Virus record (IMG/VR): IMGVR_UViG_3300033062_002302
Reading direction: 5' to 3' (one strand)
Source of the DNA: a virus
Taxonomy: Duplodnaviria > Caudoviricetes
DNA: 64,000 bases
In this document: positions 1 through 64,000 of the stretch, in pieces
Layout: every line of letters starts with the position of its first letter
Position numbering within the stretch: the stretch's first letter is position 1
Notes under the pieces: generated by a model
Told to the model about the DNA's origin: nothing
Database searches by the model: none
Seen by the model: the letters and a program-made list of their open reading frames with translations, nothing else
Position numbers and translations under genes: made by a program

Positions 1-1
1 T

Positions 2-2536
2 CAGGCATATGAAACTGGGCACGGAATTATTATTCCTAAAATTAATTTAGATTCAGAAACGAATGCTCAAATTGATTATTCATTAGATGGAATTCAGTTT
101 ACTGGAACAGAATTATATACTGGCGTTGTTGCCGCCGAATTAGAGCAAAGCGTCCCAATTCAGGATCAAAGAACCGGCAACCCGGTTAATTCTCGTCAGC
201 AGTTCGTTCCCAAAGTTAAACTATTAAACCCAATAGATTTATCAAATCTTTCCAAGACGACAGAGCCTTTTGTTGTTGGTCTTGTTGCAGATAAGAATAA
301 AAAATCTTTTGAAGCTTCAAGCTCTGTTCTATCAGCCGGACTTCATTCTTGGACTTTCGTTAAAAACGAATTACAATTAAAAATCATTGATGATAGCACA
401 GATGGATATCGATATGATTTAAATGTTAATGCTTTGGTAAACAATTTAGTAAATGGTGATTTTACCAATGCTAAACTTATTCCAAACATTTCTGAGCCAA
501 ATACTTTTTATCGTGTAGCCAAAGCCGAATTATGCTCTATGATTTATGGAGATATTAATGGTGATGGTGTTGTTGACGATGCTGATTTAGATCTTTATAA
601 TTTACTCTTAGGAATGGACCTTAATGTCTCTCCTCCGGCAATAAGCTCCATCTCAACAGATGGATATGTTACGACTTATACAAATGGGTACCCATTCTAT
701 GCAGATCCTTTTGTTAATGACTTTACCGTTACTTTCCAGCTTGTTGATCCTGCAACTAATTTAGTTGTCGCATCTGGAACTGACGGCATTTTAGTTGTTA
801 ATCCAAATGATGGTAGTTTAGCTACTTTTCAGAGCGCTTCAACTAATTTCTCAGCTATTACCAATCTAATTAATTTAAAATTGGTAATTAGACTATCAAC
901 GAATGAATGTAATAATGGCGGTATTGAGATTACGAGCCTTAATACTTCTTCAAATTATATTGTTAATTTAAGAAAAGTTCTATTAGATAGCGACAAAATA
1001 TCTCAGATTTTAAGAGCAGATATCGATGGTGATTTTGAGATTACTGCAAATGACGGTTATTATTTACAGAATTATATTTTAAAAGCTCCTCCATTTCCAG
1101 CGACAACTTCACCTGGGAATAAAATTGGAACATCATTTAATGTTCTTAAATTAAAGTTAGATCCATTCACCTATCAAGATGGGTATTTTACTCGGAATGA
1201 CGATTTCTATCCAACCATCTCTAATCGTGGGACTGTTTTACATCCTATTCAAGATTTGTATTTGGAAGATACTGGATTAGAAAATCATGACTTTAAAAAT
1301 AACCCTATTACTTTTAATCTTGTTAAACAATTAACTTGGGAAGAAAGATTAATTTCAGTTGCAAGTAATGCTAGATTTGTTCCGACCATTTTTAGTTCTA
1401 CATCTGGTCACGTTCATAACAGCTGTGAAATAGACGGTATTGTTTGTGATATTTATCCTCAGGGTCCAGAATTAGATCCAGGGACGATTAATGCTTTCGT
1501 TCCTAATAATCTTATTATTGGTGATGGTGGAGAGTTACAAAGACCAGATGGAAATCCATATAAAGTAGACTTTGAAGTTGGAACGATTGTCTTAGAAATT
1601 CCAGATGGAATTTTCGGAGAAGAGCGAACCTTAAATGTTTTTGATGACTTCGTTGCAGATTATACTGGAAAAGGAATCACAAGGCTAGGCTTCCCGGCGC
1701 TTCGTTTTGCTGACTGTTCATTAGTTGAACAAGAGGCTTTACTTAATAATCAAGTTAGATTCTCTGTTGCAGTTCAATCTTTTAGCCCAAATACTAATGG
1801 AACAGACTCAGATGGTTATTCAGGGGTTATCGTTGATGGTAAAATCGGCGTCTCCATGGATTACGCAACTGGATTGTTAAGACTTAACTTCACGAACCTT
1901 TATGAAGATTCCGTTCTTCAGACTTTAAATACTAAAGTTCAAATTAACGTTTACCTTAAAAAAGGTGGGTTTAATAACTCTCCATTGTTTGTAGATTCGA
2001 CCAAGGTTCAAAACTTATTAGAATTAATCAGCGTTTTCAATGAAAATAGCCCATTAGAAGGTTCAACCAATCACACTCAAGTTACTCAGCAAACGACGAC
2101 AGAATGGAAAGATACGAGTTCTACTGATTATAGCGCTTCTGCTCCAAAGGCGTCTAAACGCGAGAGGCGCCGTCAGTTTACGACCACTACTTCAACAGCC
2201 AATCAGGTTATTGAAGATGGCTATACGTTTGGCAATGTAGATTTCAGCTTATCAGATGAGGCGATTACGAGAGTCACCGCCTTGCTATTAGTTAAAAAAT
2301 CCGGGACTGCATTTGGCGGTACCATTGAAATGAAGGCGGATTATATTAGAGAGGGAGCTGGACCCGTTTTAATTGGCGCCCCGACCATTACTTATAATTT
2401 GACTGGATCGACCTTGGACGGAACGACAGCTGATTTTAATATCAATGGAAATAAGATTGAGATTAGAGTTTCTCCTGAAAGCGCTGATATTTTGAATTGG
2501 CGAATCTTCCGGACTCAAAATGAAGGAATAGACTAA
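2..2536 (+). CDS. Large putative virion structural protein with dockerin/EF-hand-like motifs (5' partial)
   Basis: Frame is open from position 2 through the tracked ORF 434..2536; T/N/S/D/V-rich; GDINGDGVVDDADL and ADIDGDFEITANDG Ca-binding-like loops; six DGY motifs. Confidence 0.6.
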   Translation, partial: QAYETGHGIIIPKINLDSETNAQIDYSLDGIQFTGTELYTGVVAAELEQSVPIQDQRTGNPVNSRQQFVPKVKLLNPIDLSNLSKTTEPFVVGLVADKNKKSFEASSSVLSAGLHSWTFVKNELQLKIIDDSTDGYRYDLNVNALVNNLVNGDFTNAKLIPNISEPNTFYRVAKAELCSMIYGDINGDGVVDDADLDLYNLLLGMDLNVSPPAISSISTDGYVTTYTNGYPFYADPFVNDFTVTFQLVDPATNLVVASGTDGILVVNPNDGSLATFQSASTNFSAITNLINLKLVIRLSTNECNNGGIEITSLNTSSNYIVNLRKVLLDSDKISQILRADIDGDFEITANDGYYLQNYILKAPPFPATTSPGNKIGTSFNVLKLKLDPFTYQDGYFTRNDDFYPTISNRGTVLHPIQDLYLEDTGLENHDFKNNPITFNLVKQLTWEERLISVASNARFVPTIFSSTSGHVHNSCEIDGIVCDIYPQGPELDPGTINAFVPNNLIIGDGGELQRPDGNPYKVDFEVGTIVLEIPDGIFGEERTLNVFDDFVADYTGKGITRLGFPALRFADCSLVEQEALLNNQVRFSVAVQSFSPNTNGTDSDGYSGVIVDGKIGVSMDYATGLLRLNFTNLYEDSVLQTLNTKVQINVYLKKGGFNNSPLFVDSTKVQNLLELISVFNENSPLEGSTNHTQVTQQTTTEWKDTSSTDYSASAPKASKRERRRQFTTTTSTANQVIEDGYTFGNVDFSLSDEAITRVTALLLVKKSGTAFGGTIEMKADYIREGAGPVLIGAPTITYNLTGSTLDGTTADFNINGNKIEIRVSPESADILNWRIFRTQNEGID

Positions 2537-2543
2537 GATATAT

Positions 2544-2552
2544 TGATATATT
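2544..2552 (+). promoter_or_regulatory. TGATATATT extended -10-like promoter motif
   Basis: Recurrent motif, 8 nt before ATG 2561; second copy AGATATATT at 2536. Confidence 0.5.
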
Positions 2553-2560
2553 AAGATCGC

Positions 2561-3682
2561 ATGAAGATCTTAATACATCAATTTCTTGGCAAAAATCATA
2601 GTTGGAGCGCCGTAGGGTGGGGAACGGCTAATGCTTTAATTAACCAAGGACATGAAGTTGAATTATTTTCAACGGATGGAATTGAGCATATTCCAAATAA
2701 TTTAAGAAAGCATGTGATTGGGCATGTCGAAGAGAATAAGCCTGGCAAAATCTTTGGAAGATTACCGGGAACTTATGATTGTCAGATTAGTTATACTGCT
2801 ATGCGAAACTTTCAGAAGTATTTAAGCTTTGGAAATAAAAATAGATTTGGTATTTGGACCTATGAATGGAATGGAAAAAATGTTCTTCCTTCTGGTTTTG
2901 CCAAAGCTTATAAGAATTGCGATTACTTATGTGCTCCATCTCAATTCTCTAAAGATATTTTTATCAATTCAGGAATTCCTGGAGATAAAGTTCATGTCAT
3001 TCCTCATGGAATTGGCTCTGAATTTTCTGGAGAATCTAAAATTGATCTTAAAACAAATAAGAAATTTAAAATATTAGCTAATATAGCTCAAAACCATATA
3101 AGGAAGAATATAAATGGTTTATTAGAAGCATATGGAAAAGCATTTAATAAAAATGATGATGTTATTTTAATATTAAAATCAAAATTCAAACCTGTTAAAT
3201 ATGGGTTTGAAGTGTCTCTTCAAGAAATTGTGAGTTCATTCAAGAAGAAATATCCCGACCATGCTGAGTTAAAAATTTTTGAACAATTTGTTCCGGACAT
3301 CTCCTCCTTATATAGGAGTGTGGATACCGTCTTCTCGCTTTCTCACTGCGAAGGATTTTTAATGCCTGGGCTTGAATCATTGGCTTCTGGAAAAATTGTC
3401 ATTGCTCCTAATTGGGGCGGTCAGGTTGATTTTTTAAATGATTCCAATGCTCTTCTTGTTTCCGGGAAAGAGGCACGAGCCAACCCGGCAAGCATGTACT
3501 GGGAATCAAAACAAAATGCAATTTGGTTTGTCCCGGATATAGAGGATGCAGCCAGCAAATTAAGGTACGCTTACGATAATTTTATCTCTTTAAATGAGAG
3601 CGTCGAAAGCCAAAGAGAAGCTATATTAAAAAAATATAGTTGGGAATCCATCACAACTCAAATGTTGAATTTAACCAAATGA
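2561..3682 (+). CDS. Glycosyltransferase, GT4-like (GT-B)
   Basis: MKILI start, IPHG, EGFLMPGLESLASG (EGFG/LPxxEA-type motif). Confidence 0.85.
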   Translation: MKILIHQFLGKNHSWSAVGWGTANALINQGHEVELFSTDGIEHIPNNLRKHVIGHVEENKPGKIFGRLPGTYDCQISYTAMRNFQKYLSFGNKNRFGIWTYEWNGKNVLPSGFAKAYKNCDYLCAPSQFSKDIFINSGIPGDKVHVIPHGIGSEFSGESKIDLKTNKKFKILANIAQNHIRKNINGLLEAYGKAFNKNDDVILILKSKFKPVKYGFEVSLQEIVSSFKKKYPDHAELKIFEQFVPDISSLYRSVDTVFSLSHCEGFLMPGLESLASGKIVIAPNWGGQVDFLNDSNALLVSGKEARANPASMYWESKQNAIWFVPDIEDAASKLRYAYDNFISLNESVESQREAILKKYSWESITTQMLNLTK

Positions 3683-4371
3683 TTTATGATTTAAGCATCG
3701 TTATTCCAGTCTTCAATAATTGGAGCTATACTAAAAATTGCATTAGTAATTTATTGAAATTGCCTGAATCATTTGAAATCATTATTGTTGATAATGCCAG
3801 CTCTGATTTAACGAAAACCGAACTTTCTAAATTTGAAAGAGTTAAACATATTAGAAATGAAACTAATTTTGGCTTCGGAAAAGCAGTAAGTCAGGGCGTT
3901 CAAGCAGCGCAATCCAATCAGATTATGATTTTAAACAATGACATTAAATTTGGAAATGTCTTTCAGGATTGGTTTTTATCATTACCTCAAATTATCAAAG
4001 ATAATAATAAGTTAATTGGACCAACGGCTGGATATGTGGATCCAGAGAATGAATTTAGTTTTGTTTATGAAACTTCTAATAAAGAAGATAAAATTAATTA
4101 TATGAGTGGTTGGTGTTTGTCTGCTAATCGAGAGACCTGGGATAAATTAGAGACTGGAGATGGTCCTTTTGATAGTAAGACTTTCTTTCTTTATTTTGAA
4201 GATACTGATTTATCATTTCGAGCCAAATCTCTTAACATTGATTTTATGCTGATTGATACTCCTTTAAAACATATTGGAAAGCAGACTTCTAAGTTATTGA
4301 ATATTAGCAAACATTATTCTGAATCAAAAGTTAAATTTTTAAATAAATGGAATAATAAGTATCCATTTTGA
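3679..4371 (+). CDS. Glycosyltransferase family 2
   Basis: SIVIPVFN, IIVDNASSD, NFGFGKA, LNND, YFEDTDL; start taken at ATG 3679 (ATGA overlap). Confidence 0.9.
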   Translation: MIYDLSIVIPVFNNWSYTKNCISNLLKLPESFEIIIVDNASSDLTKTELSKFERVKHIRNETNFGFGKAVSQGVQAAQSNQIMILNNDIKFGNVFQDWFLSLPQIIKDNNKLIGPTAGYVDPENEFSFVYETSNKEDKINYMSGWCLSANRETWDKLETGDGPFDSKTFFLYFEDTDLSFRAKSLNIDFMLIDTPLKHIGKQTSKLLNISKHYSESKVKFLNKWNNKYPF

Positions 4372-4382
4372 AAGATTATTAA

Positions 4383-5348
4383 ATGTCATTATCAACCAAA
4401 ATTATTATGTTTGTTCTTGCAGTCCTTCTGTTAATAGGGGGAGGTTTAATTGTTTTCAAGCAATTTGAGATTGCTCGACGTCAAGAGGCAATTGAAAAAG
4501 AAATGGTTGGTCAGAAAGAGTTGGCTGACGGAATTACTCGGGCTCTTGCTCAATATGCAACCAAGCAGGACATTAATAATCTCGCTAAAGAAAATAATGT
4601 CAACATGAAAGTTATCCAAAATGACTTGGATAAGTTAAATGCTTCAATTATGGCAATCAACGTTGTAACCTCGAAGAGTCAAGGGCAAGTTGTTAAAGGA
4701 GCTGGGTCAACTAATACGGTTCCTGGGACTGATGTTCCCCCGTTAGCTTTAACTTACCCAGATCCTTATAAATATCAACAAGATACTCAAGTCATTAAGC
4801 TTAATGAAAGCTTTGGAAACGTTAAAGTTCCAATAGGAGAAGTTTCTTTCTCGGCTTGGAAAGAAAAGCCATGGGATTATAATATTCCACCACGGGAATA
4901 TAAGATGGTTACGGTTCTAGGAATGGATGAACAACAGCGTCAATATGCTTATAATAAATTTACGATCAACGATCAAGAAGTTAAAATAGCCAATAGCACT
5001 TTTAAGCAAGAGTACCCGGAAGGAAAATTTAGTTTTTTCAATCCCAGGCTGTACATAGGAATGGATGCTGGTATAAACTTGAGGAGCGTTCGGGGCGAAG
5101 CCGTCCCAAATGTTAGCCTTCAACTAATGAGTTATGGAAAATATAAGAATAATCCCGATTTATCCATTCTTCAAGTTGGCGCAGGCTATGGAATTGATGC
5201 CAAGCAAGTTTCGGGCTCATTAACGCCAATTATGTATAATGTTGGGCAACATATTCCTTTAATGAATAATTTATATATTGGACCGTCTGTTCAAGTTAAT
5301 GCATCGGGAGATGTTGGGATTATGGGAAGCGCTAAGGTGGGGTTATAA
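4383..5348 (+). CDS. Membrane-anchored protein: N-terminal TM, coiled coil, C-terminal beta-strand-rich domain
   Basis: Hydrophobic aa 7-25, heptad-like segment, alternating beta-strand pattern at the C-terminus. Confidence 0.5.
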   Translation: MSLSTKIIMFVLAVLLLIGGGLIVFKQFEIARRQEAIEKEMVGQKELADGITRALAQYATKQDINNLAKENNVNMKVIQNDLDKLNASIMAINVVTSKSQGQVVKGAGSTNTVPGTDVPPLALTYPDPYKYQQDTQVIKLNESFGNVKVPIGEVSFSAWKEKPWDYNIPPREYKMVTVLGMDEQQRQYAYNKFTINDQEVKIANSTFKQEYPEGKFSFFNPRLYIGMDAGINLRSVRGEAVPNVSLQLMSYGKYKNNPDLSILQVGAGYGIDAKQVSGSLTPIMYNVGQHIPLMNNLYIGPSVQVNASGDVGIMGSAKVGL

Positions 5349-6181
5349 TGCTTAAAATATTAACTTTAAATTGGAATGGGAAAGAAAAGTTAGAGAAACT
5401 TTACCCATCATTAATTAATGCTTTGGATGGTATTGATTATCAATATTTAATAAAAGATAACGGCTCGGTTGATGAATCCGTTTCATTTATTAAGAGCCTT
5501 AATAATCCTAAGGTTAAAGTAATCGAGTATGGACATAATAGAGATAATTTTGCTCAGGGATGTAATCTTTTATTCAAAGAATCAGATCCTAAAGATGATG
5601 ATTTAATTCTTCTATTAAATAATGATGTCATTTTTAATGATAAAAAATCTATTCATAATATGATGAATATGTTTAAAGATCCAGAGGTTGGTCTCGTTGG
5701 CGCTAAATTAAAATTTGTTGGAACAAATCTAATTCAACATGGTGGAGTTGTTTTTAGTAAGAGCAATGGGCTTCCAATGCATTTTAAAGCTCATCAGCAG
5801 GATGATAAGTCAACTCAAAAGCATCGAGAGTTTCAAGCTGTAACAGGGGCTGTTTGGATGACTACAGCAAGTCTTTACAATCAAATCTGTCAAACTAATA
5901 AATCAGGGCAGAATGGCTTGGATGAAGGTTTCTTTTGGTGTTTTGAAGATATTTCAGCTGGATTGTCTATAAAATATTCTCTTGGTAAAAAAGTTGTTTA
6001 TTGCGGAACGACCGATATATTTCATGAAGAAAGCGCGACTCTGAAAAAGAACCCGGCAAATAAGTTATTTATGAATCATAATATCAATCATTTTAGAACA
6101 TTGTGGCGTGATAAATATCTTGTCGATGAAGAAGTCTTTGCTAAGAATGCAAATCATAATGTGTATGAGATGGTAAAATGA
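5348..6181 (+). CDS. Glycosyltransferase family 2
   Basis: LTLNWN, DNGSVD, NFAQGCN, LLNND, IQHGG, AVTGA, FEDI. Confidence 0.9.
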   Translation: MLKILTLNWNGKEKLEKLYPSLINALDGIDYQYLIKDNGSVDESVSFIKSLNNPKVKVIEYGHNRDNFAQGCNLLFKESDPKDDDLILLLNNDVIFNDKKSIHNMMNMFKDPEVGLVGAKLKFVGTNLIQHGGVVFSKSNGLPMHFKAHQQDDKSTQKHREFQAVTGAVWMTTASLYNQICQTNKSGQNGLDEGFFWCFEDISAGLSIKYSLGKKVVYCGTTDIFHEESATLKKNPANKLFMNHNINHFRTLWRDKYLVDEEVFAKNANHNVYEMVK

Positions 6182-8277
6182 AGAAGATACTTATAACAGG
6201 GACAGCGGGATTTATTCTTTCTAATTTTGTTAGAAAGGCGATTCATGACCAAATCCAATCTGGAACTCACAATTATAAATTCGTTAGTATTGACAAGATG
6301 GCTAAGACATCTGTTTTAGGTAATATTTATCAAAATAAGAATCATCAGTTTTATATTGGTGACATTTGCGATTCTCATTTTTTAGATGTCATATTTGAAT
6401 ATGAGCGCCCTGATATTGTTCTTCATGGGGCAGCCGAGAGTCATGTTGATGATTCTCTTAAAGATACTGTTAAGTTCATTCAAAATAATGTTGTTGGGAC
6501 TCAAACTTTGGTCAACGCTGCCGTTAAATGGGGCGTGGAGAAGTTTGTTCATATCTCATGTTATGATGAACAAACGAAAGCGGTAACTAAAAGCGGAATA
6601 AAATCTTATCAAGAATTAAAAGAAGGGGACTTAGTTCTTTCAATTAATCCTGAAACGAAAGAAATTGAAGAAAAAGAAATTGAAAAAATAATAGTTCAAG
6701 ATTATTCTGGCGATATGTATCATTTTAAATCTAATAGAGTCGATTTTTTAACTACGCCAAATCATAGATACATTTATGAACAAAATAATAAATTACATTG
6801 GACGACTTCAGAAGAAATGTCAGATGTCAAAGGAAAAAGCTATTTGCCAAAAGGCTCTATTAATAGAGCATATAAAAAATATATAAATATCCCAGGTTTA
6901 GGGAAAGTAGACTCTAATGCTTTATTTTATGTTTGTGGCGCTTTTATTGGCGATGGTTTTACTGCTTATCAAGAAAAAATACGTGAAAATAAAAGTGGAT
7001 ATACTAGAGCTGATTTTATAAAAAAATGTCGGGATCCTAAAACTGGAAGAATTATATCATCAAAAAATACAGATCCAAATGCCCCTAAATTTATAGTTAC
7101 GCATAACTATCGTATTTTTTTTGATGTTCCAGAAAATGATAAATGCAGAGTTAAATTAGAAAAGGCTTTGACTAAATTAAAAATTAATTTTCATGCTGAA
7201 AAAAATAAATCTGGCGAACACATTTATTTTTCTTCAGAGAAATGGCTTAAATTCTTTGATACTTTTGGGAAATATGCTGAAAATAAATTTATTCCAGAAT
7301 GGATGTTTGATTATGGATATGATAATTTATTTAATTTATTAATGGGAATCCATGATTCTGATGGGCATGGTTATAATATTAGAGGTAAAGGCGCTTTGAC
7401 AACATGCTCTCTCAAGTTAAGAGATCAGTATTGTTACTTGGCAACAATGTTAGGATTTCATGCAAGATTTAATGAGCAAGGGCATAATCCAAACGCTTCT
7501 ATCAATGGAAGAATTATTCATCAAAATTTTAAGGCTTGGCAAATTCATTTTTCTAATAAACTTAGCCCATTATTTCCTAAAGCAAATATAATTAATTATA
7601 ATGGTAAAATATGGTGTTTAAAAGTTAAAGATAATAAAAATTTTCTTGTTATTAGAAATGGAATTAGCGCTTTTTCAGGAAATACGGACGAGTCATACGG
7701 TCAATTGAAAAGCGATTCTGAGCCATCCTGGACCGAGGAATCCCCGATCAATCCACGAAACCCATATGCTGCTAGTAAAGCGGCAAGTGAATTGGTTGTT
7801 CAGGCAGCTGGGACTTCCTTTGGATTGAATTACAACATTACTCGTTCTTCTAATAATTATGGTCCAAGGCAAACGGCAGAAAAGCTTTTGCCGAAAACAA
7901 TTAAAAGCATTTTGAATAATCAAAAGATTCCGGTTTATGGGCAAGGGCTTCAAATTCGAGATTGGACCTATGTTACAGATAACTGTGCTGGATTAATGAA
8001 GGTTATTACAGATGGAAAGCCAAACGAAATATATAACATTTCGGCAAATCAAGAATGTACTAATATTGAAATAATTCAAAAGATTTGCAATATTATGGGA
8101 CGAGGTCATGATTTAATCGATTTTATTAAAGATCCAAGAGGCAATGCGCATGATTTTAGATATTCAATTGACGCTTCTAAATTAAAGAAGCTTGGTTGGG
8201 CTCCGGAGATAAAGCTTCCGGAAGGATTGGAAATGTGTGTCAATTGGTATAATAATAATCAATACTATTTAAAATAA
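6178..8277 (+). CDS. rmlB: dTDP-glucose 4,6-dehydratase (NAD-dependent epimerase/dehydratase), intein-containing
   Basis: GTAGFI, AAESHVD, HIS|TDESYG after intein removal, PYAASKA, NNYGPRQ, RDWTYV. Confidence 0.88.
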   Translation: MKKILITGTAGFILSNFVRKAIHDQIQSGTHNYKFVSIDKMAKTSVLGNIYQNKNHQFYIGDICDSHFLDVIFEYERPDIVLHGAAESHVDDSLKDTVKFIQNNVVGTQTLVNAAVKWGVEKFVHISCYDEQTKAVTKSGIKSYQELKEGDLVLSINPETKEIEEKEIEKIIVQDYSGDMYHFKSNRVDFLTTPNHRYIYEQNNKLHWTTSEEMSDVKGKSYLPKGSINRAYKKYINIPGLGKVDSNALFYVCGAFIGDGFTAYQEKIRENKSGYTRADFIKKCRDPKTGRIISSKNTDPNAPKFIVTHNYRIFFDVPENDKCRVKLEKALTKLKINFHAEKNKSGEHIYFSSEKWLKFFDTFGKYAENKFIPEWMFDYGYDNLFNLLMGIHDSDGHGYNIRGKGALTTCSLKLRDQYCYLATMLGFHARFNEQGHNPNASINGRIIHQNFKAWQIHFSNKLSPLFPKANIINYNGKIWCLKVKDNKNFLVIRNGISAFSGNTDESYGQLKSDSEPSWTEESPINPRNPYAASKAASELVVQAAGTSFGLNYNITRSSNNYGPRQTAEKLLPKTIKSILNNQKIPVYGQGLQIRDWTYVTDNCAGLMKVITDGKPNEIYNISANQECTNIEIIQKICNIMGRGHDLIDFIKDPRGNAHDFRYSIDASKLKKLGWAPEIKLPEGLEMCVNWYNNNQYYLK
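6559..7683 (+). mobile_element. Intein with LAGLIDADG homing endonuclease in RmlB (375 aa)
   Basis: Starts CYDEQT, block B TTPNH, motifs GAFIGDG and LMGIHDSDG, ends FSGN|T. Confidence 0.9.
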
Positions 8278-8286
8278 TGATATATG
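8278..8286 (+). promoter_or_regulatory. TGATATAT motif upstream of tubulin gene
   Basis: Recurrent motif followed by SD-like TAAGGA and ATG 8304. Confidence 0.45.
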
Positions 8287-8303
8287 AAGATTAAGGATAA
8301 AAG

Positions 8304-9635
8304 ATGACGGCAAAATCAACAACAGAAATGGGCGTTCCAGAAGAAATCATTGATGATTTAGATGATGGCAAATTAGCCGCCCTTAAAGCAAAAAATCAAA
8401 ACAAACAAAATATGGAACAAAAAATGGCTGCAAAAATCGTTGCGAAAAAAGATAGAAGTCTTGTCCTAGGGGTCCTAGGCTCCGGGCAAGCAGGTGGTAA
8501 TTTAGCTCAAGCTTTATATTCATTAGGCTATGAAGCAGTTGTCGTTAACACTGCCATGCAGGACCTTAAATTCATTAATGTTCCAGATTCTAATAAACTT
8601 TTTCTCCAGCATGGATTAGGCGGCGCTGCTAAAGAACTAGAAATAGGTCGAGATGCCGCAGAATCTCATCGAGAAGAGATTAAGCAATTGGTTGATGATA
8701 AGCTCTCTGAGAGCCAAGTCAATGTTCTATGCCTATCTTTAGGCGGTGGTTCAGGCGCAGGTTCTTGCGAGACAATGGTAGATATTCTAGCAGAAACTGG
8801 AAAGCCTTTGGTTGTTATTACCGTTCTTCCAATGGATACGGAAGACTCTCAGACGAAGAGCAACGCATTAGAAACGCTTTCAAAGCTAGCATCTTTAACT
8901 AAAAGCAAAAAGGTTTCTAATCTTATTTGCGTTGACAATGCTAAGATTGAAGCTATCTATCATAATGTTAGTCAGATGGATTTTTATGATATTGCCAATA
9001 AAGCAATCGTTGGACCGATTGATATTTTCAATACCTTGTCTGCCGCTCCGTCTAGTGTTAAGCCATTAGACTCTTCAGAATTCGCTAAGTTGTTTATTGA
9101 TGGGGATGGTTTATCTGTCTACGGAGAGATGACTATTTCTAATTATAAAGAAGATACGGCGATTGCAGAAGCCGTGATTGATAATCTTAATTCAAATCTC
9201 TTAGCAAGCGGATTCGATCTCAAGCAGTCCAAGTATGTTGGAGTCATTATTACTGCAAATGCTAATGTTTGGAAAGATATTCCAAGCTCTAGCGTCAATT
9301 ATGCTATGAGTATAATTAATGACCAATGTGGAAATCCCAAGGGAGTTTTCAAGGGAGTCTATACGGTTGATAGTCCAGAGAACGTTGTTAAGGTTTATTC
9401 ATTCTTTACTGGAATGGGACTTCCAGTTTCTCGGGTTGAGCAGTTAAAAGAAGAGACGAAAGATCTTCAGCAACGGTCCAAGGTTAAAGATGATGGTCGA
9501 AATTTGACCTTGTCATTGGATACTGGGACGAATGAAACGGTTTCAGCGGTTCAGAAGATTAAGGATAAGATTGCGACGAAGTCCTCAGCATTCGGCAAAT
9601 TGACGAAGAATGTTGTTGTTGATCGACGTAAGTAA
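8304..9635 (+). CDS. Tubulin/FtsZ-family GTPase (PhuZ/TubZ-like)
   Basis: GSGQAGGN, VNTAMQDL, GGGSGAG tubulin signature, VDN. Confidence 0.88.
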   Translation: MTAKSTTEMGVPEEIIDDLDDGKLAALKAKNQNKQNMEQKMAAKIVAKKDRSLVLGVLGSGQAGGNLAQALYSLGYEAVVVNTAMQDLKFINVPDSNKLFLQHGLGGAAKELEIGRDAAESHREEIKQLVDDKLSESQVNVLCLSLGGGSGAGSCETMVDILAETGKPLVVITVLPMDTEDSQTKSNALETLSKLASLTKSKKVSNLICVDNAKIEAIYHNVSQMDFYDIANKAIVGPIDIFNTLSAAPSSVKPLDSSEFAKLFIDGDGLSVYGEMTISNYKEDTAIAEAVIDNLNSNLLASGFDLKQSKYVGVIITANANVWKDIPSSSVNYAMSIINDQCGNPKGVFKGVYTVDSPENVVKVYSFFTGMGLPVSRVEQLKEETKDLQQRSKVKDDGRNLTLSLDTGTNETVSAVQKIKDKIATKSSAFGKLTKNVVVDRRK

Positions 9636-9650
9636 TTAAAGAATAAAGAT

Positions 9651-9694
9651 AATGAATGGGCAGGAGGATTAACTTTCTCCTGCCTTAATTCATT
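9651..9694 (+). terminator. Hairpin, probable intrinsic terminator
   Basis: GGCAGGAG(9659-66)/CTCCTGCC(9677-84) stem with outer AATGAAT/ATTCATT pairing; weak U-tract. Confidence 0.55.
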
Positions 9695-9703
9695 TGATAT
9701 ATT
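9695..9703 (+). promoter_or_regulatory. TGATATATT motif
   Basis: 6 nt before ATG 9710, no SD in between. Confidence 0.5.
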
Positions 9704-9709
9704 TGATGT

Positions 9710-11623
9710 ATGCCTCCTACGCCTCCCAAATCAAAGCTAACCACTCCAGAATTTATAAAAAAATGTCAAGAGTATCATGGAGATAAGTTCGATTATTCAG
9801 AAGCGGTTTATGTTAATCAGACAACCAAGTTTAAAGCAGTTTGTCATAAACATGGGTCTTTTGAGGTTACTCCTACTTCTCATTTAAAAAGTGAATTTGG
9901 CGGATGCCTTTCTTGTTTAAAGAAGAACTCTAATGAGTCTCTTTGGTTAGATGATTTAAAAGTTAAGGCTAGAAATGTATTATTAAATCAAATATTTGTT
10001 GATGGTTTTGATCAAGAAACAAATACAGTTTATTTATATGGATCAATACCTCAATCAAAATTAGATTCATTATCTCAATATAATATCGCTTTAATTTCCG
10101 AACAAGAATTTTTGGATACTTATAAGCCGAAGACAAAGATAAGTATATTAAATAATAAATACGCTCAAATTACTATTGATCCTAAATTATTTAATAAGCT
10201 AAGGACGTTTCTCTCTTATAAAACTGAGGGGATTGAATTTACCCCTGCTTTTAGAAATGGTTGGAATGGAATTACTTATTTGTTAGATAAGAATGGTAAC
10301 TTTTTGCTGGGTCTTTTAGATAAAGTAAAAGAATTCTTAAATAATAATGAAATTGAATTCTCTATTGTTGATAATAGAAAAGAAATTGTTTCATATCCAC
10401 CAATTGATTTAAGCAAAAGACTAGAAGAGCTTGGGATGGTTCCAAGAGATTATCAGGAGCGAATTGTTCAAGCTGCAATAAATTCTAGGAAAGGAATTAT
10501 TAGAGCTTGCACTGGATCAGGCAAGTCGGTTTGTACTGCATTGGTAGCTGCTCACTTTAATAAACCAACAATTATCTATGTCATTGGGCTAGATCTACTC
10601 CAACAATTTCACGATTTGTATAGCAAGCTTTTTGATGAGCCGATTGGCTTCATTGGGAACGGGCGCTGCGAAATTCACAGAATTAACATAGCGAGCATCT
10701 GGACCATTGCAGCGGCGCTCCGAGACAAGAGCACCAAGAAAGCAACTCCTGTTACTTTAGATGATGATGAGCTTCAAAAAGAAATAGCTCCTTCTGAAAT
10801 ACAATCTCAAAACATTATTAAGATGTTAAAAGAAACTAAATTAAATATTTTCGATGAGTCACATGTCTGTACAACTAATACAATTGCGGCTATATTAAAG
10901 AAAATAGATCCTGAAAACATATATGGTTTTTCAGGAACTCCATTTCGAGATGATGGCGCAGATTTTTTAATTAATGGCATTTTGGGCGAGCAAATTGTTA
11001 ATGTTTCCGCATCCGAATTAATTGAGAAAGGTTTCTTGGCGCAGCCGCTGATTAAATTCACAAGAGTTCCGAAGACCTATATAGGAAGCGGAGGAGACAC
11101 CTACCCAACCGTTTATAAAGAATACATCGTTCAAAACGAAATTAGAAATAAAATCATATTTAACGAGGTCAAATCTCTTCTGTCTAAAAACTATCAAACA
11201 TTAGTTCTTTTTAAAAATCTTGCTCATGGAAAGATCTTGAAAGAGATGTTTGAAGATTCAAATATCCCATTTGAATATCTATCTGGTAAAGATTCATTAA
11301 AAGATAGAAGTGAAGCGAAAGATAATTTAATTAATAAAAGATCTAACTTAATTTTGGCTAGCACTGTTTTGGATATTGGCGTTGACATTCCAACTCTTTC
11401 TGCGCTTGTTTTAGCTGGTGGTGGGAAAAGCAGCATTAGAACCCTTCAAAGAATAGGGCGAGTTATTCGAAAATTTCCAGGCAAGAAATTTGCAGCCATC
11501 GTTGATTTTTTTGATGATGTCAGGTTTCTAAAAAAACATTCAAAAAAGCGGCATCGGATATATTCATCTGAAACCGGCTTTAAACTTTTAATTCCAAATG
11601 ATTTGAAACGAGAACTTTCATGA
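9710..11623 (+). CDS. SF2 DNA helicase (UvsW/XPB-like) with N-terminal Zn-binding module
   Basis: RDYQ, CTGSGKS, DESH, SGT, GVDIP, QRIGRVIR; N-terminal HGDKFDYS..CHKHG..CLSC. Confidence 0.88.
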   Translation: MPPTPPKSKLTTPEFIKKCQEYHGDKFDYSEAVYVNQTTKFKAVCHKHGSFEVTPTSHLKSEFGGCLSCLKKNSNESLWLDDLKVKARNVLLNQIFVDGFDQETNTVYLYGSIPQSKLDSLSQYNIALISEQEFLDTYKPKTKISILNNKYAQITIDPKLFNKLRTFLSYKTEGIEFTPAFRNGWNGITYLLDKNGNFLLGLLDKVKEFLNNNEIEFSIVDNRKEIVSYPPIDLSKRLEELGMVPRDYQERIVQAAINSRKGIIRACTGSGKSVCTALVAAHFNKPTIIYVIGLDLLQQFHDLYSKLFDEPIGFIGNGRCEIHRINIASIWTIAAALRDKSTKKATPVTLDDDELQKEIAPSEIQSQNIIKMLKETKLNIFDESHVCTTNTIAAILKKIDPENIYGFSGTPFRDDGADFLINGILGEQIVNVSASELIEKGFLAQPLIKFTRVPKTYIGSGGDTYPTVYKEYIVQNEIRNKIIFNEVKSLLSKNYQTLVLFKNLAHGKILKEMFEDSNIPFEYLSGKDSLKDRSEAKDNLINKRSNLILASTVLDIGVDIPTLSALVLAGGGKSSIRTLQRIGRVIRKFPGKKFAAIVDFFDDVRFLKKHSKKRHRIYSSETGFKLLIPNDLKRELS

Positions 11624-12231
11624 TTGACAATGAGTTTGGTTCATTTAATGAACCACTTAATGATAAGTATAAAAAATTCTTTGATAAATTCAAAGAAATT
11701 GAAACTACTCCAACGGTTGATTGGAAGCCGGTTCACCTTATCGCTTACTTTGCGAAAAAGTATTTTGACTTTTATCAAGTCAAATACCAATTCAAGTTCA
11801 ATACTCCAAGCCCCGCGAAATCCTTTGAAATCTTTCAAATTAAACGTCTTGCTCTTCGCTTAACCTCAGACCCAACCATCCTTCGTCAATACATAGACTG
11901 GGCATTTAAAACGAAAGCGGAAACAAGTAAGAGAAGGTTAACCTCGATTTCCTTTATGACTTCGGAAGAGCTTCTCAATAACTATAAGTTTAATGTTCTT
12001 CTTCCTTCTAATGAGACAACATTAACTAAATTGGAGCGAGGAACTTCTCTTCCGCCCAATATCAAATCTCATTTTTGTAATATTAATTACATTAATACTT
12101 ATGGAGATTTAGCTTTTATTCATAAGTCAATGGATAAAAACGCCGAAGATATGAGTCCTGAATTAACTATGGCATTAAGCAATCTTAAGAATTCAGGTTT
12201 TGATTTTAACATTTTAAGCAGGATTACATGA
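11620..12231 (+). CDS. Hypothetical protein in replication operon
   Basis: 203 aa ORF with ATGA overlaps on both sides. Confidence 0.6.
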   Translation: MIDNEFGSFNEPLNDKYKKFFDKFKEIETTPTVDWKPVHLIAYFAKKYFDFYQVKYQFKFNTPSPAKSFEIFQIKRLALRLTSDPTILRQYIDWAFKTKAETSKRRLTSISFMTSEELLNNYKFNVLLPSNETTLTKLERGTSLPPNIKSHFCNINYINTYGDLAFIHKSMDKNAEDMSPELTMALSNLKNSGFDFNILSRIT

Positions 12232-12650
12232 ACCCAGAAAAAAATCAATATGTTATCATTATATTTAAAAATGGTCTTCAATCGGAAGGATATGTTGAAT
12301 CTTGGTCTGATAAAAAATCAGTTTTAAAATCAATTGATAGTTTAACTTATTTCGTTATTCAGAATACAGACCAAGATGTTATGGCATTTAAAATCTTGTT
12401 AAATCCAAGCATTCTAAAACCTCAAAAACAATTGCAGGAAGAGTTGAAAGAGATTAAGTCTTCTTTTAATGAAGAGGTAAAAAAGCCCAGTCAGAATATT
12501 GAAGATAATCTCAGAATGAAAAATCTGGCTCAGCTTAAACAAGCAATGATTGAGCAAGAGAAAAAAATAGAGCAAGCAAAATTAAGGGAGCACAACTTTT
12601 GCGGGCTTCCAAATAAAGGAAATTATGAACACGGACTTTTCAAGAAGTAG
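12228..12650 (+). CDS. Hypothetical protein with C-terminal coiled coil
   Basis: 140 aa ORF in operon. Confidence 0.6.
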   Translation: MNPEKNQYVIIIFKNGLQSEGYVESWSDKKSVLKSIDSLTYFVIQNTDQDVMAFKILLNPSILKPQKQLQEELKEIKSSFNEEVKKPSQNIEDNLRMKNLAQLKQAMIEQEKKIEQAKLREHNFCGLPNKGNYEHGLFKK

Positions 12651-13374
12651 AGCTTTAAATACCATTCCGGAAAAGAAACTTCATAATCAACTCTTAGAAG
12701 TCGTACAATCTTGTGGTACCTGTAAAGATAAGTTTATCGTAAATGATAATAGTTTCGATAACTTATGTCCTAAATGCGTCGTGACTCATGTCGCTTTCAA
12801 TCGATATAAGGAGGCAAATATTCCGGTTGATTATTGGAATTTAAAGATGGAGAAAGATTTCGAAGGAAATAAAATTCTTTTAACAAAATATAATGAATTA
12901 ACATCTGATTTAAAGAAACATTATTTAAAAGGAACTTCTATATGTTTTGCCGGGTCCCATGGTCTTGGAAAAACTTTTTCTAATTGCTGTATATTAAAAA
13001 AAGCATGTCAGAAAGGATATACATGTCTTTACACAACTCTCTCTGACGTTGTCAATGTTCTAGTTCAATCTGACAATGAAAATAAATACCTGGCACGGCG
13101 GGAGCTAACCATGGTCGATTTCTTGGTCATCGATGAATTTGATCCGAAATTCACTTCTACAACTAGTTCAGTTGATCTTTACGCCAGGACATTGGAGTCC
13201 ATTTTTAGGACCAGGACTCAGAATAAGCTTCCTACCTTAATGGCGACTAATAGTCCAAATATAGCTGAATCATTTTCTGGACCCATGAAGTCTTCTATTC
13301 AATCTCTCATAGAAGGTAATTTAGAAGAGGTTGTTGTTTTTGGAGAAGATTTTAGAAAGAAAAATAAAGAATGA
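12625..13374 (+). CDS. DnaC/IstB-like AAA+ helicase loader
   Basis: CGTC..CPKC, Walker A GSHGLGKT, Walker B LVIDE, ATN, GEDFR; adjacent to DnaB. Confidence 0.85.
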   Translation: MNTDFSRSRALNTIPEKKLHNQLLEVVQSCGTCKDKFIVNDNSFDNLCPKCVVTHVAFNRYKEANIPVDYWNLKMEKDFEGNKILLTKYNELTSDLKKHYLKGTSICFAGSHGLGKTFSNCCILKKACQKGYTCLYTTLSDVVNVLVQSDNENKYLARRELTMVDFLVIDEFDPKFTSTTSSVDLYARTLESIFRTRTQNKLPTLMATNSPNIAESFSGPMKSSIQSLIEGNLEEVVVFGEDFRKKNKE

Positions 13375-14804
13375 GTTACTCTAATCTTGACCTTAATATT
13401 CTTAAGGTTCTCTTGACCCATAAGAGAAATGCAATTGAATTTTCCACAGAATGCAATACCAACATCTTTGAACCCGATCTCTGGAACTTCGCCAATCTTG
13501 TTGTCAATTATACCAAGGTCTACAAAGAGATTCCAACTCAAAGAGTCATTGTCGAAAAGCTTGCTCAAGGCAAAAATGATAAAGTCATAGAGTATGTTAA
13601 TAACATCTTTAAAATATTAGAAGATCATTCTTATAATGATAAAGAATACAAATTTGATTTAGATAAGATTAAGAAAAGATATCAGCAAAAACAAATATCA
13701 TTACTCAACGATTCTCTATCTAAAATAGATTTTGAAAAGGCGGATATTAATCAGACTATTTCTAACATTCAGAAGACGGTTAGCAATGTCAAGTCTATCA
13801 ATCAAACTAAGGCTTATGATCGAAAAACTCTTAAAGACGCACTCCCAGAATTCAAAGAAGAATTCAACGCTAAATTAAAAGATCCAAAGTTTGATCGTGG
13901 AATTTTAACAGGTTATTCAGCTCTTGATTCTGTAACAGATGGTTTAAGAGAAGGCGAGCTTCTTCTTATTGGTGGAGAATCTGGTGCTGGTAAGTCCATG
14001 TTTTTAATGAACATGGCAATTCAAATGTGGATGCAGCAAAACACTTTAGATATGGTAAGTAACTTTACAGAAGGATGCAATGTTCTTTATTTCTCATTAG
14101 AGATGCCATTTAAACCTTGTCGGAATCGTGTCTTGTCACGACTCTCAGGAGTTAATTCTAAGCTCATTCGTAATCCTGTCGGCAAAGAAGGACAATTAAG
14201 ACTTTCTGTTGATGATCGTAATAAGCTTAAGAAGACGATGCAGTTTATTCACAATTTCCCATATGAATTTGAAATCATTGATATTCCACGAGGCTGCTCG
14301 GCTGAAAGAATTGAAATCCTTTTCGAGGAAGCAAAGCTAAAGTTTAATCCTCAAATTATTGTTGTCGATTATCTTGGAATCATGGATGATGAAGATAGTA
14401 AAGAGGATGATTGGCTTAAACTAGGCACAATTGCCGGAAAGCTTCATGAATTGGTTCGGGCTCATAATTTGATTGGTTTATCCGCCGTTCAATTGAATCG
14501 GGTTAAGCCTTCAAAGGATGCTGAAGAAAGAGTTGGCATGCATCGAATTGGTCGGTCTGCTTTGATTATGCATCATGCCAATATTGGTATCCAAATTGGA
14601 ACAAGACCCAATGAAAAATCATATCCTGATATGGAATATTTCATTATTAAATGTCGTGATGGTGGGCAGACTAAAGGAAAGCTTATTAAGAATTTAAGTT
14701 GTGCTTCTCTTTTAGATGATCCAGGACCAGGAGATGAAGATACGGGCTTTGAATTCACAGATTATGATGATATCTCTGCTAAGATAGAAGATATGGATAT
14801 TTAG
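13371..14804 (+). CDS. dnaB: Replicative DNA helicase, DnaB family
   Basis: TGYSALD, GESGAGKS, SLEM, VVDYL, QLNR, KCRDG. Confidence 0.9.
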   Translation: MSYSNLDLNILKVLLTHKRNAIEFSTECNTNIFEPDLWNFANLVVNYTKVYKEIPTQRVIVEKLAQGKNDKVIEYVNNIFKILEDHSYNDKEYKFDLDKIKKRYQQKQISLLNDSLSKIDFEKADINQTISNIQKTVSNVKSINQTKAYDRKTLKDALPEFKEEFNAKLKDPKFDRGILTGYSALDSVTDGLREGELLLIGGESGAGKSMFLMNMAIQMWMQQNTLDMVSNFTEGCNVLYFSLEMPFKPCRNRVLSRLSGVNSKLIRNPVGKEGQLRLSVDDRNKLKKTMQFIHNFPYEFEIIDIPRGCSAERIEILFEEAKLKFNPQIIVVDYLGIMDDEDSKEDDWLKLGTIAGKLHELVRAHNLIGLSAVQLNRVKPSKDAEERVGMHRIGRSALIMHHANIGIQIGTRPNEKSYPDMEYFIIKCRDGGQTKGKLIKNLSCASLLDDPGPGDEDTGFEFTDYDDISAKIEDMDI

Positions 14805-14814
14805 GGATTTATAT

Positions 14815-15024
14815 ATGAAATCTGATGAAAAAGTCATTGCCGAAGCAAGCCGAATGGAATACGAATCAAATTCCGGGAAGCTTTATATCGTCTTCGAAAT
14901 CACCGATCCAAAGTATAAGGAAGAGCTAAAGAAAAATTGGACCTCATCTGATTTAGAATTTAGAATAATTGATAAAAAATTAATTGTTGAAGCGTCTCCA
15001 GAAGAAGATAAAAAGGAAGAATAA
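14815..15024 (+). CDS. Hypothetical protein
   Basis: 69 aa ORF, TAATG overlap with next gene. Confidence 0.6.
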   Translation: MKSDEKVIAEASRMEYESNSGKLYIVFEITDPKYKEELKKNWTSSDLEFRIIDKKLIVEASPEEDKKEE

Positions 15025-15347
15025 TGCCTCATTACGAATATGAATGTCCGGTCTGTGGAGAGTTTGAAGAATTTCACTCTATTATGATTAAATTAGACCA
15101 TTGTCCTATGTGTAAAGAAAAAGGAAATGAAGTCGAAGTTAAACGTTTAATTTCTGGTGGTTCAGGTAAAGGAATTATGTCATTAACAGATGATGAATTT
15201 AAAGCCTCTCTTCCTGGAGAAGTAAATAAACTCAAGAGTGAAATGTCTAAATCTGAAAAGGTATACTCTGATCTTTTAGGTCATGACAAATATCAAAAAA
15301 TTCAAACTCAAATAGACAATGCAAAGAGGGAGAGAGGGAGACGTTAA
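15024..15347 (+). CDS. FmdB-family zinc-ribbon protein
   Basis: MPHYEYECPVC..CPMC..KRLIS. Confidence 0.85.
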   Translation: MPHYEYECPVCGEFEEFHSIMIKLDHCPMCKEKGNEVEVKRLISGGSGKGIMSLTDDEFKASLPGEVNKLKSEMSKSEKVYSDLLGHDKYQKIQTQIDNAKRERGRR

Positions 15348-15538
15348 TGCCAACTTATTTATATTCATGTGAGCAATGCAAACAAGAGTTTGAAGAATAT
15401 CATTCTATGAGTCATGTCCTCGAAGAATGTCCAAAATGCAAAGCAAATGGAAAAGAATCTCCTCCTCCTAAGAGATTGATTTCTGGAACTTCTTTTATTT
15501 TGGTTGGTGGAGGTTGGGCAAGCGAAGGCTACAAATAA
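15347..15538 (+). CDS. FmdB-family zinc-ribbon protein
   Basis: MPTYLYSCEQC..CPKC..KRLIS..FILVGGGWASEGY. Confidence 0.88.
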   Translation: MPTYLYSCEQCKQEFEEYHSMSHVLEECPKCKANGKESPPPKRLISGTSFILVGGGWASEGYK

Positions 15539-15544
15539 TTTACA

Positions 15545-15676
15545 ATGAATGACGAAGAATCTAAGATTAAAATAAATAACATTATCCAAATATTGGAATT
15601 TATTTTATTATTAGAAGATGAAGAGATTACAAAATCTTCAATCGAATCCGTTATTGAAATGTTAAAAGAAATTTAA
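15545..15676 (+). CDS. Small hypothetical protein (43 aa, not in ORF track)
   Basis: Read by hand: MNDEESKIKINNIIQILEFILLLEDEEITKSSIESVIEMLKEI*; fills the gap before the terminator. Confidence 0.55.
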   Translation: MNDEESKIKINNIIQILEFILLLEDEEITKSSIESVIEMLKEI

Positions 15677-15690
15677 AGATATTTTGTGAT

Positions 15691-15730
15691 TGAAAATCAA
15701 GGCTTTAACCAGGCTTTGATTTTCATTTTT
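15691..15730 (+). terminator. Intrinsic terminator
   Basis: 15-bp stem TGAAAATCAAGGCTT/AGGCTTTGATTTTCA, 5-nt loop, followed by T run. Confidence 0.8.
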
Positions 15731-15795
15731 ATTTATTTTGTCAATATTTGAGTATATCATCTCAAGCATCGAATTGAAAAATAATATCGAAGGTA

Positions 15796-15824
15796 TTGAC
15801 GAACGCTCCGAGAAGAATTATATT
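15796..15824 (+). promoter_or_regulatory. Sigma70-type promoter upstream of phage sigma factor
   Basis: TTGACG-N17-TATATT. Confidence 0.65.
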
Positions 15825-15873
15825 CGTCATATGAGGCGGAAATCTATCCTTCCTCCAAGAAGAAAGACCTATA

Positions 15874-16503
15874 ATGATCCAAGAAAAAGAAGCTCAAGAT
15901 TTAATGGAAAAATTCATCAGCCTTCGTACTACCGCTGAAGAAACTAAAAACGAATCCGATATTGTTGCTCTCAAAAAGCACGAAGCAATTTGTATGAAAA
16001 AGTTTAGCTATCTCGTTACGATGAAAACGAATCGATATAAATCTTTTGCTAATTATGATGATTTAAATCAAGAAGGTTTTGAAGCTTTAATTATGTCAAT
16101 GAAGAATTATAATCCTAAGAAGGGTATTTTCTTTTGGTGGGCTCATAAATATATTGATACCAGAATTTCTCGTTCTGCTAATCTTCATACGACCATTCGT
16201 TATCCATTACGTGTTGCGCGCGAAGTGACGCCGCATAAAGAGTCCGTTATGCCATTGCAGATTGAAACAGTTCGATGTCCTGATTTAGAATTTGAAAATA
16301 AAGAGATTGGAATAATGGTAGAGAAAGGATTGTCTTCGTTATCCCAGGACCAAGAGAAGGTCATGACGATGATATATGGTTTGGACCAGGAAAAGCCTAT
16401 CTCGATTAATAAAGTTTGTCAGCGATTGGGGATGACCCGATTGAATTGTGTAAAATTAGTTGATAGTGCTTTGTCTCATCTCAAAGACCACGTTAAATTA
16501 TAA
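15874..16503 (+). CDS. RNA polymerase sigma factor (sigma70 family, regions 2 and 4)
   Basis: DDLNQEGFEAL..YNPKKG.FFWWA; region 4 HTH LSQDQEKVMTMIYGL..VCQRLGMTR. Confidence 0.85.
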   Translation: MIQEKEAQDLMEKFISLRTTAEETKNESDIVALKKHEAICMKKFSYLVTMKTNRYKSFANYDDLNQEGFEALIMSMKNYNPKKGIFFWWAHKYIDTRISRSANLHTTIRYPLRVAREVTPHKESVMPLQIETVRCPDLEFENKEIGIMVEKGLSSLSQDQEKVMTMIYGLDQEKPISINKVCQRLGMTRLNCVKLVDSALSHLKDHVKL

Positions 16504-16512
16504 GGATTATTA

Positions 16513-17487
16513 ATGTCATTACTGACCCCGCGCGCGACGTATGCTCCGTTTGAATATGAGCAAGCTTATAAATATTGGGAATTGCAACAGCAAAGCCATT
16601 GGTTACACAATGAAATTCAGATGGCTTCCGATATTAATGATTGGAAGATGATTCTCTCTGACACTGAGAAGCATGTTATAGGACATATCCTAAAAGGATT
16701 TACTCAATCTGAAATTTTTATTCAAGAATATTGGAGTCAGATGGTTTCTAAATGGTTCAAAAAGCCTGAGATCCAGATGATGTCTGCCGCTTTTTCTAGC
16801 ATGGAATCTATTCATGCTGTTGCTTATGCTTATTTAAATCAATCATTAGGATTAGAAGATTTCGATGCGTTTCTGCACGAACCTACGGCTAAAGCAAAAA
16901 TTGATCGGTTAATTTCAACAAAAGGCAAGACTAAAGAAGAGATTGCTAGGAGCCTTGCCATTTTTTCTGCTTTTAATGAAGGTGTTAATTTATTCTCTTC
17001 ATTTGCTATTCTTCTTAACTTTTCAAGATTCAATAAATTAAAAGGTGTTGGTCAGATTATTGCTTTTTCAATCAAGGACGAATCGCTACATTCTGATGCC
17101 GGATGTTGGCTATTTAGAACATTAGTTTCAGAGTTTCCAGAAATCATGACTGATGAATTAAAAGAGCAGTTATATGATGCAGCTCGTTTGACTGTTGAAT
17201 TAGAAGATGCTTTCATTTCAAAAGCATTTGAGCTTGGTCCAATTGAAGGAATTGATCTTCAAGATCTTAAGGCTTTTATTAGATTTAGAACTAATACTAA
17301 ACTTGGAGATATTGGATTAAAGAAGATCTATAAAAACATAGATAAAAAAGCGCTCGAAAGAATGGAATGGTTTTCTGTTTTAAGCTCTGGCGTTTCCCAC
17401 GTTGATTTTTTTGCAAGTAGAAATTCCCAATACAGTAAAGGCGTTACTGATTTTAGCAATATTTGGGATGATGAAGAGACTAAATAA
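16513..17487 (+). CDS. nrdB: Ribonucleotide reductase class Ia beta subunit
   Basis: ESIHAVAY, EGVNLFSSF, DESLH, DFFA. Confidence 0.93.
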   Translation: MSLLTPRATYAPFEYEQAYKYWELQQQSHWLHNEIQMASDINDWKMILSDTEKHVIGHILKGFTQSEIFIQEYWSQMVSKWFKKPEIQMMSAAFSSMESIHAVAYAYLNQSLGLEDFDAFLHEPTAKAKIDRLISTKGKTKEEIARSLAIFSAFNEGVNLFSSFAILLNFSRFNKLKGVGQIIAFSIKDESLHSDAGCWLFRTLVSEFPEIMTDELKEQLYDAARLTVELEDAFISKAFELGPIEGIDLQDLKAFIRFRTNTKLGDIGLKKIYKNIDKKALERMEWFSVLSSGVSHVDFFASRNSQYSKGVTDFSNIWDDEETK

Positions 17488-17506
17488 TATTTAATAGAGA
17501 GAATTT

Positions 17507-20230
17507 ATGACTGACAAATTAGAAGAACTTAAAATTAATGGTGAAGCTCCTGAATGGATGAAAGATGAAGGATATACTACATTATGTGGCGGATATCTTC
17601 TTCCTAATGAAACTCCCAAGGGTATGTATAGAAGAGTTGCTAAAGCAGCAGCAAGCTATTATTCTCCCGAAGCTAAATATGAGGAAAAATTTTTCCATAT
17701 ATTATGGAATAATTGGCTTTGCTTAGCATCTCCTATTGCGGCAAATTTAGGTTCAGACAGAGCGCTCCCAGTGTCGTGTAATAGTCTACATTTACAGGAT
17801 TCTATTGACTCTATTTTTATGAAAAATCATGAATTAGCCATTCTTTCTAAAAATGGAGCTGGTGTTGGAATATTCTTTGGAGATTTAAGATCAAGAGGTA
17901 AAGATATTAAAGGTAATGGTAAGGCTGAAGGCGTAGTACCGTGGGCTAAGGTAATGGATAGTTCTATTGTGGCAGTTTCACAAGGAAGTCAACGTAAAGG
18001 CGCCGCAGCGATCTACCTTCCAGTAGAGCATGGAGACATAGAAGAGTTTCTTAATATTCGAAGGCAAACTGGCGATATGAATCGTCGATGTTTAAATATT
18101 AATATTGGAGTTACTATTACAGATGCATGGATGGAATCTATGCTGGCAGGCGATAAAAATAAACGTAAAATTTGGGAATCAATTTTAACTGAAAGAGTTG
18201 AGACCGGAGAGCCTTATATATTCTTTTCTGATAACGTTAATAAAAATAATCCTGAATGTTATAAACAAAATAATTTAAAAGTATCCACAAGTAATATTTG
18301 TTGTCTTTCTGGAGACACACTAATTGCTACTAAAAATGGTCCTAAAAAAATCAGTTCTTTAATAGATCAGACTGTTGAAATTTATGATGGTAAAAAATGG
18401 GTTGAAAATTCTAGTTTTAAACTCCGTGGCTATGATTCTTTAACGAGAATTCATTTGGCAGATGGATCTTTTGTTGATTCTAATGATAAACATAGATGGT
18501 TCATTTCAAAAAATTACACTGATATCAGGAATAATAAATTTCACGAAACTCTTACAAAAGATCTTGAAATAGGAAATTATGTTGAATTTCATAAACAAGA
18601 ATCGCATGGGAATATAGCTGCTGAAGCTGCCTATGCCAAAGGGTTCTTGATTGGTGATGGAACAAGCAGCGAAACGAATACATTATTAAATTTACATTTT
18701 ACAAAATTTATGTGCGAAGAAGAAATCATTTCTTCCGTTTTAGAAATTAATCCAAGCAAAGCTAATACAAATGCCAACATCAAAGTTGCATTTAGTGACA
18801 TTATAGATAACACAGGCTCAAAAGGATCTTATGGGAAACAAATTTTTAAACGATTAAAAGGTTTGTCTCTTCGAAAATCACTTCATCCATGGTCAAGAGA
18901 ATATAAAAAATCTTTGCCAGATGAAGTTCGTAATTGGAACAGGAAATCAAAAATAAAATTCCTGTCAGGTCTATTAGACGCAGATGGGACTGTATGTAAA
19001 AATACAATTCAAATTACAAGTATATATGAACAATTTATTTTAGATTTAGGAAGCATGTTAAAAACATGTGCTATCACTTATAGCATGGATAAATCTAATC
19101 TAAAATATAGAATAACTATTTCAGCTAATGATACTGTAAAATTAAAAGATGAACTCTCATGCAAGAGGCTTAATTTTGAAAATTGTAAAAAGCCTAATAG
19201 ATTTCTAACTACTTTTAGAAAAATAGTTAAAATAGAAAAATTAGAGGGAGTTCATCCGGTTTATTGTCCAACAGTTCCTTCTACTGGAAAATTTGCTTTA
19301 GCTAATGGGTTGATGACTGGCAATAGCGAGATAACCTTATATACAGATCCAGATCATACTTTTGTTTGTTGTTTATCTTCATTAAATCTTGTTCGTTGGG
19401 ATGAATGGAAAGATACTGATACTGTTAATTTGGCAGTTAGATTTTTAGATGCAGTTCTGTCCGAATATATTCAAAAGACAGAAAATATGACGGGGATGGA
19501 GGCGGCACGCCGTTCTGCTATTAAAGGGCGAGCTATTGGAATTGGAGTTCTTGGCTGGCACACTCTTCTTCAGGAACAAATGCTTCCAATGGATTCTTTT
19601 GAAGTAATGCAGTTGAATGCTGAAATCTTTAAAAGTATTGATAAAAAATCTCTTGAGGAAAGCAAAGTCCTAGCTCAGGAACTAGGGGAGCCAGAATGGT
19701 GTAAAGGTTTCGGAATTCGAAATACTCATCGAATCGCTTGCGCTCCAACGGTCTCTAACTCTACCATCTCTGGTGGTTATTCTGCCGGAATTGAACCTAT
19801 TGCGGCTAATATTGTCGCCATTAAATCTGCTAAGGGAACTTTTATTAGAAAAAATCCAACGCTTGAAAGACTTTTGGAGTCCAAAGGATTCAATACGATT
19901 GAAGTTTGGCAATCTATTAATGAACAGAGTGGTGGAGTCCAACACTTGAAATTCTTATCTGATTTAGAAAAAGAAGTTTTCTTAACGGCTCGGGAAATTA
20001 ATCAACATGTATTAATTAAACTCGGCGCCCAACGGCAAAAATGGATTGATCAAGCTCAATCTCTAAACCTCTTCTTTGCATCCAATTCTAGCGCAAAGTA
20101 CATTCATGACGTTCACATTGCGGCTTGGAAGAGCGGCTTGAAAACACTATATTACTTACGATCTGAAGGCGTTCTCAAGGGCGATATGGCATCTCGTGGA
20201 GAAAACGAGTGTAAGGCTTGTGAAGGATAA
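17507..20230 (+). CDS. nrdA: Ribonucleotide reductase class Ia alpha subunit, intein-containing, no obvious ATP cone
   Basis: LPVSC, GAGVG, SNIC|SEI after intein removal, VCCLSS, APT, DQAQS, KTLYYLR, CKACEG. Confidence 0.93.
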   Translation: MTDKLEELKINGEAPEWMKDEGYTTLCGGYLLPNETPKGMYRRVAKAAASYYSPEAKYEEKFFHILWNNWLCLASPIAANLGSDRALPVSCNSLHLQDSIDSIFMKNHELAILSKNGAGVGIFFGDLRSRGKDIKGNGKAEGVVPWAKVMDSSIVAVSQGSQRKGAAAIYLPVEHGDIEEFLNIRRQTGDMNRRCLNINIGVTITDAWMESMLAGDKNKRKIWESILTERVETGEPYIFFSDNVNKNNPECYKQNNLKVSTSNICCLSGDTLIATKNGPKKISSLIDQTVEIYDGKKWVENSSFKLRGYDSLTRIHLADGSFVDSNDKHRWFISKNYTDIRNNKFHETLTKDLEIGNYVEFHKQESHGNIAAEAAYAKGFLIGDGTSSETNTLLNLHFTKFMCEEEIISSVLEINPSKANTNANIKVAFSDIIDNTGSKGSYGKQIFKRLKGLSLRKSLHPWSREYKKSLPDEVRNWNRKSKIKFLSGLLDADGTVCKNTIQITSIYEQFILDLGSMLKTCAITYSMDKSNLKYRITISANDTVKLKDELSCKRLNFENCKKPNRFLTTFRKIVKIEKLEGVHPVYCPTVPSTGKFALANGLMTGNSEITLYTDPDHTFVCCLSSLNLVRWDEWKDTDTVNLAVRFLDAVLSEYIQKTENMTGMEAARRSAIKGRAIGIGVLGWHTLLQEQMLPMDSFEVMQLNAEIFKSIDKKSLEESKVLAQELGEPEWCKGFGIRNTHRIACAPTVSNSTISGGYSAGIEPIAANIVAIKSAKGTFIRKNPTLERLLESKGFNTIEVWQSINEQSGGVQHLKFLSDLEKEVFLTAREINQHVLIKLGAQRQKWIDQAQSLNLFFASNSSAKYIHDVHIAAWKSGLKTLYYLRSEGVLKGDMASRGENECKACEG
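18302..19324 (+). mobile_element. Intein with LAGLIDADG endonuclease in NrdA (341 aa)
   Basis: Starts CLSGDT, motifs GFLIGDG and LSGLLDADG, ends MTGN|S; inserted directly after the NxCxE catalytic Cys. Confidence 0.92.
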
Positions 20231-20254
20231 TATCAATAATCAGATATTTGGTAT

Positions 20255-20620
20255 ATGCGTAGCATAATTCTTTTGAATTCCAATGAAAATACGGCGAGAG
20301 TCGAAGAGGAAGAAAAGACCCGATTTGTTCGGGATGTTTTAAGCTCTATTGGTCTCCCAATCGAAGAATTATGGGAAGAAGACGGAAGCCTCTCAATTGA
20401 GAATAAATCAAAATTGAGAGAAGTTCTGTCAACTTATGGCGTTCAGGTTATAGATCATTATGATGGTGAGATTCAAATCTACATGAATAGTGATTTAATC
20501 GGAGAATGGAAGAAATCCGAATATATTTTGAAAAAGGATCTTGCAGAATTAGATCCAAAAAAGAAATTATTCTTAGAAATGCATACAAATTGCTGGAGCA
20601 TATTTGAATCGAATGATTGA
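20255..20620 (+). CDS. Hypothetical protein
   Basis: 121 aa acidic ORF. Confidence 0.6.
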   Translation: MRSIILLNSNENTARVEEEEKTRFVRDVLSSIGLPIEELWEEDGSLSIENKSKLREVLSTYGVQVIDHYDGEIQIYMNSDLIGEWKKSEYILKKDLAELDPKKKLFLEMHTNCWSIFESND

Positions 20621-20716
20621 GAAAATAATATTTCTCTCATTATTAAACATTAATACATCCTTAATGAAAGGATTATTAAGACTGTAATATTGCCTCCTTA
20701 TTTGGAAAAATAATAA

Positions 20717-23230
20717 ATGAAAAAATACATATTAGATACTTCTGCATTGATCACCGATCCTGCCATCTTTAAGAGTTTAGATAAAGATTCCGAAGTCATT
20801 CTTCCAATTGCTGTCTTAGAAGAGTTGGATAAATTAAAAAAAGCTCAAGGAGAAGTCGGAAAAAATGCACGAGTCTGCATTAGACTCCTCGATGAATTAT
20901 CTAACCAAGGCGATATTACTTCTGGAATTGAAGTTAATGGTTTAACTGTTAAAATAGATTCTAATAGCTACCCAAATACTTTTGGGGATAAATTATATGG
21001 AGACACTCGGATTTTATCTTGCGCCAATGCTATTTTCTTAGCAGGCGATGCAGAAGTTATTTTCGTTAGCAATGATATTAATCTTAGAGTCCGCGCTAAA
21101 GCGGTTGGAATGGTTGCTGTTGGTCATGAAAAGACTTCGGGAACATCAGACGAGCTATATTCGGGAATGAAGACGGTTGTTGATCCGGAGGCTGGAATTG
21201 ATTTATTAAATCAAAAAACAATTGATCCTCGTTCTTACAATTTAGAATTGCACCCTAATGAGTTCGTTGTTTTTACGGATGAAGATGAAAATATAGTTTC
21301 AATGGGAAGATTGAATGAGGATGGAGTTGTTAAAGTAGTTGGAAAGAATTTTCCATGGGGCTTGTCTGCTCGAAACAAAGAACAGCGTGCTGCGATTGAT
21401 TTAATATTGGATCCGTCAGTAGCGCTGGTTACATTGGTCGGGTCAGCTGGAACCGGGAAATCATTGATTGCCTTGGCGAGCGCGATTGAGTTGGTTATTG
21501 ATCGTGAACAGTATGAGAAGTTAGTTATATATAAGCCAATGGAGTCGGTTGGTCAGGAAATAGGATTTTTGCCTGGACCACAGCCGCTAGATGCTAAGAT
21601 AGTTACTCCTGATGGATGGACCACAATGGGGTCTCTAAAGACGGGCGATCTAGTTATTTCTAGGGATGGTAAGCCTACTCAGGTAACTGGAATTTTTCCA
21701 AAGGGAACAAAATCCGTATATAAGGTAACAACTACAGACGGAACTTCTACAGAATGCTGCGAAGATCATTTGTGGTATACTCAGACTTTTGAAAATAAAA
21801 AAAGAAATAAGCCTGGTTCAGTCAAATCGACAAAAGAAATAATGGAATCTTTAAAAAATAAAGATGGTAAAATAAATCATTACTTACCAAGAAATGAAGC
21901 TGTTCATTATTCTAAAAAAGATGTTGCAATTCCACCTTATGTTTTAGGAGCTATATTAGGCGATGGGTCAATATCTGATTATATTAATATATCTAATACC
22001 GATTTAGAACTTATTGGTAGAGTTTCAAAAGAAGTTGAACAATTAAATTGCTCGCTTACAAATAGTGGAAAAAATATAGCTTACTCTTTTAGATCAAAAC
22101 TTTACAATAATAAAACGGCAAGACCTGTTAAAGTGACTAATTTGATAGATAATTCAAGCGTTATTTATAACTCTATTGGCTTAGCTAGTAAAGCTTTTCC
22201 TTCAATAAATAGAAAAAGTTTGAATTTTTATTGCAATGAAGGTCCAAGCATAAATAATTTAAAATTTGAATTTATGCCTCTAAAAAATAGATGGCAAAAT
22301 CCGATTAAAGAAGAGCTTTATAAACTTGGATTAAGTGGGACCAAAGCTTGGACAAAATTTATTCCTGATGATTATAAATACAATTCTATTGAAAATAGAA
22401 TTGCCTTACTTCAAGGTTTAATGGATACTGATGGTACCATTAAAAAAAGAGGCGAAGCTACGTATTGTACAACATCTAAACGGTTAGCTGAAGACATTAT
22501 AGAATTGGTTCGTTCTCTTGGGGGACGAGCAACGATTAGCGAAAGAAATCGTATTGGAGAAGAGAGCATTATTAATGGCAGACCTATCATTAAACGAAAA
22601 ATATCTTATGAGTTTACTGTTAGTTTGCCGGCTCATATAAATCCATTTTTCATTAGCAGAAAAGCCTCTAGACATAGTTGTGCTTTTATGCATCGTGTTG
22701 CAATTAAAAATATTGAATATGTTGGGGAAAAAGAAGTTCAGTGTATTAGAGTTGATAATCCCGAACATTTATATTTAACTGATAATTTTATAGTAACTCA
22801 TAATACAGAATCTGAAAAGCTGTCTCCATGGTTTCAATCTATTATGGATAGTTTTGAATTTTTATTCACGATGTCTAATGGTGATAAGTGGAGAAATAAT
22901 TTCGAAGCGGTTCAGAGAAAAGATCGGATTCAAATGAACGCTATTACTTTTATTCGCGGAAGAAACATTCCAGATTCAATTATTCTAATAGATGAAATTC
23001 AAAACTTAACGCGAGAAGAAGTCAAAACGATCTTAACTCGTGCTGGTGAAGGAACCAAAATCATTTGCACTGGTGATATTGAGCAAATTGACAACAAGCA
23101 TTTAGATGCCATGAACAATGGTTTAACTTATATCATTGATAAGTTTAAGGACTCTGAGTTAGCTGGGCATGTCACTTTGACTCAAGGCGAGAGAAGCGCT
23201 TTGGCAACTGAAGCTGCGCGTATTCTTTAA
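20717..23230 (+). CDS. phoH: PhoH-family ATPase with N-terminal PIN domain (PhoH2-like), intein-containing
   Basis: PIN: ILDTS, EELD, DTRIL, SNDINLR; GSAGTGKS, GFLPG|TESEK, IRGR, DEIQN, TRAG, GDIEQID. Confidence 0.9.
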   Translation: MKKYILDTSALITDPAIFKSLDKDSEVILPIAVLEELDKLKKAQGEVGKNARVCIRLLDELSNQGDITSGIEVNGLTVKIDSNSYPNTFGDKLYGDTRILSCANAIFLAGDAEVIFVSNDINLRVRAKAVGMVAVGHEKTSGTSDELYSGMKTVVDPEAGIDLLNQKTIDPRSYNLELHPNEFVVFTDEDENIVSMGRLNEDGVVKVVGKNFPWGLSARNKEQRAAIDLILDPSVALVTLVGSAGTGKSLIALASAIELVIDREQYEKLVIYKPMESVGQEIGFLPGPQPLDAKIVTPDGWTTMGSLKTGDLVISRDGKPTQVTGIFPKGTKSVYKVTTTDGTSTECCEDHLWYTQTFENKKRNKPGSVKSTKEIMESLKNKDGKINHYLPRNEAVHYSKKDVAIPPYVLGAILGDGSISDYINISNTDLELIGRVSKEVEQLNCSLTNSGKNIAYSFRSKLYNNKTARPVKVTNLIDNSSVIYNSIGLASKAFPSINRKSLNFYCNEGPSINNLKFEFMPLKNRWQNPIKEELYKLGLSGTKAWTKFIPDDYKYNSIENRIALLQGLMDTDGTIKKRGEATYCTTSKRLAEDIIELVRSLGGRATISERNRIGEESIINGRPIIKRKISYEFTVSLPAHINPFFISRKASRHSCAFMHRVAIKNIEYVGEKEVQCIRVDNPEHLYLTDNFIVTHNTESEKLSPWFQSIMDSFEFLFTMSNGDKWRNNFEAVQRKDRIQMNAITFIRGRNIPDSIILIDEIQNLTREEVKTILTRAGEGTKIICTGDIEQIDNKHLDAMNNGLTYIIDKFKDSELAGHVTLTQGERSALATEAARIL
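21578..22804 (+). mobile_element. Class-3-type intein with LAGLIDADG endonuclease in PhoH (409 aa)
   Basis: Starts PQPLDA (no N-terminal nucleophile), EDHLW, VQCI, VTHN|T; motifs LGAILGDG and LQGLMDTDG. Confidence 0.9.
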
Positions 23231-23249
23231 AATAGAAAATAATTTTATT

Positions 23250-23441
23250 ATGACCCCTCAATTATTCATTGATATTAATGGGGCTAGATTGTATTATCTA
23301 AAAGGTCACTATCATAGATTAGATGGACCCGCTATTGAATATTCTAATGGAGAAAAATATTGGTATTTTCATGGTAAACGTATAGATTGTGATTCTCAAG
23401 AAGAATTCGAAGAGACTATTAAGCTAACTATGTTTTGGTGA
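23250..23441 (+). CDS. HRxDGPA-repeat protein (1 repeat), tail KLTMFW
   Basis: HRLDGPAIE..KYWYFHG..SQEEF..MFW*. Confidence 0.8.
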   Translation: MTPQLFIDINGARLYYLKGHYHRLDGPAIEYSNGEKYWYFHGKRIDCDSQEEFEETIKLTMFW

Positions 23442-23446
23442 TTGTT

Positions 23447-23653
23447 ATGAGAAATGGATTGGTTGAAGGTTTTATTGGGACTTTTGAGGTTAAAAGATAT
23501 TATTTAAATGATCTTCTCCATAGAGAAGATGGTCCAGCTATAGAATTTACTGGTGGATCTAAATATTGGTATTTTCATGGAAAATATATAGACTGTAATT
23601 CTCAAGAAGAGTTTCTAGCTATAATTAATCCTAAACTCGCTATGTTTTGGTAG
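23447..23653 (+). CDS. HRxDGPA-repeat protein (1 repeat), tail NPKLAMFW
   Basis: Start at ATG 23447, 5 nt after upstream stop. Confidence 0.8.
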   Translation: MRNGLVEGFIGTFEVKRYYLNDLLHREDGPAIEFTGGSKYWYFHGKYIDCNSQEEFLAIINPKLAMFW

Positions 23654-23658
23654 TTGAT

Positions 23659-23919
23659 ATGAAAAATGGTTTTATTATTACTAAACGTGGAACTAAATGT
23701 CATTATTTAAATGATAAATTCCATAGAGATGATGGTCCGGCTGTTGAATATGCTGATGGGTCTAAATGTTGGTGCCAAAATGGTAAATATCATCGAGAAG
23801 ATGGTCCTGCCATTGAATGGAATGATGGAGTTAAAGAGTGGTATTTTCATGGCAAAGAAATAAATTGTAAATCTCAAAAAGAATTTGAAGAATATATTAA
23901 GTTAGCTATGTTTTGGTAA
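23659..23919 (+). CDS. HRxDGPA-repeat protein (2 repeats), tail KLAMFW
   Basis: Start at ATG 23659, 5 nt after upstream stop. Confidence 0.8.
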   Translation: MKNGFIITKRGTKCHYLNDKFHRDDGPAVEYADGSKCWCQNGKYHREDGPAIEWNDGVKEWYFHGKEINCKSQKEFEEYIKLAMFW

Positions 23920-23924
23920 TTGAT

Positions 23925-24245
23925 ATGAAGAATAAGCCGCAGATAGATTCATTTGGCACTAAAAGATATTATTTAAATAGCCGCCTTCATAGATTAGACG
24001 GTCCTGCCATCATATATAAGGATGGATATAAAGGGTGGTATCAACATGGTTTACTTCACAGACTAGATGGTCCTGCCGTTGAATCCAGCAATGGAGATAA
24101 ACTTTGGTATCAAAATAGTGAACTTCATCGACTTGACGGTCCCGCCATTGAACGTGTTAATGGAGATAAACATTATTATTTTCATAATAAATATATAAAG
24201 TGTTCTTCTCAAGAAGAATTTAAGATATCAATTATTTTTGGTTAA
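23925..24245 (+). CDS. HRxDGPA-repeat protein (3 repeats), variant tail SIIFG
   Basis: Start at ATG 23925; three HRLDGPA units. Confidence 0.8.
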   Translation: MKNKPQIDSFGTKRYYLNSRLHRLDGPAIIYKDGYKGWYQHGLLHRLDGPAVESSNGDKLWYQNSELHRLDGPAIERVNGDKHYYFHNKYIKCSSQEEFKISIIFG

Positions 24246-24302
24246 AATTATTTATTAAAATAAATCTTGGGGTATATCTCTCCTCAAAGGAGATCTCATA
24301 TA

Positions 24303-24653
24303 ATGAGCGACCGAGCAGATAATGTTGACGAAATGTACGAAGAAGTTCCCGAAGAGAATCAAAAAATATTTGAATTACCTCATTCAAACAATGAATCAAA
24401 ACGCCTTTTAGAATCTAAAGAGACTTCAAATCATTTGTCTTTAAAAGACAAATATCTTTTAGATGTTGCTAAGCTAAATCGCAGGATCTCTTTGCTTCAA
24501 GCTGAAAAAGCTTTAGCTGAGCACACTGCCGCCGAAGCAAATTTCAAATACTCTATACTTCAGCTTTATATGAAATATGGCTTGACGGAAGCTGACGCTA
24601 TTGATGATGACGGTCAAATTCACAAAAATGTTAAACCAGCAAATAAAGAATAA
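24303..24653 (+). CDS. Hypothetical coiled-coil protein
   Basis: ATG 24303 with SD AGGAG at 24288. Confidence 0.6.
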   Translation: MSDRADNVDEMYEEVPEENQKIFELPHSNNESKRLLESKETSNHLSLKDKYLLDVAKLNRRISLLQAEKALAEHTAAEANFKYSILQLYMKYGLTEADAIDDDGQIHKNVKPANKE

Positions 24654-24668
24654 AGAATAAAGGAAATA

Positions 24669-25049
24669 ATGAAGAAAAAATCATCCGTAGAATTACAGCA
24701 AGACAAAGTTTCTATGCCAGCTGTAGTTAAAGATCCGCTAGAGCCAACCAGTATCTTTTCTGAATTAAAAGAAGAAGACACTCCTCGCAACCAAGAAGTT
24801 TTTGAGCGAGAGTTATTCGGGAAAATCGCTAGTTTAATTCAAATTCGACAATTCCTCCAAGAATCCCAGAATAATTATAATATCGCTAAAAAAGAAATTG
24901 GCGAGCTGCAAGGAATGCTTATCTTAATGGATCGGTACATCGCTAATCAAATCCTTTCTGCGCCTTTTAAAGAAGTTTTGAAGTTTGATCAGGCTAAAGC
25001 GGCAACGGCAGATGTTCGTAAAATGAATAACATTAAATCTGGACTCTAA
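24669..25049 (+). CDS. Hypothetical protein
   Basis: 126 aa ORF with SD AAGGA. Confidence 0.6.
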   Translation: MKKKSSVELQQDKVSMPAVVKDPLEPTSIFSELKEEDTPRNQEVFERELFGKIASLIQIRQFLQESQNNYNIAKKEIGELQGMLILMDRYIANQILSAPFKEVLKFDQAKAATADVRKMNNIKSGL

Positions 25050-25852
25050 TGAAATTATCAACTCGCTCTCTCTTGCCAAGCCTTCTCCTTGATTTAAAAG
25101 GAGAAGATTGGCTTCATAAGCAAAGAGTCGCTGGCAAAGTTACTGCTGGAGCCTTATCTCTTCTTGAGCGCGAGGCTAAAAATTTAACTCAGCAATCTAT
25201 GATTGAACTCTCTGCTCTGGCAGAAGAATACATTTTAGATCATAAATGTACTCCAACCTTTAAAAACTACAAAGGCTTTCCAGCCGCAGTTTGCATTTCA
25301 GTCAATAAAACTCTGGTTCATGGAATTCCAAATGATTATCGGTTACAAGATGGCGATATTGTTAAATTCGATCTTGGAGCAACTTATGAACGAGCTATTG
25401 CTGATTCCGCGATTACTTGTATTTATGGGACCCCTAAATCAGAGCGAGACGTTAAGCTTCTATCCGCAGGGCAAGAATCCTTAATGAAAGGCATTGAAGC
25501 TGTTAAAATTGGCAATAGAATTGGGGCTATTGGTCAAGCTATTTATAAGTCAGTAAAAAATAGCGGGTTTAATGTTGTTACCAATTATGGAGGACATTCT
25601 ATTTCATGGGATAAGCCTCATGCTGGAATGTTTGTTCCTAATCGGTCATCTCAAGATGAGGGAGTTAGGATTCAACCAGGATTGACGATTGCAATTGAGC
25701 CGATGGTTCTTCCGTCTGCTGATACCTCTAGTGTTGTTTCAAAAGATGGCTGGAGTGTTTTAACCAAAGAGATTGGTTGTCATTGGGAACATACCCTTTA
25801 TGTTCATGCTGATGGCAGTGTTGAAATTATGACATTGAGGGATAATGTTTAA
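25049..25852 (+). CDS. map: Methionine aminopeptidase type I
   Basis: CISVN..HGIP, DLG..D, GGH, H, IEPM, HWEHT metal ligands. Confidence 0.93.
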   Translation: MKLSTRSLLPSLLLDLKGEDWLHKQRVAGKVTAGALSLLEREAKNLTQQSMIELSALAEEYILDHKCTPTFKNYKGFPAAVCISVNKTLVHGIPNDYRLQDGDIVKFDLGATYERAIADSAITCIYGTPKSERDVKLLSAGQESLMKGIEAVKIGNRIGAIGQAIYKSVKNSGFNVVTNYGGHSISWDKPHAGMFVPNRSSQDEGVRIQPGLTIAIEPMVLPSADTSSVVSKDGWSVLTKEIGCHWEHTLYVHADGSVEIMTLRDNV

Positions 25853-26162
25853 ATTTTTAAAAGATAAAGCAATTGCTCAATATGAGCAATATTACTTTAA
25901 TTATGTTATTAAGAAACTTAATGACTTATTAAAAGTTGACAATGATTTTGCTCAAAAAATGTTTAAGACTTATCATAAGGTAAATGATAATTTTATAGAC
26001 AATTCTTCTTTTGTTGCGGATGCCGCTTCAAGAGAAGCTGGGATAGTTGGAATTTTGAATGGCATATTGCCAGGCTCAGACAAATATCGAGTTTGTGTTA
26101 TCAGCGATAGTAATAGCGGCAATGTCATTGAGTTTGTATTATATAATGTGCGAGGAAAATAA
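25845..26162 (+). CDS. Hypothetical protein
   Basis: 105 aa ORF overlapping map stop. Confidence 0.55.
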   Translation: MFKFLKDKAIAQYEQYYFNYVIKKLNDLLKVDNDFAQKMFKTYHKVNDNFIDNSSFVADAASREAGIVGILNGILPGSDKYRVCVISDSNSGNVIEFVLYNVRGK

Positions 26163-26341
26163 TGTTTATTTCAGAAATACAATGTCCGAAATTAGGTTCT
26201 ATTTCTAAAAAATCCGAGACTTTTACTGAAAGCCTTAGTTTTCTAAATCGTTTAGTGGAGATTAATTCAAATTATACTCTTGCTCAAATTTATGATTTAG
26301 AAAGTAACAAAGTAGTTGTTTCATTGAGAGTGGTAAGATGA
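26162..26341 (+). CDS. Small hypothetical protein (59 aa, not in ORF track)
   Basis: Read by hand: MFISEIQCPKLGS..SLRVVR*; TAATG and ATGA overlaps. Confidence 0.55.
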   Translation: MFISEIQCPKLGSISKKSETFTESLSFLNRLVEINSNYTLAQIYDLESNKVVVSLRVVR

Positions 26342-26505
26342 AAATAGAATTTGAAGATAAATCATTTGTTCAAATAACTAAAAATTCAATGGGTAATATT
26401 GTTATTATGATTCAGGCTAAGGATCATGAAAATTCATTGAAGAAAATTAGCAATGCGGTTGAATTGAGTCCTGAAGAATTTAAAAGATTAATTGGCGATT
26501 TATGA
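26338..26505 (+). CDS. Small hypothetical protein (55 aa, not in ORF track)
   Basis: Read by hand: MKIEFEDKSFVQITK..FKRLIGDL*; ATGA overlaps at both ends. Confidence 0.6.
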   Translation: MKIEFEDKSFVQITKNSMGNIVIMIQAKDHENSLKKISNAVELSPEEFKRLIGDL

Positions 26506-26828
26506 CTCTAGAAGAAGAATCTTATTCTAAAGAAGATTCGTTAAGAGCTTTGATTATTGAAGCTGGAGTTCCTTTATTCGAATGTTATTATAAAAATAAT
26601 TATAAGGGATTTTATCGGGGAATTTATTTTGATTCAGATTCTGTAAAGATAGTTACTATTTCTCCCAAACGCACAGGAGATAATCCAGATTATTTTATTA
26701 ATATTCCTAAGACATTTGATTCTAAATACAATAGAGAGGTAGAGTATTTATTCTGTTTTTATAATTCTAATATAGATTTAGTTACAAAAGAATTAAAATC
26801 TTTTATTTTATTGAAAGAATTCATATGA
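26502..26828 (+). CDS. Hypothetical protein with LxxFx C-terminal tail (LKEFI)
   Basis: Aromatic-rich; ends KELKSFILLKEFI*. Confidence 0.65.
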   Translation: MTLEEESYSKEDSLRALIIEAGVPLFECYYKNNYKGFYRGIYFDSDSVKIVTISPKRTGDNPDYFINIPKTFDSKYNREVEYLFCFYNSNIDLVTKELKSFILLKEFI

Positions 26829-27088
26829 TGGATAATCTTTATAGTTCAGTAGAGGTCTTAATAGCCGGTCATAATTATGAGGTATTAAATACTTTTTTCG
26901 ATCTAGCTTCCCAAGATTTGGGTGTCAGGTATTATTGTGATGAATTCCCGCGTAGATATATTTATTTATACGATATAAAATTTTCTTTTAGAACTCTTGA
27001 TGACTATTTTTTTACTATTGATCGTTTTCATTTCGAATATATCTCAAAAGAACTTCCTAAATTTTTGACATTACAGGCTTTTTTATGA
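26825..27088 (+). CDS. Hypothetical protein with LxxFx C-terminal tail (LQAFL)
   Basis: Ends KELPKFLTLQAFL*; ATGA overlap. Confidence 0.65.
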   Translation: MMDNLYSSVEVLIAGHNYEVLNTFFDLASQDLGVRYYCDEFPRRYIYLYDIKFSFRTLDDYFFTIDRFHFEYISKELPKFLTLQAFL

Positions 27089-27318
27089 CTATCTTCGATT
27101 TAATCGAGGAAAGTTCTTTGACATTATTTGCCATTTATGTCTTAAATAAATATAATTATAAATTTAAACATGTGACGGATGTTAAGATTTCTAAGCATAA
27201 TTATTATTTTTTTATAGAAATAGATTACGACAATGATTATGTATGGTTTTGTTTTTCTGAATTAAATGGTCTTAAAGAAGATTTTGAAAGCTTTCTTAAG
27301 CTAAGACAATTTCTATAG
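27085..27318 (+). CDS. Hypothetical protein with LxxFx C-terminal tail (LRQFL)
   Basis: Ends KEDFESFLKLRQFL*; ATGA overlap. Confidence 0.65.
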   Translation: MTIFDLIEESSLTLFAIYVLNKYNYKFKHVTDVKISKHNYYFFIEIDYDNDYVWFCFSELNGLKEDFESFLKLRQFL

Positions 27319-27371
27319 TATTTCATAAAATGCTGATCTATCAGTAGTTTGGCATTGCTATAGGAAAACCT

Positions 27372-28475
27372 ATGGCAACACAATACCCGTCAAAAATAGA
27401 TGATAATGCCTCGCTTCCGCAGGTAGTTGATACTGCTTCTATTTTTAGCGCTGATGTTTATAATCGGCTTCGAAATGCCATTATTGCGATTGAAACGGAA
27501 CTAGGCGTCAAACCCTCCGGAATTGATACGACCGTTAAACATCGGTTTGAGGTTTTGGAAGATGCCTTTGGAAATATTCAAATTATTGATCTTGCCGGAG
27601 ATCTCGGAGGGTCTCACACTTCTCCGCAGGTTATTGGGCTCCGAGGGATCCCCATTTCTTCGACCGCTCCGACCTCAGGGCAGGTCCTTGCTTATAATGG
27701 CTCTGCCTGGACCCCTATCCCTCCCGACATCGCTTTAGGGGCGTTTCAGGCGGATGGAGACCTATCAGGAAGCAATATCACTCAGACGGTCATTGGGCTT
27801 CAGAATCGCTCTGTTTCCGGAACTCTTCCTAATGACGGCTATATTTTGACTTGGTCTGATATGAATAATGCTTGGGAACCTCAAGCAGCTCCAGTTGGGT
27901 TTTCTGCTGGTGGAGATTTAAGCGGAACAGAAAGCTCTCAAACTGTCATTAAGCTGCAAAATCGTTCGGTTTTATCAACAGCTCCTGATGATGGCTATAT
28001 TTTGACTTGGTCTGATATGGATAATGCTTGGGGACCTGCTGCGCCTCCAGTTTCATTTATAGCTGACACGGAATTGTCATTTGCTTCTGGATTAATATCA
28101 ACTTCATCATCTACTTATATTAGAGTTGGAGCTAGAAGCTTAATGCTTCAAAATTATCCAGCAACAATTGGGTCTTTAACCAGAGTCATTACTTTTTATG
28201 CTTTTGTAGATAAAACTCCTGGAGCAACTTCAGTTGATATTAGGCTTTATGATACTGAAAATAATATAGAAATTGCTGGCACCGCCATGACTTCAAATGT
28301 TAATTATAATATTGATTTAAGTGTTACTGAGCCAACATTAGGTGTCGGATCAACCCCCGGACAATTAATAGATACTTCTGATTCTTATTATGAATTACAA
28401 ATGAAAATGACTGGCGGTACCGTTAGTGATGCTGTCTTTTGCACCAATTCATATATAGTCATTAGATACGTATAA
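27372..28475 (+). CDS. Putative tail fibre-like virion protein with three internal repeats
   Basis: Three GDL(G/S)G..V..L....S..P..G..L.W/Y...AW.P units; YPSKID N-terminus. Confidence 0.65.
   Translation: MATQYPSKIDDNASLPQVVDTASIFSADVYNRLRNAIIAIETELGVKPSGIDTTVKHRFEVLEDAFGNIQIIDLAGDLGGSHTSPQVIGLRGIPISSTAPTSGQVLAYNGSAWTPIPPDIALGAFQADGDLSGSNITQTVIGLQNRSVSGTLPNDGYILTWSDMNNAWEPQAAPVGFSAGGDLSGTESSQTVIKLQNRSVLSTAPDDGYILTWSDMDNAWGPAAPPVSFIADTELSFASGLISTSSSTYIRVGARSLMLQNYPATIGSLTRVITFYAFVDKTPGATSVDIRLYDTENNIEIAGTAMTSNVNYNIDLSVTEPTLGVGSTPGQLIDTSDSYYELQMKMTGGTVSDAVFCTNSYIVIRYV
27826..28033 (+). repeat. Near-identical ~50-nt direct repeat, 156-nt period, inside fibre gene
   Basis: GGCTATATTTTGACTTGGTCTGATATG at 27837 and 27993. 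Confidence 0.85.
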
Positions 28476-28498
28476 TATGCATATTTTTTTATAAAGAT

Positions 28499-29470
28499 AT
28501 GGCATTGCCTACATTATCTAAAACCTGGCAACACTCGGTAAATAATACTATTTCTGCGACTGGAACTTATTCGACCACCTGTCGCAATGCCATGTTTTCA
28601 ATTAAAAATGCCTTAGTAACTTTTGCCACAAACCCTTGGACTGTTGTTAATTCTACGGCTGGAACTGGAGGGGCTCCTGCTGGAACAGATACTTGGCTTG
28701 CGAATACTAATTTAATTGGAAATACAGCTGGAAGCAATCATTCTTGGATTAGACTTAGGCAAACTGGAATTGCAACTAATTTTGAATTAGTTATTGATTG
28801 TACTAGTTCAAATTTTTCCCAAGGCACCATCGTTATTTCTCCTAGTGCAGGGTTTGTAACTGGGGGAACAGCTACAAATCGCCCAACAGCTTCAGATGAA
28901 ATAGTTTTAATAAGTAATTCGACTTGGATGTCTACCTCAACAGGCACTGATGCTAATATTATTACGAATATTCAACAATCTACAGATGGTCAGTGTACTA
29001 GAGTTATTTGTTGCGCCGGAAACTCAACAACTGTTTTTTACATGTTTGATAAGCCAAATGCAAGCGTTACGGGATGGACAAATCCTAGTGTTTCTGGAGC
29101 ATTTGCTTCAGCCTCTGAAGGTAGCGTTATAACACAAACTACTTTAAGTGGCGCCTCCTATTTCTTCAGAGGAAGAGGTTCGGGCACCTTTAACCTTACT
29201 TTTTGTTCAGAAGGAATAACTAGCTCTCTATTAACAACAGCGCTATCAAGCCTTAATGATTTTGATTCGACTATTCCATTTTTTCCTATAGGAATTGCTT
29301 CGGTGACTGCATCCCACCGAGGAAGACACGGATCTATTTATGATATGTGGTATGGATTGGCGACTCCAGGCGTAACGGGAGATACTTTTCCAGCAGATTT
29401 AACTCGTACTTTCGCTCTATTTGGAGATGTCATTGTTCCTTGGAATGGAACAACGCCAGTAGTTGCCTAA
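28499..29470 (+). CDS. Putative virion/tail-associated protein
   Basis: S/T/G/A-rich beta-type composition, adjacent to fibre gene. Confidence 0.55.
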   Translation: MALPTLSKTWQHSVNNTISATGTYSTTCRNAMFSIKNALVTFATNPWTVVNSTAGTGGAPAGTDTWLANTNLIGNTAGSNHSWIRLRQTGIATNFELVIDCTSSNFSQGTIVISPSAGFVTGGTATNRPTASDEIVLISNSTWMSTSTGTDANIITNIQQSTDGQCTRVICCAGNSTTVFYMFDKPNASVTGWTNPSVSGAFASASEGSVITQTTLSGASYFFRGRGSGTFNLTFCSEGITSSLLTTALSSLNDFDSTIPFFPIGIASVTASHRGRHGSIYDMWYGLATPGVTGDTFPADLTRTFALFGDVIVPWNGTTPVVA

Positions 29471-29715
29471 TGGTTGCATTAGCCGGAAATTTAGCACCTA
29501 GAGTAGATGGTTATAGTGCCACTAAAACAAGGCTTTCTGTTTTTGATGTTATATTTATCGATCCCGCTCCGAGTATTCTTCATTATAAATTAGCTATGTT
29601 TGACGATTTAGATATTAGATATTTTTGGGTTGATACCGTTGTAACAACTATCAATGCTCCTACTCCAGCAGGAACTTATGATTATACAACTCTTACAGTT
29701 CAAGGTTCATATTGA
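29470..29715 (+). CDS. Small hypothetical (probably virion-associated) protein
   Basis: Start taken at ATG 29470 (TAATG overlap): MVALAGNLAPRVDGY. Confidence 0.55.
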   Translation: MVALAGNLAPRVDGYSATKTRLSVFDVIFIDPAPSILHYKLAMFDDLDIRYFWVDTVVTTINAPTPAGTYDYTTLTVQGSY

Positions 29716-30122
29716 AATATTTAAAAGAAATTATTAGGTTAGCAGACAAGTTCGCTCAACAGATTGAGCAAAATGGAACGACTGAATTGTTTTTTGATTC
29801 GGCAGATAAGCAAAAGCTGTTTTCAGAAATTATACAAAATCCAGATGGTAAAGCTGCAAACATTTTAAAAAAATATTATGAAACATCGGGACAACCAACT
29901 TCATTTTCATTAAAAATTAATGCTACTCCTAACGTTGGAGCAGAGTGGATATTACGAGTTAGTCCAGCCTCTTTAACTAAACAAGTTGAAGCGATAATTG
30001 ATGCAGAATTTCAATCTTTTATGAAACAAAACCGTGCGGCAAGATTAAGCCAAGCTCAGGCAAAAGCTAAAGCTGGCTCCGGAGCCGGATTATTAAATGT
30101 TGGAAGTCTTGATTTAGAATAA
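29712..30122 (+). CDS. Hypothetical protein
   Basis: TTG start overlapping upstream TGA; N-terminal IIRLADKFAQQ helix. Confidence 0.6.
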   Translation: MKYLKEIIRLADKFAQQIEQNGTTELFFDSADKQKLFSEIIQNPDGKAANILKKYYETSGQPTSFSLKINATPNVGAEWILRVSPASLTKQVEAIIDAEFQSFMKQNRAARLSQAQAKAKAGSGAGLLNVGSLDLE

Positions 30123-30138
30123 TAAAGGAGAATAAGAT

Positions 30139-30783
30139 ATGGCGTTTCAGGAATCAATTAATTTAGCCAAAAAATATTTTCCAAAATTAGAAATAAAATT
30201 TAAAAATGAATCATTAATAATGTTCATTATATCTAAAATATTATTTTTTAATAAAAATTTTATGACGGAGTTTATAACTACCCTAGGTCATACCATTTAT
30301 TTTCCTCAAAAATCATTCATTACAAATCATCCAGTTTCTTCTTTAATTGTTTTATTACACGAGTTAGTTCATATTTATGATTTAAATAAATACGGTATGT
30401 TATTTAATATCGGTTATTTGAGCCCGCAGATATTTGCTTTATTAGCTCCACTCGCATTACTATTCAGTTGGAAATTAGCTCTTGTTTTACTATTATGTTT
30501 ATTGCCTCTTCCATCTCCTTTTAGAATGTATTTTGAAAAACGAGCTTATATTGTTTCATTGTATTCAATGAAAAAATTAAATGATAAATATAATTATAAA
30601 ATTAATTTAGAAGACCAAAAACAATTCTTTGTTAAACATTTTAGTGATTCAACTTATTATTTTATGTGGAAATTTTCTATTCTCAAAGATTTTGACCAGG
30701 CATTGGCTAAAATTAATGCTGGTGAAAAGCCGTTTGAAGACCCCATTTTTGAAATTTTAGATCAAATTATTTCCGAGAGTTAA
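30139..30783 (+). CDS. Membrane-associated HExxH metallopeptidase-like protein
   Basis: TTLGHTIY, LLHELVH, hydrophobic hairpin, FEKRAY; SD AAGGAG. Confidence 0.65.
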   Translation: MAFQESINLAKKYFPKLEIKFKNESLIMFIISKILFFNKNFMTEFITTLGHTIYFPQKSFITNHPVSSLIVLLHELVHIYDLNKYGMLFNIGYLSPQIFALLAPLALLFSWKLALVLLLCLLPLPSPFRMYFEKRAYIVSLYSMKKLNDKYNYKINLEDQKQFFVKHFSDSTYYFMWKFSILKDFDQALAKINAGEKPFEDPIFEILDQIISES

Positions 30784-30791
30784 AAAATCCA

Positions 30792-30800
30792 TGATATAAT
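30792..30800 (+). promoter_or_regulatory. Perfect extended -10 (TGnTATAAT)
   Basis: TGATATAAT in 78-nt intergenic gap. Confidence 0.55.
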
Positions 30801-30861
30801 AATTGATACCGAACTAGGTATTAAGGATTATTCATGGGTTTTTACGTAAAGGTTTGTCTTA

Positions 30862-32079
30862 ATGTCAAGTGATATTGCAGATGTTGCCATTATTGGAGCT
30901 GGCGTCGCTGGAGCTATTGCCAGTTATCGATTAGCCAAAGAACATAAGAATTTAAAAGTTATTTTATTTGATATTGGCAGACCTCCTGCTAAAAGAAAGC
31001 GCCAGATTGATGGCTTTCTTGGTTGCCTTCCTAATAGCGATGGAAAGCTCTACATGACCGATGTAGAAAAGGTTTCTAACATCATCGGAAATCGAAAGGT
31101 TAAAGCGGCATTAAAAGGAGTTACGAATTTAATTGAAAATATTACTCCTTTTAAAATAACGAAAGATAAATCCCCTTCTATTACGGTAGATAAAAAGCTA
31201 ACTAAATTAGGCTATAATGTTCAGTTAAATGATTATTTTCAAATCTTTCCCAAAGAAATACACTTGCTTTCAAAACATTTAGCCAAGACAATGGAGGCTA
31301 ATAAAAACTTTAAATATAGTTTTGATAACGAAATTGTTTCTGTTGCTAAACAAAAAGGTCATTTTGTCATTACTGGAGAACATGAAGAGTTTAAAGCAAA
31401 AAAGGTTATCATTTCAGTTGGTAGGTCTGGTTGGCGTTGGGCGCATAATCTTTATTCTAATTTTGGGATTATAGAAAACAATGAAATGGCTAAGTATGGC
31501 ATTAGAATTGAAATGCCAGCGCATTGTCTTCACGACTTTAATAAGTCTAATTGCGTCATCTCTAAGCCCGGAGAATTAGAGATAGGACCATTATCTTGGT
31601 TTGGAACCATTATTCCAGAAGATCATTTAGATATGGCAATTTCTGCTTTTCGGTCAAATGAAGACCGATGGAAGTCAGACAAGGTTTCATTCTCATTAAT
31701 TGGAGATATTCCAACCAATAATGAAGGCGTTCAACAAACAGACCGAATGGGTAAATTAACTTATATCATATCTAATGATCGTGTTTTAAAAGAGAAAGTT
31801 TCATTATTTTTATCTGGTAAGAGTAAGATTTCAATTATGAAAGAATATAATTTCTTGATTGATAAAATTAAAGAATTATCATTAATTATGCCAGATATTA
31901 TTACTAAAGGATATTTTCATGTTCCGACTCTAACGGCAATGGCTCCAAAAATTAATCTTGGAGACAATTTGGAAAGCGAAGTCCCAGGCATGTATGTTGC
32001 GGGAGAAAGCGCTGGAGTCTCGGGAATTTTAGCGGCAATGTTGATGGGTTGGAGCCTTGGAGGAGATATAGTAAAATGA
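30862..32079 (+). CDS. FAD-dependent oxidoreductase
   Basis: IIGAGVAG, SDGKL, VGRSG, PGMYVAGESAG. Confidence 0.8.
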   Translation: MSSDIADVAIIGAGVAGAIASYRLAKEHKNLKVILFDIGRPPAKRKRQIDGFLGCLPNSDGKLYMTDVEKVSNIIGNRKVKAALKGVTNLIENITPFKITKDKSPSITVDKKLTKLGYNVQLNDYFQIFPKEIHLLSKHLAKTMEANKNFKYSFDNEIVSVAKQKGHFVITGEHEEFKAKKVIISVGRSGWRWAHNLYSNFGIIENNEMAKYGIRIEMPAHCLHDFNKSNCVISKPGELEIGPLSWFGTIIPEDHLDMAISAFRSNEDRWKSDKVSFSLIGDIPTNNEGVQQTDRMGKLTYIISNDRVLKEKVSLFLSGKSKISIMKEYNFLIDKIKELSLIMPDIITKGYFHVPTLTAMAPKINLGDNLESEVPGMYVAGESAGVSGILAAMLMGWSLGGDIVK

Positions 32080-32423
32080 CAAAGTCTTACGATGAAGAGC
32101 GGGATACTGGAGGTGGAAGTAGTGGAATAAAGTTTGCTTTGAGCAAATATGAATATGATTTATACCACGAAGAAGATGATGTTTCAAATCCTATTATAAG
32201 AATAAAAAGATTTGCTTTGCCTAATAAAAGCGAAAAATGGAAATTTTATGAAAATACTAAAGTAACGTTAGTTTTGGAAGGAACGAAGCTGACGGCGAAA
32301 GAAAAAGAATTCATTAGGACCGTTGATGGAATTAATTTTCTATTGCGCGGCTACAAAGAAGGGTTAAATTCCTTGAACGCATTCAAAAAGCGACTCAAAG
32401 AGGAATTAAAAAATAATTCCTAA
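32076..32423 (+). CDS. Hypothetical protein
   Basis: Start taken at ATG 32076 (ATGA overlap, GGAGG upstream). Confidence 0.6.
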   Translation: MTKSYDEERDTGGGSSGIKFALSKYEYDLYHEEDDVSNPIIRIKRFALPNKSEKWKFYENTKVTLVLEGTKLTAKEKEFIRTVDGINFLLRGYKEGLNSLNAFKKRLKEELKNNS

Positions 32424-32432
32424 AAGGAATTT

Positions 32433-33017
32433 ATGGAATTTAGTTACTATGCCTTAGATACCGAAACGACCGGCTTCGATCCTATTGTCAATGATATTAT
32501 AGAGTTATCTATTTATCGAAAAAGCGATGACTCCCAAAGAACTTGGTTTTTAAAACCGTCTAATGTTGATGGAATTGACCTAGGCGCATTAAAGGTCAAT
32601 GGTCATAAATTAGAAGACCTTAAATGGGAAACTAAATATGGTCGTGAAACCTATATGCCTGCTGATAAGGCAATTATTGAAATTGAAAATTGGATTATGG
32701 AAGATTCCGTAACCTCAGAAGAAAGAGTCTTAGTCGGGCAACAAATTAGCTTTGATCGCAATTTTTGTTATTATCTATGGCAAAAATGTGGAAGTTCCGG
32801 GACTTTTCCTTTTGGACGAAAAATGATTGATACGATTCAAATCGAACTAGTTATGAGTTTAACTGGAATGTCAGACGCTGAAACATTTAGTCTTTCTAGT
32901 TTGATTAAACGTTATGGAATTAAAAATGAGAAAGCGCACTCTGCTTCTGCGGATACCAAGGCAACCAATTTATTGTTTGAAGCTCAATTAGAACGAATCC
33001 GCTCAAAATTAAAATGA
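32433..33017 (+). CDS. DEDDh 3'-5' exonuclease (DnaQ-like)
   Basis: DTETTG, SFD, IDT, HSASAD. Confidence 0.88.
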   Translation: MEFSYYALDTETTGFDPIVNDIIELSIYRKSDDSQRTWFLKPSNVDGIDLGALKVNGHKLEDLKWETKYGRETYMPADKAIIEIENWIMEDSVTSEERVLVGQQISFDRNFCYYLWQKCGSSGTFPFGRKMIDTIQIELVMSLTGMSDAETFSLSSLIKRYGIKNEKAHSASADTKATNLLFEAQLERIRSKLK

Positions 33018-33949
33018 AGATTCTTTATGCGGCGACTTCTCGCAAAGGCGCCCAAGTTCAATTTTCTAGACTATTACCTTATTTAAACAATCACATTGTT
33101 AAGTTAGCCGGATACAATCGATCCTTTGATAATTATTATCTAGATTGGACTTTAGATGCCCTTCAAAATATTACGAAGCCAGACAAATTTAGTTATAGCA
33201 ATGATAATTTAGAGCTATATTATAATCAAGTTAAAAAGTTTAAGCCTGATCTAATTATTAGTGATTTAGAATTATATACGTCTCATTTAGGGTTCCAAAT
33301 TGGAGTCCCTGTTTGGCAAGTTAGCCCATTATTATTTTATTATGGAATTGATAAGCAAGAAAAGACCCATCTTTACAAAAAGTACCCGTATCTAATTGAT
33401 AAGACAAGCATTACTCCGAGTTTAAAATATGTTTTAGCCAATTCAGATAAAAAATTAATTTATTCTCATTTTAGCTGTCTTGATATCGAATTGCTTTCTG
33501 ATTATAATTGGATTCAACCATATACTCCAGAAAGCAGATTGTCTATTCCGTGTCAACATAATGTCTGTGCGACATCATTATCAAATAATAAAAAATATAT
33601 TAATTATTTAAAAAGGCACGATGATGTTGTTTTGTTCTCTAATAATTTAGAGGAAAAGTATGCGGATATTTTAATGAAAGACGTATATTCGACAAAAGAA
33701 TACGGATGCAATTTAAAAAATTCAGAGATGGTTATAACAGAAGGGTATATGGACTTTATCGCTGACGCATACTACGCAGGAAAATATGTTCATGTCAAAC
33801 CCGATTTCAATGAGGTTGAAACGATCATTAATGGATTCTTTGTCGATAAATATCATATTGGAAAATGTATTTTCGATCAAAAGTTATTTGATAATGAATC
33901 TTTTGTAATAAAAAAAGATTTGAATCCTCATTTGGATAAATTAATATGA
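33014..33949 (+). CDS. GT-B fold glycosyltransferase-like protein
   Basis: MKILYAA, FKPDLIISDLE, VITEG..FIADAYYAGK. Confidence 0.6.
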   Translation: MKILYAATSRKGAQVQFSRLLPYLNNHIVKLAGYNRSFDNYYLDWTLDALQNITKPDKFSYSNDNLELYYNQVKKFKPDLIISDLELYTSHLGFQIGVPVWQVSPLLFYYGIDKQEKTHLYKKYPYLIDKTSITPSLKYVLANSDKKLIYSHFSCLDIELLSDYNWIQPYTPESRLSIPCQHNVCATSLSNNKKYINYLKRHDDVVLFSNNLEEKYADILMKDVYSTKEYGCNLKNSEMVITEGYMDFIADAYYAGKYVHVKPDFNEVETIINGFFVDKYHIGKCIFDQKLFDNESFVIKKDLNPHLDKLI

Positions 33950-34560
33950 AATTAGCTTTAGATATTGGAAATGTAATGTGCGCCATTGATATGGATCAAT
34001 TTGTTGAGCCATTATCTAGAGAAATTAATTTGTCTAAAGAAGATTGTTATCACTTCCTATCTTGTACCCAAAAGCTTCAAGACTTAGGTTTATGTAATAT
34101 CAAAGATGAAATAAGAACAAAATTTGGAATTAAATCCGAGTATGTCGTTCAAGACTTAGTTAAAGCTTGGAACAAAACATTAATCCCAAATTATAGCGTC
34201 ATCAAATATCTATCTGTTTTAATTAAAGAGTTTGATTTAGATGTTGCGATTGTTTCTAATATTGGTTATGAACATATTAATTGTTTAGACTTTATTTTTA
34301 AAGATTTTGAATTTTTTAAAAAAGCAATAAAATTCTATAGTTGCGAAGTTGGGGCTCGAAAGCCGACTTACAATTATTACCAAACATTTTTGACGATGCA
34401 TCCAGAATTTAAGGGTGCGATTTATGTTGATGATTTAGAAGAGAACTTGAGAGTTGGAAAAGAGATGGGACTGAGAGATTTTCAATTAGACATATCGTCT
34501 AGCTCTGGGTCTGCACTTAAAAGATTAGATGAGCTAAAGAAATATTATGAGGAGTCTTAA
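33946..34560 (+). CDS. HAD-superfamily phosphatase
   Basis: LDIGNV, SN, SCEVGARKP, YVDDLEEN. Confidence 0.85.
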   Translation: MKLALDIGNVMCAIDMDQFVEPLSREINLSKEDCYHFLSCTQKLQDLGLCNIKDEIRTKFGIKSEYVVQDLVKAWNKTLIPNYSVIKYLSVLIKEFDLDVAIVSNIGYEHINCLDFIFKDFEFFKKAIKFYSCEVGARKPTYNYYQTFLTMHPEFKGAIYVDDLEENLRVGKEMGLRDFQLDISSSSGSALKRLDELKKYYEES

Positions 34561-35054
34561 TGGAAAATAAAATGAGCGAGAATAGGTTTGTGACGGCTGG
34601 AAAAACGAAGGTCGTTGAAGGTTCAATTTTGAGTCCCGAGCTGGGAAATTTAAGGTTGGTTCTGGTTCCGATCAATGAAGCTGGTGTGACAGATACCGAA
34701 ATGTATAATTTATTGAATAAAAAATGGCGCCAAGCCAAGGTTGATGCCAAAGGCTGGTATTCAAATCATATTGATTTTAAGCTTGGGAACATTCAAACGA
34801 CGGCGGTTCAAAGTGACACTTGGGTCGTTCATTGTCTCTTTGAAGATAAAGATCAAAAAGTGAATGCCAAAGCAATGGCTGGATGCTTGAAGAAGGTAGC
34901 GGCAATGGCAAAGTATGAGAAAGCTTCCGTTCATGTCTCTAACCTTATGGTGGAAAAGGTTAGTGGAATGAAGGAGTTGTTAGTCTCAGAAATGTTGGAT
35001 AAGGGAACTTCAGTCTATTTTTATACTGAGGCTCCTCCGTCTACCCAAGAATAA
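34560..35054 (+). CDS. Hypothetical protein, possibly degenerate macro-domain fold
   Basis: KVVEGSI, LVPIN..G, FKLGNI, WVVHCL, ASVH pattern. Confidence 0.45.
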   Translation: MENKMSENRFVTAGKTKVVEGSILSPELGNLRLVLVPINEAGVTDTEMYNLLNKKWRQAKVDAKGWYSNHIDFKLGNIQTTAVQSDTWVVHCLFEDKDQKVNAKAMAGCLKKVAAMAKYEKASVHVSNLMVEKVSGMKELLVSEMLDKGTSVYFYTEAPPSTQE

Positions 35055-35073
35055 AACCTAATTATGGTTTTCG

Positions 35074-35114
35074 AATAGCATGCTGATCTCAAGGATTGGC
35101 ATGCTATTTTTTTT
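35074..35114 (+). terminator. Strong intrinsic terminator
   Basis: 15-bp stem AATAGCATGCTGATC/GATTGGCATGCTATT, 5-nt loop, long T run. Confidence 0.85.
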
Positions 35115-35125
35115 ATATTTATTCA

Positions 35126-35509
35126 ATGGACCGACTTAAAATTGGAGACAAGATTATATGTCATGTCAGAGATAGTTGGATAGTCCATCCCTACGCCCAT
35201 CATTTCACCAAGATTAAATTAGAAATTGCTTCAGTCGATAGCTTTGGCTACTTCGCCTATGTTCCTGATTATATTGGATTAAATGGTGCTACTCGGGTAA
35301 CGAGAGATAATTTAGAGTCTTTAGAAGTTGGCAAAAAATTTCTAGATTGCCTTGTTATTTACGTTCAAGACTCATTTATTGCCGAGATTGATTTGATTTT
35401 GGATGGTTATGTTTGCAAGAGATGTCAAGAGTTTTGCCGACAATCTGAGCCGAATCAAGAAGATGGTTCTTTTATTTGTTATCCTTGTCGATTTAATAAA
35501 TACCGATAA
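35126..35509 (+). CDS. Hypothetical protein with C-terminal Zn finger
   Basis: Start taken at ATG 35126 after the terminator; CKRC..CYPC. Confidence 0.65.
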   Translation: MDRLKIGDKIICHVRDSWIVHPYAHHFTKIKLEIASVDSFGYFAYVPDYIGLNGATRVTRDNLESLEVGKKFLDCLVIYVQDSFIAEIDLILDGYVCKRCQEFCRQSEPNQEDGSFICYPCRFNKYR

Positions 35510-35524
35510 AATCGTATTTAGAGT

Positions 35525-36196
35525 ATGACTGTCTTGGATGATATTGGCGGCTGGATTGATAAGCTTAAGGGAATGTTTGGGATTCAAGGAGATGCTCCTA
35601 AACCTCCTTCAGCCCCTAAGAAAAGCCTAAGCCCTACGGCAGTCGAAGGTGGCTATCAGTCTCCGATTCGAGGCAGCTGGAAGAATTCAGGAAATTTTTC
35701 TCCTGGGGTTGCGACGGATAAGCGCCATCAGAAAGGGCACAATGGCGTTGACATGAGGGCTCCTGGTGGCACGAGCATCTATCCTCTGACGTCTGGAGTT
35801 GTGACCAATGCCGGGACCGACCCAATGGGTGGAAACGTCGTAAATGTCAAGCATGACGCCGGAATCACGACCTACTATGCTCACCTTGGCTCGATTGCAG
35901 TAACTAAGGGTGATAAGGTGGATAAAGATACGGTTCTTGGGACTGTAGGAGATTCTGGGAATGCCGCTGGAACTTGGCCACATTTACATTTTCAGGTTTG
36001 GAAAGATGGGGTTTTGGTAAACCCAGGAAGCTTCTTTAACGTTCCAGCTTATTCCAATGTTGATTCAACGGAAAAGCAGTGGTTACCAGGACAGCAGGAA
36101 GCTGCTCGTAATTGGAAAAGCAAAAAAGCTTCTAGGATCGATACGATCTCTAAAAGCTCTGATTTGTATTTTAATTTAATTAATAAAATTAAGTAA
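35525..36196 (+). CDS. M23-family peptidoglycan endopeptidase
   Basis: HNGVD, YAHL, PHLHF. Confidence 0.9.
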   Translation: MTVLDDIGGWIDKLKGMFGIQGDAPKPPSAPKKSLSPTAVEGGYQSPIRGSWKNSGNFSPGVATDKRHQKGHNGVDMRAPGGTSIYPLTSGVVTNAGTDPMGGNVVNVKHDAGITTYYAHLGSIAVTKGDKVDKDTVLGTVGDSGNAAGTWPHLHFQVWKDGVLVNPGSFFNVPAYSNVDSTEKQWLPGQQEAARNWKSKKASRIDTISKSSDLYFNLINKIK

Positions 36197-36689
36197 TTTT
36201 TGAATACTTAGCAACGTCTAAGTTATTATCGCCTTCTAATCTCATAGAACCTTTAAATTCAAATAAGGCAGGATTAATCCAAGGGAAGAAAACGGAATCT
36301 GCTGAAGGTGTAATTAATTTTGGAACAAGAGTTAAATAAATTTCATCGGCATATTTCATGCCAGCGAGATAGATAGAAGAGCCTCCGATAATCCAAACAT
36401 CAAGGTCCTGATGAGCCAAGCCAATAGCTTCTTCGAGAGAATGAGCAAGCTCAATATTAGGGATAGTTGTTGTTTGGCTAGTGACGACGATATTACGACG
36501 TTTAGGAAGAGGCTTGCTTCCGATTGAGGTAAAAGTATTTCTTCCCATGATGATGGTTGAATTAGCCGTCATTCTTCGAAAGAAAGCCATATCTTCTTTG
36601 TACTCATCCATAGTCCAAGGAAGGTTATTCAATTCTTTATTGCCAATAATCCCATTTTGGGAGACGGCGGCAATCATTTTGATAGTCAT
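36189..36689 (-). CDS. folA: Dihydrofolate reductase
   Basis: IAAVSQNGIIG, LPW, MGRNT, PLPKRRNIV, IIGG. Confidence 0.93.
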   Translation of the reverse strand: MTIKMIAAVSQNGIIGNKELNNLPWTMDEYKEDMAFFRRMTANSTIIMGRNTFTSIGSKPLPKRRNIVVTSQTTTIPNIELAHSLEEAIGLAHQDLDVWIIGGSSIYLAGMKYADEIYLTLVPKLITPSADSVFFPWINPALFEFKGSMRLEGDNNLDVAKYSKIT

Positions 36690-36703
36690 ATGCTTTTACC
36701 TTT

Positions 36704-37036
36704 TTATGAAAAAATTGAGTATTGGTCTAGTAATTTATTGAGTTCTATTTCTGAAAGAGCAAGGTCTTCATCATTTAATGATATTTTAAAAATAAAATCT
36801 CTGTCATGTGGAGCTGATACACCAAAAACTTTTTCTTCTTTAAGATAAAGAAGACTATATTTGTCAGTATCAACTTCGATTCTTTGAGTCGAATTTTTGA
36901 CTTCAAACCATCTTATAACTCCATTATTAAATTTAATCATTGGACATGATGTACACCATCCCCATCCTAAATATGGGGATGGACAATATAATTTACGATT
37001 ACATCGTGGGCAATTTTCAATAGGAAATGTAATCAT
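36704..37036 (-). CDS. CPRC zinc-ribbon / IFS-tail family protein
   Basis: CPRC..CTSCP..ends QYSIFS*. Confidence 0.8.
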   Translation of the reverse strand: MITFPIENCPRCNRKLYCPSPYLGWGWCTSCPMIKFNNGVIRWFEVKNSTQRIEVDTDKYSLLYLKEEKVFGVSAPHDRDFIFKISLNDEDLALSEIELNKLLDQYSIFS

Positions 37037-37392
37037 GAAAATATAATATGTGATGCAATTAATTTGTCAAGCTCTAATTCTGATAGAGCCAAATCACTAT
37101 CATTTAGTGATATTTTAGAAATGATTGAAACTTGCTCTCCATCTGGAGGCTCATTTAATGATATTTCAAATAATCCATCTCTTTTATCATAATAAATATT
37201 GTAATTATGAGTGTTAATTTCTATGATTTGTAGAGGATTAATTATCTCAATAAAATTGAGATTGAAGCTTTTAAAATTGATTTTTGGACATTCAAGACAG
37301 CCTATCCACTTTGATGATGCTGATTTTCCACCTCCAACCTTTTTTAATCTTGAATTGCATCTTGGACATATGGTGATAGGAAATGTGATCAT
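37033..37392 (-). CDS. CPRC zinc-ribbon / IFS-tail family protein
   Basis: CPRC..CLECP..ends SHIIFS*. Confidence 0.8.
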   Translation of the reverse strand: MITFPITICPRCNSRLKKVGGGKSASSKWIGCLECPKINFKSFNLNFIEIINPLQIIEINTHNYNIYYDKRDGLFEISLNEPPDGEQVSIISKISLNDSDLALSELELDKLIASHIIFS

Positions 37393-37757
37393 GAAAATAT
37401 AAGGAATTTTTCTATCGTTGCATTTATCTCTTCATTAGTTAAAAGATAAAGATTGTCAAATAATGATAATGTATCGACATCAACATAAACTTCGTCCTTA
37501 GAAGGATCAGATCCGAATGCAATGATGGAATCATTATTATGCCAACTGTAGCTATATTTATCTGTATTTACTATAAATCTTTCGGTTGAATAATTTATAT
37601 AAAACCAATGATATTCATCAGGATCACATTTAATATTATTGAATTTTGGACAAACATTACAACAAAACCATTCATCAAGAACATCTCCTTCTTTATTAAG
37701 ATAATTAGAAAGAGATGATTGACATCTTGGACATTTTGTAATCGTAAAAATAGTCAT
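37389..37757 (-). CDS. CPRC zinc-ribbon / IFS-tail family protein
   Basis: CPRC..CNVCP..ends KFLIFS*. Confidence 0.8.
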   Translation of the reverse strand: MTIFTITKCPRCQSSLSNYLNKEGDVLDEWFCCNVCPKFNNIKCDPDEYHWFYINYSTERFIVNTDKYSYSWHNNDSIIAFGSDPSKDEVYVDVDTLSLFDNLYLLTNEEINATIEKFLIFS

Positions 37758-38047
37758 TTATTAAAATCTGATAATATTTCAGCCGCTTCACAACCCTCCG
37801 CATGAGGGCAATTACTAGAACATTTCTCTTGAATTCCATTTGGCGACCCTGGACATCCGGTACACCATTGACAATTATATAGATTTTTCTTAGTTAAATT
37901 GCTAAGTAATAAATAGGCTCTAACAAGCAATTCTCTAGCATCAACATCTTCCATTTTGCTTGGGTCTAAGATTTTTTGAATAATGTCAACATCGTATTGT
38001 GACAATCGTTCATCTGCAAATATTGCATGTAAATTAATTTTACTCAT
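37754..38047 (-). CDS. Hypothetical Cys-rich protein
   Basis: CQWCTGC..C...CPH...C. Confidence 0.6.
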   Translation of the reverse strand: MSKINLHAIFADERLSQYDVDIIQKILDPSKMEDVDARELLVRAYLLLSNLTKKNLYNCQWCTGCPGSPNGIQEKCSSNCPHAEGCEAAEILSDFNK

Positions 38048-38050
38048 ATT

Positions 38051-38311
38051 TCACCAAAACACGGCTAACTTAATTTGCTCTTCAAACTCTTCTTGAGAGT
38101 CGCAATCTATATATTTACCATGAAAATACCACCATTTAGCGCCTCTGACATATTCAATAGCGGGTCCGTCTAAACGATGGCGTTGACCTCTTTGATAATA
38201 AGATTTGCCTCCATCGATCCATTCAATGGCAGGACCGTCTTCTCGATGAAGTAAATCATTTAAAAAATGTCTTTTATTTCCCCATTTATCTATTTTTATA
38301 CTATTCATCAT
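38051..38311 (-). CDS. HRxDGPA-repeat protein (2 repeats), tail KLAVFW
   Basis: Repeat and tail motifs. Confidence 0.8.
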   Translation of the reverse strand: MMNSIKIDKWGNKRHFLNDLLHREDGPAIEWIDGGKSYYQRGQRHRLDGPAIEYVRGAKWWYFHGKYIDCDSQEEFEEQIKLAVFW

Positions 38312-38317
38312 ATCATG

Positions 38318-38584
38318 CTACCAAAACATTGCTAACTTAATTTCGTCTTCGAATTCTTCTTGAGTTTTACAATTTATTTGTTTACCATGAAAATACCAAT
38401 ATTTAGCTCCAGTATGCCATTCAAGGGCAGGACCATCTAAACGATGACGCCTCCCATATTGAAACCACTCTTTGGATCCGCTGACATGTTCAATAGCAGG
38501 TCCATCATCTCGATGATATTCATAGTTTAGATAATAAAATCTATGTCCATATTCATCTATATATAATCCATTTTTAATTCTCAT
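38318..38584 (-). CDS. HRxDGPA-repeat protein (2 repeats), tail KLAMFW
   Basis: Start at ATG 38584, 5 nt after upstream stop. Confidence 0.8.
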   Translation of the reverse strand: MRIKNGLYIDEYGHRFYYLNYEYHRDDGPAIEHVSGSKEWFQYGRRHRLDGPALEWHTGAKYWYFHGKQINCKTQEEFEDEIKLAMFW

Positions 38585-38589
38585 AATAG

Positions 38590-38928
38590 TCACCAAAACA
38601 TTGCTAATTTAGGATTAATTATAGCTAAAAATTCTTCTTGAGATTTACAATCTATAGGCTTGCCATGAAAATGCCAACTTCCAACTCCATTAGAGTATTC
38701 GCAAGCTGGTCCATCTTCTCTATGACGTTTTCCATCTTGATACCACTCTTTAGTCCCGCCACTATATTCAATGGCAGGACCATCTTCTCGATGAAGTTTG
38801 CCGTATTGAAACCAACATTTAGTGCCATCATTGTATTCAATGGCAGGTCCATCTAATCTGTGAAATAGATTGTTGAGATAGTATTTTTTATCTCCAAAGT
38901 GATTAGTTATTATTATATCTTGAATCAT
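38590..38928 (-). CDS. HRxDGPA-repeat protein (3 repeats), tail NPKLAMFW
   Basis: Repeat and tail motifs. Confidence 0.8.
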   Translation of the reverse strand: MIQDIIITNHFGDKKYYLNNLFHRLDGPAIEYNDGTKCWFQYGKLHREDGPAIEYSGGTKEWYQDGKRHREDGPACEYSNGVGSWHFHGKPIDCKSQEEFLAIINPKLAMFW

Positions 38929-38929
38929 A

Positions 38930-39775
38930 TTAGACTGATACCGGAACTTTAATTAAAGTCCCAGGATTATAATTCTGAATATCAAAATCATTAAGAGTAT
39001 AACTAAATATATTTTTCGCTTTATTCAAAATAAGTTTGGGAGAATCAATAATAGGTCTTGCCAAGTATTCTTGGGCGGCATCTAATTGATTAACGTAGAC
39101 ATGAGCGGAACCAACATGATGAACTAATTCATATGGCTTATATCCGGTTTCATGACCAATCATATATAATAAGGCAGAATAAAAATAAACATTTGCCGAG
39201 ACGCCAGGAAGCCAATCTCCGGAACGCTGAGTTAATATTCCAGTCATTCTATCTTTGCTATCAACCAAGACTTGAAAAGCATAATGGCACGTTGGCAATT
39301 TTACTTTATCCGAAGTCATAACTTCAGGATTCCATAAATTAATTAATGCTCTCCGAGATTGTTTATTTGTTTTTAATTCATTAACTAAATAAGAAACCTG
39401 ATCAAATCCTGTTCCTGGAACTTTATATTGTCCATTATAATTTCGGAATGAATTTCCATAAATTGGACCAAGGTCTCCATCTTCATACCCATTTCGTTTT
39501 TCAAATTCAGGATCTCTCCAGAAGTCCCATATCTTAGACCCTAAAGCATTAAGATCATTAATGTTTGTTGAACCTGACAGCATCCAAAGAAGTTCAGCGA
39601 AGATGGATTTATAAAAGACTTTTCGTCTTGTAGGAATTGGGAAATGTTCATCTATACGATATCGACATTGAACTCCGGCAAGAGATAATGTATCGGTCCC
39701 TGTTCTATTAGAAGAAAGATCTCCGTCGAAGATGATTTTCTCTAAAATCTTATCGTAATCATTTAAGATGTACAT
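38930..39775 (-). CDS. thyA: Thymidylate synthase
   Basis: NRTGT, ELLWMLSG, LGPIYG, SRR, LPTCH, QRSGD, AHVY. Confidence 0.92.
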   Translation of the reverse strand: MYILNDYDKILEKIIFDGDLSSNRTGTDTLSLAGVQCRYRIDEHFPIPTRRKVFYKSIFAELLWMLSGSTNINDLNALGSKIWDFWRDPEFEKRNGYEDGDLGPIYGNSFRNYNGQYKVPGTGFDQVSYLVNELKTNKQSRRALINLWNPEVMTSDKVKLPTCHYAFQVLVDSKDRMTGILTQRSGDWLPGVSANVYFYSALLYMIGHETGYKPYELVHHVGSAHVYVNQLDAAQEYLARPIIDSPKLILNKAKNIFSYTLNDFDIQNYNPGTLIKVPVSV

Positions 39776-39808
39776 ACAATTCCTTAATTAAACTGTTATT
39801 CGTAACAA

Positions 39809-40069
39809 TTACCAAAACATCGCCAATTTGATTTGTTCTTCAAATTCTTCTTGAGATTTACAATTTATTTCTTTGCCATGAAAGAACCAAAATTTATTTC
39901 CATTATTCCATTCAATAGCAGGACCATCTAATCGATGGAGAAGATCATTCTGAAACCACTCTTTATGTCCATCAATAAACTCTATTGCCGGACCATCTTC
40001 TCGATGATAAAGATCGTTTAAATAATATATTTTAGTACCAAACTTATCTATAAACAAACCATTTTCCAT
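39809..40069 (-). CDS. HRxDGPA-repeat protein (2 repeats), tail KLAMFW
   Basis: Start at ATG 40069, 5 nt after upstream stop. Confidence 0.8.
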   Translation of the reverse strand: MENGLFIDKFGTKIYYLNDLYHREDGPAIEFIDGHKEWFQNDLLHRLDGPAIEWNNGNKFWFFHGKEINCKSQEEFEEQIKLAMFW

Positions 40070-40074
40070 AAAGA

Positions 40075-40335
40075 TCACCAGAACATTGCCAGCTTAATTT
40101 TGTCTTCAAATTCTTTTTGAGACGAACAATCTATTTCTTTACCATGAAAGTACCAATATTTATCTCCATTGGAAAATTCCATAGCTGGTCCATCTAGCCT
40201 ATGAAATTCACCATTTTGATACCATGATTTTCCTCCATTGAGATATTCGATAGCCGGACCATCTTCTCGATGATAGTTGTCATTTAAATAATATATTTTA
40301 GTTCCACCTGAATCTACAAATAATCCATTTTTCAT
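40075..40335 (-). CDS. HRxDGPA-repeat protein (2 repeats), tail KLAMFW
   Basis: Start at ATG 40335, 5 nt after upstream stop. Confidence 0.8.
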   Translation of the reverse strand: MKNGLFVDSGGTKIYYLNDNYHREDGPAIEYLNGGKSWYQNGEFHRLDGPAMEFSNGDKYWYFHGKEIDCSSQKEFEDKIKLAMFW

Positions 40336-40340
40336 ATCAA

Positions 40341-40739
40341 TCACCAGAACATCGCTAACTTAATTTGTTCTTCAAATTTTTCTTGAGAAGAACAATCTAT
40401 TTTTTCATCATGAAACCACCATTCTTTGTGTCCATCATAATATTCAACAGCTGGACCATCTAACCGATGAAGCTTGTCATTTTGACACCAGAATTTAGAT
40501 CCACTAGCCAATTCAATAGCTGGTCCATCTATTCTGTGGCGCTGACCATGTTGATGCCATTCTTTACATGCTAATATGTAATTTACCGCAGGACCATCGT
40601 TTCTATGAAGGCGATTATTAGAATCATAATATGCTATACGGCAATCATTATAACAAATGTAGCCATCCTTAATAGGAAGACCATTTTTATTATTTAATAT
40701 AATATTTCTAAATAATAATTTGACTTCATTCCAAAACAT
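40341..40739 (-). CDS. HRxDGPA-repeat protein (3 repeats), tail KLAMFW
   Basis: Start taken at ATG 40739 (MFWNEV), 1 nt after upstream stop. Confidence 0.75.
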   Translation of the reverse strand: MFWNEVKLLFRNIILNNKNGLPIKDGYICYNDCRIAYYDSNNRLHRNDGPAVNYILACKEWHQHGQRHRIDGPAIELASGSKFWCQNDKLHRLDGPAVEYYDGHKEWWFHDEKIDCSSQEKFEEQIKLAMFW

Positions 40740-40740
40740 A

Positions 40741-42927
40741 TTACGTAATTCTTTTAACGCTATGAGGATGAGATTCAATTAATCCAGCATTTGTCACTCT
40801 GACGAAAACTGGGTTTTCTTTTAGCTCTGTTAAATTATGCGCGCCTTGATAAGAACAGCCGCTTTTTAAGCCTTGCAAAAGTTTTTCTACAATCTCTGAA
40901 GCTGGACCTTTTGGCTCTACGACTGCTTTGACTCCTTCAACATGACTATCTTTATGAGTAGAGCTGCCTTCATAATTTTTATAAAGTTTTCCATCAATCA
41001 TAATATCTTGGCATGGAGCATCACAAGATCCAGCAAAAAGGCTGCCTGCCATAACCAAATCAGCAAAAGCAAGACATTTAACTAAATCTGAAGCATATCG
41101 AATTCCACCATCAGCGATAAAGGCAACATCTTTATAAGAGAAGAATTCTTTCTTATAAGAAGACACTTCCATGAGAGCAGATAATTGCCCATTACCAGCA
41201 CCAGCTTCAACTCTAGTTGAACATGTGGAATTATGAACAATCATGTTATTAGCAATAAAACTATGCGTGTCACAATCTACAGTAAGATCATAAGTTTCCA
41301 TTGAAACATCATCTTCTTTATATTCTAAATTTTTTACTATATAAAAATCATTTGTTAGTCGCCATTCTGGTCTAGCTAAGGTTCTGCTTATATAAGCATC
41401 ATGTTTTCCATTTATTTTACCAACAGCTTTTCCTCTGTTTAAATTATTTGGCATATATCCAAATAATTTAAAATTAATTATATTAAATAACTCTATGACT
41501 TTGCCAGAGGTATTACATAATGATTTTCTTTTATCGGTTTCTGAATCGGAATAATGACCATCACTATCTAACAAACCATCATATAATCCATTTAAATAAT
41601 CTTTATTATTTACAAATAAATTATCAGGCAAATGTTTTTTTTCTTTTTTACCAAATGAAAAAAGAAAATCAGATAATGGCTTGTAGTAAAAAGTTACTTT
41701 GAACATATTTGATGTTTCTATAATTTTAGGTTTTTTATTAAAAATTTTCTCAATGCAATTAATAAGTTTATCAACTACATCCATTTCATTTTTTCCAAAA
41801 TACCAAGTAACAGCTCCAATACGAGAATTATTTTTTTTATATAAAACAGAGTGTGCGCATCCATCTCCCAAAAATGTTCCAAATAAATATCCGGACTCAT
41901 AATTTGGGATGATAACAGAATCTTCTTGATAGGAATGGTTACTTGTTTCAAATTTAGGCATATGAAATCTTTTTTTCAAAGATATTTTGAATGTTTCAGG
42001 CATTTCAAAATCAATTTTATTGGGGAATAAAAATACTGTTTTTTCAGATTCACAAACTGATTTCCATTTATATTTTGATTTTTTTGGAATTGTCTTAGAC
42101 CTAACGTCTAGTAATTTTTTATAGCCATGCGCGCCTAAACTTGCTTTAGATGTGCTTGATAAATCTCCAACGTAGAATTCATGCTCTGGCGTCACAAATG
42201 TATTTTTATAAAAAGAGTTATTTTTCAATTCTGCAACTTTTTTTATTCCAGTGCTAAAAGAGTTTAATACTTTAACAGGCTTGCCGTTTTTATTAATGAC
42301 ATAATCTCCTACAAGAACATCTTCGATATTTTTATATTGCCCATTAGACATTAATATTCTTGTTCCAGCAGCAAAACATCCCGAGCCCACTCCGACTTTT
42401 ACTATATCTGCCCCAGATTCCCACAAAAACTTCGCTCCATAGCCAGTTGCAACATTCCCAGCAATTAATAAGACGTCAGGATATGTCTCAGCGACATATC
42501 GAGTCATATCACCAGCCAATTTAGAATGACCATGAGCAACATCAATGCAAACAATTTTAACGCCTAGTTTAATAAATTTATCTAAATTAGACTTATCCTC
42601 TTCTTTAACTCCAATTGAAACTCCAACATAATCTAAAGGATTAGCGACTTTTTTTATATTTCTTCTTAATAGAGTTTCGATTAAATCGAACTGGTCTTCT
42701 ATTGGCATAAAGCGATGAATTAAAGCTAAGCTTTTCATTTTAAACATAGCTTCAGCCATATCATACCCGGTAATAGCTGACATGTTCGCCGGAACAATTG
42801 GATGACTAACTTTAAACCCTTTGGGCAATTTAACGCTGACATCTACCTGAGAGCGACTCTCGACTTCAGAATATTGGGGCTTAAGCAAAACATCATCAAA
42901 TGATAAAGACTCTTCAAATTTCAACAT
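40741..42927 (-). CDS. GMP reductase / IMP dehydrogenase family enzyme (no CBS domains), intein-containing
   Basis: SFDDVLL, PANM, IHRF, DVAHGH, AGNVAT, GVGSG|STCSTR, ADGGI, short flap YEGSS..VEG more like GMPR. Confidence 0.88.
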   Translation of the reverse strand: MLKFEESLSFDDVLLKPQYSEVESRSQVDVSVKLPKGFKVSHPIVPANMSAITGYDMAEAMFKMKSLALIHRFMPIEDQFDLIETLLRRNIKKVANPLDYVGVSIGVKEEDKSNLDKFIKLGVKIVCIDVAHGHSKLAGDMTRYVAETYPDVLLIAGNVATGYGAKFLWESGADIVKVGVGSGCFAAGTRILMSNGQYKNIEDVLVGDYVINKNGKPVKVLNSFSTGIKKVAELKNNSFYKNTFVTPEHEFYVGDLSSTSKASLGAHGYKKLLDVRSKTIPKKSKYKWKSVCESEKTVFLFPNKIDFEMPETFKISLKKRFHMPKFETSNHSYQEDSVIIPNYESGYLFGTFLGDGCAHSVLYKKNNSRIGAVTWYFGKNEMDVVDKLINCIEKIFNKKPKIIETSNMFKVTFYYKPLSDFLFSFGKKEKKHLPDNLFVNNKDYLNGLYDGLLDSDGHYSDSETDKRKSLCNTSGKVIELFNIINFKLFGYMPNNLNRGKAVGKINGKHDAYISRTLARPEWRLTNDFYIVKNLEYKEDDVSMETYDLTVDCDTHSFIANNMIVHNSTCSTRVEAGAGNGQLSALMEVSSYKKEFFSYKDVAFIADGGIRYASDLVKCLAFADLVMAGSLFAGSCDAPCQDIMIDGKLYKNYEGSSTHKDSHVEGVKAVVEPKGPASEIVEKLLQGLKSGCSYQGAHNLTELKENPVFVRVTNAGLIESHPHSVKRIT
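41230..42378 (-). mobile_element. Intein with LAGLIDADG endonuclease in GMPR/IMPDH (383 aa)
   Basis: Starts CFAAGT, VTPEH, motifs FGTFLGDG and YDGLLDSDG, ends IVHN|S two residues before the catalytic Cys. Confidence 0.92.
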
Positions 42928-42996
42928 TGTATCCTTTTTGTTTTAAATGCATTAAAATATTATTACTCGTTTTGTATAGTATTGAAGGAAGATTTT

Positions 42997-43905
42997 ATGT
43001 CAATATTTTCAGCAATTAGCAATTTAATTAATAAAATTACCGGAGAAAAACCTGTCGAATGCCAACCTACAAAAGAGGAGGAGGTCCATTTGCCAGAACC
43101 ATTAGTTCAAGCTTCTGTGCCACCCTCATTTGGTCCAGTTTTTCCAGAGCGAGCTTCTGACGCTGTTTCGGGCTCAACCTTTGCCAATTCTATTATAACC
43201 TTCCCTGCCAATCAGACAAGAGAAAATCTTATTTTTAAAGAATTCACGAGCGGAAATATTCCGGACTTCTTTAAAAACTTTGTTGAATTAAGTATTACTC
43301 TTAATAATTATAAAATAAAATATTTGGTTTCTCCAGATTACATTTCAATTGGTAATGATCAAGATTTTATTAGAATGCCATTGAGCCCATTAACCTATCA
43401 AAAAATAGCTAATGAGTATGGGTGTTCTTTGCCAACCAGAAAAATGGTTAATCAAATTTGGAGCGCTGCCTCGGTCAAACTAGAGCCATCTCCTAATGGT
43501 CCACCATATGACGCAACGATGATGGGCGTTGCCGCAGCTATTAAAAACAATGCCAAGATAGAGAAGCTTCGAAGCGCTCATCCTCTTGGCAAGTTAGTTG
43601 CAGGACATAAGAAAGATGTCGTTTTAACTAAAGAGTTAGTGACTAAGAAAAATAAAGTTGCTATTTATGGTTGGTTTTATTCAAACGGAAAGGTTATTCA
43701 AAATTTGAATAGTCAAGATCATGATGCATCTTATTCTGATTATTCGCATGGAGGACGATTAATATACCGTAAAGTTTTTATTAACGATCAAGAATGTGAT
43801 CTTTATGATGTCATGAAAGACAAGACTTTATCTTATTTGGTTAGCGACGAAGGTCCATTTGATCCGGAAAATATTTATGAAAATAAGATTAGCTCTTCAA
43901 TGTAA
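42997..43905 (+). CDS. Hypothetical enzyme-like protein
   Basis: ATG 42997 with SD AAGGA; conserved-looking motifs PDYISIG, GHKKDVV, AIYGW, DYSHG. Confidence 0.6.
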   Translation: MSIFSAISNLINKITGEKPVECQPTKEEEVHLPEPLVQASVPPSFGPVFPERASDAVSGSTFANSIITFPANQTRENLIFKEFTSGNIPDFFKNFVELSITLNNYKIKYLVSPDYISIGNDQDFIRMPLSPLTYQKIANEYGCSLPTRKMVNQIWSAASVKLEPSPNGPPYDATMMGVAAAIKNNAKIEKLRSAHPLGKLVAGHKKDVVLTKELVTKKNKVAIYGWFYSNGKVIQNLNSQDHDASYSDYSHGGRLIYRKVFINDQECDLYDVMKDKTLSYLVSDEGPFDPENIYENKISSSM

Positions 43906-44228
43906 TTATTAATTTCTTTCTCTTTTAGAGAATAAAGGGGAGGGATATTTGAAAGTATTATTTTCATTTCATCTTGAGATTTACTCAAATATGAAACTAT
44001 CAGATAATTTTCGTGCTGTATAATTCTAAATACTGATGAGTTTATCAAGTAAGTCCAATTTCTAAAGAAAGGATCGGAATCATTTATATAAATGAATGAT
44101 GTTTTATCTCCCATGCTATCTATTAATAATGGAATTACACAGTTATTACATCGTAAATAATAATTTGCTTTTGATAAGGGAATTTTGCATCTAGGACAAT
44201 CTTTAAAATTTAATTCACTTGTGTTCAT
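43875..44228 (-). CDS. CPRC zinc-ribbon / IFS-tail family protein
   Basis: CPRC..CNNC..ends ELILFS*. Confidence 0.8.
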   Translation of the reverse strand: MNTSELNFKDCPRCKIPLSKANYYLRCNNCVIPLLIDSMGDKTSFIYINDSDPFFRNWTYLINSSVFRIIQHENYLIVSYLSKSQDEMKIILSNIPPLYSLKEKEINNYIEELILFS

Positions 44229-44563
44229 GAAAATAATATAATTTGATTGATGTATTGATTTATTTCAATATCAGATAATAGATGAAGATTGGGATAATTT
44301 TTTATTTCAAATGGCATTTGAAAATATAGCTGATTATTTTTTGAAGGCGAAGAAATGGTAATTTTATCTTTATAAATGTGAAGATGGAATTTGTCGTTGG
44401 ACAAAGCAATTGCTGCCTGAAAAATGGATGGTTCAATTTCGTTAATTACATATAGCCAAGAAACGCCGTTAATTGTAGGGCAAGTCCAGCATGAACTATA
44501 AATGCCATCCATATCTAATGGATGTTTACATCTAGGACATTGTATTAAATTATAATAATTCAT
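44225..44563 (-). CDS. CPRC zinc-ribbon / IFS-tail family protein
   Basis: CPRC..CWTCP..ends QIILFS*. Confidence 0.8.
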   Translation of the reverse strand: MNYYNLIQCPRCKHPLDMDGIYSSCWTCPTINGVSWLYVINEIEPSIFQAAIALSNDKFHLHIYKDKITISSPSKNNQLYFQMPFEIKNYPNLHLLSDIEINQYINQIILFS

Positions 44564-44890
44564 CTACAAAAATAACAACAATCGCTCTATTGTTTTATTA
44601 ATTTGTTCATTTGAAAGGAGGTAGATGTCCTCTAAACTATTTGTTTCTAGAATTAGAGACTCACGTAGGTATTTTTTTATAAATATACTAGCTTTGTTTT
44701 GAGATACTTCAATTATAAACTTATCTGTTTGAACTTCATAACTTTCCCATGAAAGTTTCATTCTTATCCAAGATCCACTACCTTTATAACGAGTGCAAAA
44801 ATCATAATCACAATATGATTGATTTAATACGAATGACCATTTAAAAATATTATGGCACCGTGGGCAATGTGTAATTTGTTTAAAAATCAT
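44564..44890 (-). CDS. CPRC zinc-ribbon / IFS-tail family protein
   Basis: CPRC..CDYDFC..ends RLLLFL*. Confidence 0.8.
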   Translation of the reverse strand: MIFKQITHCPRCHNIFKWSFVLNQSYCDYDFCTRYKGSGSWIRMKLSWESYEVQTDKFIIEVSQNKASIFIKKYLRESLILETNSLEDIYLLSNEQINKTIERLLLFL

Positions 44891-45222
44891 TGAAAGATAA
44901 GAAGCTGCTCAACATAGCTATTGATTTCTTCATCCTCAAGAAAAGGAAGTTCTGTAATATCAATATTTTTTAATGCAGACTGAATGCTATATCCCCTATT
45001 TGTAATGTAAGTTTCTTCAAAATGATATTCAATTCTATATTTCGAAGAAAATAGAACAAAAACCCAATCACTATCATAGTTGTAGTTTTTATTTATATAA
45101 AGAAAATTTTCTGGACTATTATCAATCCAATAATAAACAAAGCAATTATTACATGTTAAAGACCGGTAAGTCATCTCTTCACGCATTGGAGCATGACATC
45201 TTGGACAATCAATTTTTATCAT
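44887..45222 (-). CDS. CPRC zinc-ribbon / IFS-tail family protein
   Basis: CPRC..CNNC..ends QLLIFQ*. Confidence 0.8.
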   Translation of the reverse strand: MIKIDCPRCHAPMREEMTYRSLTCNNCFVYYWIDNSPENFLYINKNYNYDSDWVFVLFSSKYRIEYHFEETYITNRGYSIQSALKNIDITELPFLEDEEINSYVEQLLIFQ

Positions 45223-45533
45223 TATGAAAATATCACTAATGCATCTATATAATCATAAATATGATCGTGAGTCATTAAGCTTAAATTAGGATGCTCAATT
45301 CCTTCAAGCGCAATAATTTCTAGATAATCATTAAACAATATTATCTTACCAAGACAATCAATTCTAATTGAATATTTAGAAGTGGTTATTTCGTAACTTT
45401 TGTCTGAAGTATTTATTACAAGCCAATTTCTGTATCTTATTGTCGGGCAATAAAGGCACCATCTAAATCCATAACCTTCATGTATTTGATTTAAACAACG
45501 AGGGCATTTAGTTAAACTAACTATCTCAAGCAT
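45222..45533 (-). CDS. CPRC zinc-ribbon / IFS-tail family protein
   Basis: CPRC..CLYCP..ends ALVIFS*. Confidence 0.8.
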   Translation of the reverse strand: MLEIVSLTKCPRCLNQIHEGYGFRWCLYCPTIRYRNWLVINTSDKSYEITTSKYSIRIDCLGKIILFNDYLEIIALEGIEHPNLSLMTHDHIYDYIDALVIFS

Positions 45534-45534
45534 A

Positions 45535-45759
45535 TTAGCCTTGTTTTATTCTTCTAACAATTCTTCCTTGAGTAGTATCATACTCTGACACTTCAATCGT
45601 AACTATATCTCCAACTAAAATTCTAATGGCGTTCTGTCTAATTTTACCACTCAGAGTACATAAGACGCTATAGTTTTCTGCAACGTAAACTTTAAATTTA
45701 CCTTTTGCTTCATCTAAGACTTGACCTTCAAACTCTAGTCGCGTTCTCTTTTCATTCAT
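45535..45759 (-). CDS. infA: Translation initiation factor IF-1
   Basis: EFEGQV..FKV..LSGKIRQNAIRILVGDIVTIEVSEYDTTQGRIVRR. Confidence 0.92.
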   Translation of the reverse strand: MNEKRTRLEFEGQVLDEAKGKFKVYVAENYSVLCTLSGKIRQNAIRILVGDIVTIEVSEYDTTQGRIVRRIKQG

Positions 45760-45768
45760 AATACTAAT

Positions 45769-46422
45769 TTAAACTCCTAATTTTAAAATATCAAATGTTG
45801 GTTCAGAGATGTCTCGAATCAATCGAACCATCTCCGGGCAGGCAGGCATGGAAGATAAGAATCCCCTGCTTCTTTTGCAAGGGTACGGTTTGTTTTTTAA
45901 TTTTACTTCAACAAATCTCTTCAAATCCAAATTTTGGAAAATTAGTTTCAGGAAGTTCAAACCGAGATATGTTGTCGGAATCTTTGTCCATTGCCCAAAT
46001 AAAAGACAATAGCTCCTAAAGAAACCGTCTAGACCCAAGAAAGTCATAATAGTATGATCTTCTAATAAGTCTTCATCTTTACCAAAGATGAAGAAGGCGA
46101 ATTTGCTAATTTTAGCTATTTTATAAATAGGAAGATTTTCATAAATATCTGTTTTAACTAACAAAGATTTATCTAAGTTAATATTATTATTGCTAATACT
46201 AACTTTCTTTTTAATTATTTCTAATGTATTTCCGTTTTCATCAACCCATTTGCTATGAAATTTAATTTTCTTATTATATTCCTTATAGATAATATCATAA
46301 GGTTTCATTCGACAAGAACGAATGATAAAATCAATAGACGGATCTTCTAAGTAAGCCGATGTTAAAGCAATACTTTTATCGAAGGTAAGGTAGAATTTAT
46401 CAACTGATTTGGTTTGATTCAT
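45769..46422 (-). CDS. Hypothetical protein
   Basis: 217 aa ORF in operon, ATGA overlap. Confidence 0.6.
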   Translation of the reverse strand: MNQTKSVDKFYLTFDKSIALTSAYLEDPSIDFIIRSCRMKPYDIIYKEYNKKIKFHSKWVDENGNTLEIIKKKVSISNNNINLDKSLLVKTDIYENLPIYKIAKISKFAFFIFGKDEDLLEDHTIMTFLGLDGFFRSYCLLFGQWTKIPTTYLGLNFLKLIFQNLDLKRFVEVKLKNKPYPCKRSRGFLSSMPACPEMVRLIRDISEPTFDILKLGV

Positions 46423-47087
46423 TCTGGGATATTATTAGGATCATCAAAGTCAATTAAATTTTCATCTAACTTCTTGAAGTCATGAGGAAAAGTCTTAATG
46501 TGAGGAAGATAATTAACGCCAAGTTCTAATAGTTTCATCCAGAGAAGATAGGTATTTCTACTATCTGTCTTGGCTTCGTGCTTGGCTCCAAACTTCTTGA
46601 TTTCAAGCATGTCAAGGCAAGCATGAAGCTGAGTGCTAACTTTGCCCGTTGCCGTCTTCGTAATCTTTAAATTAGATTCTCCAACTTTCTTAACGTATTC
46701 CTTGGTTAAGGAAACGGTATCAAGCCAAAGAGAAGCTGGAAACTCTAAATCGCATTTTTGCCATAAAGCATGCATGAATCTTCGGTCAAACGAAGCGTTG
46801 TGAGCAATGATACATCGCCCATTGGGATTCTTGCCATCTTCTGATATGAATTGTTCAATGGTTTTGACGGCGTCTTCTTTAGAATCACCTTTAACAATAT
46901 CAGCAAGGGTTTTATTAGTAATCTTTAAGCTATCAAAATTTGAGCGTTCAGGATATTCACATTTAATGAATTTATGCAGCTGTACTCGGTCTTTACAGCG
47001 AATGATGCCGACTTCAAGACATTCATGGAATTTAGAGTCAAGACCATTTGTTTCAGTATCTGCAATATAGAATTCTAAACCGCTCAC
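46419..47087 (-). CDS. DEDDh 3'-5' exonuclease (second paralogue)
   Basis: DTETNG, AHNASFD, WLDT, HEAKTD; GTG start with SD GAGGA. Confidence 0.88.
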   Translation of the reverse strand: MSGLEFYIADTETNGLDSKFHECLEVGIIRCKDRVQLHKFIKCEYPERSNFDSLKITNKTLADIVKGDSKEDAVKTIEQFISEDGKNPNGRCIIAHNASFDRRFMHALWQKCDLEFPASLWLDTVSLTKEYVKKVGESNLKITKTATGKVSTQLHACLDMLEIKKFGAKHEAKTDSRNTYLLWMKLLELGVNYLPHIKTFPHDFKKLDENLIDFDDPNNIPE

Positions 47088-47135
47088 TTAGTTTCCTCAT
47101 ATAATGGAGGATATATTAAAATAATATATTTATTT

Positions 47136-47480
47136 TTATCTTTTTTCAATTTCTTCCTTTGATGTTAAGATTTTATCGTTGACTTGAATGCAAATTCCGT
47201 AAATAGAAGGTGCTTTAATCCAACCATTGACATAATTTTTATTGTTTGAGATTTGAATCCTTGGATCTTCTTTATCTTCTATAGCGGAAATGAGATGAAG
47301 ATATTGTTTTCCTTTAACTTTACAAAGAACAATATCTCCAACTTTAAATGAGGTTGGAGAAGAAATGACGGTAACTCGGTCTCCAGACTCAATCTTTCCT
47401 TGCATTGAATTGCCGGAAGGATTAAAGGAAACTTCGCCTTTTTCTTTTAGAACGTTAATGAAAATATCTGCCCATCCCAT
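47136..47480 (-). CDS. S24/S26 peptidase-like protein
   Basis: PSGNSMQGKIESGD, VGDIVL, YLHLI. Confidence 0.65.
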   Translation of the reverse strand: MGWADIFINVLKEKGEVSFNPSGNSMQGKIESGDRVTVISSPTSFKVGDIVLCKVKGKQYLHLISAIEDKEDPRIQISNNKNYVNGWIKAPSIYGICIQVNDKILTSKEEIEKR

Positions 47481-47491
47481 TTATAATTAAT

Positions 47492-47752
47492 TCACCAAAA
47501 CATTATTAATTTAATTTTCTCTTCAAATTCTTCTTGAGAGTTGCATTCAATGTATTTGCCGTGAAAATACCAAGCTTTATATCCATTAACATAATCAACA
47601 GCGGGACCGTCTAGCCTATGAAGCAGATCATTTTGCCACCAAGATCTGTCTCCATTAGAGTCTTCAATGGCAGGACCTCCTTCTCTATGAATCAGACCAT
47701 TTAAATAATGTTTTTTAGAGCCATAACCATCTATTATTAGACCATTTCTCAT
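47492..47752 (-). CDS. HRxDGPA-repeat protein (2 repeats), tail KLIMFW
   Basis: Start at ATG 47752, 5 nt after upstream stop. Confidence 0.8.
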   Translation of the reverse strand: MRNGLIIDGYGSKKHYLNGLIHREGGPAIEDSNGDRSWWQNDLLHRLDGPAVDYVNGYKAWYFHGKYIECNSQEEFEEKIKLIMFW

Positions 47753-47757
47753 ATTAA

Positions 47758-48267
47758 TTACCAAAACATTGCTAATTTAGGATTAATTATAGCTAAGAAT
47801 TCTTCTTGAGAAGAACATTTTATGTATTTGCCATGAAAAAACCAATCTTTACTTCCATCCGCCCATTCAATGGCTGGACCATCTAATCTATGAAGCTTTC
47901 CATGTTGATACCACCATTTAGTTCCGGAATCACATTCAGCAGCCGGTCCATCTAATCTATGAAATTTGCCATGTTGGTACCACTCTTTAGTTCCATCAGA
48001 GCGTTCAATGGCAGGACCATCTAACCTATGAAATTTACCATTTTGAAACCATTCTTTATCTCCATTGGCATATTCAATAGCAGGTCCGTTTTGCCTATGA
48101 AGTTTCCCATGACGATAATACTCTTTATAGTATAGAAAGGCATTTTCATTAAAATCATCTATGATGATGATTGCTGGACCATTATTTCTATGTAATCTTC
48201 CATTAAAATAATAACGCTTGTCTCCACAAGAATCAATTTTCAATCCGTGTCTTGTGCTTCGTTTCAT
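47758..48267 (-). CDS. HRxDGPA-repeat protein (5 repeats), tail NPKLAMFW
   Basis: Five HRx(D/N)GPA units with 23-aa period. Confidence 0.82.
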   Translation of the reverse strand: MKRSTRHGLKIDSCGDKRYYFNGRLHRNNGPAIIIIDDFNENAFLYYKEYYRHGKLHRQNGPAIEYANGDKEWFQNGKFHRLDGPAIERSDGTKEWYQHGKFHRLDGPAAECDSGTKWWYQHGKLHRLDGPAIEWADGSKDWFFHGKYIKCSSQEEFLAIINPKLAMFW

Positions 48268-48500
48268 TGTAGTAAATTTTTTATAAATCTAATTAAAGAA
48301 GTTCCTGCCTCATAAACTGTAATCTTCTTATCTTTTCTTCCAATTAATTTATGGGAAACGGTATTAGGCTGCTTACCTTTCATAAGGTCAACAGCCTGTT
48401 CCGCCGATTCTGCCAAAATTTTATAAGTCAATGTCGCAGGCAACATAGTTGTTACCTTGACATCATAATATTTAAGAACCGGTATTTCTTTTTTATTCAT
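48264..48500 (-). CDS. Hypothetical protein
   Basis: Start taken at ATG 48500 (MNKKEIP). Confidence 0.6.
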   Translation of the reverse strand: MNKKEIPVLKYYDVKVTTMLPATLTYKILAESAEQAVDLMKGKQPNTVSHKLIGRKDKKITVYEAGTSLIRFIKNLLQ

Positions 48501-48792
48501 CTCGGCTCTTGCATAAAGAGTCCAGCAAGACCCTCTCAACCTCATCCATTTGGAACTTCAGTTTCGAAAACTCTTCCATCTTCTTTTGCTCTTCCTCTGA
48601 TAAGACAGAATTCATATCCTTAGCAAATGCCGCTAAAGGAAGAGTCCAGTCCTTAAATTCAGTTCCAACTAAGACATGAAAGCCCATCTTAAACATTCCA
48701 GGCATAAACTTAAAGCGAATCTTTGCCTCAGGATTTTCCTTGCAAAACGCCCGCATATCAGTGACAAGATCTTTTAAAGTTTCAAATTCCAT
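48493..48792 (-). CDS. Hypothetical protein
   Basis: 99 aa ORF, SD GGAG, directly after a sigma70-type promoter. Confidence 0.62.
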   Translation of the reverse strand: MEFETLKDLVTDMRAFCKENPEAKIRFKFMPGMFKMGFHVLVGTEFKDWTLPLAAFAKDMNSVLSEEEQKKMEEFSKLKFQMDEVERVLLDSLCKSRDE

Positions 48793-48837
48793 TTTAAATT
48801 CTCCGTAAATTATTGTTAATGCCGCTTTGGCTTCTTT

Positions 48838-48866
48838 ATTCTAAAGCTTATTTGACTCGGCGTCAA
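48838..48866 (-). promoter_or_regulatory. Sigma70-type promoter
   Basis: Minus strand TTGACG-N17-TAGAAT; the -35 lies in inverted repeat TTGAC-tcggc-GTCAA. Confidence 0.7.
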
Positions 48867-48886
48867 GTCTCAAGAATTTTTATTAT

Positions 48887-49372
48887 TTAACCAGTGGAGC
48901 CGAAGCCGCCAGTCTTTCTGCCGTATCCTCTAGTCTCAAATGCTTGATCTAATTCAGAATTTGAAACTTTCATAACATTCATCTCTTCTCTCCGAACAGG
49001 AATAATTTGAGCAACAGCTTCACCATATTTAATGACTAGATCCGACGTTAATAGCGTCGCATCTGGCTGATATTGTCCAGCCCATAATGTTTCTCCTTCC
49101 CAGCTTTCATCAACTGTCCCAATTAAGCAATGAACATGCTTTTTGGTAAAAGATGAACTTCGGGGGTGAAGATGATACCACCAACCTTCTGGAGGAAGGG
49201 ATCTAAAGCCTAATGGAATTTTGAAGTATTCTCCTGGCTTAATAACCAAGTCCTTTTTATCATGAAAAGCGGCGCGAACATCCCATCCGGTCGCATGCGG
49301 CTCTCCTTTTGATGGAAGGAAGTTGTCATCGAGTCCGTCACGAAGGGCAAATTTGTAGGTTGGTTTTGTCAT
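48887..49372 (-). CDS. dut: Trimeric dUTPase
   Basis: ATGWDV, PRSS, GTVDESWEGE, AQII, RKTGGFGSTG. Confidence 0.92.
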   Translation of the reverse strand: MTKPTYKFALRDGLDDNFLPSKGEPHATGWDVRAAFHDKKDLVIKPGEYFKIPLGFRSLPPEGWWYHLHPRSSSFTKKHVHCLIGTVDESWEGETLWAGQYQPDATLLTSDLVIKYGEAVAQIIPVRREEMNVMKVSNSELDQAFETRGYGRKTGGFGSTG

Positions 49373-49423
49373 ATGGTACCTTATATCATCTGAGTTAATA
49401 AAATGGCATTAATGCGAGGAATC

Positions 49424-49789
49424 ATGACCACCATTAATGTTTCAAAAAATCAATTAATTTCAAAATTATTCGGAAAATTGGTCATTGGCTTGGCTCAACT
49501 AAGTAACGCCGATCTCGAACTTCGGCAAGTCATTACGAAATTAAATTTAATTCGCGGTAATTTATTTGAATTGCCAGTCGAAGAAACCCTCGCCTTACTC
49601 AATCGCGCCTCTTATATAGCTCAGGGTTACGACCCGAAAGATTTTAAAAGCAATGAATTCGTCGCTTCCTTAGAGGAGATTATCCCGGCGATTCAGGAAG
49701 AATTAGAGAACTTAATACTGGAATCGAAGCTAAACAAGGCGGCGAGCCTTTTTATTTTGGCTGGTAAATTTGAAAAATTGGCTCAATGA
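49424..49789 (+). CDS. Hypothetical helical protein
   Basis: ORF 49403..49789; ATG 49424 follows GAGGA (start uncertain); ends ILAGKFEKLAQ. Confidence 0.55.
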   Translation: MTTINVSKNQLISKLFGKLVIGLAQLSNADLELRQVITKLNLIRGNLFELPVEETLALLNRASYIAQGYDPKDFKSNEFVASLEEIIPAIQEELENLILESKLNKAASLFILAGKFEKLAQ

Positions 49790-50136
49790 CCACTCTGCCA
49801 TCCCTTATAATTTTTGTTAATACCGAGCTTTTTTCGGATGGTTACTATAGTACCCAGCAAAACCTAGTCAATCAGCTTTATATTACAGAAGTTTTGGATG
49901 GATATGAATATGATCAGCGGATTACGGCAGACCCCAATTATCCGACAGTTGTTCATTTGACAGGCAAGCGCCTTTTGATTCTGAGAGACTTTTCAGATTT
50001 AACGAACCGTGAGACGGCAGACATTGTAATGTTCGTTAAACATGGCTTGGCGGCGGTAGAAACATCAAAAGTTGGTCCTCCGGGCGTGACTTACCCCGTT
50101 AAAAATTTAAATCTTTATCACCTGATTTATTTATAA
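49786..50136 (+). CDS. Hypothetical protein with two DGY motifs
   Basis: 116 aa, ATGA overlap. Confidence 0.6.
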   Translation: MTTLPSLIIFVNTELFSDGYYSTQQNLVNQLYITEVLDGYEYDQRITADPNYPTVVHLTGKRLLILRDFSDLTNRETADIVMFVKHGLAAVETSKVGPPGVTYPVKNLNLYHLIYL

Positions 50137-50171
50137 TTGCGAATCGACCAGCCGTCCATATAGTTAAGTAC

Positions 50172-50990
50172 ATGAGAAATGTATCTATTTTTTCAATTAT
50201 CGTCGCTGGCGCCGTTCTTTCATGCCGCAAATCCGAATCCAATGATATTAAACCCATTGAAAATATTGTTCTTAGTTCTAAACCAGAAGAGGCTAAAGAA
50301 CCTCCTCCGATTTGCGGAAACAATATGATTGAAGTTAAAGGCAATTATTGCCCTAATGTTGAACAAAATTGTTTAGAGTGGGACGAAAAGACAATCAATG
50401 TTAATGGCAAGGTTCGATGCCTACGTTTTGCCCCAAGTAAATGTTTATCTAAGACTCGTAAGTTTTTGAATTTTTGTATAGATACTTATGAGTTTCCAAA
50501 TCAAAAAGGAGCTATTCCGATTGTTATGATATCCTGGAATGACATGAAAAAGCTATGTGAAGACCAAGGAAAACGTATCTGCAAAGATTTTGAATGGGAA
50601 TTTGCATGTGAAGGCGAAGAGATGTTGCCATATCCATATGGTTTAAATAGAGATGCTACGAAATGCAATATTGATAAACCATGGATTCCTTTTGATAGTC
50701 AAAAGCTTTTCAACCCAAAGACTAGGGGAGAAGAAGTAGAACGATTATCTCAAAGAGTTCCTTCTGGCTCCATGGATTGCAAATCTCCATTTGGAGTCTA
50801 CGATATGACTGGGAACGTTGATGAATTTGTTGTTAATTCCAGCGGCTCTCCTTATAAGAGCGGATTAAAAGGTGGTCATTGGGCGTGGGGCGCTAGAAAT
50901 AGAGCTAGACCAGTTACATTGGCTCATGATGAGAATTTTGCTTTTTATGCTGAAGGCGGAAGATGTTGCCAGGATATTAATCATAAATGA
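50172..50990 (+). CDS. FGE-sulfatase (SUMF1/CLec-fold) domain lipoprotein
   Basis: Signal plus LSC lipobox; FCIDTYE, EWEFAC, YPYG, SPFGVYDMTGNVDE, GRCC. Confidence 0.82.
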   Translation: MRNVSIFSIIVAGAVLSCRKSESNDIKPIENIVLSSKPEEAKEPPPICGNNMIEVKGNYCPNVEQNCLEWDEKTINVNGKVRCLRFAPSKCLSKTRKFLNFCIDTYEFPNQKGAIPIVMISWNDMKKLCEDQGKRICKDFEWEFACEGEEMLPYPYGLNRDATKCNIDKPWIPFDSQKLFNPKTRGEEVERLSQRVPSGSMDCKSPFGVYDMTGNVDEFVVNSSGSPYKSGLKGGHWAWGARNRARPVTLAHDENFAFYAEGGRCCQDINHK

Positions 50991-51613
50991 CTTGGATAAA
51001 AGATTTTATTTCTAAAAAATGTCCTTTATGTGATTCTAGTTTAAATTTTAATTTCGTTTCCACTTCTAGAAAAGAAATTAAAACAATTGACGATCAATTA
51101 TTAATTAATTTCAAAACAGGATATTTTCCCGATCAAGGGAATTACCTTCAATTAAGCATTAATTATGAAAATCTTGATTTTGAAATCAATTCCTTTATTA
51201 AAGATAAAAAGGAATTGAAAATATCAATAGATAACGATCTTGATTATTGTAAAAGAATCTTTTTATATCCAGAAAATGGGGGAGTCTTTAATGGAAGATT
51301 TAAGCCTTGGAAATTATTTTCAGGTTCTTGCAAATGCCTTAGCTACTATATAGAGTCTAGTACACTTTCTTTTTGTTCAAAAACAGGAAAAGTAGAATCA
51401 AGTTTACTCCCTACTCTTTCAGAGGTATTTAGTCTTTCAACCTCAAAAACTAATTATAAATTAATTAATAATTACAAAAACAATAATAGCGAATTGATTT
51501 ATCAAGGAGCTGATCTTTTAGATTGTTTAAAAGTCGAAAATCTTCCTATTTTAACTTTCGAAGACAAAAACGATCTAATTAAAAGATTAGAGACGATTAC
51601 AGTTTTTTCATAG
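50987..51613 (+). CDS. Long variant of CxxC / IFS-tail family
   Basis: CPLC, CKC, ends DLIKRLETITVFS*. Confidence 0.7.
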   Translation: MTWIKDFISKKCPLCDSSLNFNFVSTSRKEIKTIDDQLLINFKTGYFPDQGNYLQLSINYENLDFEINSFIKDKKELKISIDNDLDYCKRIFLYPENGGVFNGRFKPWKLFSGSCKCLSYYIESSTLSFCSKTGKVESSLLPTLSEVFSLSTSKTNYKLINNYKNNNSELIYQGADLLDCLKVENLPILTFEDKNDLIKRLETITVFS

Positions 51614-52090
51614 AAATTGTGGGTATTTATAAACAAATTGAAGGTGAGATATAATCTGTCGAATTGTTTCAATTGGCAATTTTTGATAGTTATTAACAGG
51701 CTTAGCCCAATCCTCATTTTTAAATCGAGAATCAGTTAACATATTAATTTTACTTATTGTTTTGTATTTATTTCCTTTAAAAGTAAAGACCTTATCTTCT
51801 AAGATGGAAATGTTAAGGCTAACAGCATTTTTAACAGCTTCATAATTTCTAATTTTAATGTAGAAATTTCCAACCGTAATATTGCCGGTCATATGTAGCT
51901 TTTCGAGGATTTCGTCGCTTGTCGCATCTGTTAAGTTAAGCTGGTCTTGATATAAAACTTCTGAACCGGGAACCTTCTCTTCTTCTTTTGTCCCATATTG
52001 TTGATCGACAAGAGTCTTAATTAAAGACAAGTATTCCTCTTCTTTTAGAGAGGGATTAAAAGAAATAGGTTTTGAATTCTTTTGAGACAT
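51608..52090 (-). CDS. Hypothetical protein
   Basis: 160 aa ORF; ends YPQFL*. Confidence 0.6.
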   Translation of the reverse strand: MSQKNSKPISFNPSLKEEEYLSLIKTLVDQQYGTKEEEKVPGSEVLYQDQLNLTDATSDEILEKLHMTGNITVGNFYIKIRNYEAVKNAVSLNISILEDKVFTFKGNKYKTISKINMLTDSRFKNEDWAKPVNNYQKLPIETIRQIISHLQFVYKYPQFL

Positions 52091-52130
52091 GACTAAATGC
52101 TAAATTATGGTATTTATTTGGAAATAATAT

Positions 52131-52769
52131 ATGAAGTCTATTAAGCATCTTTCTAATAAAATCAATTGTTTCTTCAAGCTTGCCGAAAAAGAAGAGCTTC
52201 CTGAAAATTCAGATGATCTTGAAACGGTCCTGAAAAACCTTTCAGAGTTAGAGACCTTTACGGCTCGGGTTGATTATGCTGAAAAGAATCTCAAACATCT
52301 TTCTTCTGGTTCTTCTCGGGTCGTTTATCTTGTAGATGATGGCAAGCAGGCTATGAAGTTGGCTAAAAATGATCGGGGCATTTCCCAAAATAAGATTGAA
52401 TCTAAGATAAAATCTAAATTCATTAATGAAACAACCAAGTTTGATAAAGATGGCGTTTGGAAGCTTTCGCCTTTCTTAGACAAGATTACAGAAAAGGAAT
52501 TTGAAAAATTAATTGGAGTTAATTTTAAAGATTTTGGGAAAGCTTTGGATTATGGACTTCAAGATGTTAGCGATGATTCTGCCGCTAAACCCAAAGACTT
52601 CAATAAAATTAAAGAGCTTCCGATTTATAAAGAATTGGTTGCCGTTGGTAAAAAACATAAATTAATGCCTGGAGATATGTCTCGCATTAGTTCTTGGTGC
52701 ATGAAGGATGATGTTCCTATGCTAGTTGATGCCGGGCTAACTAAAGAAATATATGATGAATTCTATTGA
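52131..52769 (+). CDS. Protein kinase-like fold protein
   Basis: GSSRVVY loop, MKLA, NKIE, GDMSRISSW, LVDAG. Confidence 0.6.
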   Translation: MKSIKHLSNKINCFFKLAEKEELPENSDDLETVLKNLSELETFTARVDYAEKNLKHLSSGSSRVVYLVDDGKQAMKLAKNDRGISQNKIESKIKSKFINETTKFDKDGVWKLSPFLDKITEKEFEKLIGVNFKDFGKALDYGLQDVSDDSAAKPKDFNKIKELPIYKELVAVGKKHKLMPGDMSRISSWCMKDDVPMLVDAGLTKEIYDEFY

Positions 52770-53326
52770 AACTTAAAGAAACACATTGCCCAATATGTTC
52801 TAAAGAGTTAGAAATCAAATGTCATTTGATTTTTGATTATTTTTATTGCAATTCTTTTGAATGCTCTTCAGAAAAAGAAGGAAATCTTTTAAAGAGAGTT
52901 AATTATAAATTAGTGACAGACTATATGACTTCTGATGTTGAAATTGATTTAATGTCAGGAGCTTTTAAGTTTAATGTTATCGAAAATAACTTTCCTGATT
53001 CCAAACTTAGCGATTCTACTGCAATAATGGCACTGAATAATTATTCAGTAAATCTTTTTCAAGAATGTGATGAGTGCGAGTATATAATTAATTATAATTA
53101 CTTTAAATTTGATTCATTACTATTTAAAATTAATAAAATATCAGTTTGGAGCGAACAAATTAATCTTAAGAATTATAAGATATATAATGATTTTAAAGCG
53201 GGAAAGACTCATTTATATTTTAATGATAACGACACTGATAGTAACGTCAAATCATTTGATGAAATTTTTGATTTTAAAAAAAATAATCCAGAGCGCTGGA
53301 TTAAGGAGCGTTTAATTTTTGGCTAA
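52766..53326 (+). CDS. Long variant of CxxC / IFS-tail family
   Basis: THCPIC..CNSFEC..CDEC, ends IKERLIFG*. Confidence 0.7.
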   Translation: MKLKETHCPICSKELEIKCHLIFDYFYCNSFECSSEKEGNLLKRVNYKLVTDYMTSDVEIDLMSGAFKFNVIENNFPDSKLSDSTAIMALNNYSVNLFQECDECEYIINYNYFKFDSLLFKINKISVWSEQINLKNYKIYNDFKAGKTHLYFNDNDTDSNVKSFDEIFDFKKNNPERWIKERLIFG

Positions 53327-53347
53327 AAGCTAGATATATTAATCATT

Positions 53348-53875
53348 TTGCATTTCAATATGATTCGTCATACTCTGTTTTTAGCCTTTTTTCTATTTCT
53401 AGCCATTAATTGCTCCTCTATTGTCTGGGTTCCAAACCTTTATAATGAGGTTTCATTTGGAGATAATTTTACAGATGAAGAGCGTTATCGAGCTTTAATT
53501 GGCTTTAATCTTTGGAAAAGGGAAACTGGATGCAAGGTAGATTTTGTTGAAGTTCCAGATGGCGGAATTAGAATAAGAAAAGCAACTGATGAAGAAATGG
53601 CTCGATTTGATCGAGAACAAAAAAAGAAAGTTGTTGGTTTAGCCGTTAAAAACGTTCAAGTTCCTTTTATTTATTTTGTTTTTCAAAGGATTAATAGCTT
53701 AGATGAGCTAGAATTAGTCGCCGCTCATGAGGCAGGGCATCACCTAGGAATGGAGCACGTTCCTCAAAATCAAATTGCTATTATGAATCCATCTTTAAAT
53801 AACGCTCTCATTAATGACCAGCATTTAACGAGTTACGATATGGATCAGTTTGACTCTTATTGGCGTTGTAGATAA
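53348..53875 (+). CDS. Matrixin-like (metzincin) exported metalloprotease
   Basis: Hydrophobic N-terminus with Cys; HEAGHHLGMEH; Met-turn AIMNP. Confidence 0.82.
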   Translation: MHFNMIRHTLFLAFFLFLAINCSSIVWVPNLYNEVSFGDNFTDEERYRALIGFNLWKRETGCKVDFVEVPDGGIRIRKATDEEMARFDREQKKKVVGLAVKNVQVPFIYFVFQRINSLDELELVAAHEAGHHLGMEHVPQNQIAIMNPSLNNALINDQHLTSYDMDQFDSYWRCR

Positions 53876-54409
53876 TTGAATCAATATACAATTAAAGATT
53901 ATATCAATTACGTTTCTTCATCTTGCAAATTTTGCGATGAAAAAATTAATATATATTTGTTATATGATGCTAAGCATATTAAGGCAGAAAAAATTGTTGA
54001 TGACAAATTAGTATTTGTTATTAAAAAATATAAGTTAAAACCTATAACTTATATTAAGTTTGACCTTAAGACAAATATGTGGGTTAGTTCATTTAAAATG
54101 TTAGAAAATAAACCAATGTCATTAAGCCTTGCTTGTAAAGAAGGCTGCTCTGTATTTTCAACCTCATATTTATCTTTTGATGATAAAAGGGCTCTTCCTT
54201 TAACTTCTGCTTTTGAAAGCATGCGAGTCATAATAGATGGGTCTGTATTTATTGTAAATTCTTATAATCTAGATAATGATCCAAAAACATATTTTAGACA
54301 AAATGATTTCAACTCACATTATAGACAGATAGACTTATTACTAATGTCTTCTTGGAAAGATAAACAAACTCTGATTGATATTATCAAAACAAACTTAATA
54401 TTTACTTAA
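53876..54409 (+). CDS. Long variant of CxxC / IFS-tail family
   Basis: CKFC..CKEGC, ends IIKTNLIFT*. Confidence 0.7.
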   Translation: MNQYTIKDYINYVSSSCKFCDEKINIYLLYDAKHIKAEKIVDDKLVFVIKKYKLKPITYIKFDLKTNMWVSSFKMLENKPMSLSLACKEGCSVFSTSYLSFDDKRALPLTSAFESMRVIIDGSVFIVNSYNLDNDPKTYFRQNDFNSHYRQIDLLLMSSWKDKQTLIDIIKTNLIFT

Positions 54410-55037
54410 ACTCAGGCGTATTACAATAGTTTAAGTCTTTAAAGGTTAAATTATTAATGGTCGCAATCTGCATGACAGTGATATTATCAACGCATCCAAC
54501 TTGACGTTTCCCATAAAATGGGTACATAAGGCTTGGGATATTGACATGGTGGGCGCCGAGAGCATGACCAAACTCATGAAGGAGAATTTTTCTCATATCT
54601 TTATAGCCCATTCGATCTCTGATAACGACCATTAAATTAGCTCGTTCTCCAAGTCCATTGACATAAGCCAGGGTTCCATCATATTCTTCAATATTATCTT
54701 CGACCAAAGGATCGTCATGATTGATGCCAATAATAACGATTCCTTCGTGAGTTTGCATTATTTGCTTGCTAAGGTACCGAAGAGCCTTAGTATTAGTGTG
54801 GTCGATGGCATTTGGCTCAATTTTAAGAATTATTTTTTTATTGAGAACATAATTCCATTCGGCGACGACAGATTCAATTGTTTTTAATTCTTGAGAGCCA
54901 AAAGAGCTGTCAATATACAGCGGTTTTATGTTATAATTAACATTTTCAGTCTCAAAACCAGCATATTTATAATCTTTAACACAGCCCAGCAAAAAGGTTA
55001 AAGAAACCAAAAAGCCAAATAAAAACAATTTCTTCAT
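54402..55037 (-). CDS. Matrixin-like (metzincin) lipoprotein metalloprotease
   Basis: LLGC lipobox; HEFGHALGAHH; Met-turn SLMYP; SD GGAGG. Confidence 0.85.
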   Translation of the reverse strand: MKKLFLFGFLVSLTFLLGCVKDYKYAGFETENVNYNIKPLYIDSSFGSQELKTIESVVAEWNYVLNKKIILKIEPNAIDHTNTKALRYLSKQIMQTHEGIVIIGINHDDPLVEDNIEEYDGTLAYVNGLGERANLMVVIRDRMGYKDMRKILLHEFGHALGAHHVNIPSLMYPFYGKRQVGCVDNITVMQIATINNLTFKDLNYCNTPEFK

Positions 55038-55058
55038 TAAAAATCCTCCATCTCTTTA

Positions 55059-55067
55059 AATATATCA
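55059..55067 (-). promoter_or_regulatory. TGATATATT motif
   Basis: Upstream of the SD of 55037. Confidence 0.5.
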
Positions 55068-55086
55068 AATTAGTAGGTAAATCACA

Positions 55087-55473
55087 ATGCTTCAGACGTC
55101 TTATAAAGATGTTTTTGACCTTATCCCAAAGAATTGTTTAGAGTGTGAATCAGGACTACAGAGTCAGCTTCTTGATCGAAACCAAATATATTATAGTTGC
55201 GACAACAGATCTTGCCAGTATGATTCAACTTATTATTTCACAATAAATAAAAATATTGGATATCTTCCAGATTATTTCAATTTAGAGTTAGACGAAGAAT
55301 GTCAAAAAGATTATAATTCAAGAACTTTATTTACATATGTATTTTATAATAAAAATTTAATATTAAAAAAGTTAAACGATCAATTGTTTTATGAAAAAAT
55401 AGATTTAAATGTTAATTGGAAAAGCAAGCAAGACATTCTTGCGGCTATTAAGGAAATTTTAATATTTTCATGA
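55087..55473 (+). CDS. CxxC / IFS-tail family protein
   Basis: CLEC..CDNRSC..ends EILIFS*. Confidence 0.78.
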   Translation: MLQTSYKDVFDLIPKNCLECESGLQSQLLDRNQIYYSCDNRSCQYDSTYYFTINKNIGYLPDYFNLELDEECQKDYNSRTLFTYVFYNKNLILKKLNDQLFYEKIDLNVNWKSKQDILAAIKEILIFS

Positions 55474-55805
55474 AGTTATGCCCTAGATGTAATTCTGCTC
55501 TTGAAAAAGCTTCCAAAGGACACTCATTGGCTTGTTACAATTGTCCTAAAGTTATAGCCAAAGATGGATTCCAATATCATTGGATGTATTATATGATTGG
55601 ATCTAATTCAATACATTTAGTATTAGAAAAATTTAATTTTTATTTAATAATCAATCCTGACTCGCCTAATCTAGCTGAGATTACAGAACATCCAGGAATA
55701 GCTTGTTCTTTAAGGTATACTACCATTAGTATACCATTAGATTTGCTTTCGAAGACACAAGAGCAGATTGATGCTTACATAAATCAAGTTTTGATATTTC
55801 AATGA
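55470..55805 (+). CDS. CPRC / IFS-tail family protein
   Basis: CPRC..CYNCP..QVLIFQ*. Confidence 0.8.
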   Translation: MKLCPRCNSALEKASKGHSLACYNCPKVIAKDGFQYHWMYYMIGSNSIHLVLEKFNFYLIINPDSPNLAEITEHPGIACSLRYTTISIPLDLLSKTQEQIDAYINQVLIFQ

Positions 55806-56116
55806 ATTTAAAATCTATAACACATTGTCCAAGATGTAATATCACATTAACCATCTATAAAAATTCTGGCGGTAGAGGCTGCCAAAATTGTCCATTAATA
55901 CCATACGAAGATAACGTATCTTGGATTTATATTAATGAAGACAACTCTTATTTTGAGATCGGTCATACAGCTTATCCTGATTATTGGTTTAGCTCTAACA
56001 CTAACGATCTTGTTGTAATTAATGACGTAATATCATACAATGTAAACGAATCAATGATTTATATGTCTGATGATGAGATAGCCAATATTATTAAAACCAT
56101 ATTAGTATTTAAATAA
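55802..56116 (+). CDS. CPRC / IFS-tail family protein
   Basis: CPRC..CQNCP..TILVFK*. Confidence 0.8.
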   Translation: MNLKSITHCPRCNITLTIYKNSGGRGCQNCPLIPYEDNVSWIYINEDNSYFEIGHTAYPDYWFSSNTNDLVVINDVISYNVNESMIYMSDDEIANIIKTILVFK

Positions 56117-56117
56117 C

Positions 56118-56441
56118 ATGAATATAACTCATTGTCCAAGATGTAATTCTGAACTAAAGAACTATAGCGACCATTATCTTATATGCTTAAATTGTCCTTT
56201 AACTTCTAGTCGTTTTTGGTGTGAATGGAGCAGAAGAAATTATTGGTATAGCCTTTATACTAAAAAATATTGGATTATACACTGTTTAGACCTTAATGAT
56301 AATTATAGATATATTATTTACGATAATAATAATGCTGGAATTGGTTCCTTCCCGGAAATTCCAATATCTAGTACGCCACTTTACCTTCTTTCAGATAATG
56401 AAATTGACACTTACATTGATTCATATTTAATATTTTCATGA
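56118..56441 (+). CDS. CPRC / IFS-tail family protein
   Basis: CPRC..CLNCP..SYLIFS*. Confidence 0.8.
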   Translation: MNITHCPRCNSELKNYSDHYLICLNCPLTSSRFWCEWSRRNYWYSLYTKKYWIIHCLDLNDNYRYIIYDNNNAGIGSFPEIPISSTPLYLLSDNEIDTYIDSYLIFS

Positions 56442-56779
56442 CCATTCCTTTTATTACACATTGTCCTCGATGTCAAAACGAACTTACACGATATAATTCT
56501 TATTGGTTACAATGCAATTGTCGCATAGAAATAAACAAAGCAGGACATGCTTGTAGTTGGCTTTACGTGACAGATCCAAATACCAGCACAGAAGGGTTGC
56601 AAGAAAAATGGCTAGATATTCATATTTATTACAATAATTATTGGATATTGTGGGCAGATCAACGTCTGAGAAATTCAGAGACTTACAAAGATTATAATGT
56701 TTATGTTCCAAATAATATTTATCTTTTTTCAGATCAAGAGCTTGATACATTCATTAAATCAAACTTAATATTTTCATGA
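56438..56779 (+). CDS. CPRC / IFS-tail family protein
   Basis: CPRC..CNC..SNLIFS*. Confidence 0.8.
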   Translation: MTIPFITHCPRCQNELTRYNSYWLQCNCRIEINKAGHACSWLYVTDPNTSTEGLQEKWLDIHIYYNNYWILWADQRLRNSETYKDYNVYVPNNIYLFSDQELDTFIKSNLIFS

Positions 56780-57087
56780 ATTTATCTTTTCCAATCACGC
56801 ATTGTCCTAGATGCCAAAGTGATTTGCAGCCATATCCAGACTCTATGTTAAAAAACAGTGATTGGTTGCAGTGCATTGGCTGCGTTGATGATTTTGATAT
56901 TTATATTAATAATGAGACTAAAGATTTGCAAATTCGTTACAACAATTATTGGTTTCTTCTAGAAGAACAAGAAATTGAGAACGTTTCAACAGGAAGCTGT
57001 TACAAAACAAATTTTGATCTCAGCATTTGTTTCTATTCTAGCCGTCAATTAAATGACTTGATTAAAGCGGTATTAATTTTTTCATAA
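56776..57087 (+). CDS. CPRC / IFS-tail family protein
   Basis: CPRC..CIGC..AVLIFS*. Confidence 0.8.
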   Translation: MNLSFPITHCPRCQSDLQPYPDSMLKNSDWLQCIGCVDDFDIYINNETKDLQIRYNNYWFLLEEQEIENVSTGSCYKTNFDLSICFYSSRQLNDLIKAVLIFS

Positions 57088-57100
57088 CCATAAGGCGACC

Positions 57101-57445
57101 ATGAACTGTCATCAATGTAAAACAATATTAACCTTAAATGAAAATGCTTCGCATCTTTCTCGTGTCAAAGTCTATACTTGCTCAAATTGTCCATTGATTG
57201 AATCAGTCTTCGCAGAAGACGAATGCAACGAAATGACTAATAAAACGTGGTATTTGTCAGAAAATAGGTGGAGCTTAATTGCTAGAAATTACTTGGTAAA
57301 TAGGAAATTTCCAACTGAACGAGACTCTTATATTATGTTGCCTGACCACTCTAAAGTGTATTACGAAGCCGCTCCGTCTCTTCCTGCAAAAAAAAAAGAA
57401 GAAGAGATAGAGCAATATATTAAAGAGGTTTTCATATTTCAATGA
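57101..57445 (+). CDS. CxxC / IFS-tail family protein
   Basis: CHQC..CSNCP..EVFIFQ*; SD TAAGG. Confidence 0.8.
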   Translation: MNCHQCKTILTLNENASHLSRVKVYTCSNCPLIESVFAEDECNEMTNKTWYLSENRWSLIARNYLVNRKFPTERDSYIMLPDHSKVYYEAAPSLPAKKKEEEIEQYIKEVFIFQ

Positions 57446-57747
57446 ATTGTCCTAGATGCTCTACGGCTTTCTCAAAAAGGGAGCGACATGTATATGATGT
57501 CTGTTTAAACTGCCCTAAAATTTCACATGATTCTTTTTTAGATTATTGGATCAATTGGTATGGCAAAGATCACTACAATGTAATTTCTTCAAAAACCACA
57601 GGCATTATCGTTTATTTTAAAGATGAATCAATGTTACTGATACCTCATTCTAATATTAGAATTAATCTAACTATAGAGTCTGATTTTTATAAAAGGTCTG
57701 ATGAAGAAATCGGCAATTTCATTAAGGAGATTTTAATTTTTAATTAA
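57442..57747 (+). CDS. CPRC / IFS-tail family protein
   Basis: CPRC..CLNCP..EILIFN*. Confidence 0.8.
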   Translation: MNCPRCSTAFSKRERHVYDVCLNCPKISHDSFLDYWINWYGKDHYNVISSKTTGIIVYFKDESMLLIPHSNIRINLTIESDFYKRSDEEIGNFIKEILIFN

Positions 57748-57760
57748 AACCAGTCCGATC

Positions 57761-57791
57761 TTGACAAGGCGGAATTACGTCTTATTATAAT
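57761..57791 (+). promoter_or_regulatory. Sigma70-consensus promoter inside the array
   Basis: TTGACA(57761) with TATTAT at 16-nt or TATAAT at 19-nt spacing, in the largest gap of the array. Confidence 0.7.
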
Positions 57792-57804
57792 TGGATAGCA
57801 TTAC

Positions 57805-58134
57805 ATGACGACTATATTTCCGATCACGCATTGTCCTAGATGTCAAAATTTATTGACAAGACCTTTATTGTTAAATGACATTACTGATTGGAGCACCTGT
57901 AATTTTTGCCCAGACATCTTTGTTCCTAGATATAAGAAAAATTTTTACATCAACAATGCTACCAACGATTTTAGTATTAACACTTCAAAATTTTATATTC
58001 ATAAAAAAATAGGCTATGTTTACGATGATTTACTTAAAAAGGTTTATTACTTTAATATTCCTGATAGTTTAATACTATCAAAAACAAATGAAGAAATAGA
58101 CGAAGTTATTCTTGGATTAATTATATTTTCATGA
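57805..58134 (+). CDS. CPRC / IFS-tail family protein
   Basis: CPRC..CNFCP..GLIIFS*. Confidence 0.8.
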   Translation: MTTIFPITHCPRCQNLLTRPLLLNDITDWSTCNFCPDIFVPRYKKNFYINNATNDFSINTSKFYIHKKIGYVYDDLLKKVYYFNIPDSLILSKTNEEIDEVILGLIIFS

Positions 58135-58475
58135 AAATAACACATTGCCCTAGATGTAAGAACGCGCTCTTGTTTGATGAAATATGGACGGATTGGTTTT
58201 GCCAATCATGTCCTTTAATTGATTATAGGCGTTGGTGCGTTTGGGATGATGATGGAAAGTCATATGATATGGCTACTGATTTATTTACAATAAACCATTC
58301 CGTCGATTTATTCTCTAAAAAAGAATTAACGAAAATTTATCGTAGCTCTCTAAATGATTATGCTGAAGAAGCATTGCTTTTTACATTAACAAACTCTCAT
58401 GATATGAAAGATTTATATTTGCAATCCAATGATTATATTAATGAGCTAATTAAAAAATTAATTATATTTTCATGA
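58131..58475 (+). CDS. CPRC / IFS-tail family protein
   Basis: CPRC..CQSCP..KLIIFS*. Confidence 0.8.
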   Translation: MKITHCPRCKNALLFDEIWTDWFCQSCPLIDYRRWCVWDDDGKSYDMATDLFTINHSVDLFSKKELTKIYRSSLNDYAEEALLFTLTNSHDMKDLYLQSNDYINELIKKLIIFS

Positions 58476-58819
58476 ACAATTGTTATCCAACATATTGTCC
58501 TCGCTGTCATGTTTCATTTGTTAGCACTAAATATTTTAGTGAGATGTATTATTCGGGTTTTATTTTGACCTGTAAAACTTGTATGCCTCCGGATAAAAAA
58601 TATAATGGTTATTCTTGGATTGAATTCTATTCACATTCGTTCGTTCTTAGAACTAATATATTTTATATCAAATGTTATGACAATCGAATTGTAATTCGAT
58701 ACCGATATTGTTCGAGTGTTTTATTGACTTATAACATTGATTCTTGCCCGCTTTTTCTTTTAAATTTCTCCAATGACAAACTAAATGAATTCGTCAATCA
58801 ACTCCTTATCTTCTCTTGA
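58472..58819 (+). CDS. CPRC / IFS-tail family protein
   Basis: CPRC..CKTC..QLLIFS*. Confidence 0.8.
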   Translation: MNNCYPTYCPRCHVSFVSTKYFSEMYYSGFILTCKTCMPPDKKYNGYSWIEFYSHSFVLRTNIFYIKCYDNRIVIRYRYCSSVLLTYNIDSCPLFLLNFSNDKLNEFVNQLLIFS

Positions 58820-59129
58820 TTATCCAAATCATTGTCCGAGATGTCAAACCAATTGGAACAATTCCTCATTTGGAACTTGTTTCCTTAATTGTCCGAGAAT
58901 ATCTGGTTATTGTTGGCTTTATTTATACATCACTCATATTTCAATTAGAACCAATTATTATCATATTATAATTCTTAATGAATTTTCAACCAAATCTGAT
59001 GTCTACTCATTAAATATGAATGATGACAGATTAATTGCTCAAATTACAATTGAAGACCCAATAAAGTTTATGTATCTCTCTAATGACGAAATTAATGCCG
59101 CTATCCTGCCAATGGTTATTTTCTCATGA
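58785..59129 (+). CDS. CPRC / IFS-tail family protein (start uncertain)
   Basis: CPRC..CFLNCP..PMVIFS*; only in-frame ATG lies inside the upstream gene. Confidence 0.7.
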   Translation: MNSSINSLSSLDYPNHCPRCQTNWNNSSFGTCFLNCPRISGYCWLYLYITHISIRTNYYHIIILNEFSTKSDVYSLNMNDDRLIAQITIEDPIKFMYLSNDEINAAILPMVIFS

Positions 59130-59458
59130 TTACAGCTTGCCCTCGGTGCCAAGCTCCTTTGGCTCTGCTGCCATTTTCTCATTTTTTATATTGTCCTGCC
59201 TGCCCTAATATTCAAATAAATTTCAAAGAAAGATTTTGGTGCTATTGGAGTCCTTCAGGCGATTTTTATGAAGTGATAACAAATAAGTATGCAATCACTA
59301 AAGATAATATAGATCTCCCCGATGAATATGAAGTCTATTTTGAAACTAAATTGGGGACTAAAAAATTGAAATTAAATTTATCAAACGCTCCAATTCTTTA
59401 CCTATTGTCATCATCTCAAATAGATGACTTAATAGATTCACACATTATTTTCTCATGA
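59126..59458 (+). CDS. CPRC / IFS-tail family protein
   Basis: CPRC..CPACP..SHIIFS*. Confidence 0.8.
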   Translation: MITACPRCQAPLALLPFSHFLYCPACPNIQINFKERFWCYWSPSGDFYEVITNKYAITKDNIDLPDEYEVYFETKLGTKKLKLNLSNAPILYLLSSSQIDDLIDSHIIFS

Positions 59459-59778
59459 CAAATTGTCCACGCTGTCAAACAATATTGCATATTAACATTT
59501 ATCACGCTAGGTGCATTAAATGCCCTACGGTTCGCGGAAATTATTGGTGTGAATGGAAAGTTAATAATAAACAAGATATTATTCCTGAGCGTTATTTTCT
59601 AGAAACCAAACTTTTTGCAATATATTTTTGTTGGAATGAAGGAGAAGTTCCAACCTACAATATTTTTGATTCTAAATATCGCATATTATTAAGCGGTGTA
59701 GAGCTAGCTCCAGATCTTTATCTTCTTAAGGATGAACAAATTAATGATATAGTTAATTCTCTTATTATTTTTTCATGA
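59455..59778 (+). CDS. CPRC / IFS-tail family protein
   Basis: CPRC..CIKCP..SLIIFS*. Confidence 0.8.
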   Translation: MTNCPRCQTILHINIYHARCIKCPTVRGNYWCEWKVNNKQDIIPERYFLETKLFAIYFCWNEGEVPTYNIFDSKYRILLSGVELAPDLYLLKDEQINDIVNSLIIFS

Positions 59779-60101
59779 CAAAATGCCCTCGATGCCATCA
59801 TAATTTAAAATTTAATTCATGCTTTGCTGAATGTCAAAATTGCCCTAAAATATGCGAACGGTCTTGGTGCGTTTGGAATGTAGAATCTAATTTAATTAAA
59901 CCAGAACAATATGAACTGCGAACAAACTTATACACGATCCTCTTCTCATCTTACCGATTTCACGCCAATAATAAATATTCATATGATATTTACGATTTAA
60001 ATTTTAAGTCAATGTTTGAAAAAGAACTGCCGTCAGGTCTTTATCTTCTCTCAAATGACCAAATTAACGATATGATTAAAACTCTTATTATTTTCTCATG
60101 A
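59775..60101 (+). CDS. CPRC / IFS-tail family protein
   Basis: CPRC..CQNCP..TLIIFS*. Confidence 0.8.
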   Translation: MTKCPRCHHNLKFNSCFAECQNCPKICERSWCVWNVESNLIKPEQYELRTNLYTILFSSYRFHANNKYSYDIYDLNFKSMFEKELPSGLYLLSNDQINDMIKTLIIFS

Positions 60102-60433
60102 TAAAAAATTGCCCTAGATGCGATCAAATATTAACACTTAATCAATCCGGACATATTGAATGTAATAATTGCCCTAAAACCTTTGATGGGTATTCATGGT
60201 GCGAATGGGTGCCAGACCAAAATAATGCTACAACAGAACGTTATTATTTAGATACCGATCTTTTCTCTATCTATTATCATTCACATAATGAAATAACAAA
60301 CGTTCCAAATTATAGCATTCATGCTTCTGACTATAAACTTCTTTTATACAAAATCAATCTTCCTACAGATCTTTATCTTCTTCCAGAATCTGAAATAAAC
60401 AAATTTATAAATTCATTGATAATATTTTCATAA
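60098..60433 (+). CDS. CPRC / IFS-tail family protein
   Basis: CPRC..CNNCP..SLIIFS*. Confidence 0.8.
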   Translation: MIKNCPRCDQILTLNQSGHIECNNCPKTFDGYSWCEWVPDQNNATTERYYLDTDLFSIYYHSHNEITNVPNYSIHASDYKLLLYKINLPTDLYLLPESEINKFINSLIIFS

Positions 60434-60753
60434 TGACTAATCCTATTACTCACTGCCCCAGATGTAAAAATAAGCTCGTTCCTTCTTGGGATGATAAATA
60501 TGCTTGGCTAGAATGCAATAGTTGTCCTAGGATTGAAAAATCAATAGCTGGTAACAATGAAAGTTGGTTGTCCATTGATCATAAACAGGAAGAATTTCAA
60601 ATACTTTGTTATCAATATCCTGATTTTTATTTTCAATGTAATCCCCCTTTAATAAAAGACGCAAATATTTATTATCATTCCGATAAGCCACTCTATTTTC
60701 TTTCAGACCAAGAATTAGCTGAGTTAATAAAAACAACTCTTATATTTTCATAA
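60433..60753 (+). CDS. CPRC / IFS-tail family protein
   Basis: CPRC..CNSCP..TTLIFS*. Confidence 0.8.
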   Translation: MTNPITHCPRCKNKLVPSWDDKYAWLECNSCPRIEKSIAGNNESWLSIDHKQEEFQILCYQYPDFYFQCNPPLIKDANIYYHSDKPLYFLSDQELAELIKTTLIFS

Positions 60754-61088
60754 TGCCATTCCCTATCACTCACTGTCCTAGATGCCAATCAGCTCTTATT
60801 AACCCTTTCCCTGCGTTTCCTGGCTCGTTTATTTGTGATTACTGCCCTAAAATTTCAAATAAAAATACCAGCTACGAAACTAACAGTGGAGAAGATTCTT
60901 GGTTATGGGTTGACAATAATAATAAGAATTATGAAATTACCTGTAATGAAGGGTGGCTCGCTTACCAAGCACAAGCCTATAATACTTGGGATGATAAAGA
61001 AATAAAGGTTCAAATCCCTGAAGATTTTTATCTTTCTTCAGAAGAGGAAATCAGCTTTTTTATTAAACAACTTTTGATATTTTTATGA
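60753..61088 (+). CDS. CPRC / IFS-tail family protein
   Basis: CPRC..CDYCP..QLLIFL*. Confidence 0.8.
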   Translation: MPFPITHCPRCQSALINPFPAFPGSFICDYCPKISNKNTSYETNSGEDSWLWVDNNNKNYEITCNEGWLAYQAQAYNTWDDKEIKVQIPEDFYLSSEEEISFFIKQLLIFL

Positions 61089-61447
61089 ATAACACATTCC
61101 CAACTCATTGCCCTAGATGTCAAAATGAAATTAAAGACATTAGAGAGGCAACTAAATCATATTTCTGCTTATCTTGCGCTAAAGCAAATTCTTATATTTG
61201 GTCTGAATGGAGTTCTATTCCGAATAATAATTATTGTAAATTAATAACAAATAAATTTATTATTATAAGATTATATAATGACCTTGATTACTACTGTAAT
61301 ATTTATTACAATAATAATCGTAATGGGTTCCCTTCCTGGGAAGAAGATCATATTCAAGGCATGATCATTCATAATATTTTTGATTTATTTTTTATGACGG
61401 AAGATGAAATTAATGCCTTTGTCGCTCAATTATTAATTTTTTCCTAA
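61085..61447 (+). CDS. CPRC / IFS-tail family protein
   Basis: CPRC..CLSC..QLLIFS*. Confidence 0.8.
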   Translation: MNNTFPTHCPRCQNEIKDIREATKSYFCLSCAKANSYIWSEWSSIPNNNYCKLITNKFIIIRLYNDLDYYCNIYYNNNRNGFPSWEEDHIQGMIIHNIFDLFFMTEDEINAFVAQLLIFS

Positions 61448-61785
61448 TGACAATCCATTTTTCCGACTTCCCCAAGCAATGTCCCCGTTGCCAAACGGAT
61501 TTGACGCCTTATATGTTAAATAGCCTTTGTTGCCCCGCCTGCCCCAAAATTAAGATTCGTTTCGGCGATATCCCATGGTGTTTCTGGAGAACAAATCAAG
61601 ATTTATATTTTATAATAACAGGAACATATAAAGTATATGTAAGTTCAAATACTCTTGAAGTCAGAACACGTTCTGACAATAAATCATTGTTTTCCAATTA
61701 TCAATTTTGTCCTGATATCGCTCTTTACCTTTTGTCTGATATTGAAATCGACAATCTTATCAATCAATATTTAATATTTTCATGA
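61447..61785 (+). CDS. CPRC / IFS-tail family protein
   Basis: CPRC..CPACP..QYLIFS*. Confidence 0.8.
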   Translation: MTIHFSDFPKQCPRCQTDLTPYMLNSLCCPACPKIKIRFGDIPWCFWRTNQDLYFIITGTYKVYVSSNTLEVRTRSDNKSLFSNYQFCPDIALYLLSDIEIDNLINQYLIFS

Positions 61786-62120
61786 TTGAATATCCCGATA
61801 AATGCCCTAGATGCTCTAAACCTTGGCTTCTCCAATCTTTAAGTCTTGGAAATGTTTATAGCTATGAACGATGCTATCAATGTCCAAGTGTATATAATGA
61901 TCATTCTTGGATTTATGGTTATCAAGACCAAATATCAGTAAGAACACACAATTATCATATTATTATTTTTGAAAGTGGAAATTGTCATGTTTCTCTAATA
62001 TCGGGTCATAATAATTACAATAAAATCATATTGTCTTTTAAATATGACCCTCTTGAGTTTATTTGTTTGACTGAATCTAATATGGATTTACTCATTAATG
62101 AATTGTTAATATTTTCATGA
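61782..62120 (+). CDS. CPRC / IFS-tail family protein
   Basis: CPRC..CYQCP..ELLIFS*. Confidence 0.8.
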   Translation: MIEYPDKCPRCSKPWLLQSLSLGNVYSYERCYQCPSVYNDHSWIYGYQDQISVRTHNYHIIIFESGNCHVSLISGHNNYNKIILSFKYDPLEFICLTESNMDLLINELLIFS

Positions 62121-62145
62121 ACTTATATTTAAGTCATTATCCTAA

Positions 62146-62508
62146 ATGTTAGAAAAAATTCCAAAATATTGTCCTCGATGTCAAGCAAAATTTGTAGCCT
62201 TGTCTAACACGCTTCAATGTAATGAGTGTCCGCTTATTCATGGCGATGTATGGTGTCGCTTTAGAATAGATGGTCCTGACTATTTTTCTTGGGTTATTAA
62301 AACCGAAAAATATTTAATTTATCAATATCCACAATATCCATTTAGCATTTTCAATTCTTTAATAATTTATACCTACATTCCTAAAAATAATCATTATTCT
62401 CATTATAGTAAAGATCTTAAATTAAACGAGTTTACGCCAGCTCTTTATCTCTTGATGTCGAATGAAGATATTAATCTTTTTATAGATTCTCTCTTGATTT
62501 TTTCATGA
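62146..62508 (+). CDS. CPRC / IFS-tail family protein
   Basis: CPRC..CNECP..SLLIFS*. Confidence 0.8.
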   Translation: MLEKIPKYCPRCQAKFVALSNTLQCNECPLIHGDVWCRFRIDGPDYFSWVIKTEKYLIYQYPQYPFSIFNSLIIYTYIPKNNHYSHYSKDLKLNEFTPALYLLMSNEDINLFIDSLLIFS

Positions 62509-62849
62509 ACCCAACTTCCTATTATCCGCATCCAAGCGCTTGCCCTCGTTGCCAATCTTCTTGGGTGCCAGAATATCCCGATTTCCCATCTTCTTCTGCA
62601 TTGATTTGTCTAAATTGTCCAAAGGCAGTTGATGGCAATAATTGGCTTTATATCTATCGAGAGCGAATCTCTTTGCGAACAAATTTATGGAGAATCAAAT
62701 ATTATAAAGATAATTGGTTTCATATTACTAAAGCTACAAGTCCTTGGCAGTTAATCTTTTCTTTAAAGTTAGAAACTAATATTGATTTCATCTCTCTTTC
62801 TAATAATTAAATCAATGAAATAATTGAATCTTTTCTTATTTTCTCATAA
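62505..62849 (+). pseudogene. CPRC / IFS-tail family member with in-frame nonsense codon before the tail
   Basis: TAA at 62808-62810; frame continues INEIIESFLIFS* to 62849. Confidence 0.8.
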
Positions 62850-62855
62850 TTTCAT

Positions 62856-63176
62856 ATGCTTTCCAATTATCCGCCAAACTGCCCACGATGCAACCAGCCA
62901 TGGTTTTTGTATGAAGGCTTCGACTGCTTCTGCTGCAATCATTGTCCCAAGATTAAAAATGAGTCTTACTATGTTTATCTTTTTAACTCTGGGGCATCCA
63001 TAATGACAAATCTTTATCGTGTAGAAACATACTTTAAGAGTAATACTTCATTAATTTATAGGACTTCTAATAACGAATTAATCGCCAATAAGCTAACCTT
63101 AGATCCATTAACCATACTCAACTTATCCAATGACGAAATTAATGCTTTTGTCGAGTCTCTTTTAATCTTCTCTTAA
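62856..63176 (+). CDS. CPRC / IFS-tail family protein
   Basis: CPRC..CNHCP..SLLIFS*. Confidence 0.8.
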   Translation: MLSNYPPNCPRCNQPWFLYEGFDCFCCNHCPKIKNESYYVYLFNSGASIMTNLYRVETYFKSNTSLIYRTSNNELIANKLTLDPLTILNLSNDEINAFVESLLIFS

Positions 63177-63182
63177 TTCAAA

Positions 63183-63560
63183 ATGAATAATTGTTTTTTA
63201 TCATTTCCCGATCAATGCCCGAGATGTAATTCTCGATGGGTAAATACAGCTAAAGACGGTTATAGTTTAACCTGTTCAATCTGCCCATATGTTAATGTAA
63301 ATGGACATTTATTTCTTTGGGTCCAATTAACAAAATTGAGGATGTCCTTAAGAACCAACATCTTCACAATTACTACATCAAACCAATATATTCCTACAAC
63401 AAAACGTTATTTAGATTCAAGAGATTCGGTTGTTGTCTATCATCGAGACCATCTTTTACCACGTTCAATCATTTCTCCTGTCGATCCCCTTATTTTCCTA
63501 AATGCCTCTTCCAACGATGAATTAAATGACTTGGTCAAATCCTTCCTCATCTTCTCATAA
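63183..63560 (+). CDS. CPRC / IFS-tail family protein
   Basis: CPRC..CSICP..SFLIFS*. Confidence 0.8.
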   Translation: MNNCFLSFPDQCPRCNSRWVNTAKDGYSLTCSICPYVNVNGHLFLWVQLTKLRMSLRTNIFTITTSNQYIPTTKRYLDSRDSVVVYHRDHLLPRSIISPVDPLIFLNASSNDELNDLVKSFLIFS

Positions 63561-63894
63561 TTTAATTCCAACTTCATGTCCAAGATGTAATAGTCCATGG
63601 ACAAATTATAATGCCAATATAGAATCAACCAATAGAGTTTTACAATGTTCGCTTTGCCCGAAAATAAGTCAAGGCGGGGTTTTTAACTTGCCATGGGCAA
63701 CTCTTACTACAAATTATATCACTATTAGAACGGAGATTTATAATATCTTCTTTGATTGGGAAGATCAAAGAAGTGATTTATATAAAGAAAGCTTTCCTGT
63801 TCTTCTTAATCAAAACATTAATATTATTAAGTTATTGCATCTTTCCAACGATCAAATAAATGTTGAAATCAATACCTTAATTATCTTTTCATAA
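63526..63894 (+). CDS. CPRC / IFS-tail family protein (start uncertain)
   Basis: CPRC..CSLCP..TLIIFS*; only in-frame ATG lies inside the upstream gene. Confidence 0.7.
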   Translation: MTWSNPSSSSHNLIPTSCPRCNSPWTNYNANIESTNRVLQCSLCPKISQGGVFNLPWATLTTNYITIRTEIYNIFFDWEDQRSDLYKESFPVLLNQNINIIKLLHLSNDQINVEINTLIIFS

Positions 63895-63903
63895 TTCTTT
63901 ATC

Positions 63904-63986
63904 ATGACTCTACCGATCAATTATCCGACCGTTTGCCCAAGATGCCAATCCAGCCTATCCGCCTATAAAGGCGCCAGTTGGCTTTG
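63904..63986 (+). CDS. CPRC family member, 3' partial
   Basis: MTLPINYPTVCPRCQSSLSAYKGASWL then runs into adapter. Confidence 0.8.
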
Positions 63987-64000
63987 AGATCGGAAGAGCA
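63987..64000 (+). other. Illumina adapter read-through (technical artefact)
   Basis: AGATCGGAAGAGCA matches the start of the TruSeq adapter. Confidence 0.93.

Follow-up and report, generated by a model that had tools for sequence, protein, structure and literature searches.

Proteasome activators end in an HbYX motif (hydrophobic-Tyr-X-COOH), in which a penultimate aromatic residue, any last residue and the free carboxylate form one docking unit. Poxvirus ankyrin-repeat proteins hand their targets to a host degradation hub through a C-terminal PRANC/F-box-like domain, and PRANC, about 40-50 residues long, folds as a domain and binds Skp1. The internal proteins of phage T4, encoded by a hyperplastic IP locus, possess a capsid-targeting sequence and are loaded in the head for injection; this sequence is N-terminal and is cleaved off by the prohead protease. 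Three other T4 proteins, gp43, gp55 and gp33, dock on gp45 through interchangeable hydrophobic-acidic C-termini (PMC2988020). A jumbo phage, Bacillus phage G, carries a lineage-specific expansion of about 35 zinc-ribbon copies (PMC7824862).

We analysed a window of 64,000 nucleotides, which is the end of a 239-kb jumbo-phage contig (genome G000). In this genome and its nearest relatives, about one fifth of the genes code for small proteins that differ otherwise but have a common Phe-X tail, consisting of an amphipathic helix of about 12 residues, usually a small residue, Phe, one uncharged residue and the free carboxylate. A search of Pfam, PHROG and the literature gave no description of such a tail system. 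Resemblance to the HbYX unit lies in the position lock, the penultimate aromatic residue and the free carboxylate. By contrast, the residue here is Phe rather than Tyr and usually follows a small residue, and the carriers are small and monomer-sized rather than ring ATPases. HbYX was rejected as the identity of the tail because position -2 is Phe (occasionally Leu, Tyr or Trp) and -3 is small in 65% of clusters. Like the T4 internal proteins, these are varied, small, fast-evolving phage proteins with a common short terminal element, here a putative address; the T4 capsid-targeting sequence was rejected as an identity because the common element is C-terminal and the N-termini differ. The poxvirus proteins offer expanded viral families with a variable body and a constant C-terminal element, the logic that the original prediction had proposed, but the element here is a 12-residue motif in a bacterial virus and has no Pfam match.

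Open reading frames were taken from a simple longest-ORF caller; the caller may misplace starts, but C-termini are the same whichever start is chosen. Our recount of the window gave the numbers first claimed, namely 37 CxxC zinc-ribbon genes, 12 HRxDGPA-repeat (HR) genes and 3 small genes; every one of them has Phe at -2. Of the CxxC genes, 33 are about 110 aa long, although a TAA cuts one of these, and 4 are long variants (starting at 50987, 52766, 53876 and 55087). The features are as follows.

23250-24245, plus strand: four tandem HR genes (MORN-like); three end KLxMFW and the last (23913-24245) ends SIIFG
26502-27318, plus strand: three small coupled genes of 108, 87 and 77 aa, ending LLKEFI, TLQAFL and KLRQFL
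36704-37757, minus strand: three tandem CxxC genes, ending SIFS, IIFS and LIFS
38051-38928, minus strand: three tandem HR genes, ending AVFW, AMFW and NPKLAMFW
39809-40778, minus strand: three tandem HR genes next to thymidylate synthase (38930-39775), each ending KLAMFW
43875-45533, minus strand: five tandem CxxC genes, ending LFS, LFS, LFL, IFQ and IFS
47492-48267, minus strand: an HR gene of 90 aa with 2 HR motifs, ending IMFW, and one of 169 aa with 6, ending AMFW
50987-51613, plus strand: long CxxC variant of 208 aa with an insert after Cys knuckle 1, ending TVFS
51608-52090, minus strand: 160-aa gene of unrelated sequence, ending KYPQFL
52766-53326, plus strand: long CxxC variant of 186 aa, ending LIFG
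53876-54409, plus strand: long CxxC variant of 177 aa, ending LIFT
55087-63894, plus strand: 27 CxxC genes in one uninterrupted, co-directional array, where most stops overlap the next start as ATGA or TAATG
62505-62846, plus strand: interrupted CxxC gene with an in-frame TAA at 62808-62810 and the intact tail INEIIESFLIFS in frame after it

The tail-gene arrays are placed amid nucleotide-metabolism genes. Each gene of the 55087-63894 array encodes a zinc ribbon (CPRC...CxxCP) at the N-terminus, along with about 8 beta strands and, up to the stop, the helix L-S-x-x-E-I-N-x-x-I-x-x-L-L-I-F-S. Within the interrupted gene, ORF 62505-62810 reads SLSNN, stop, INEIIESFLIFS, stop, with the one TAA inside the profile match, so that a CxxC tail reached only through a nonsense codon is indeed present. 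Other details of the original prediction were also seen: the terminal helix starts at a Ser 15-17 residues from the end (Ser -16 in CxxC, Ser -15 in HR), and one type of end occurs in both families, HR gene 23913-24245 ending IIFG and CxxC gene 52766-53326 ending LIFG. The gene at 51608-52090, whose orthologue in relative G001 ends NKNPAFI, is a possible further carrier.

Next, we counted Phe at -2 in twelve genomes (G000-G006, G008, G011, G013, G014 and G016). It occurs in 74 of 303 ORFs of G000 against a background of 4.6%, in 102 of 608 in relative G001 and in 21 of 103 in relative G006. The frequency is 1-5.5% in G002, G003, G004, G005, G008, G011, G013, G014 and G016, yet all four Phe -2 proteins of G004 (4/73) fit the strict tail motif. 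The excess is confined to this one position: in the position-by-position count, Phe is found 72 times at -2 and 4-10 times at each of -1 and -3 to -8 in G000, and 98 versus 12-34 times in G001, and control genomes are flat. The predicted genome-wide enrichment of penultimate Phe therefore stands by ORF but not by family, because counting each paralogue family of G000 once leaves no enrichment (about 10/239, 4.2%), and a cross-family signal arises only once relatives are added. Likewise, the Phe described as invariant is so in all window genes but not in the HR family elsewhere, where Leu replaces it in about 20 paralogues of locus L007 and in 17 of the 120 best HR homologues.

When the last 20 residues were trimmed off and the proteins of G000 and G001 were clustered by BLAST, Phe at -2 was present in 107 of 612 clusters (binomial 2e-31), 25 of which carry the strict motif and lack CxxC wholly; by iterative HMMs, the CxxC family takes in just 44 of the 170 tail ORFs. 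The 107 clusters jointly give a 12-residue motif, hyd-x-[RK]-hyd-x-K-[LI]-x-[A/small]-F-[L/S/T/I/W]-COOH. Its cluster-weighted profile has R/K at -9 in 65%, a hydrophobic residue at -8 in 78%, K/R at -6 in 52%, L/I/M/V at -5 in 87% and a small residue at -3 in 65%, and charge is nearly absent at -1 (basic in 2% vs 27% in other small ORFs). An external HR tail, FERLIKLKAFW, matches this profile at every residue. Within G000, zinc-ribbon proteins carry the tail as LLIFS and HR proteins as KLAMFW. The three window tails are not detectably alike past hydrophobic-Phe-X: an anchored PSSM ranks them 14-35 of 236, tail HMMs run across the window families, as had been proposed, left them unlinked (E>=1), and hhalign gave a probability of 0.65%. 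One tail on three families is thus a claim that gains no significant support inside the window and is supported at clade level. Part of the clade signal is one phylogenetic event, since the tail-rich genomes are close relatives of each other.

We then asked what the conserved element is. If the nucleotides served the next cistron as a leader or coupling signal and the peptide were incidental, this could account for the ATGA stop/start overlap that ends 19 of the 37 CxxC genes, for the final Ser codon being TCA in 24/28 (24% genome-wide) and for the Ile codon at -3 being ATA in 17/32 (18% genome-wide). However, the tail Phe codons of the CxxC genes follow genome usage (TTT:TTC 30:7 vs 80:20), which argues for selection on the peptide, as first proposed. 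The Leu and Ile positions use many synonymous codons, and the tail is kept where there is no downstream partner gene, also in scattered single genes of G001 and G006. Such a nucleotide-level explanation is very improbable. The final Ser, which had been cited for peptide selection, is partly a by-product of gene overlap, as its TCA usage shows, but it is retained in 9 of 14 CxxC genes free of any overlap.

The next issue is whether the tail is separable from the body that carries it. Nine HR genes of G008 end QFNDNINEALK, and among the 120 best HR homologues 37 do not match even a loose tail pattern, most of these having other C-terminal modules. AELIFS ends two HR genes in G000 and IIIFS one in L001, and a KLKAF[LW] end is found on bodies that lack both Cys knuckles and HR repeats. 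The small genes at 26502-27318 have the clade's KL[KR]xF[LW] tail type on bodies of this sort; they have no match in Pfam or PHROG, and a word-indexed search gave no homologue beyond G000. At the level of sequence, the tail is shown to be replaceable on the HR body and to sit on bodies that sequence searches cannot link. The modular reading of the original prediction is borne out in part, by a portable, position-locked tail on dissimilar, variable bodies (G001, G006, G004, L001) and by the HR tail swaps. Many of the "unrelated" clusters still start with a Cys knuckle, and these may form one fast-evolving superfamily.

Structural models were then considered. The AlphaFold model of a CxxC protein (m98803c09d0e5) has a pLDDT of 88.7, with a helix at 98-111 (about 91), and that of an HR protein (m04245f28b9ee) has a pLDDT of 92, with its helix at about 92 and its last 5 residues falling to 69. 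No fold in the PDB matched the CxxC model (Z<=4.2); its residues 53-112 overlay the compact sheet-plus-helix domain of 7x8c at 2.3 A (Z 3.4). Its zinc ribbon is well supported by C12, C15, C29 and C32, which never vary across 33 paralogues or across 60 sequences including external homologues; profile matches to zinc-ribbon chains are weak (E 0.01-0.1), and tblastn of one member against 50,697 phage records gave no match at E<=0.1. Like phage G, this jumbo phage has tens of small zinc-ribbon paralogues with no assigned role; a common C-terminal tail is not reported for those of phage G (PMC7824862). The HR family is predicted to fold as tandem beta-hairpins, nearest to MORN1 structures (Foldseek 6t4d: prob 0.99, E 0.012, TM 0.44; VIA Z<=5.0). 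It differs from MORN repeat proteins in its HRxDGPA signature and its added C-terminal helix with tail, and Pfam MORN (PF02493/PF07661) was not matched at E<=0.1. One HR member, from the 47492-48267 locus, scores 30.4 bits against DUF6745 (PF20530) over positions 63-97 of the 206-position model, within the repeats only; the other members lie under the 27-bit cut-off.

These models bear on a rival explanation, in which the tail is a structural cap kept by descent: a C-terminal helix covering the hydrophobic face of a beta-hairpin meander, which would be the slowest-evolving part of one or two families undergoing explosive duplication and would need no shared partner. The confident helices and the 7x8c superposition indicate that the helix may simply pack on its own body, and a hydrophobic stripe at -5, -8 and -12 is consistent with this. 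Both models are beta-hairpin meanders with top structural neighbours in common, and MORN clusters are among the Atlas neighbours of a CxxC protein (TM about 0.5); together with the Cys-knuckle starts, this likeness means that common descent could explain part of the tail sharing. Distant homologues keeping their family's own tail flavour and the lack of family-level enrichment in G000 alone point the same way. However, HR bodies with quite different C-termini exist, so the HR fold needs no such cap, and KLKAF[LW] occurs on bodies without Cys or HR repeats. Neither the lock of Phe at -2 nor the exclusion of charge at -1 is required by a packed helix, a helical wheel drawn from the profile would put Phe -2 about 60 degrees from the hydrophobic stripe, beside basic residues, and the last residues of the HR model are those of lower confidence. 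We regard the cap as somewhat unlikely, although it is the most serious of the rivals.

Membrane-targeting amphipathic helices are found at the C-termini of MinD and FtsA, and a helix of this kind might bring the small proteins to the inner membrane. The clade consensus, basic at -9, -6 and -4 and hydrophobic or aromatic along one face and at its extreme end, would suit such a role. The tails of G000 are net acidic (SQEEFEEQIKLAMFW; SNDEINAFVESLLIFS), however, and lipid binding leaves the exact -2 lock unexplained, making this explanation improbable.

The reading we favour, at about even confidence, is that the tail serves as a portable recognition tag at the C-terminus and that a partner common to all carriers reads it. 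Tag and free C-terminus would be recognised together, and many diversified small bodies would be delivered to one place through it; candidate partners are a proteolytic/unfoldase machine, the capsid interior, in which case the proteins would be packaged and injected, or a ring of the host, for example its beta clamp. G000 encodes a ClpP/ClpR pair with an AAA ATPase close by, and the pair occurs also in tail-rich G001, but ClpP genes are equally present in the tail-less relatives G013, G014 and G016, indicating that phage ClpP/ClpR does not track the tails. No HslV/proteasome gene (PF00227) was found in G000, and neither a DnaN-type nor a gp45-type (PF09116) clamp gene in G000, G001 or G002, absences to be read against G000 being only 56% complete. 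The beta-clamp motif QL[SD]LF fits the tail at Leu -5 and Phe -2, whereas position 4 is A/M/I and position 1 is K or any residue, not Q. As in the gp45-binding tails of T4, a short hydrophobic and, in G000, acidic extreme C-terminus is found on unrelated phage proteins; unlike them, a 12-residue helix precedes it, carriers number 60-100 rather than three, and a clamp gene was not found. The variable bodies would probably bind differing targets, for which the original prediction had named host defence proteins as an example. A fuller version, which we consider doubtful, is a hydrophobic-Phe-X tag system in which 60-100 small binders per genome each grip a different host or rival-phage protein and hand it to one machine, which would be the procapsid or a protease/unfoldase of phage or host. 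If true, it would give bacterial viruses a counterpart of the ANK-PRANC adaptors, or of the internal proteins that T4 injects, at far larger scale.

If the tail is only a structural cap, the genome still presents two unusually large paralogue expansions, one with a fold unmatched among solved structures. If the tail is an address tag, then: 1) it would organise about one fifth of the proteome in a group of very large phages; 2) K-L-x-A-F-x-stop would serve as a one-line rule to find accessory/effector proteins; 3) more than 150 ORFan proteins would become testable via one partner; and 4) it would provide a small portable peptide for delivering cargo to the reader of the tail.

Positions 1-63986 of the window correspond, in reverse complement, to one end of a single virus record, the jumbo-phage contig G000 (239,327 bp; GC 34.6%; CheckV completeness 56%). 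The 14 terminal bases (63987-64000) are Illumina adapter (AGATCGGAAGAGCA), and the true contig end is at 63986. An independent ORF call reproduced the gene counts of the original prediction: 37 CxxC genes (small zinc-ribbon proteins typically ending ..LLIFS), 12 HR genes (HRxDGPA-repeat proteins typically ending ..KLAMFW) and three small genes at 26502-27318, whose 'mini' proteins have neither Cys knuckles nor HR repeats. In every one of them Phe stands at position -2, counted back from the C-terminus; the CxxC gene described as interrupted is indeed broken by a TAA, with an intact tail in frame downstream. The observation of a Phe -2 tail is thus confirmed, and it is broader than first stated. 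Over the whole of G000 the CxxC genes number 38 and the HR genes 26, and Phe is found at -2 in 74 of 303 ORFs as compared with a Phe frequency of 4.6%. The predicted genome-wide enrichment therefore holds per ORF, but not within G000 alone when each paralogue family is counted once. Immediately upstream of the three small genes, a 55-aa ORF (26338-26505) ends ..LSPEEFKRLIGDL, resembling the start of an HR tail without the Phe-X end (tail HMM E 0.05).

Codon usage bears on the level at which the tail is maintained. The tail Phe codons (30 TTT to 7 TTC) match the 80:20 usage of the genome, indicating selection at the peptide level as proposed. The final Ser codon is skewed to TCA through ATGA stop/start overlaps, yet Ser is kept in 9 of the 14 genes lacking any overlap. 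A nucleotide-level signal would account only for the Ser and Ile codon bias, and we regard it as a most improbable cause of tail conservation.

The arrays of tail genes are interspersed with genes for nucleotide metabolism and translation, among which are the following window features:

17507-20230, ribonucleotide reductase large subunit (907 aa; relatives match over ~560 codons)
20717-23230, PIN-PhoH protein with a homing-endonuclease insert (LAGLIDADG/Hom_end matches)
40741-42927, IMP dehydrogenase with an intein (Hint/intein matches)
45535-45759, phage-encoded IF-1 (PF01176, 57.7 bits), present too in the syntenic contig L200
53348-53875 and 54402-55037, two matrixin-like zinc metallopeptidases within the array region

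Selfish inserts are apparently present in the first three of these. Other neighbours are methionine aminopeptidase, thymidylate synthase, an RNase T-like exonuclease, dUTPase, DHFR and an M23 peptidase. The second matrixin-like peptidase starts with a lipoprotein-type signal peptide, judged by eye, and a similar Peptidase_M10 gene lies near an HR gene in L200.

Within the window, the claim that the three families share one common tail failed statistically. Against a background of 236 unrelated C-termini, typical HR tails reached ranks 14 to 35 with a PSSM of CxxC tails; tail HMMs of one family did not detect the others (E>=1), and hhalign between tails gave a probability of 0.65%. Before further relatives were compared, the only links between the families lay in G000, where two HR genes end AELIFS and one ends IIFG, and in a related contig, where an HR gene ending IIIFS lies beside a CxxC array. 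As for the IIFG tail (HR gene 23913), we considered copying from a CxxC gene and set it aside, as its DNA looks derived from MFW by small indels, a weak judgement made by eye. We at first favoured two unrelated families with a coincidental Phe, and abandoned this explanation after seeing the tails of the relative G001.

Relatives were located via ribonucleotide reductase, and whole genomes were then compared for Phe at -2:

G001 (394 kb, 92% complete), 102 of 608 ORFs
G006 (90 kb fragment), 21 of 103 ORFs
G004 (66 kb fragment), 4 of 73 ORFs, with the full motif in all four
G002, G003, G005, G008, G011, G013, G014 and G016 (eight further phages), 1-5%, which is background

In small ORFs, -2 is the only position enriched for Phe. 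When the last 20 residues were cut off before BLAST clustering of G000 and G001, Phe at -2 was found in 107 of 612 clusters (binomial 2e-31), 25 of which match the strict motif without any Cys knuckle. Iterative profile searches connected the CxxC family with no more than 44 of the 170 small ORFs that bear a tail. The cluster-weighted profile reads hyd(-12)-hyd(-11)-x-[RK](-9)-hyd(-8)-x-K(-6)-[LI](-5)-x-[A/small](-3)-F-[L,S,T,I,W], a charged final residue being almost absent. It is fitted exactly by an external HR tail, by the tails of G001's Cys-knuckle arrays (..YLKLKAFL) and by those of the three small genes of the window (..FLKLRQFL). Since HR, G001-array and small-gene tails fit one profile, the LLIFS and KLAMFW endings of G000 are, as judged from sequence, two local flavours of a single clade-wide tail. 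A family of 65-76-aa proteins at G001:C1:5456-6713 ends ..DPKLKAFT and resembles the ..NPKLAMFW variant of four G000 HR genes, which suggests that a 'proline' variant of the tail is portable too. At the very contig end of the tail-poor, collinear G002, two Cys-knuckle genes (G002:C1:197795-198544) end ..KLSMLWG and ..KKLMTIY; an array may begin past the assembled sequence.

The tail is also separable from the bodies that carry it. HR bodies are found with quite different C-termini: among the best 120 HR homologues, 37 do not match a loose tail pattern, and the majority of these bear other C-terminal modules. Nine HR genes of G008 end ..QFNDNINEALK. Conversely, KLKAF[LW] is present on G006 and G001 proteins without Cys knuckles or HR repeats. 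The other tail shared by the nine G008 genes (e.g. G008:C1:21126-21614), ..LQRNKQFNDNINEALK, is itself conserved and could serve as another address system for the same body.

Neither the CxxC, HR and mini proteins nor ten longer tail carriers of G001 belong to a Pfam or PHROG family. The CxxC family is rare, with 68 matches in a profile search of 1.84 billion representatives; ~30 of these are external small proteins, nearly all of which retain ..IKTxLIF[SKQR]. Tblastn in 50,697 phage records gave no match, nor did the whole domain match PDB chains in sequence, and a scan for related loci with P0150 as query found nothing. The HR family is common in metagenomes (480 matches); a majority of the best 120 of these end ..SQEEFERLIKLKAFW, residue -2 in these 120 being Phe in 72 and Leu in 17. 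In the CxxC family the four Cys of the zinc ribbon are invariant; the CxxC model (pLDDT 88.7) shows about eight beta strands plus a helix spanning residues 98-111, and did not match solved structures (Foldseek E>=0.8; VIA Z<=4.2). HR proteins are modelled as a MORN-like array of hairpins closed by a C-terminal helix, at a pLDDT of 92 that drops to 69 in the five C-terminal residues. These models give genuine support to another explanation, that the tail is a structural cap retained by descent: the helix is modelled with confidence, a portion of the CxxC model can be superposed on a compact domain of sheet plus helix, and the two families, both predicted hairpin meanders, have structural neighbours in common, MORN clusters among them. 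We hold such a cap to be possible, though on balance doubtful. A membrane-targeting helix agrees with the basic clade consensus but not with the acidic tails of G000, and is improbable.

The Phe-X tail resembles HbYX tails, T4 capsid-targeting peptides and poxvirus ANK-PRANC families. In its workings it is closest to T4 gp43, gp55 and gp33, whose clamp-binding C-terminal tails are interchangeable (PMC2988020). The Phe-X tail is a member of none of these four systems. The zinc-ribbon expansion of phage G (PMC7824862) parallels the CxxC family in copy number only. In line with the original suggestion that no described system matches, a full-text literature search found no description of such a C-terminal tail in the papers it covered.

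Genes for HslV/proteasome, DnaN and gp45 clamp were looked for as the hub and not detected. G000 contains other candidates:

G000:C1:210661-211862, an active ClpP (Ser-His-Asp kept) beside an inactive ClpR-like paralogue (GMAMNEA; His lost)
G000:C1:204007-205347, a 446-aa AAA ATPase, 5 kb from the ClpP/ClpR pair
window 50172-50990, an FGE-sulfatase-like protein that, by eye, starts with a signal peptide and lipobox

A DksA-type zinc-finger protein, DUF192 and bS21 also neighbour the ClpP/ClpR pair, which G001 shares. ClpP genes in the tail-less G013, G014 and G016 weaken its candidacy as a dedicated hub; the G002 contig stops before that region and does not inform this comparison. A phyletic screen for genes present in G000, G001 and G006 and absent from all tail-poor genomes left four, of which only the FGE-sulfatase-like protein has a Pfam domain. 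Its homologues occur in G001, G004 and G006, in none of the tail-poor genomes examined, and near HR arrays in the loci L006 (33% identity) and L200 (52%). Because of its apparent signal peptide and lipobox we take it as extracytoplasmic, a probable secreted lipoprotein, and discarded it as a candidate for reading cytoplasmic tails.

The proposal of variable bodies docking through a constant tail is thus partly supported: the tail is portable and position-locked, but the searches for a hub yielded no more than candidates. The tail has three hallmarks of a short C-terminal recognition motif: 1) Phe is locked exactly to -2; 2) charge is excluded at -1; and 3) the tail persists although the bodies have diverged past recognition or been exchanged. 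Such a motif would be read jointly with the free carboxylate, and there is an even chance, in our estimate, that the tail-bearing proteins have a common partner.

Follow-up and report, generated by a model that had tools for sequence, protein, structure and literature searches.

At least 35 copies of one zinc-ribbon gene family are carried by a single uncultivated large phage, most of them in one 9-kb head-to-tail row. All members combine a CPRC..CxxCP zinc ribbon with a beta-rich core that varies and a C-terminal module, exactly 16 residues long, whose end is LIFS. They constitute a rare, undescribed family of small proteins, an old lineage-specific expansion in a clade of uncultivated large phages. 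The family may represent an old repertoire of protein-binding modules, a reading that we prefer tentatively and for which we infer that the genes are co-transcribed and that the proteins function by binding to proteins of the host or of rivals.

Layout of the gene array

The window (the whole 64,000-nucleotide stretch analysed, part of a 239-kb record) contains 26 back-to-back ORFs of 101–128 aa belonging to this family on the plus strand between positions 55087 and 63894. A 27th copy is cut by the record end, and the tandem array of 27 genes at 55087-63986 announced in the preliminary description is made of these 26 ORFs and the cut copy. A family profile of 32 members, which leaves out the divergent first ORF, matched 34 places in the 239-kb record and nowhere else there, with E-values of 1e-14 to 1e-27 for the complete ones. 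The first ORF (55087-55473, 128 aa), taken from the ORF listing, has a CLEC..C..C ribbon (CLEC in place of CPRC) and the tail ..EILIFS. The 32-member profile does not detect it, and its score with a local profile is circular because that profile includes the ORF itself.

The following coordinates were assigned from ORFs and profile matches. Members 2–6 (55470-55805, 55802-56116, 56118-56441, 56438-56779 and 56776-57087) are linked by ATGA or TAATG junctions. Members 7 and 8 follow at 57101-57445 and 57442-57747, the former with CHQC. The biggest gap within the array (57 nt, 57748-57804) holds a promoter-like TTGACA-16-TATTAT sequence at 57761-57788, which is a match at the level of the consensus only. 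Members 9–21 (57805-62120) start at positions 57805, 58131, 58472, 58785, 59126, 59455, 59775, 60098, 60433, 60753, 61085, 61447 and 61782; they are followed by member 22 (62146-62508), member 23 (62505-62846, defined by profile) and members 24–26 (62856-63176, 63183-63560 and 63526-63894). Member 27 (63904-63986, defined by profile) starts at about 63904 and retains the N-terminal 27 residues only (MTLPINYPTVCPRCQ...). An Illumina adapter lies straight after its cut end (63987-64000). Neither a continuation of member 27 nor terminal repeats were present at the far end of the contig, and exact-pattern searches for sequence beyond the record end gave no match in viral and metagenome collections. 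CheckV rates the record, a fragment, as 56% complete, and the array, which reaches its very end, may be longer than the part described here.

Eight additional copies are found on the minus strand in the two clusters noted earlier: three at 36704-37757 (36704-37036, 37033-37392, 37389-37757) and five at 43875-45533 (43875-44228, 44225-44563, 44564-44890, 44887-45222, 45222-45533), likewise assigned from ORFs and profile. The plus strand also codes a 186-aa relative (52766-53326) ending in ..ERLIFG, a two-module form whose residues 3-83 and 90-185 each match the family profile (E 6e-5 within the genome), and a 208-aa distant relative (50987-51613) with a CPLC start and the tail ..ETITVFS, matched weakly by the profile (E 0.027). 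A 177-aa protein (53876-54409) with an N-terminal CKFC and the tail ..TNLIFT is a possible distant relative by motif only (E 0.9, not significant).

Thirty-three of the 35 members are whole, in line with the earlier remark that nearly all frames are intact despite their divergence (24–47% identity). The other two are the copy cut by the record end and member 23, whose ORF (62505-62810) stops at an in-frame TAA (62808-62810) while the frame resumes through INEIIESFLIFS. This TAA sits where other copies have Asp or Glu, and member 23 is a probable recent pseudogene or truncated form. Consecutive genes are joined by an ATGA overlap at 14 of 25 array junctions and by TAATG at three, so that 17 junctions overlap by 1 or 4 bases. 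These head-to-tail stop-start overlaps point to polycistronic messages and to coupled translation, by which the members are probably made together; co-transcription is likewise probable, as judged from the sequence.

Sequence conservation, predicted fold and function

The only invariant columns in 32 members are four Cys (C5, C8, C23 and C26) and the penultimate Phe, while the Pro and Arg of CPRC are found in 31 of the 32. Pairwise identity is 26% on average and 47% at most. A zinc ribbon was defined by two CxxC-type knuckles, each on a beta-hairpin, 10–25 residues apart; in the family the four Cys form two knuckles spaced by 12–22 residues, and the structural model described below places short strands beside each of them. 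The last 16 residues are the only part of fixed length, the loops differing in length between members. They feature an amphipathic helix (I99, I103, L106-I108, F109) with an S-x-x-E cap, an Ile/Leu ladder and the invariant Phe at position −2. Strand positions alternate between conserved hydrophobic and variable ones, with an entropy of 2.2 bits in the strand core and 3.3 bits at non-core strand positions (1.8 bits in the C-terminal module). Aromatic residues account for 14.4% of the family against 10.2% in other ORFs. The constant ends around a W/Y/F-rich, variable core that were first described are thus confirmed as the ribbon and the LIFS module.

Conservation at the DNA level or gene conversion was considered as the source of the constant ends and rejected, since the conserved Cys, Pro, Arg and Phe are encoded by synonymous codons in genome-like proportions. 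This free choice of codons indicates selection on the protein, not on the DNA. The final Ser codon is TCA in 23 of 26 cases, which is accounted for by the TCATGA overlap with the start of the next gene.

The AlphaFold model of the member at 59126-59458 (pLDDT 92.9, pTM 0.82) is compact, its order being the ribbon, a beta-meander (strands 29-84) and a closing helix (96-107). According to this model each protein would be a single compact domain in which the ribbon and the C-terminal helix hold an antiparallel beta-meander of six or seven strands; those of its residues that point inward appear conserved, and the predicted outward face and the loops vary between copies in sequence and in length. 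Structure prediction with mapping of the variable positions, proposed in the preliminary description and carried out here on one member, therefore supports its idea of a fixed scaffold whose surface varies: confidence in the model is high, strand conservation alternates, the 16-residue end is constant and the variation maps outward and to loops.

No solved or named structural relative was found for the predicted fold. Foldseek gave no match in the PDB at E ≤0.001. The best hit of VIA-align among 48,161 chains had a Z of 4.9 (rmsd 3.7 over 66 residues), and the best one of a second structure comparison was the polo-box of Cdc5, a domain with a six-stranded sheet plus one helix; its Z of 4.2 (rmsd 3.1 over 65 residues) is within the range of chance arrangements. 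In the ESM Atlas all matches by shape had TM <0.5 and all matches by features were <0.9. MORN1, MORN4, junctophilin, the SET7/9 N-domain, the CPAP G-box and the polo-box likewise display the antiparallel meander crossed by one helix that is predicted for the array protein but, unlike it, MORN-type and polo-box folds have no zinc ribbon, and all these likenesses have Z <5. The MORN repeat signature (hairpin units of ~23 residues, G-x-W/Y..G) is absent from the zinc-ribbon family. In BFVD the model is matched by about 15 uncharacterised proteins of 96–134 aa with neighbouring accessions in the “uncultured Caudovirales phage” series A0A6J5R... (Foldseek probability up to 0.99, TM ~0.5; identity 11–19%, E 0.02 or worse), which suggests that another phage has many copies of a similar small fold.

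Profile searches for a known family, also proposed at the outset, returned nothing from Pfam, PHROG, NCBIfam and PADLOC beyond sub-threshold ribbon matches. The matches to Pfam zinc ribbons (Zn_Ribbon_TF, Zn_ribbon_TFIIB, Zn_ribbon_6 and others) reach at best 17.9 bits, against a gathering cut-off of 25, and all are restricted to the first ~30 residues. A sequence-profile search of the PDB also matched the ribbon only (E 0.003 or worse). The proteins weakly matched there, each through its ribbon module, are of the RNA polymerase subunit M/TFS type or PacI. No result directly supports the anti-defence or host-range role initially suggested, and PHROG and PADLOC gave no link to virion, tail-fibre or defence-system proteins.

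Signal peptides are absent from the members, most of which are acidic (median pI 5.6, mean net charge −2.4; pI >8 in only 5 of 34), and aromatic residues are abundant, a combination that makes cytoplasmic protein-binding modules the likeliest reading. Each copy would then have its own target or target variant. Variable outward positions are equally expected from relaxed constraint on any small domain, which counts against a binding repertoire. Zinc ribbons also often bind nucleic acids, and the members could be nucleic-acid binders that act as specific transcription factors or as structural proteins on DNA, the reading proposed for the family of Bacillus phage G. This would fit the ribbon being their best-conserved part, its weak matches to subunit M/TFS-type and PacI modules and the phage G family, in which ribbon, core and a conserved C-terminal helix are arranged alike. 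We consider it unlikely because of the acidity of most members, the lack of any conserved basic position besides the Arg of CPRC, the restriction of the phage G match to the ribbon, and the failure to find a recurrent intergenic or promoter motif in the genome.

The C-terminal tail and a second, MORN-like family

A similar tail is carried by a second, MORN-like family that has about 25 copies in the record. The ending hydrophobic-hydrophobic-Phe-x is found in 61 of 302 ORFs of the record, compared to 1.35 expected, and the 61 split into 36 of the zinc-ribbon type and 25 MORN-like ones. The profiles give no support to a common origin of the two families (hhalign probability 0.7%, with only the 10-residue helix aligned). 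Two MORN-like copies bear the zinc-ribbon-type end ..AELIFS, one in the metagenomic contig L010 ends in ..IIIFS, and both tails co-occur in other phage contigs. There is a weak likeness in shape: one chain is matched by both models (Z 4.9 for the zinc-ribbon family, 4.6 for the MORN-like one), and the weak structural neighbours of the array model largely overlap those of the MORN-like family.

The C-terminal helix with its hydrophobic-hydrophobic-Phe-x end could be a portable tag that acts in trans, for docking, sorting, packaging or degradation, and that a single partner common to both families recognises; zinc-ribbon and MORN-like proteins would then be cargo or adaptors of one system. The excess of such tails in two families that are not detectably homologous, the exchange of endings between them, their joint presence in other phage contigs and the fixed tail length agree with this idea, and MORN sheets are known to hold helices in a groove (MORN4/Myo3a and junctophilin, among the structure matches). 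We judge it improbable nevertheless: both models set the helix on its own sheet (last-block pLDDT 89 and 78), the hydrophobic residues are spaced as in a buried amphipathic helix, S-x-x-E caps are generic among helices, the frequent terminal TCA follows from gene overlap, and a clamp searched for in the 239-kb record was not found (one control gave no match). It is quite improbable that the tail is a trans-acting plug by which ~60 or more proteins of two unrelated families dock on one hub, for example a protease, a capsid-loading site or the groove with which the MORN-like proteins would bind helices. The proteins concerned amount to one fifth of the genes in the sequenced part of the genome. 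If true, this would be a combinatorial adaptor/effector-delivery system of a kind not described in phages.

Relatives, age and comparison with known systems

About 30 full-length relatives were found among 1.84 billion protein cluster representatives. All those traced sit in tandem arrays on phage-like metagenomic contigs (six on L001, three on L003, eight on L007, and five plus divergent ones on L010), while L009, with a single profile match, shows three further neighbours at motif level. Some subfamilies appear to be shared with another phage contig. L010 and L001 have no overlap, hence no circular junction. A word-indexed search found a single non-self protein; tblastn and megablast against 50,697 phage records gave no match. 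When IMG/VR and 185,579 species genomes were searched by pattern, no relative emerged, an absence that is weak evidence because the patterns were narrow. No family member occurs in the two phages nearest by their UvsW-like helicase (64% and 58% identity), whose sizes are 361 and 354 kb; the same query gave 34 matches in the window's own record as a positive control.

In the window's record, L001 and L010, an array is located at the end of the contig or close to it, and large capsids can hold many internal proteins. Both points would suit virion components, whether decoration or packaged/ejected internal proteins, with many antigenic or functional variants. Assembly breaks explain contig ends inside paralogue arrays equally well, the neighbours are nucleotide-metabolism and accessory genes, not structural ones, and no structural protein was matched in PHROG or BFVD, so that a place in the virion is very doubtful.

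The closest paralogue pairs have a dN of 0.4–0.5 with a dS of 1.5 or saturated (NG86), and the end branches of the tree have a median of 0.93 changes per site. Recent duplicates are absent, no two copies exceeding 47% protein identity. Copies recovered from other samples in a search for population variants are identical or differ by one base. The combination of a reverse transcriptase with near-identical template/variable repeats that defines a diversity-generating retroelement was not found: the 239-kb record has no RVT_1 match (the control matched in three genomes), though a reverse transcriptase elsewhere in the phage genome is possible because the record is only 56% complete. The saturated dS, the absence of recent duplicates and that of a reverse transcriptase in 239 kb do not support “diversifying” or “hypervariable” in an active sense. 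Maintenance of the family is upheld by the intact frames, a dN well below the saturated dS and the relatives in other phage contigs. The premature stop in one copy and the very high divergence could be taken as signs of decaying duplicates without function, or neutral junk. This is extremely improbable, considering that 33 of 35 frames are open, with a G+C content of 31% and a dS that reaches saturation, that structural residues are kept while synonymous codons vary freely, and that relatives are retained in other phages.

To our knowledge, jumbo phages repeatedly give several per cent of their genome to arrays of diverged small paralogues, and we know of no function for any of them. The present family is a clean case for study: its fold is predicted with confidence and has no solved relative, scaffold and variable face can be clearly told apart, one genome alone supplies at least 35 natural variants and sister phage contigs supply more, and a second family has a similar tail. 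If the copies bind host or rival proteins, they would form a natural library on a 110-residue zinc-stabilised scaffold and offer a route to new targets of phage-host conflict; if they are not binders, the annotation of phage proteins still gains a family that it lacked.

Among known systems, the family comes closest to the zinc-ribbon expansion of Bacillus phage G (~35 copies), whose members were proposed as putative transcription factors or DNA-binding proteins (PMC7824862). Both are found in jumbo phages as tens of tandem or clustered copies of ~100–118 aa; in both the CPxC..C..C ribbon is N-terminal, the middle diverges and the C-terminal helix is conserved. The LIFS tail is unrelated to the tail motif of phage G (..YWKENDRYL..), and homology over the whole protein, including the ..WKENDRYL.. 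helix, was not detected: hhalign aligns 31 ribbon columns (probability 57.6%), and tblastn of one member against the 50,697 phage records, phage G included, gave nothing. The homogeneous polyimmunity loci of bacteria are tandem, closely spaced, distantly related paralogues (SUKH, Imm6, Imm11 and similar; Zhang et al. 2012, PMC3482391) that were read as a pre-emptive repertoire made from one message (PMC3482391). The array has the same organisation of same-strand, closely spaced, distant paralogues of one small, here putative, binding domain, with 26–27 genes on one strand, 17 of 25 junctions overlapping and 24–47% identity. Those loci are bacterial and their families are tied to known toxins, whereas the present locus belongs to a phage and to a new family, and no toxin-type neighbour was found in the window, L001, L003, L007, L009 or L010; an immunity family would be recognised by cognate toxin genes that somewhere adjoin its members or are fused to them. 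The likeness serves as a working analogy only, in which a standing repertoire of binding modules would act like a homogeneous polyimmunity locus or a block of host-takeover genes.

Organization of the gene array and its surroundings

The unbroken 27-gene array of the preliminary description was confirmed by the ORF listing. Twenty-six consecutive ORFs coding zinc-ribbon paralogues of 101–128 aa are arranged back-to-back on the plus strand (55087–63894), followed from position ~63904 by a 27th member truncated after 27 residues at the end of the record. The eight additional copies announced on the minus strand were also found, three at 36704–37757 and five at 43875–45533. A 32-member profile matched 34 places across the record and none besides. 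The member at 62505–62846 carries one in-frame TAA where other copies have Asp or Glu, after which the frame is open through the tail. Upstream from the array, the segment 52766–53326 is matched twice by the profile and is thus a two-module relative, while a longer distant relative at 50987–51613 gives a weak match. A possible distant relative at 53876–54409 and the divergent first member at 55087–55473 have the N-terminal CxxC and the tail in common with the family.

Adjacent array genes overlap by ATGA at 14 of the 25 junctions and are joined by TAATG at three others. No Shine-Dalgarno-like sequence was found ahead of the internal starts in the array. The natural inference is that the array genes would be expressed by coupled translation from long messages. 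The window ends with 14 bases of Illumina adapter (AGATCGGAAGAGCA, 63987–64000) directly after the end of the record; they were trimmed off in the whole-genome copy of the record. A 6.6-kb JGI metagenome contig (L005) identical to part of the window passes into the adapter at this very position within the 27th member. Either an assembly break or a DNA end could explain this shared end.

The record (239,327 bp, classed as linear, 56% complete by CheckV estimate), of which the window is the final 64 kb, codes for a TubZ-like tubulin, UvsW-like and DnaB-like helicases, an intein-bearing PhoH, ribonucleotide reductase and glycosyltransferases. This gene content marks it as a large tailed-phage-type genome. 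A longer contig of 283 kb that codes the same proteins is also known. The TubZ/PhuZ-like gene (8304–9635) matches Pfam Tubulin and TubZ-like_C. Three genes carry inteins: that of a PhoH/PIN protein (20717–23230), with a LAGLIDADG-type homing endonuclease insert (Pfam), that of an NAD-dependent dehydratase (40741–42927), with a Pfam Intein_splicing match, and an IMP-dehydrogenase-like ORF of 728 aa (6178–8277), whose intein-like insert was recognized by reading only. Just upstream from the array, three genes (50172–50990, 53348–53875, 54402–55037 (-)) start with a hydrophobic leader ending in Cys that looks like a lipoprotein signal. One is FGE-sulfatase-like and two code small matrixin-like (M10) zinc peptidases with HExxHxxGxxH, an unusual cargo for a phage.

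Anatomy and age of the zinc-ribbon paralogues

The pairwise identity among members averages 26% and does not exceed 47%. Invariant in the 32 members are only the penultimate Phe and the four Cys of the two knuckles (CPRC, CxxCP); the Pro and Arg of CPRC occur in 31. An AlphaFold2 model computed with an alignment of the 32 paralogues has a pLDDT of 92.9 and a pTM of 0.82. It is composed of short ribbon hairpins, strands within residues 29–84 and a helix at residues 96–107. The strands alternate between conserved hydrophobic positions (W38, 39, 41, 48, 50, 57, 68, 70, Y71; entropy of 2.2 bits) and positions that vary strongly (3.3 bits), and the last 16 residues have a mean entropy of 1.8 bits. 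All segments between anchor residues vary in length (sd 2.8–5.0) except the one running from the capping Ser to the C-terminus, which has 16 residues in 32/32 members. In the C-terminal helix, an S-x-x-E cap is combined with hydrophobic positions i, i+3/4 and i+7/8, and Ile-Phe follows, as is typical of a helix packed onto a sheet. This combination of conservation, length and helix patterns leads us to read the constant ends as two clamps of one predicted compact domain. The core, barely alignable in sequence, would be a meander with its inner face conserved and its outer face and loops free. The confident model and the alternation along its strands thus support the fixed scaffold with a variable surface that had been proposed. 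Conserved residues use their synonymous codons in the proportions usual for the genome, which places the conservation at the protein level. Only the last Ser departs from this, being coded by TCA in 23 of 26 cases because TCA-TGA includes the ATG of the next gene.

The family is old and maintained, as indicated by the long end branches of its maximum-likelihood tree (median of 0.93 changes per site) and by the divergence of the closest paralogues, whose dS is 1.5 or saturated with a dN of 0.4–0.5. In the tree, many forks of which are weakly supported, members from the metagenome contig L001 are interspersed with those of the window and most members from the contig piece L007 form their own clade. 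Between samples, copies match exactly or are one base apart, and no reverse transcriptase was found in the 239-kb record (56% complete). None of these results shows the ongoing diversification suggested initially.

No family of Pfam, PHROG, NCBIfam or PADLOC fits the members, and their PDB sequence matches are weak and limited to the ribbon region. Foldseek found no relative of the model in the PDB. The best VIA-align match (Z 4.9, rmsd 3.7, 66 residues) is no clear relative, a second structural look placed polo-boxes on top with a Z of about 4, and all Atlas matches have a TM below 0.5. In BFVD, about 15 uncharacterised proteins of 96–134 aa from "uncultured Caudovirales phage" with neighbouring accessions were matched (probability up to 0.99, TM about 0.5, identity 11–19%); this series may correspond to a similar expansion elsewhere. 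The zinc-ribbon paralogues are a new protein family, of a kind already known: lineage-specific expansions of small proteins in jumbo phages.

A C-terminal helix shared with the MORN-like family

ORFs ending in hydrophobic-hydrophobic-Phe-x number 61 of 302 in the record versus 1.35 expected; the zinc-ribbon type accounts for 36, and a MORN-like family with HRxDGPAIE repeats and the C-terminus ..SQEEFEEQIKLAMFW for 25. The about 25 MORN-like ORFs (63–169 aa) have 1–5 HRxDGPAIE..G.K.WY units and a C-terminal helix ending in ..KLAMFW. They are found in the window at 23250–24245 (+), 38051–38928 (-), 39809–40778 (-) and 47492–48267 (-), and elsewhere in the record. A few MORN-like copies have an ..IFS end, among them two at the far end of the record that finish with ..AELIFS, as in the zinc-ribbon family. 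The MORN-like model (pLDDT 91) has MORN1, MORN4/Myo3a and junctophilin as best PDB matches, with probabilities up to 1.0 and E-values of only 6e-3; in Pfam there is only a weak match to DUF6745. Homology between the two families is undetectable by hhalign (0.7%, helix only), and their models have many weak structural neighbours in common. The common end might be a trans-acting tag, which we regard as improbable; more likely, both sheet-plus-helix domains have the helix as a structural cap. Three adjacent small ORFs at 26502–27318 (108, 87 and 77 aa), belonging to no family, end in ..LLKEFI, ..TLQAFL and ..KLRQFL, a looser form of the helix-plus-Phe end.

Distribution of the family and comparison with known expansions

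An exhaustive profile search over 1.84 billion cluster representatives retrieved 70 proteins. Exact or 100% identity assigned 31 to the window's own members (26 exact, five with later called starts), about 30 are full-length relatives with at most 45% identity, and the remainder are unrelated multi-ribbon proteins. All traced relatives lie in tandem arrays on phage-like metagenome contigs: six members at the extreme end of a 100-kb contig (L001), three in L003/L004, eight on a fragment of an 80-kb contig that also has genes for EF-Ts, Cpn10 and HNH (L007), and five plus divergent ones on another 100-kb contig (L010). A further locus (L009) has one profile match next to three proteins in which both the CxxC start and the tail are present. 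Possibly, L001 and L010 represent opposite ends of a single contig. MORN-like proteins with an ..AMFW-type end are also present on L007 and L010. A single JGI sample is the source of pieces of several of these phages and of a piece identical to part of the window's array. No family member occurs in the two IMG/VR phages closest by UvsW-like helicase (64% and 58% identity), where weak MORN-like proteins number a few at most, so the expansion is limited to a narrower lineage.

Past the six family members of L001 (L001:2106-11345) the G+C content changes from 35% to 45%. In the 45% part, ORFs are sparse and a ..GMIILNA.. peptide or DNA element recurs; this contig may be chimeric, or that part may be a very different genome region. 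The sister contigs carry, by precomputed Pfam labels, a GH5 cellulase with CBM2, a PARG-like protein, EF-Ts and Cpn10 (L010:5237-6778; L007:2269-3192, 4076-4354).

The family proteins have no hydrophobic N-terminal stretch, a median pI of 5.6 and 14.4% of aromatic residues versus 10.2% in the remaining ORFs. The layout combines a fixed scaffold and a free face in dozens of distinct, long-maintained copies of acidic, aromatic-rich, presumably cytoplasmic proteins that would be made together, and a repertoire of protein binders may fit it best. No result speaks for the anti-defence or host-range role initially suggested for the array. The closest working analogy to the array would be the homogeneous polyimmunity locus (PMC3482391). 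Among described cases, the zinc-ribbon expansion of Bacillus phage G, with ~35 copies, comes closest to the family; Iyer et al. read it as transcription factors or DNA-binding proteins (PMC7824862). The acidity of the window family makes a general DNA-binding role less likely for it. The five phage G members compared have, like the window family, a ribbon, a core and a conserved C-terminal helix; however, profile similarity does not extend past the ribbon (31 columns, probability 57.6%), and the phage G proteins carry another tail motif.
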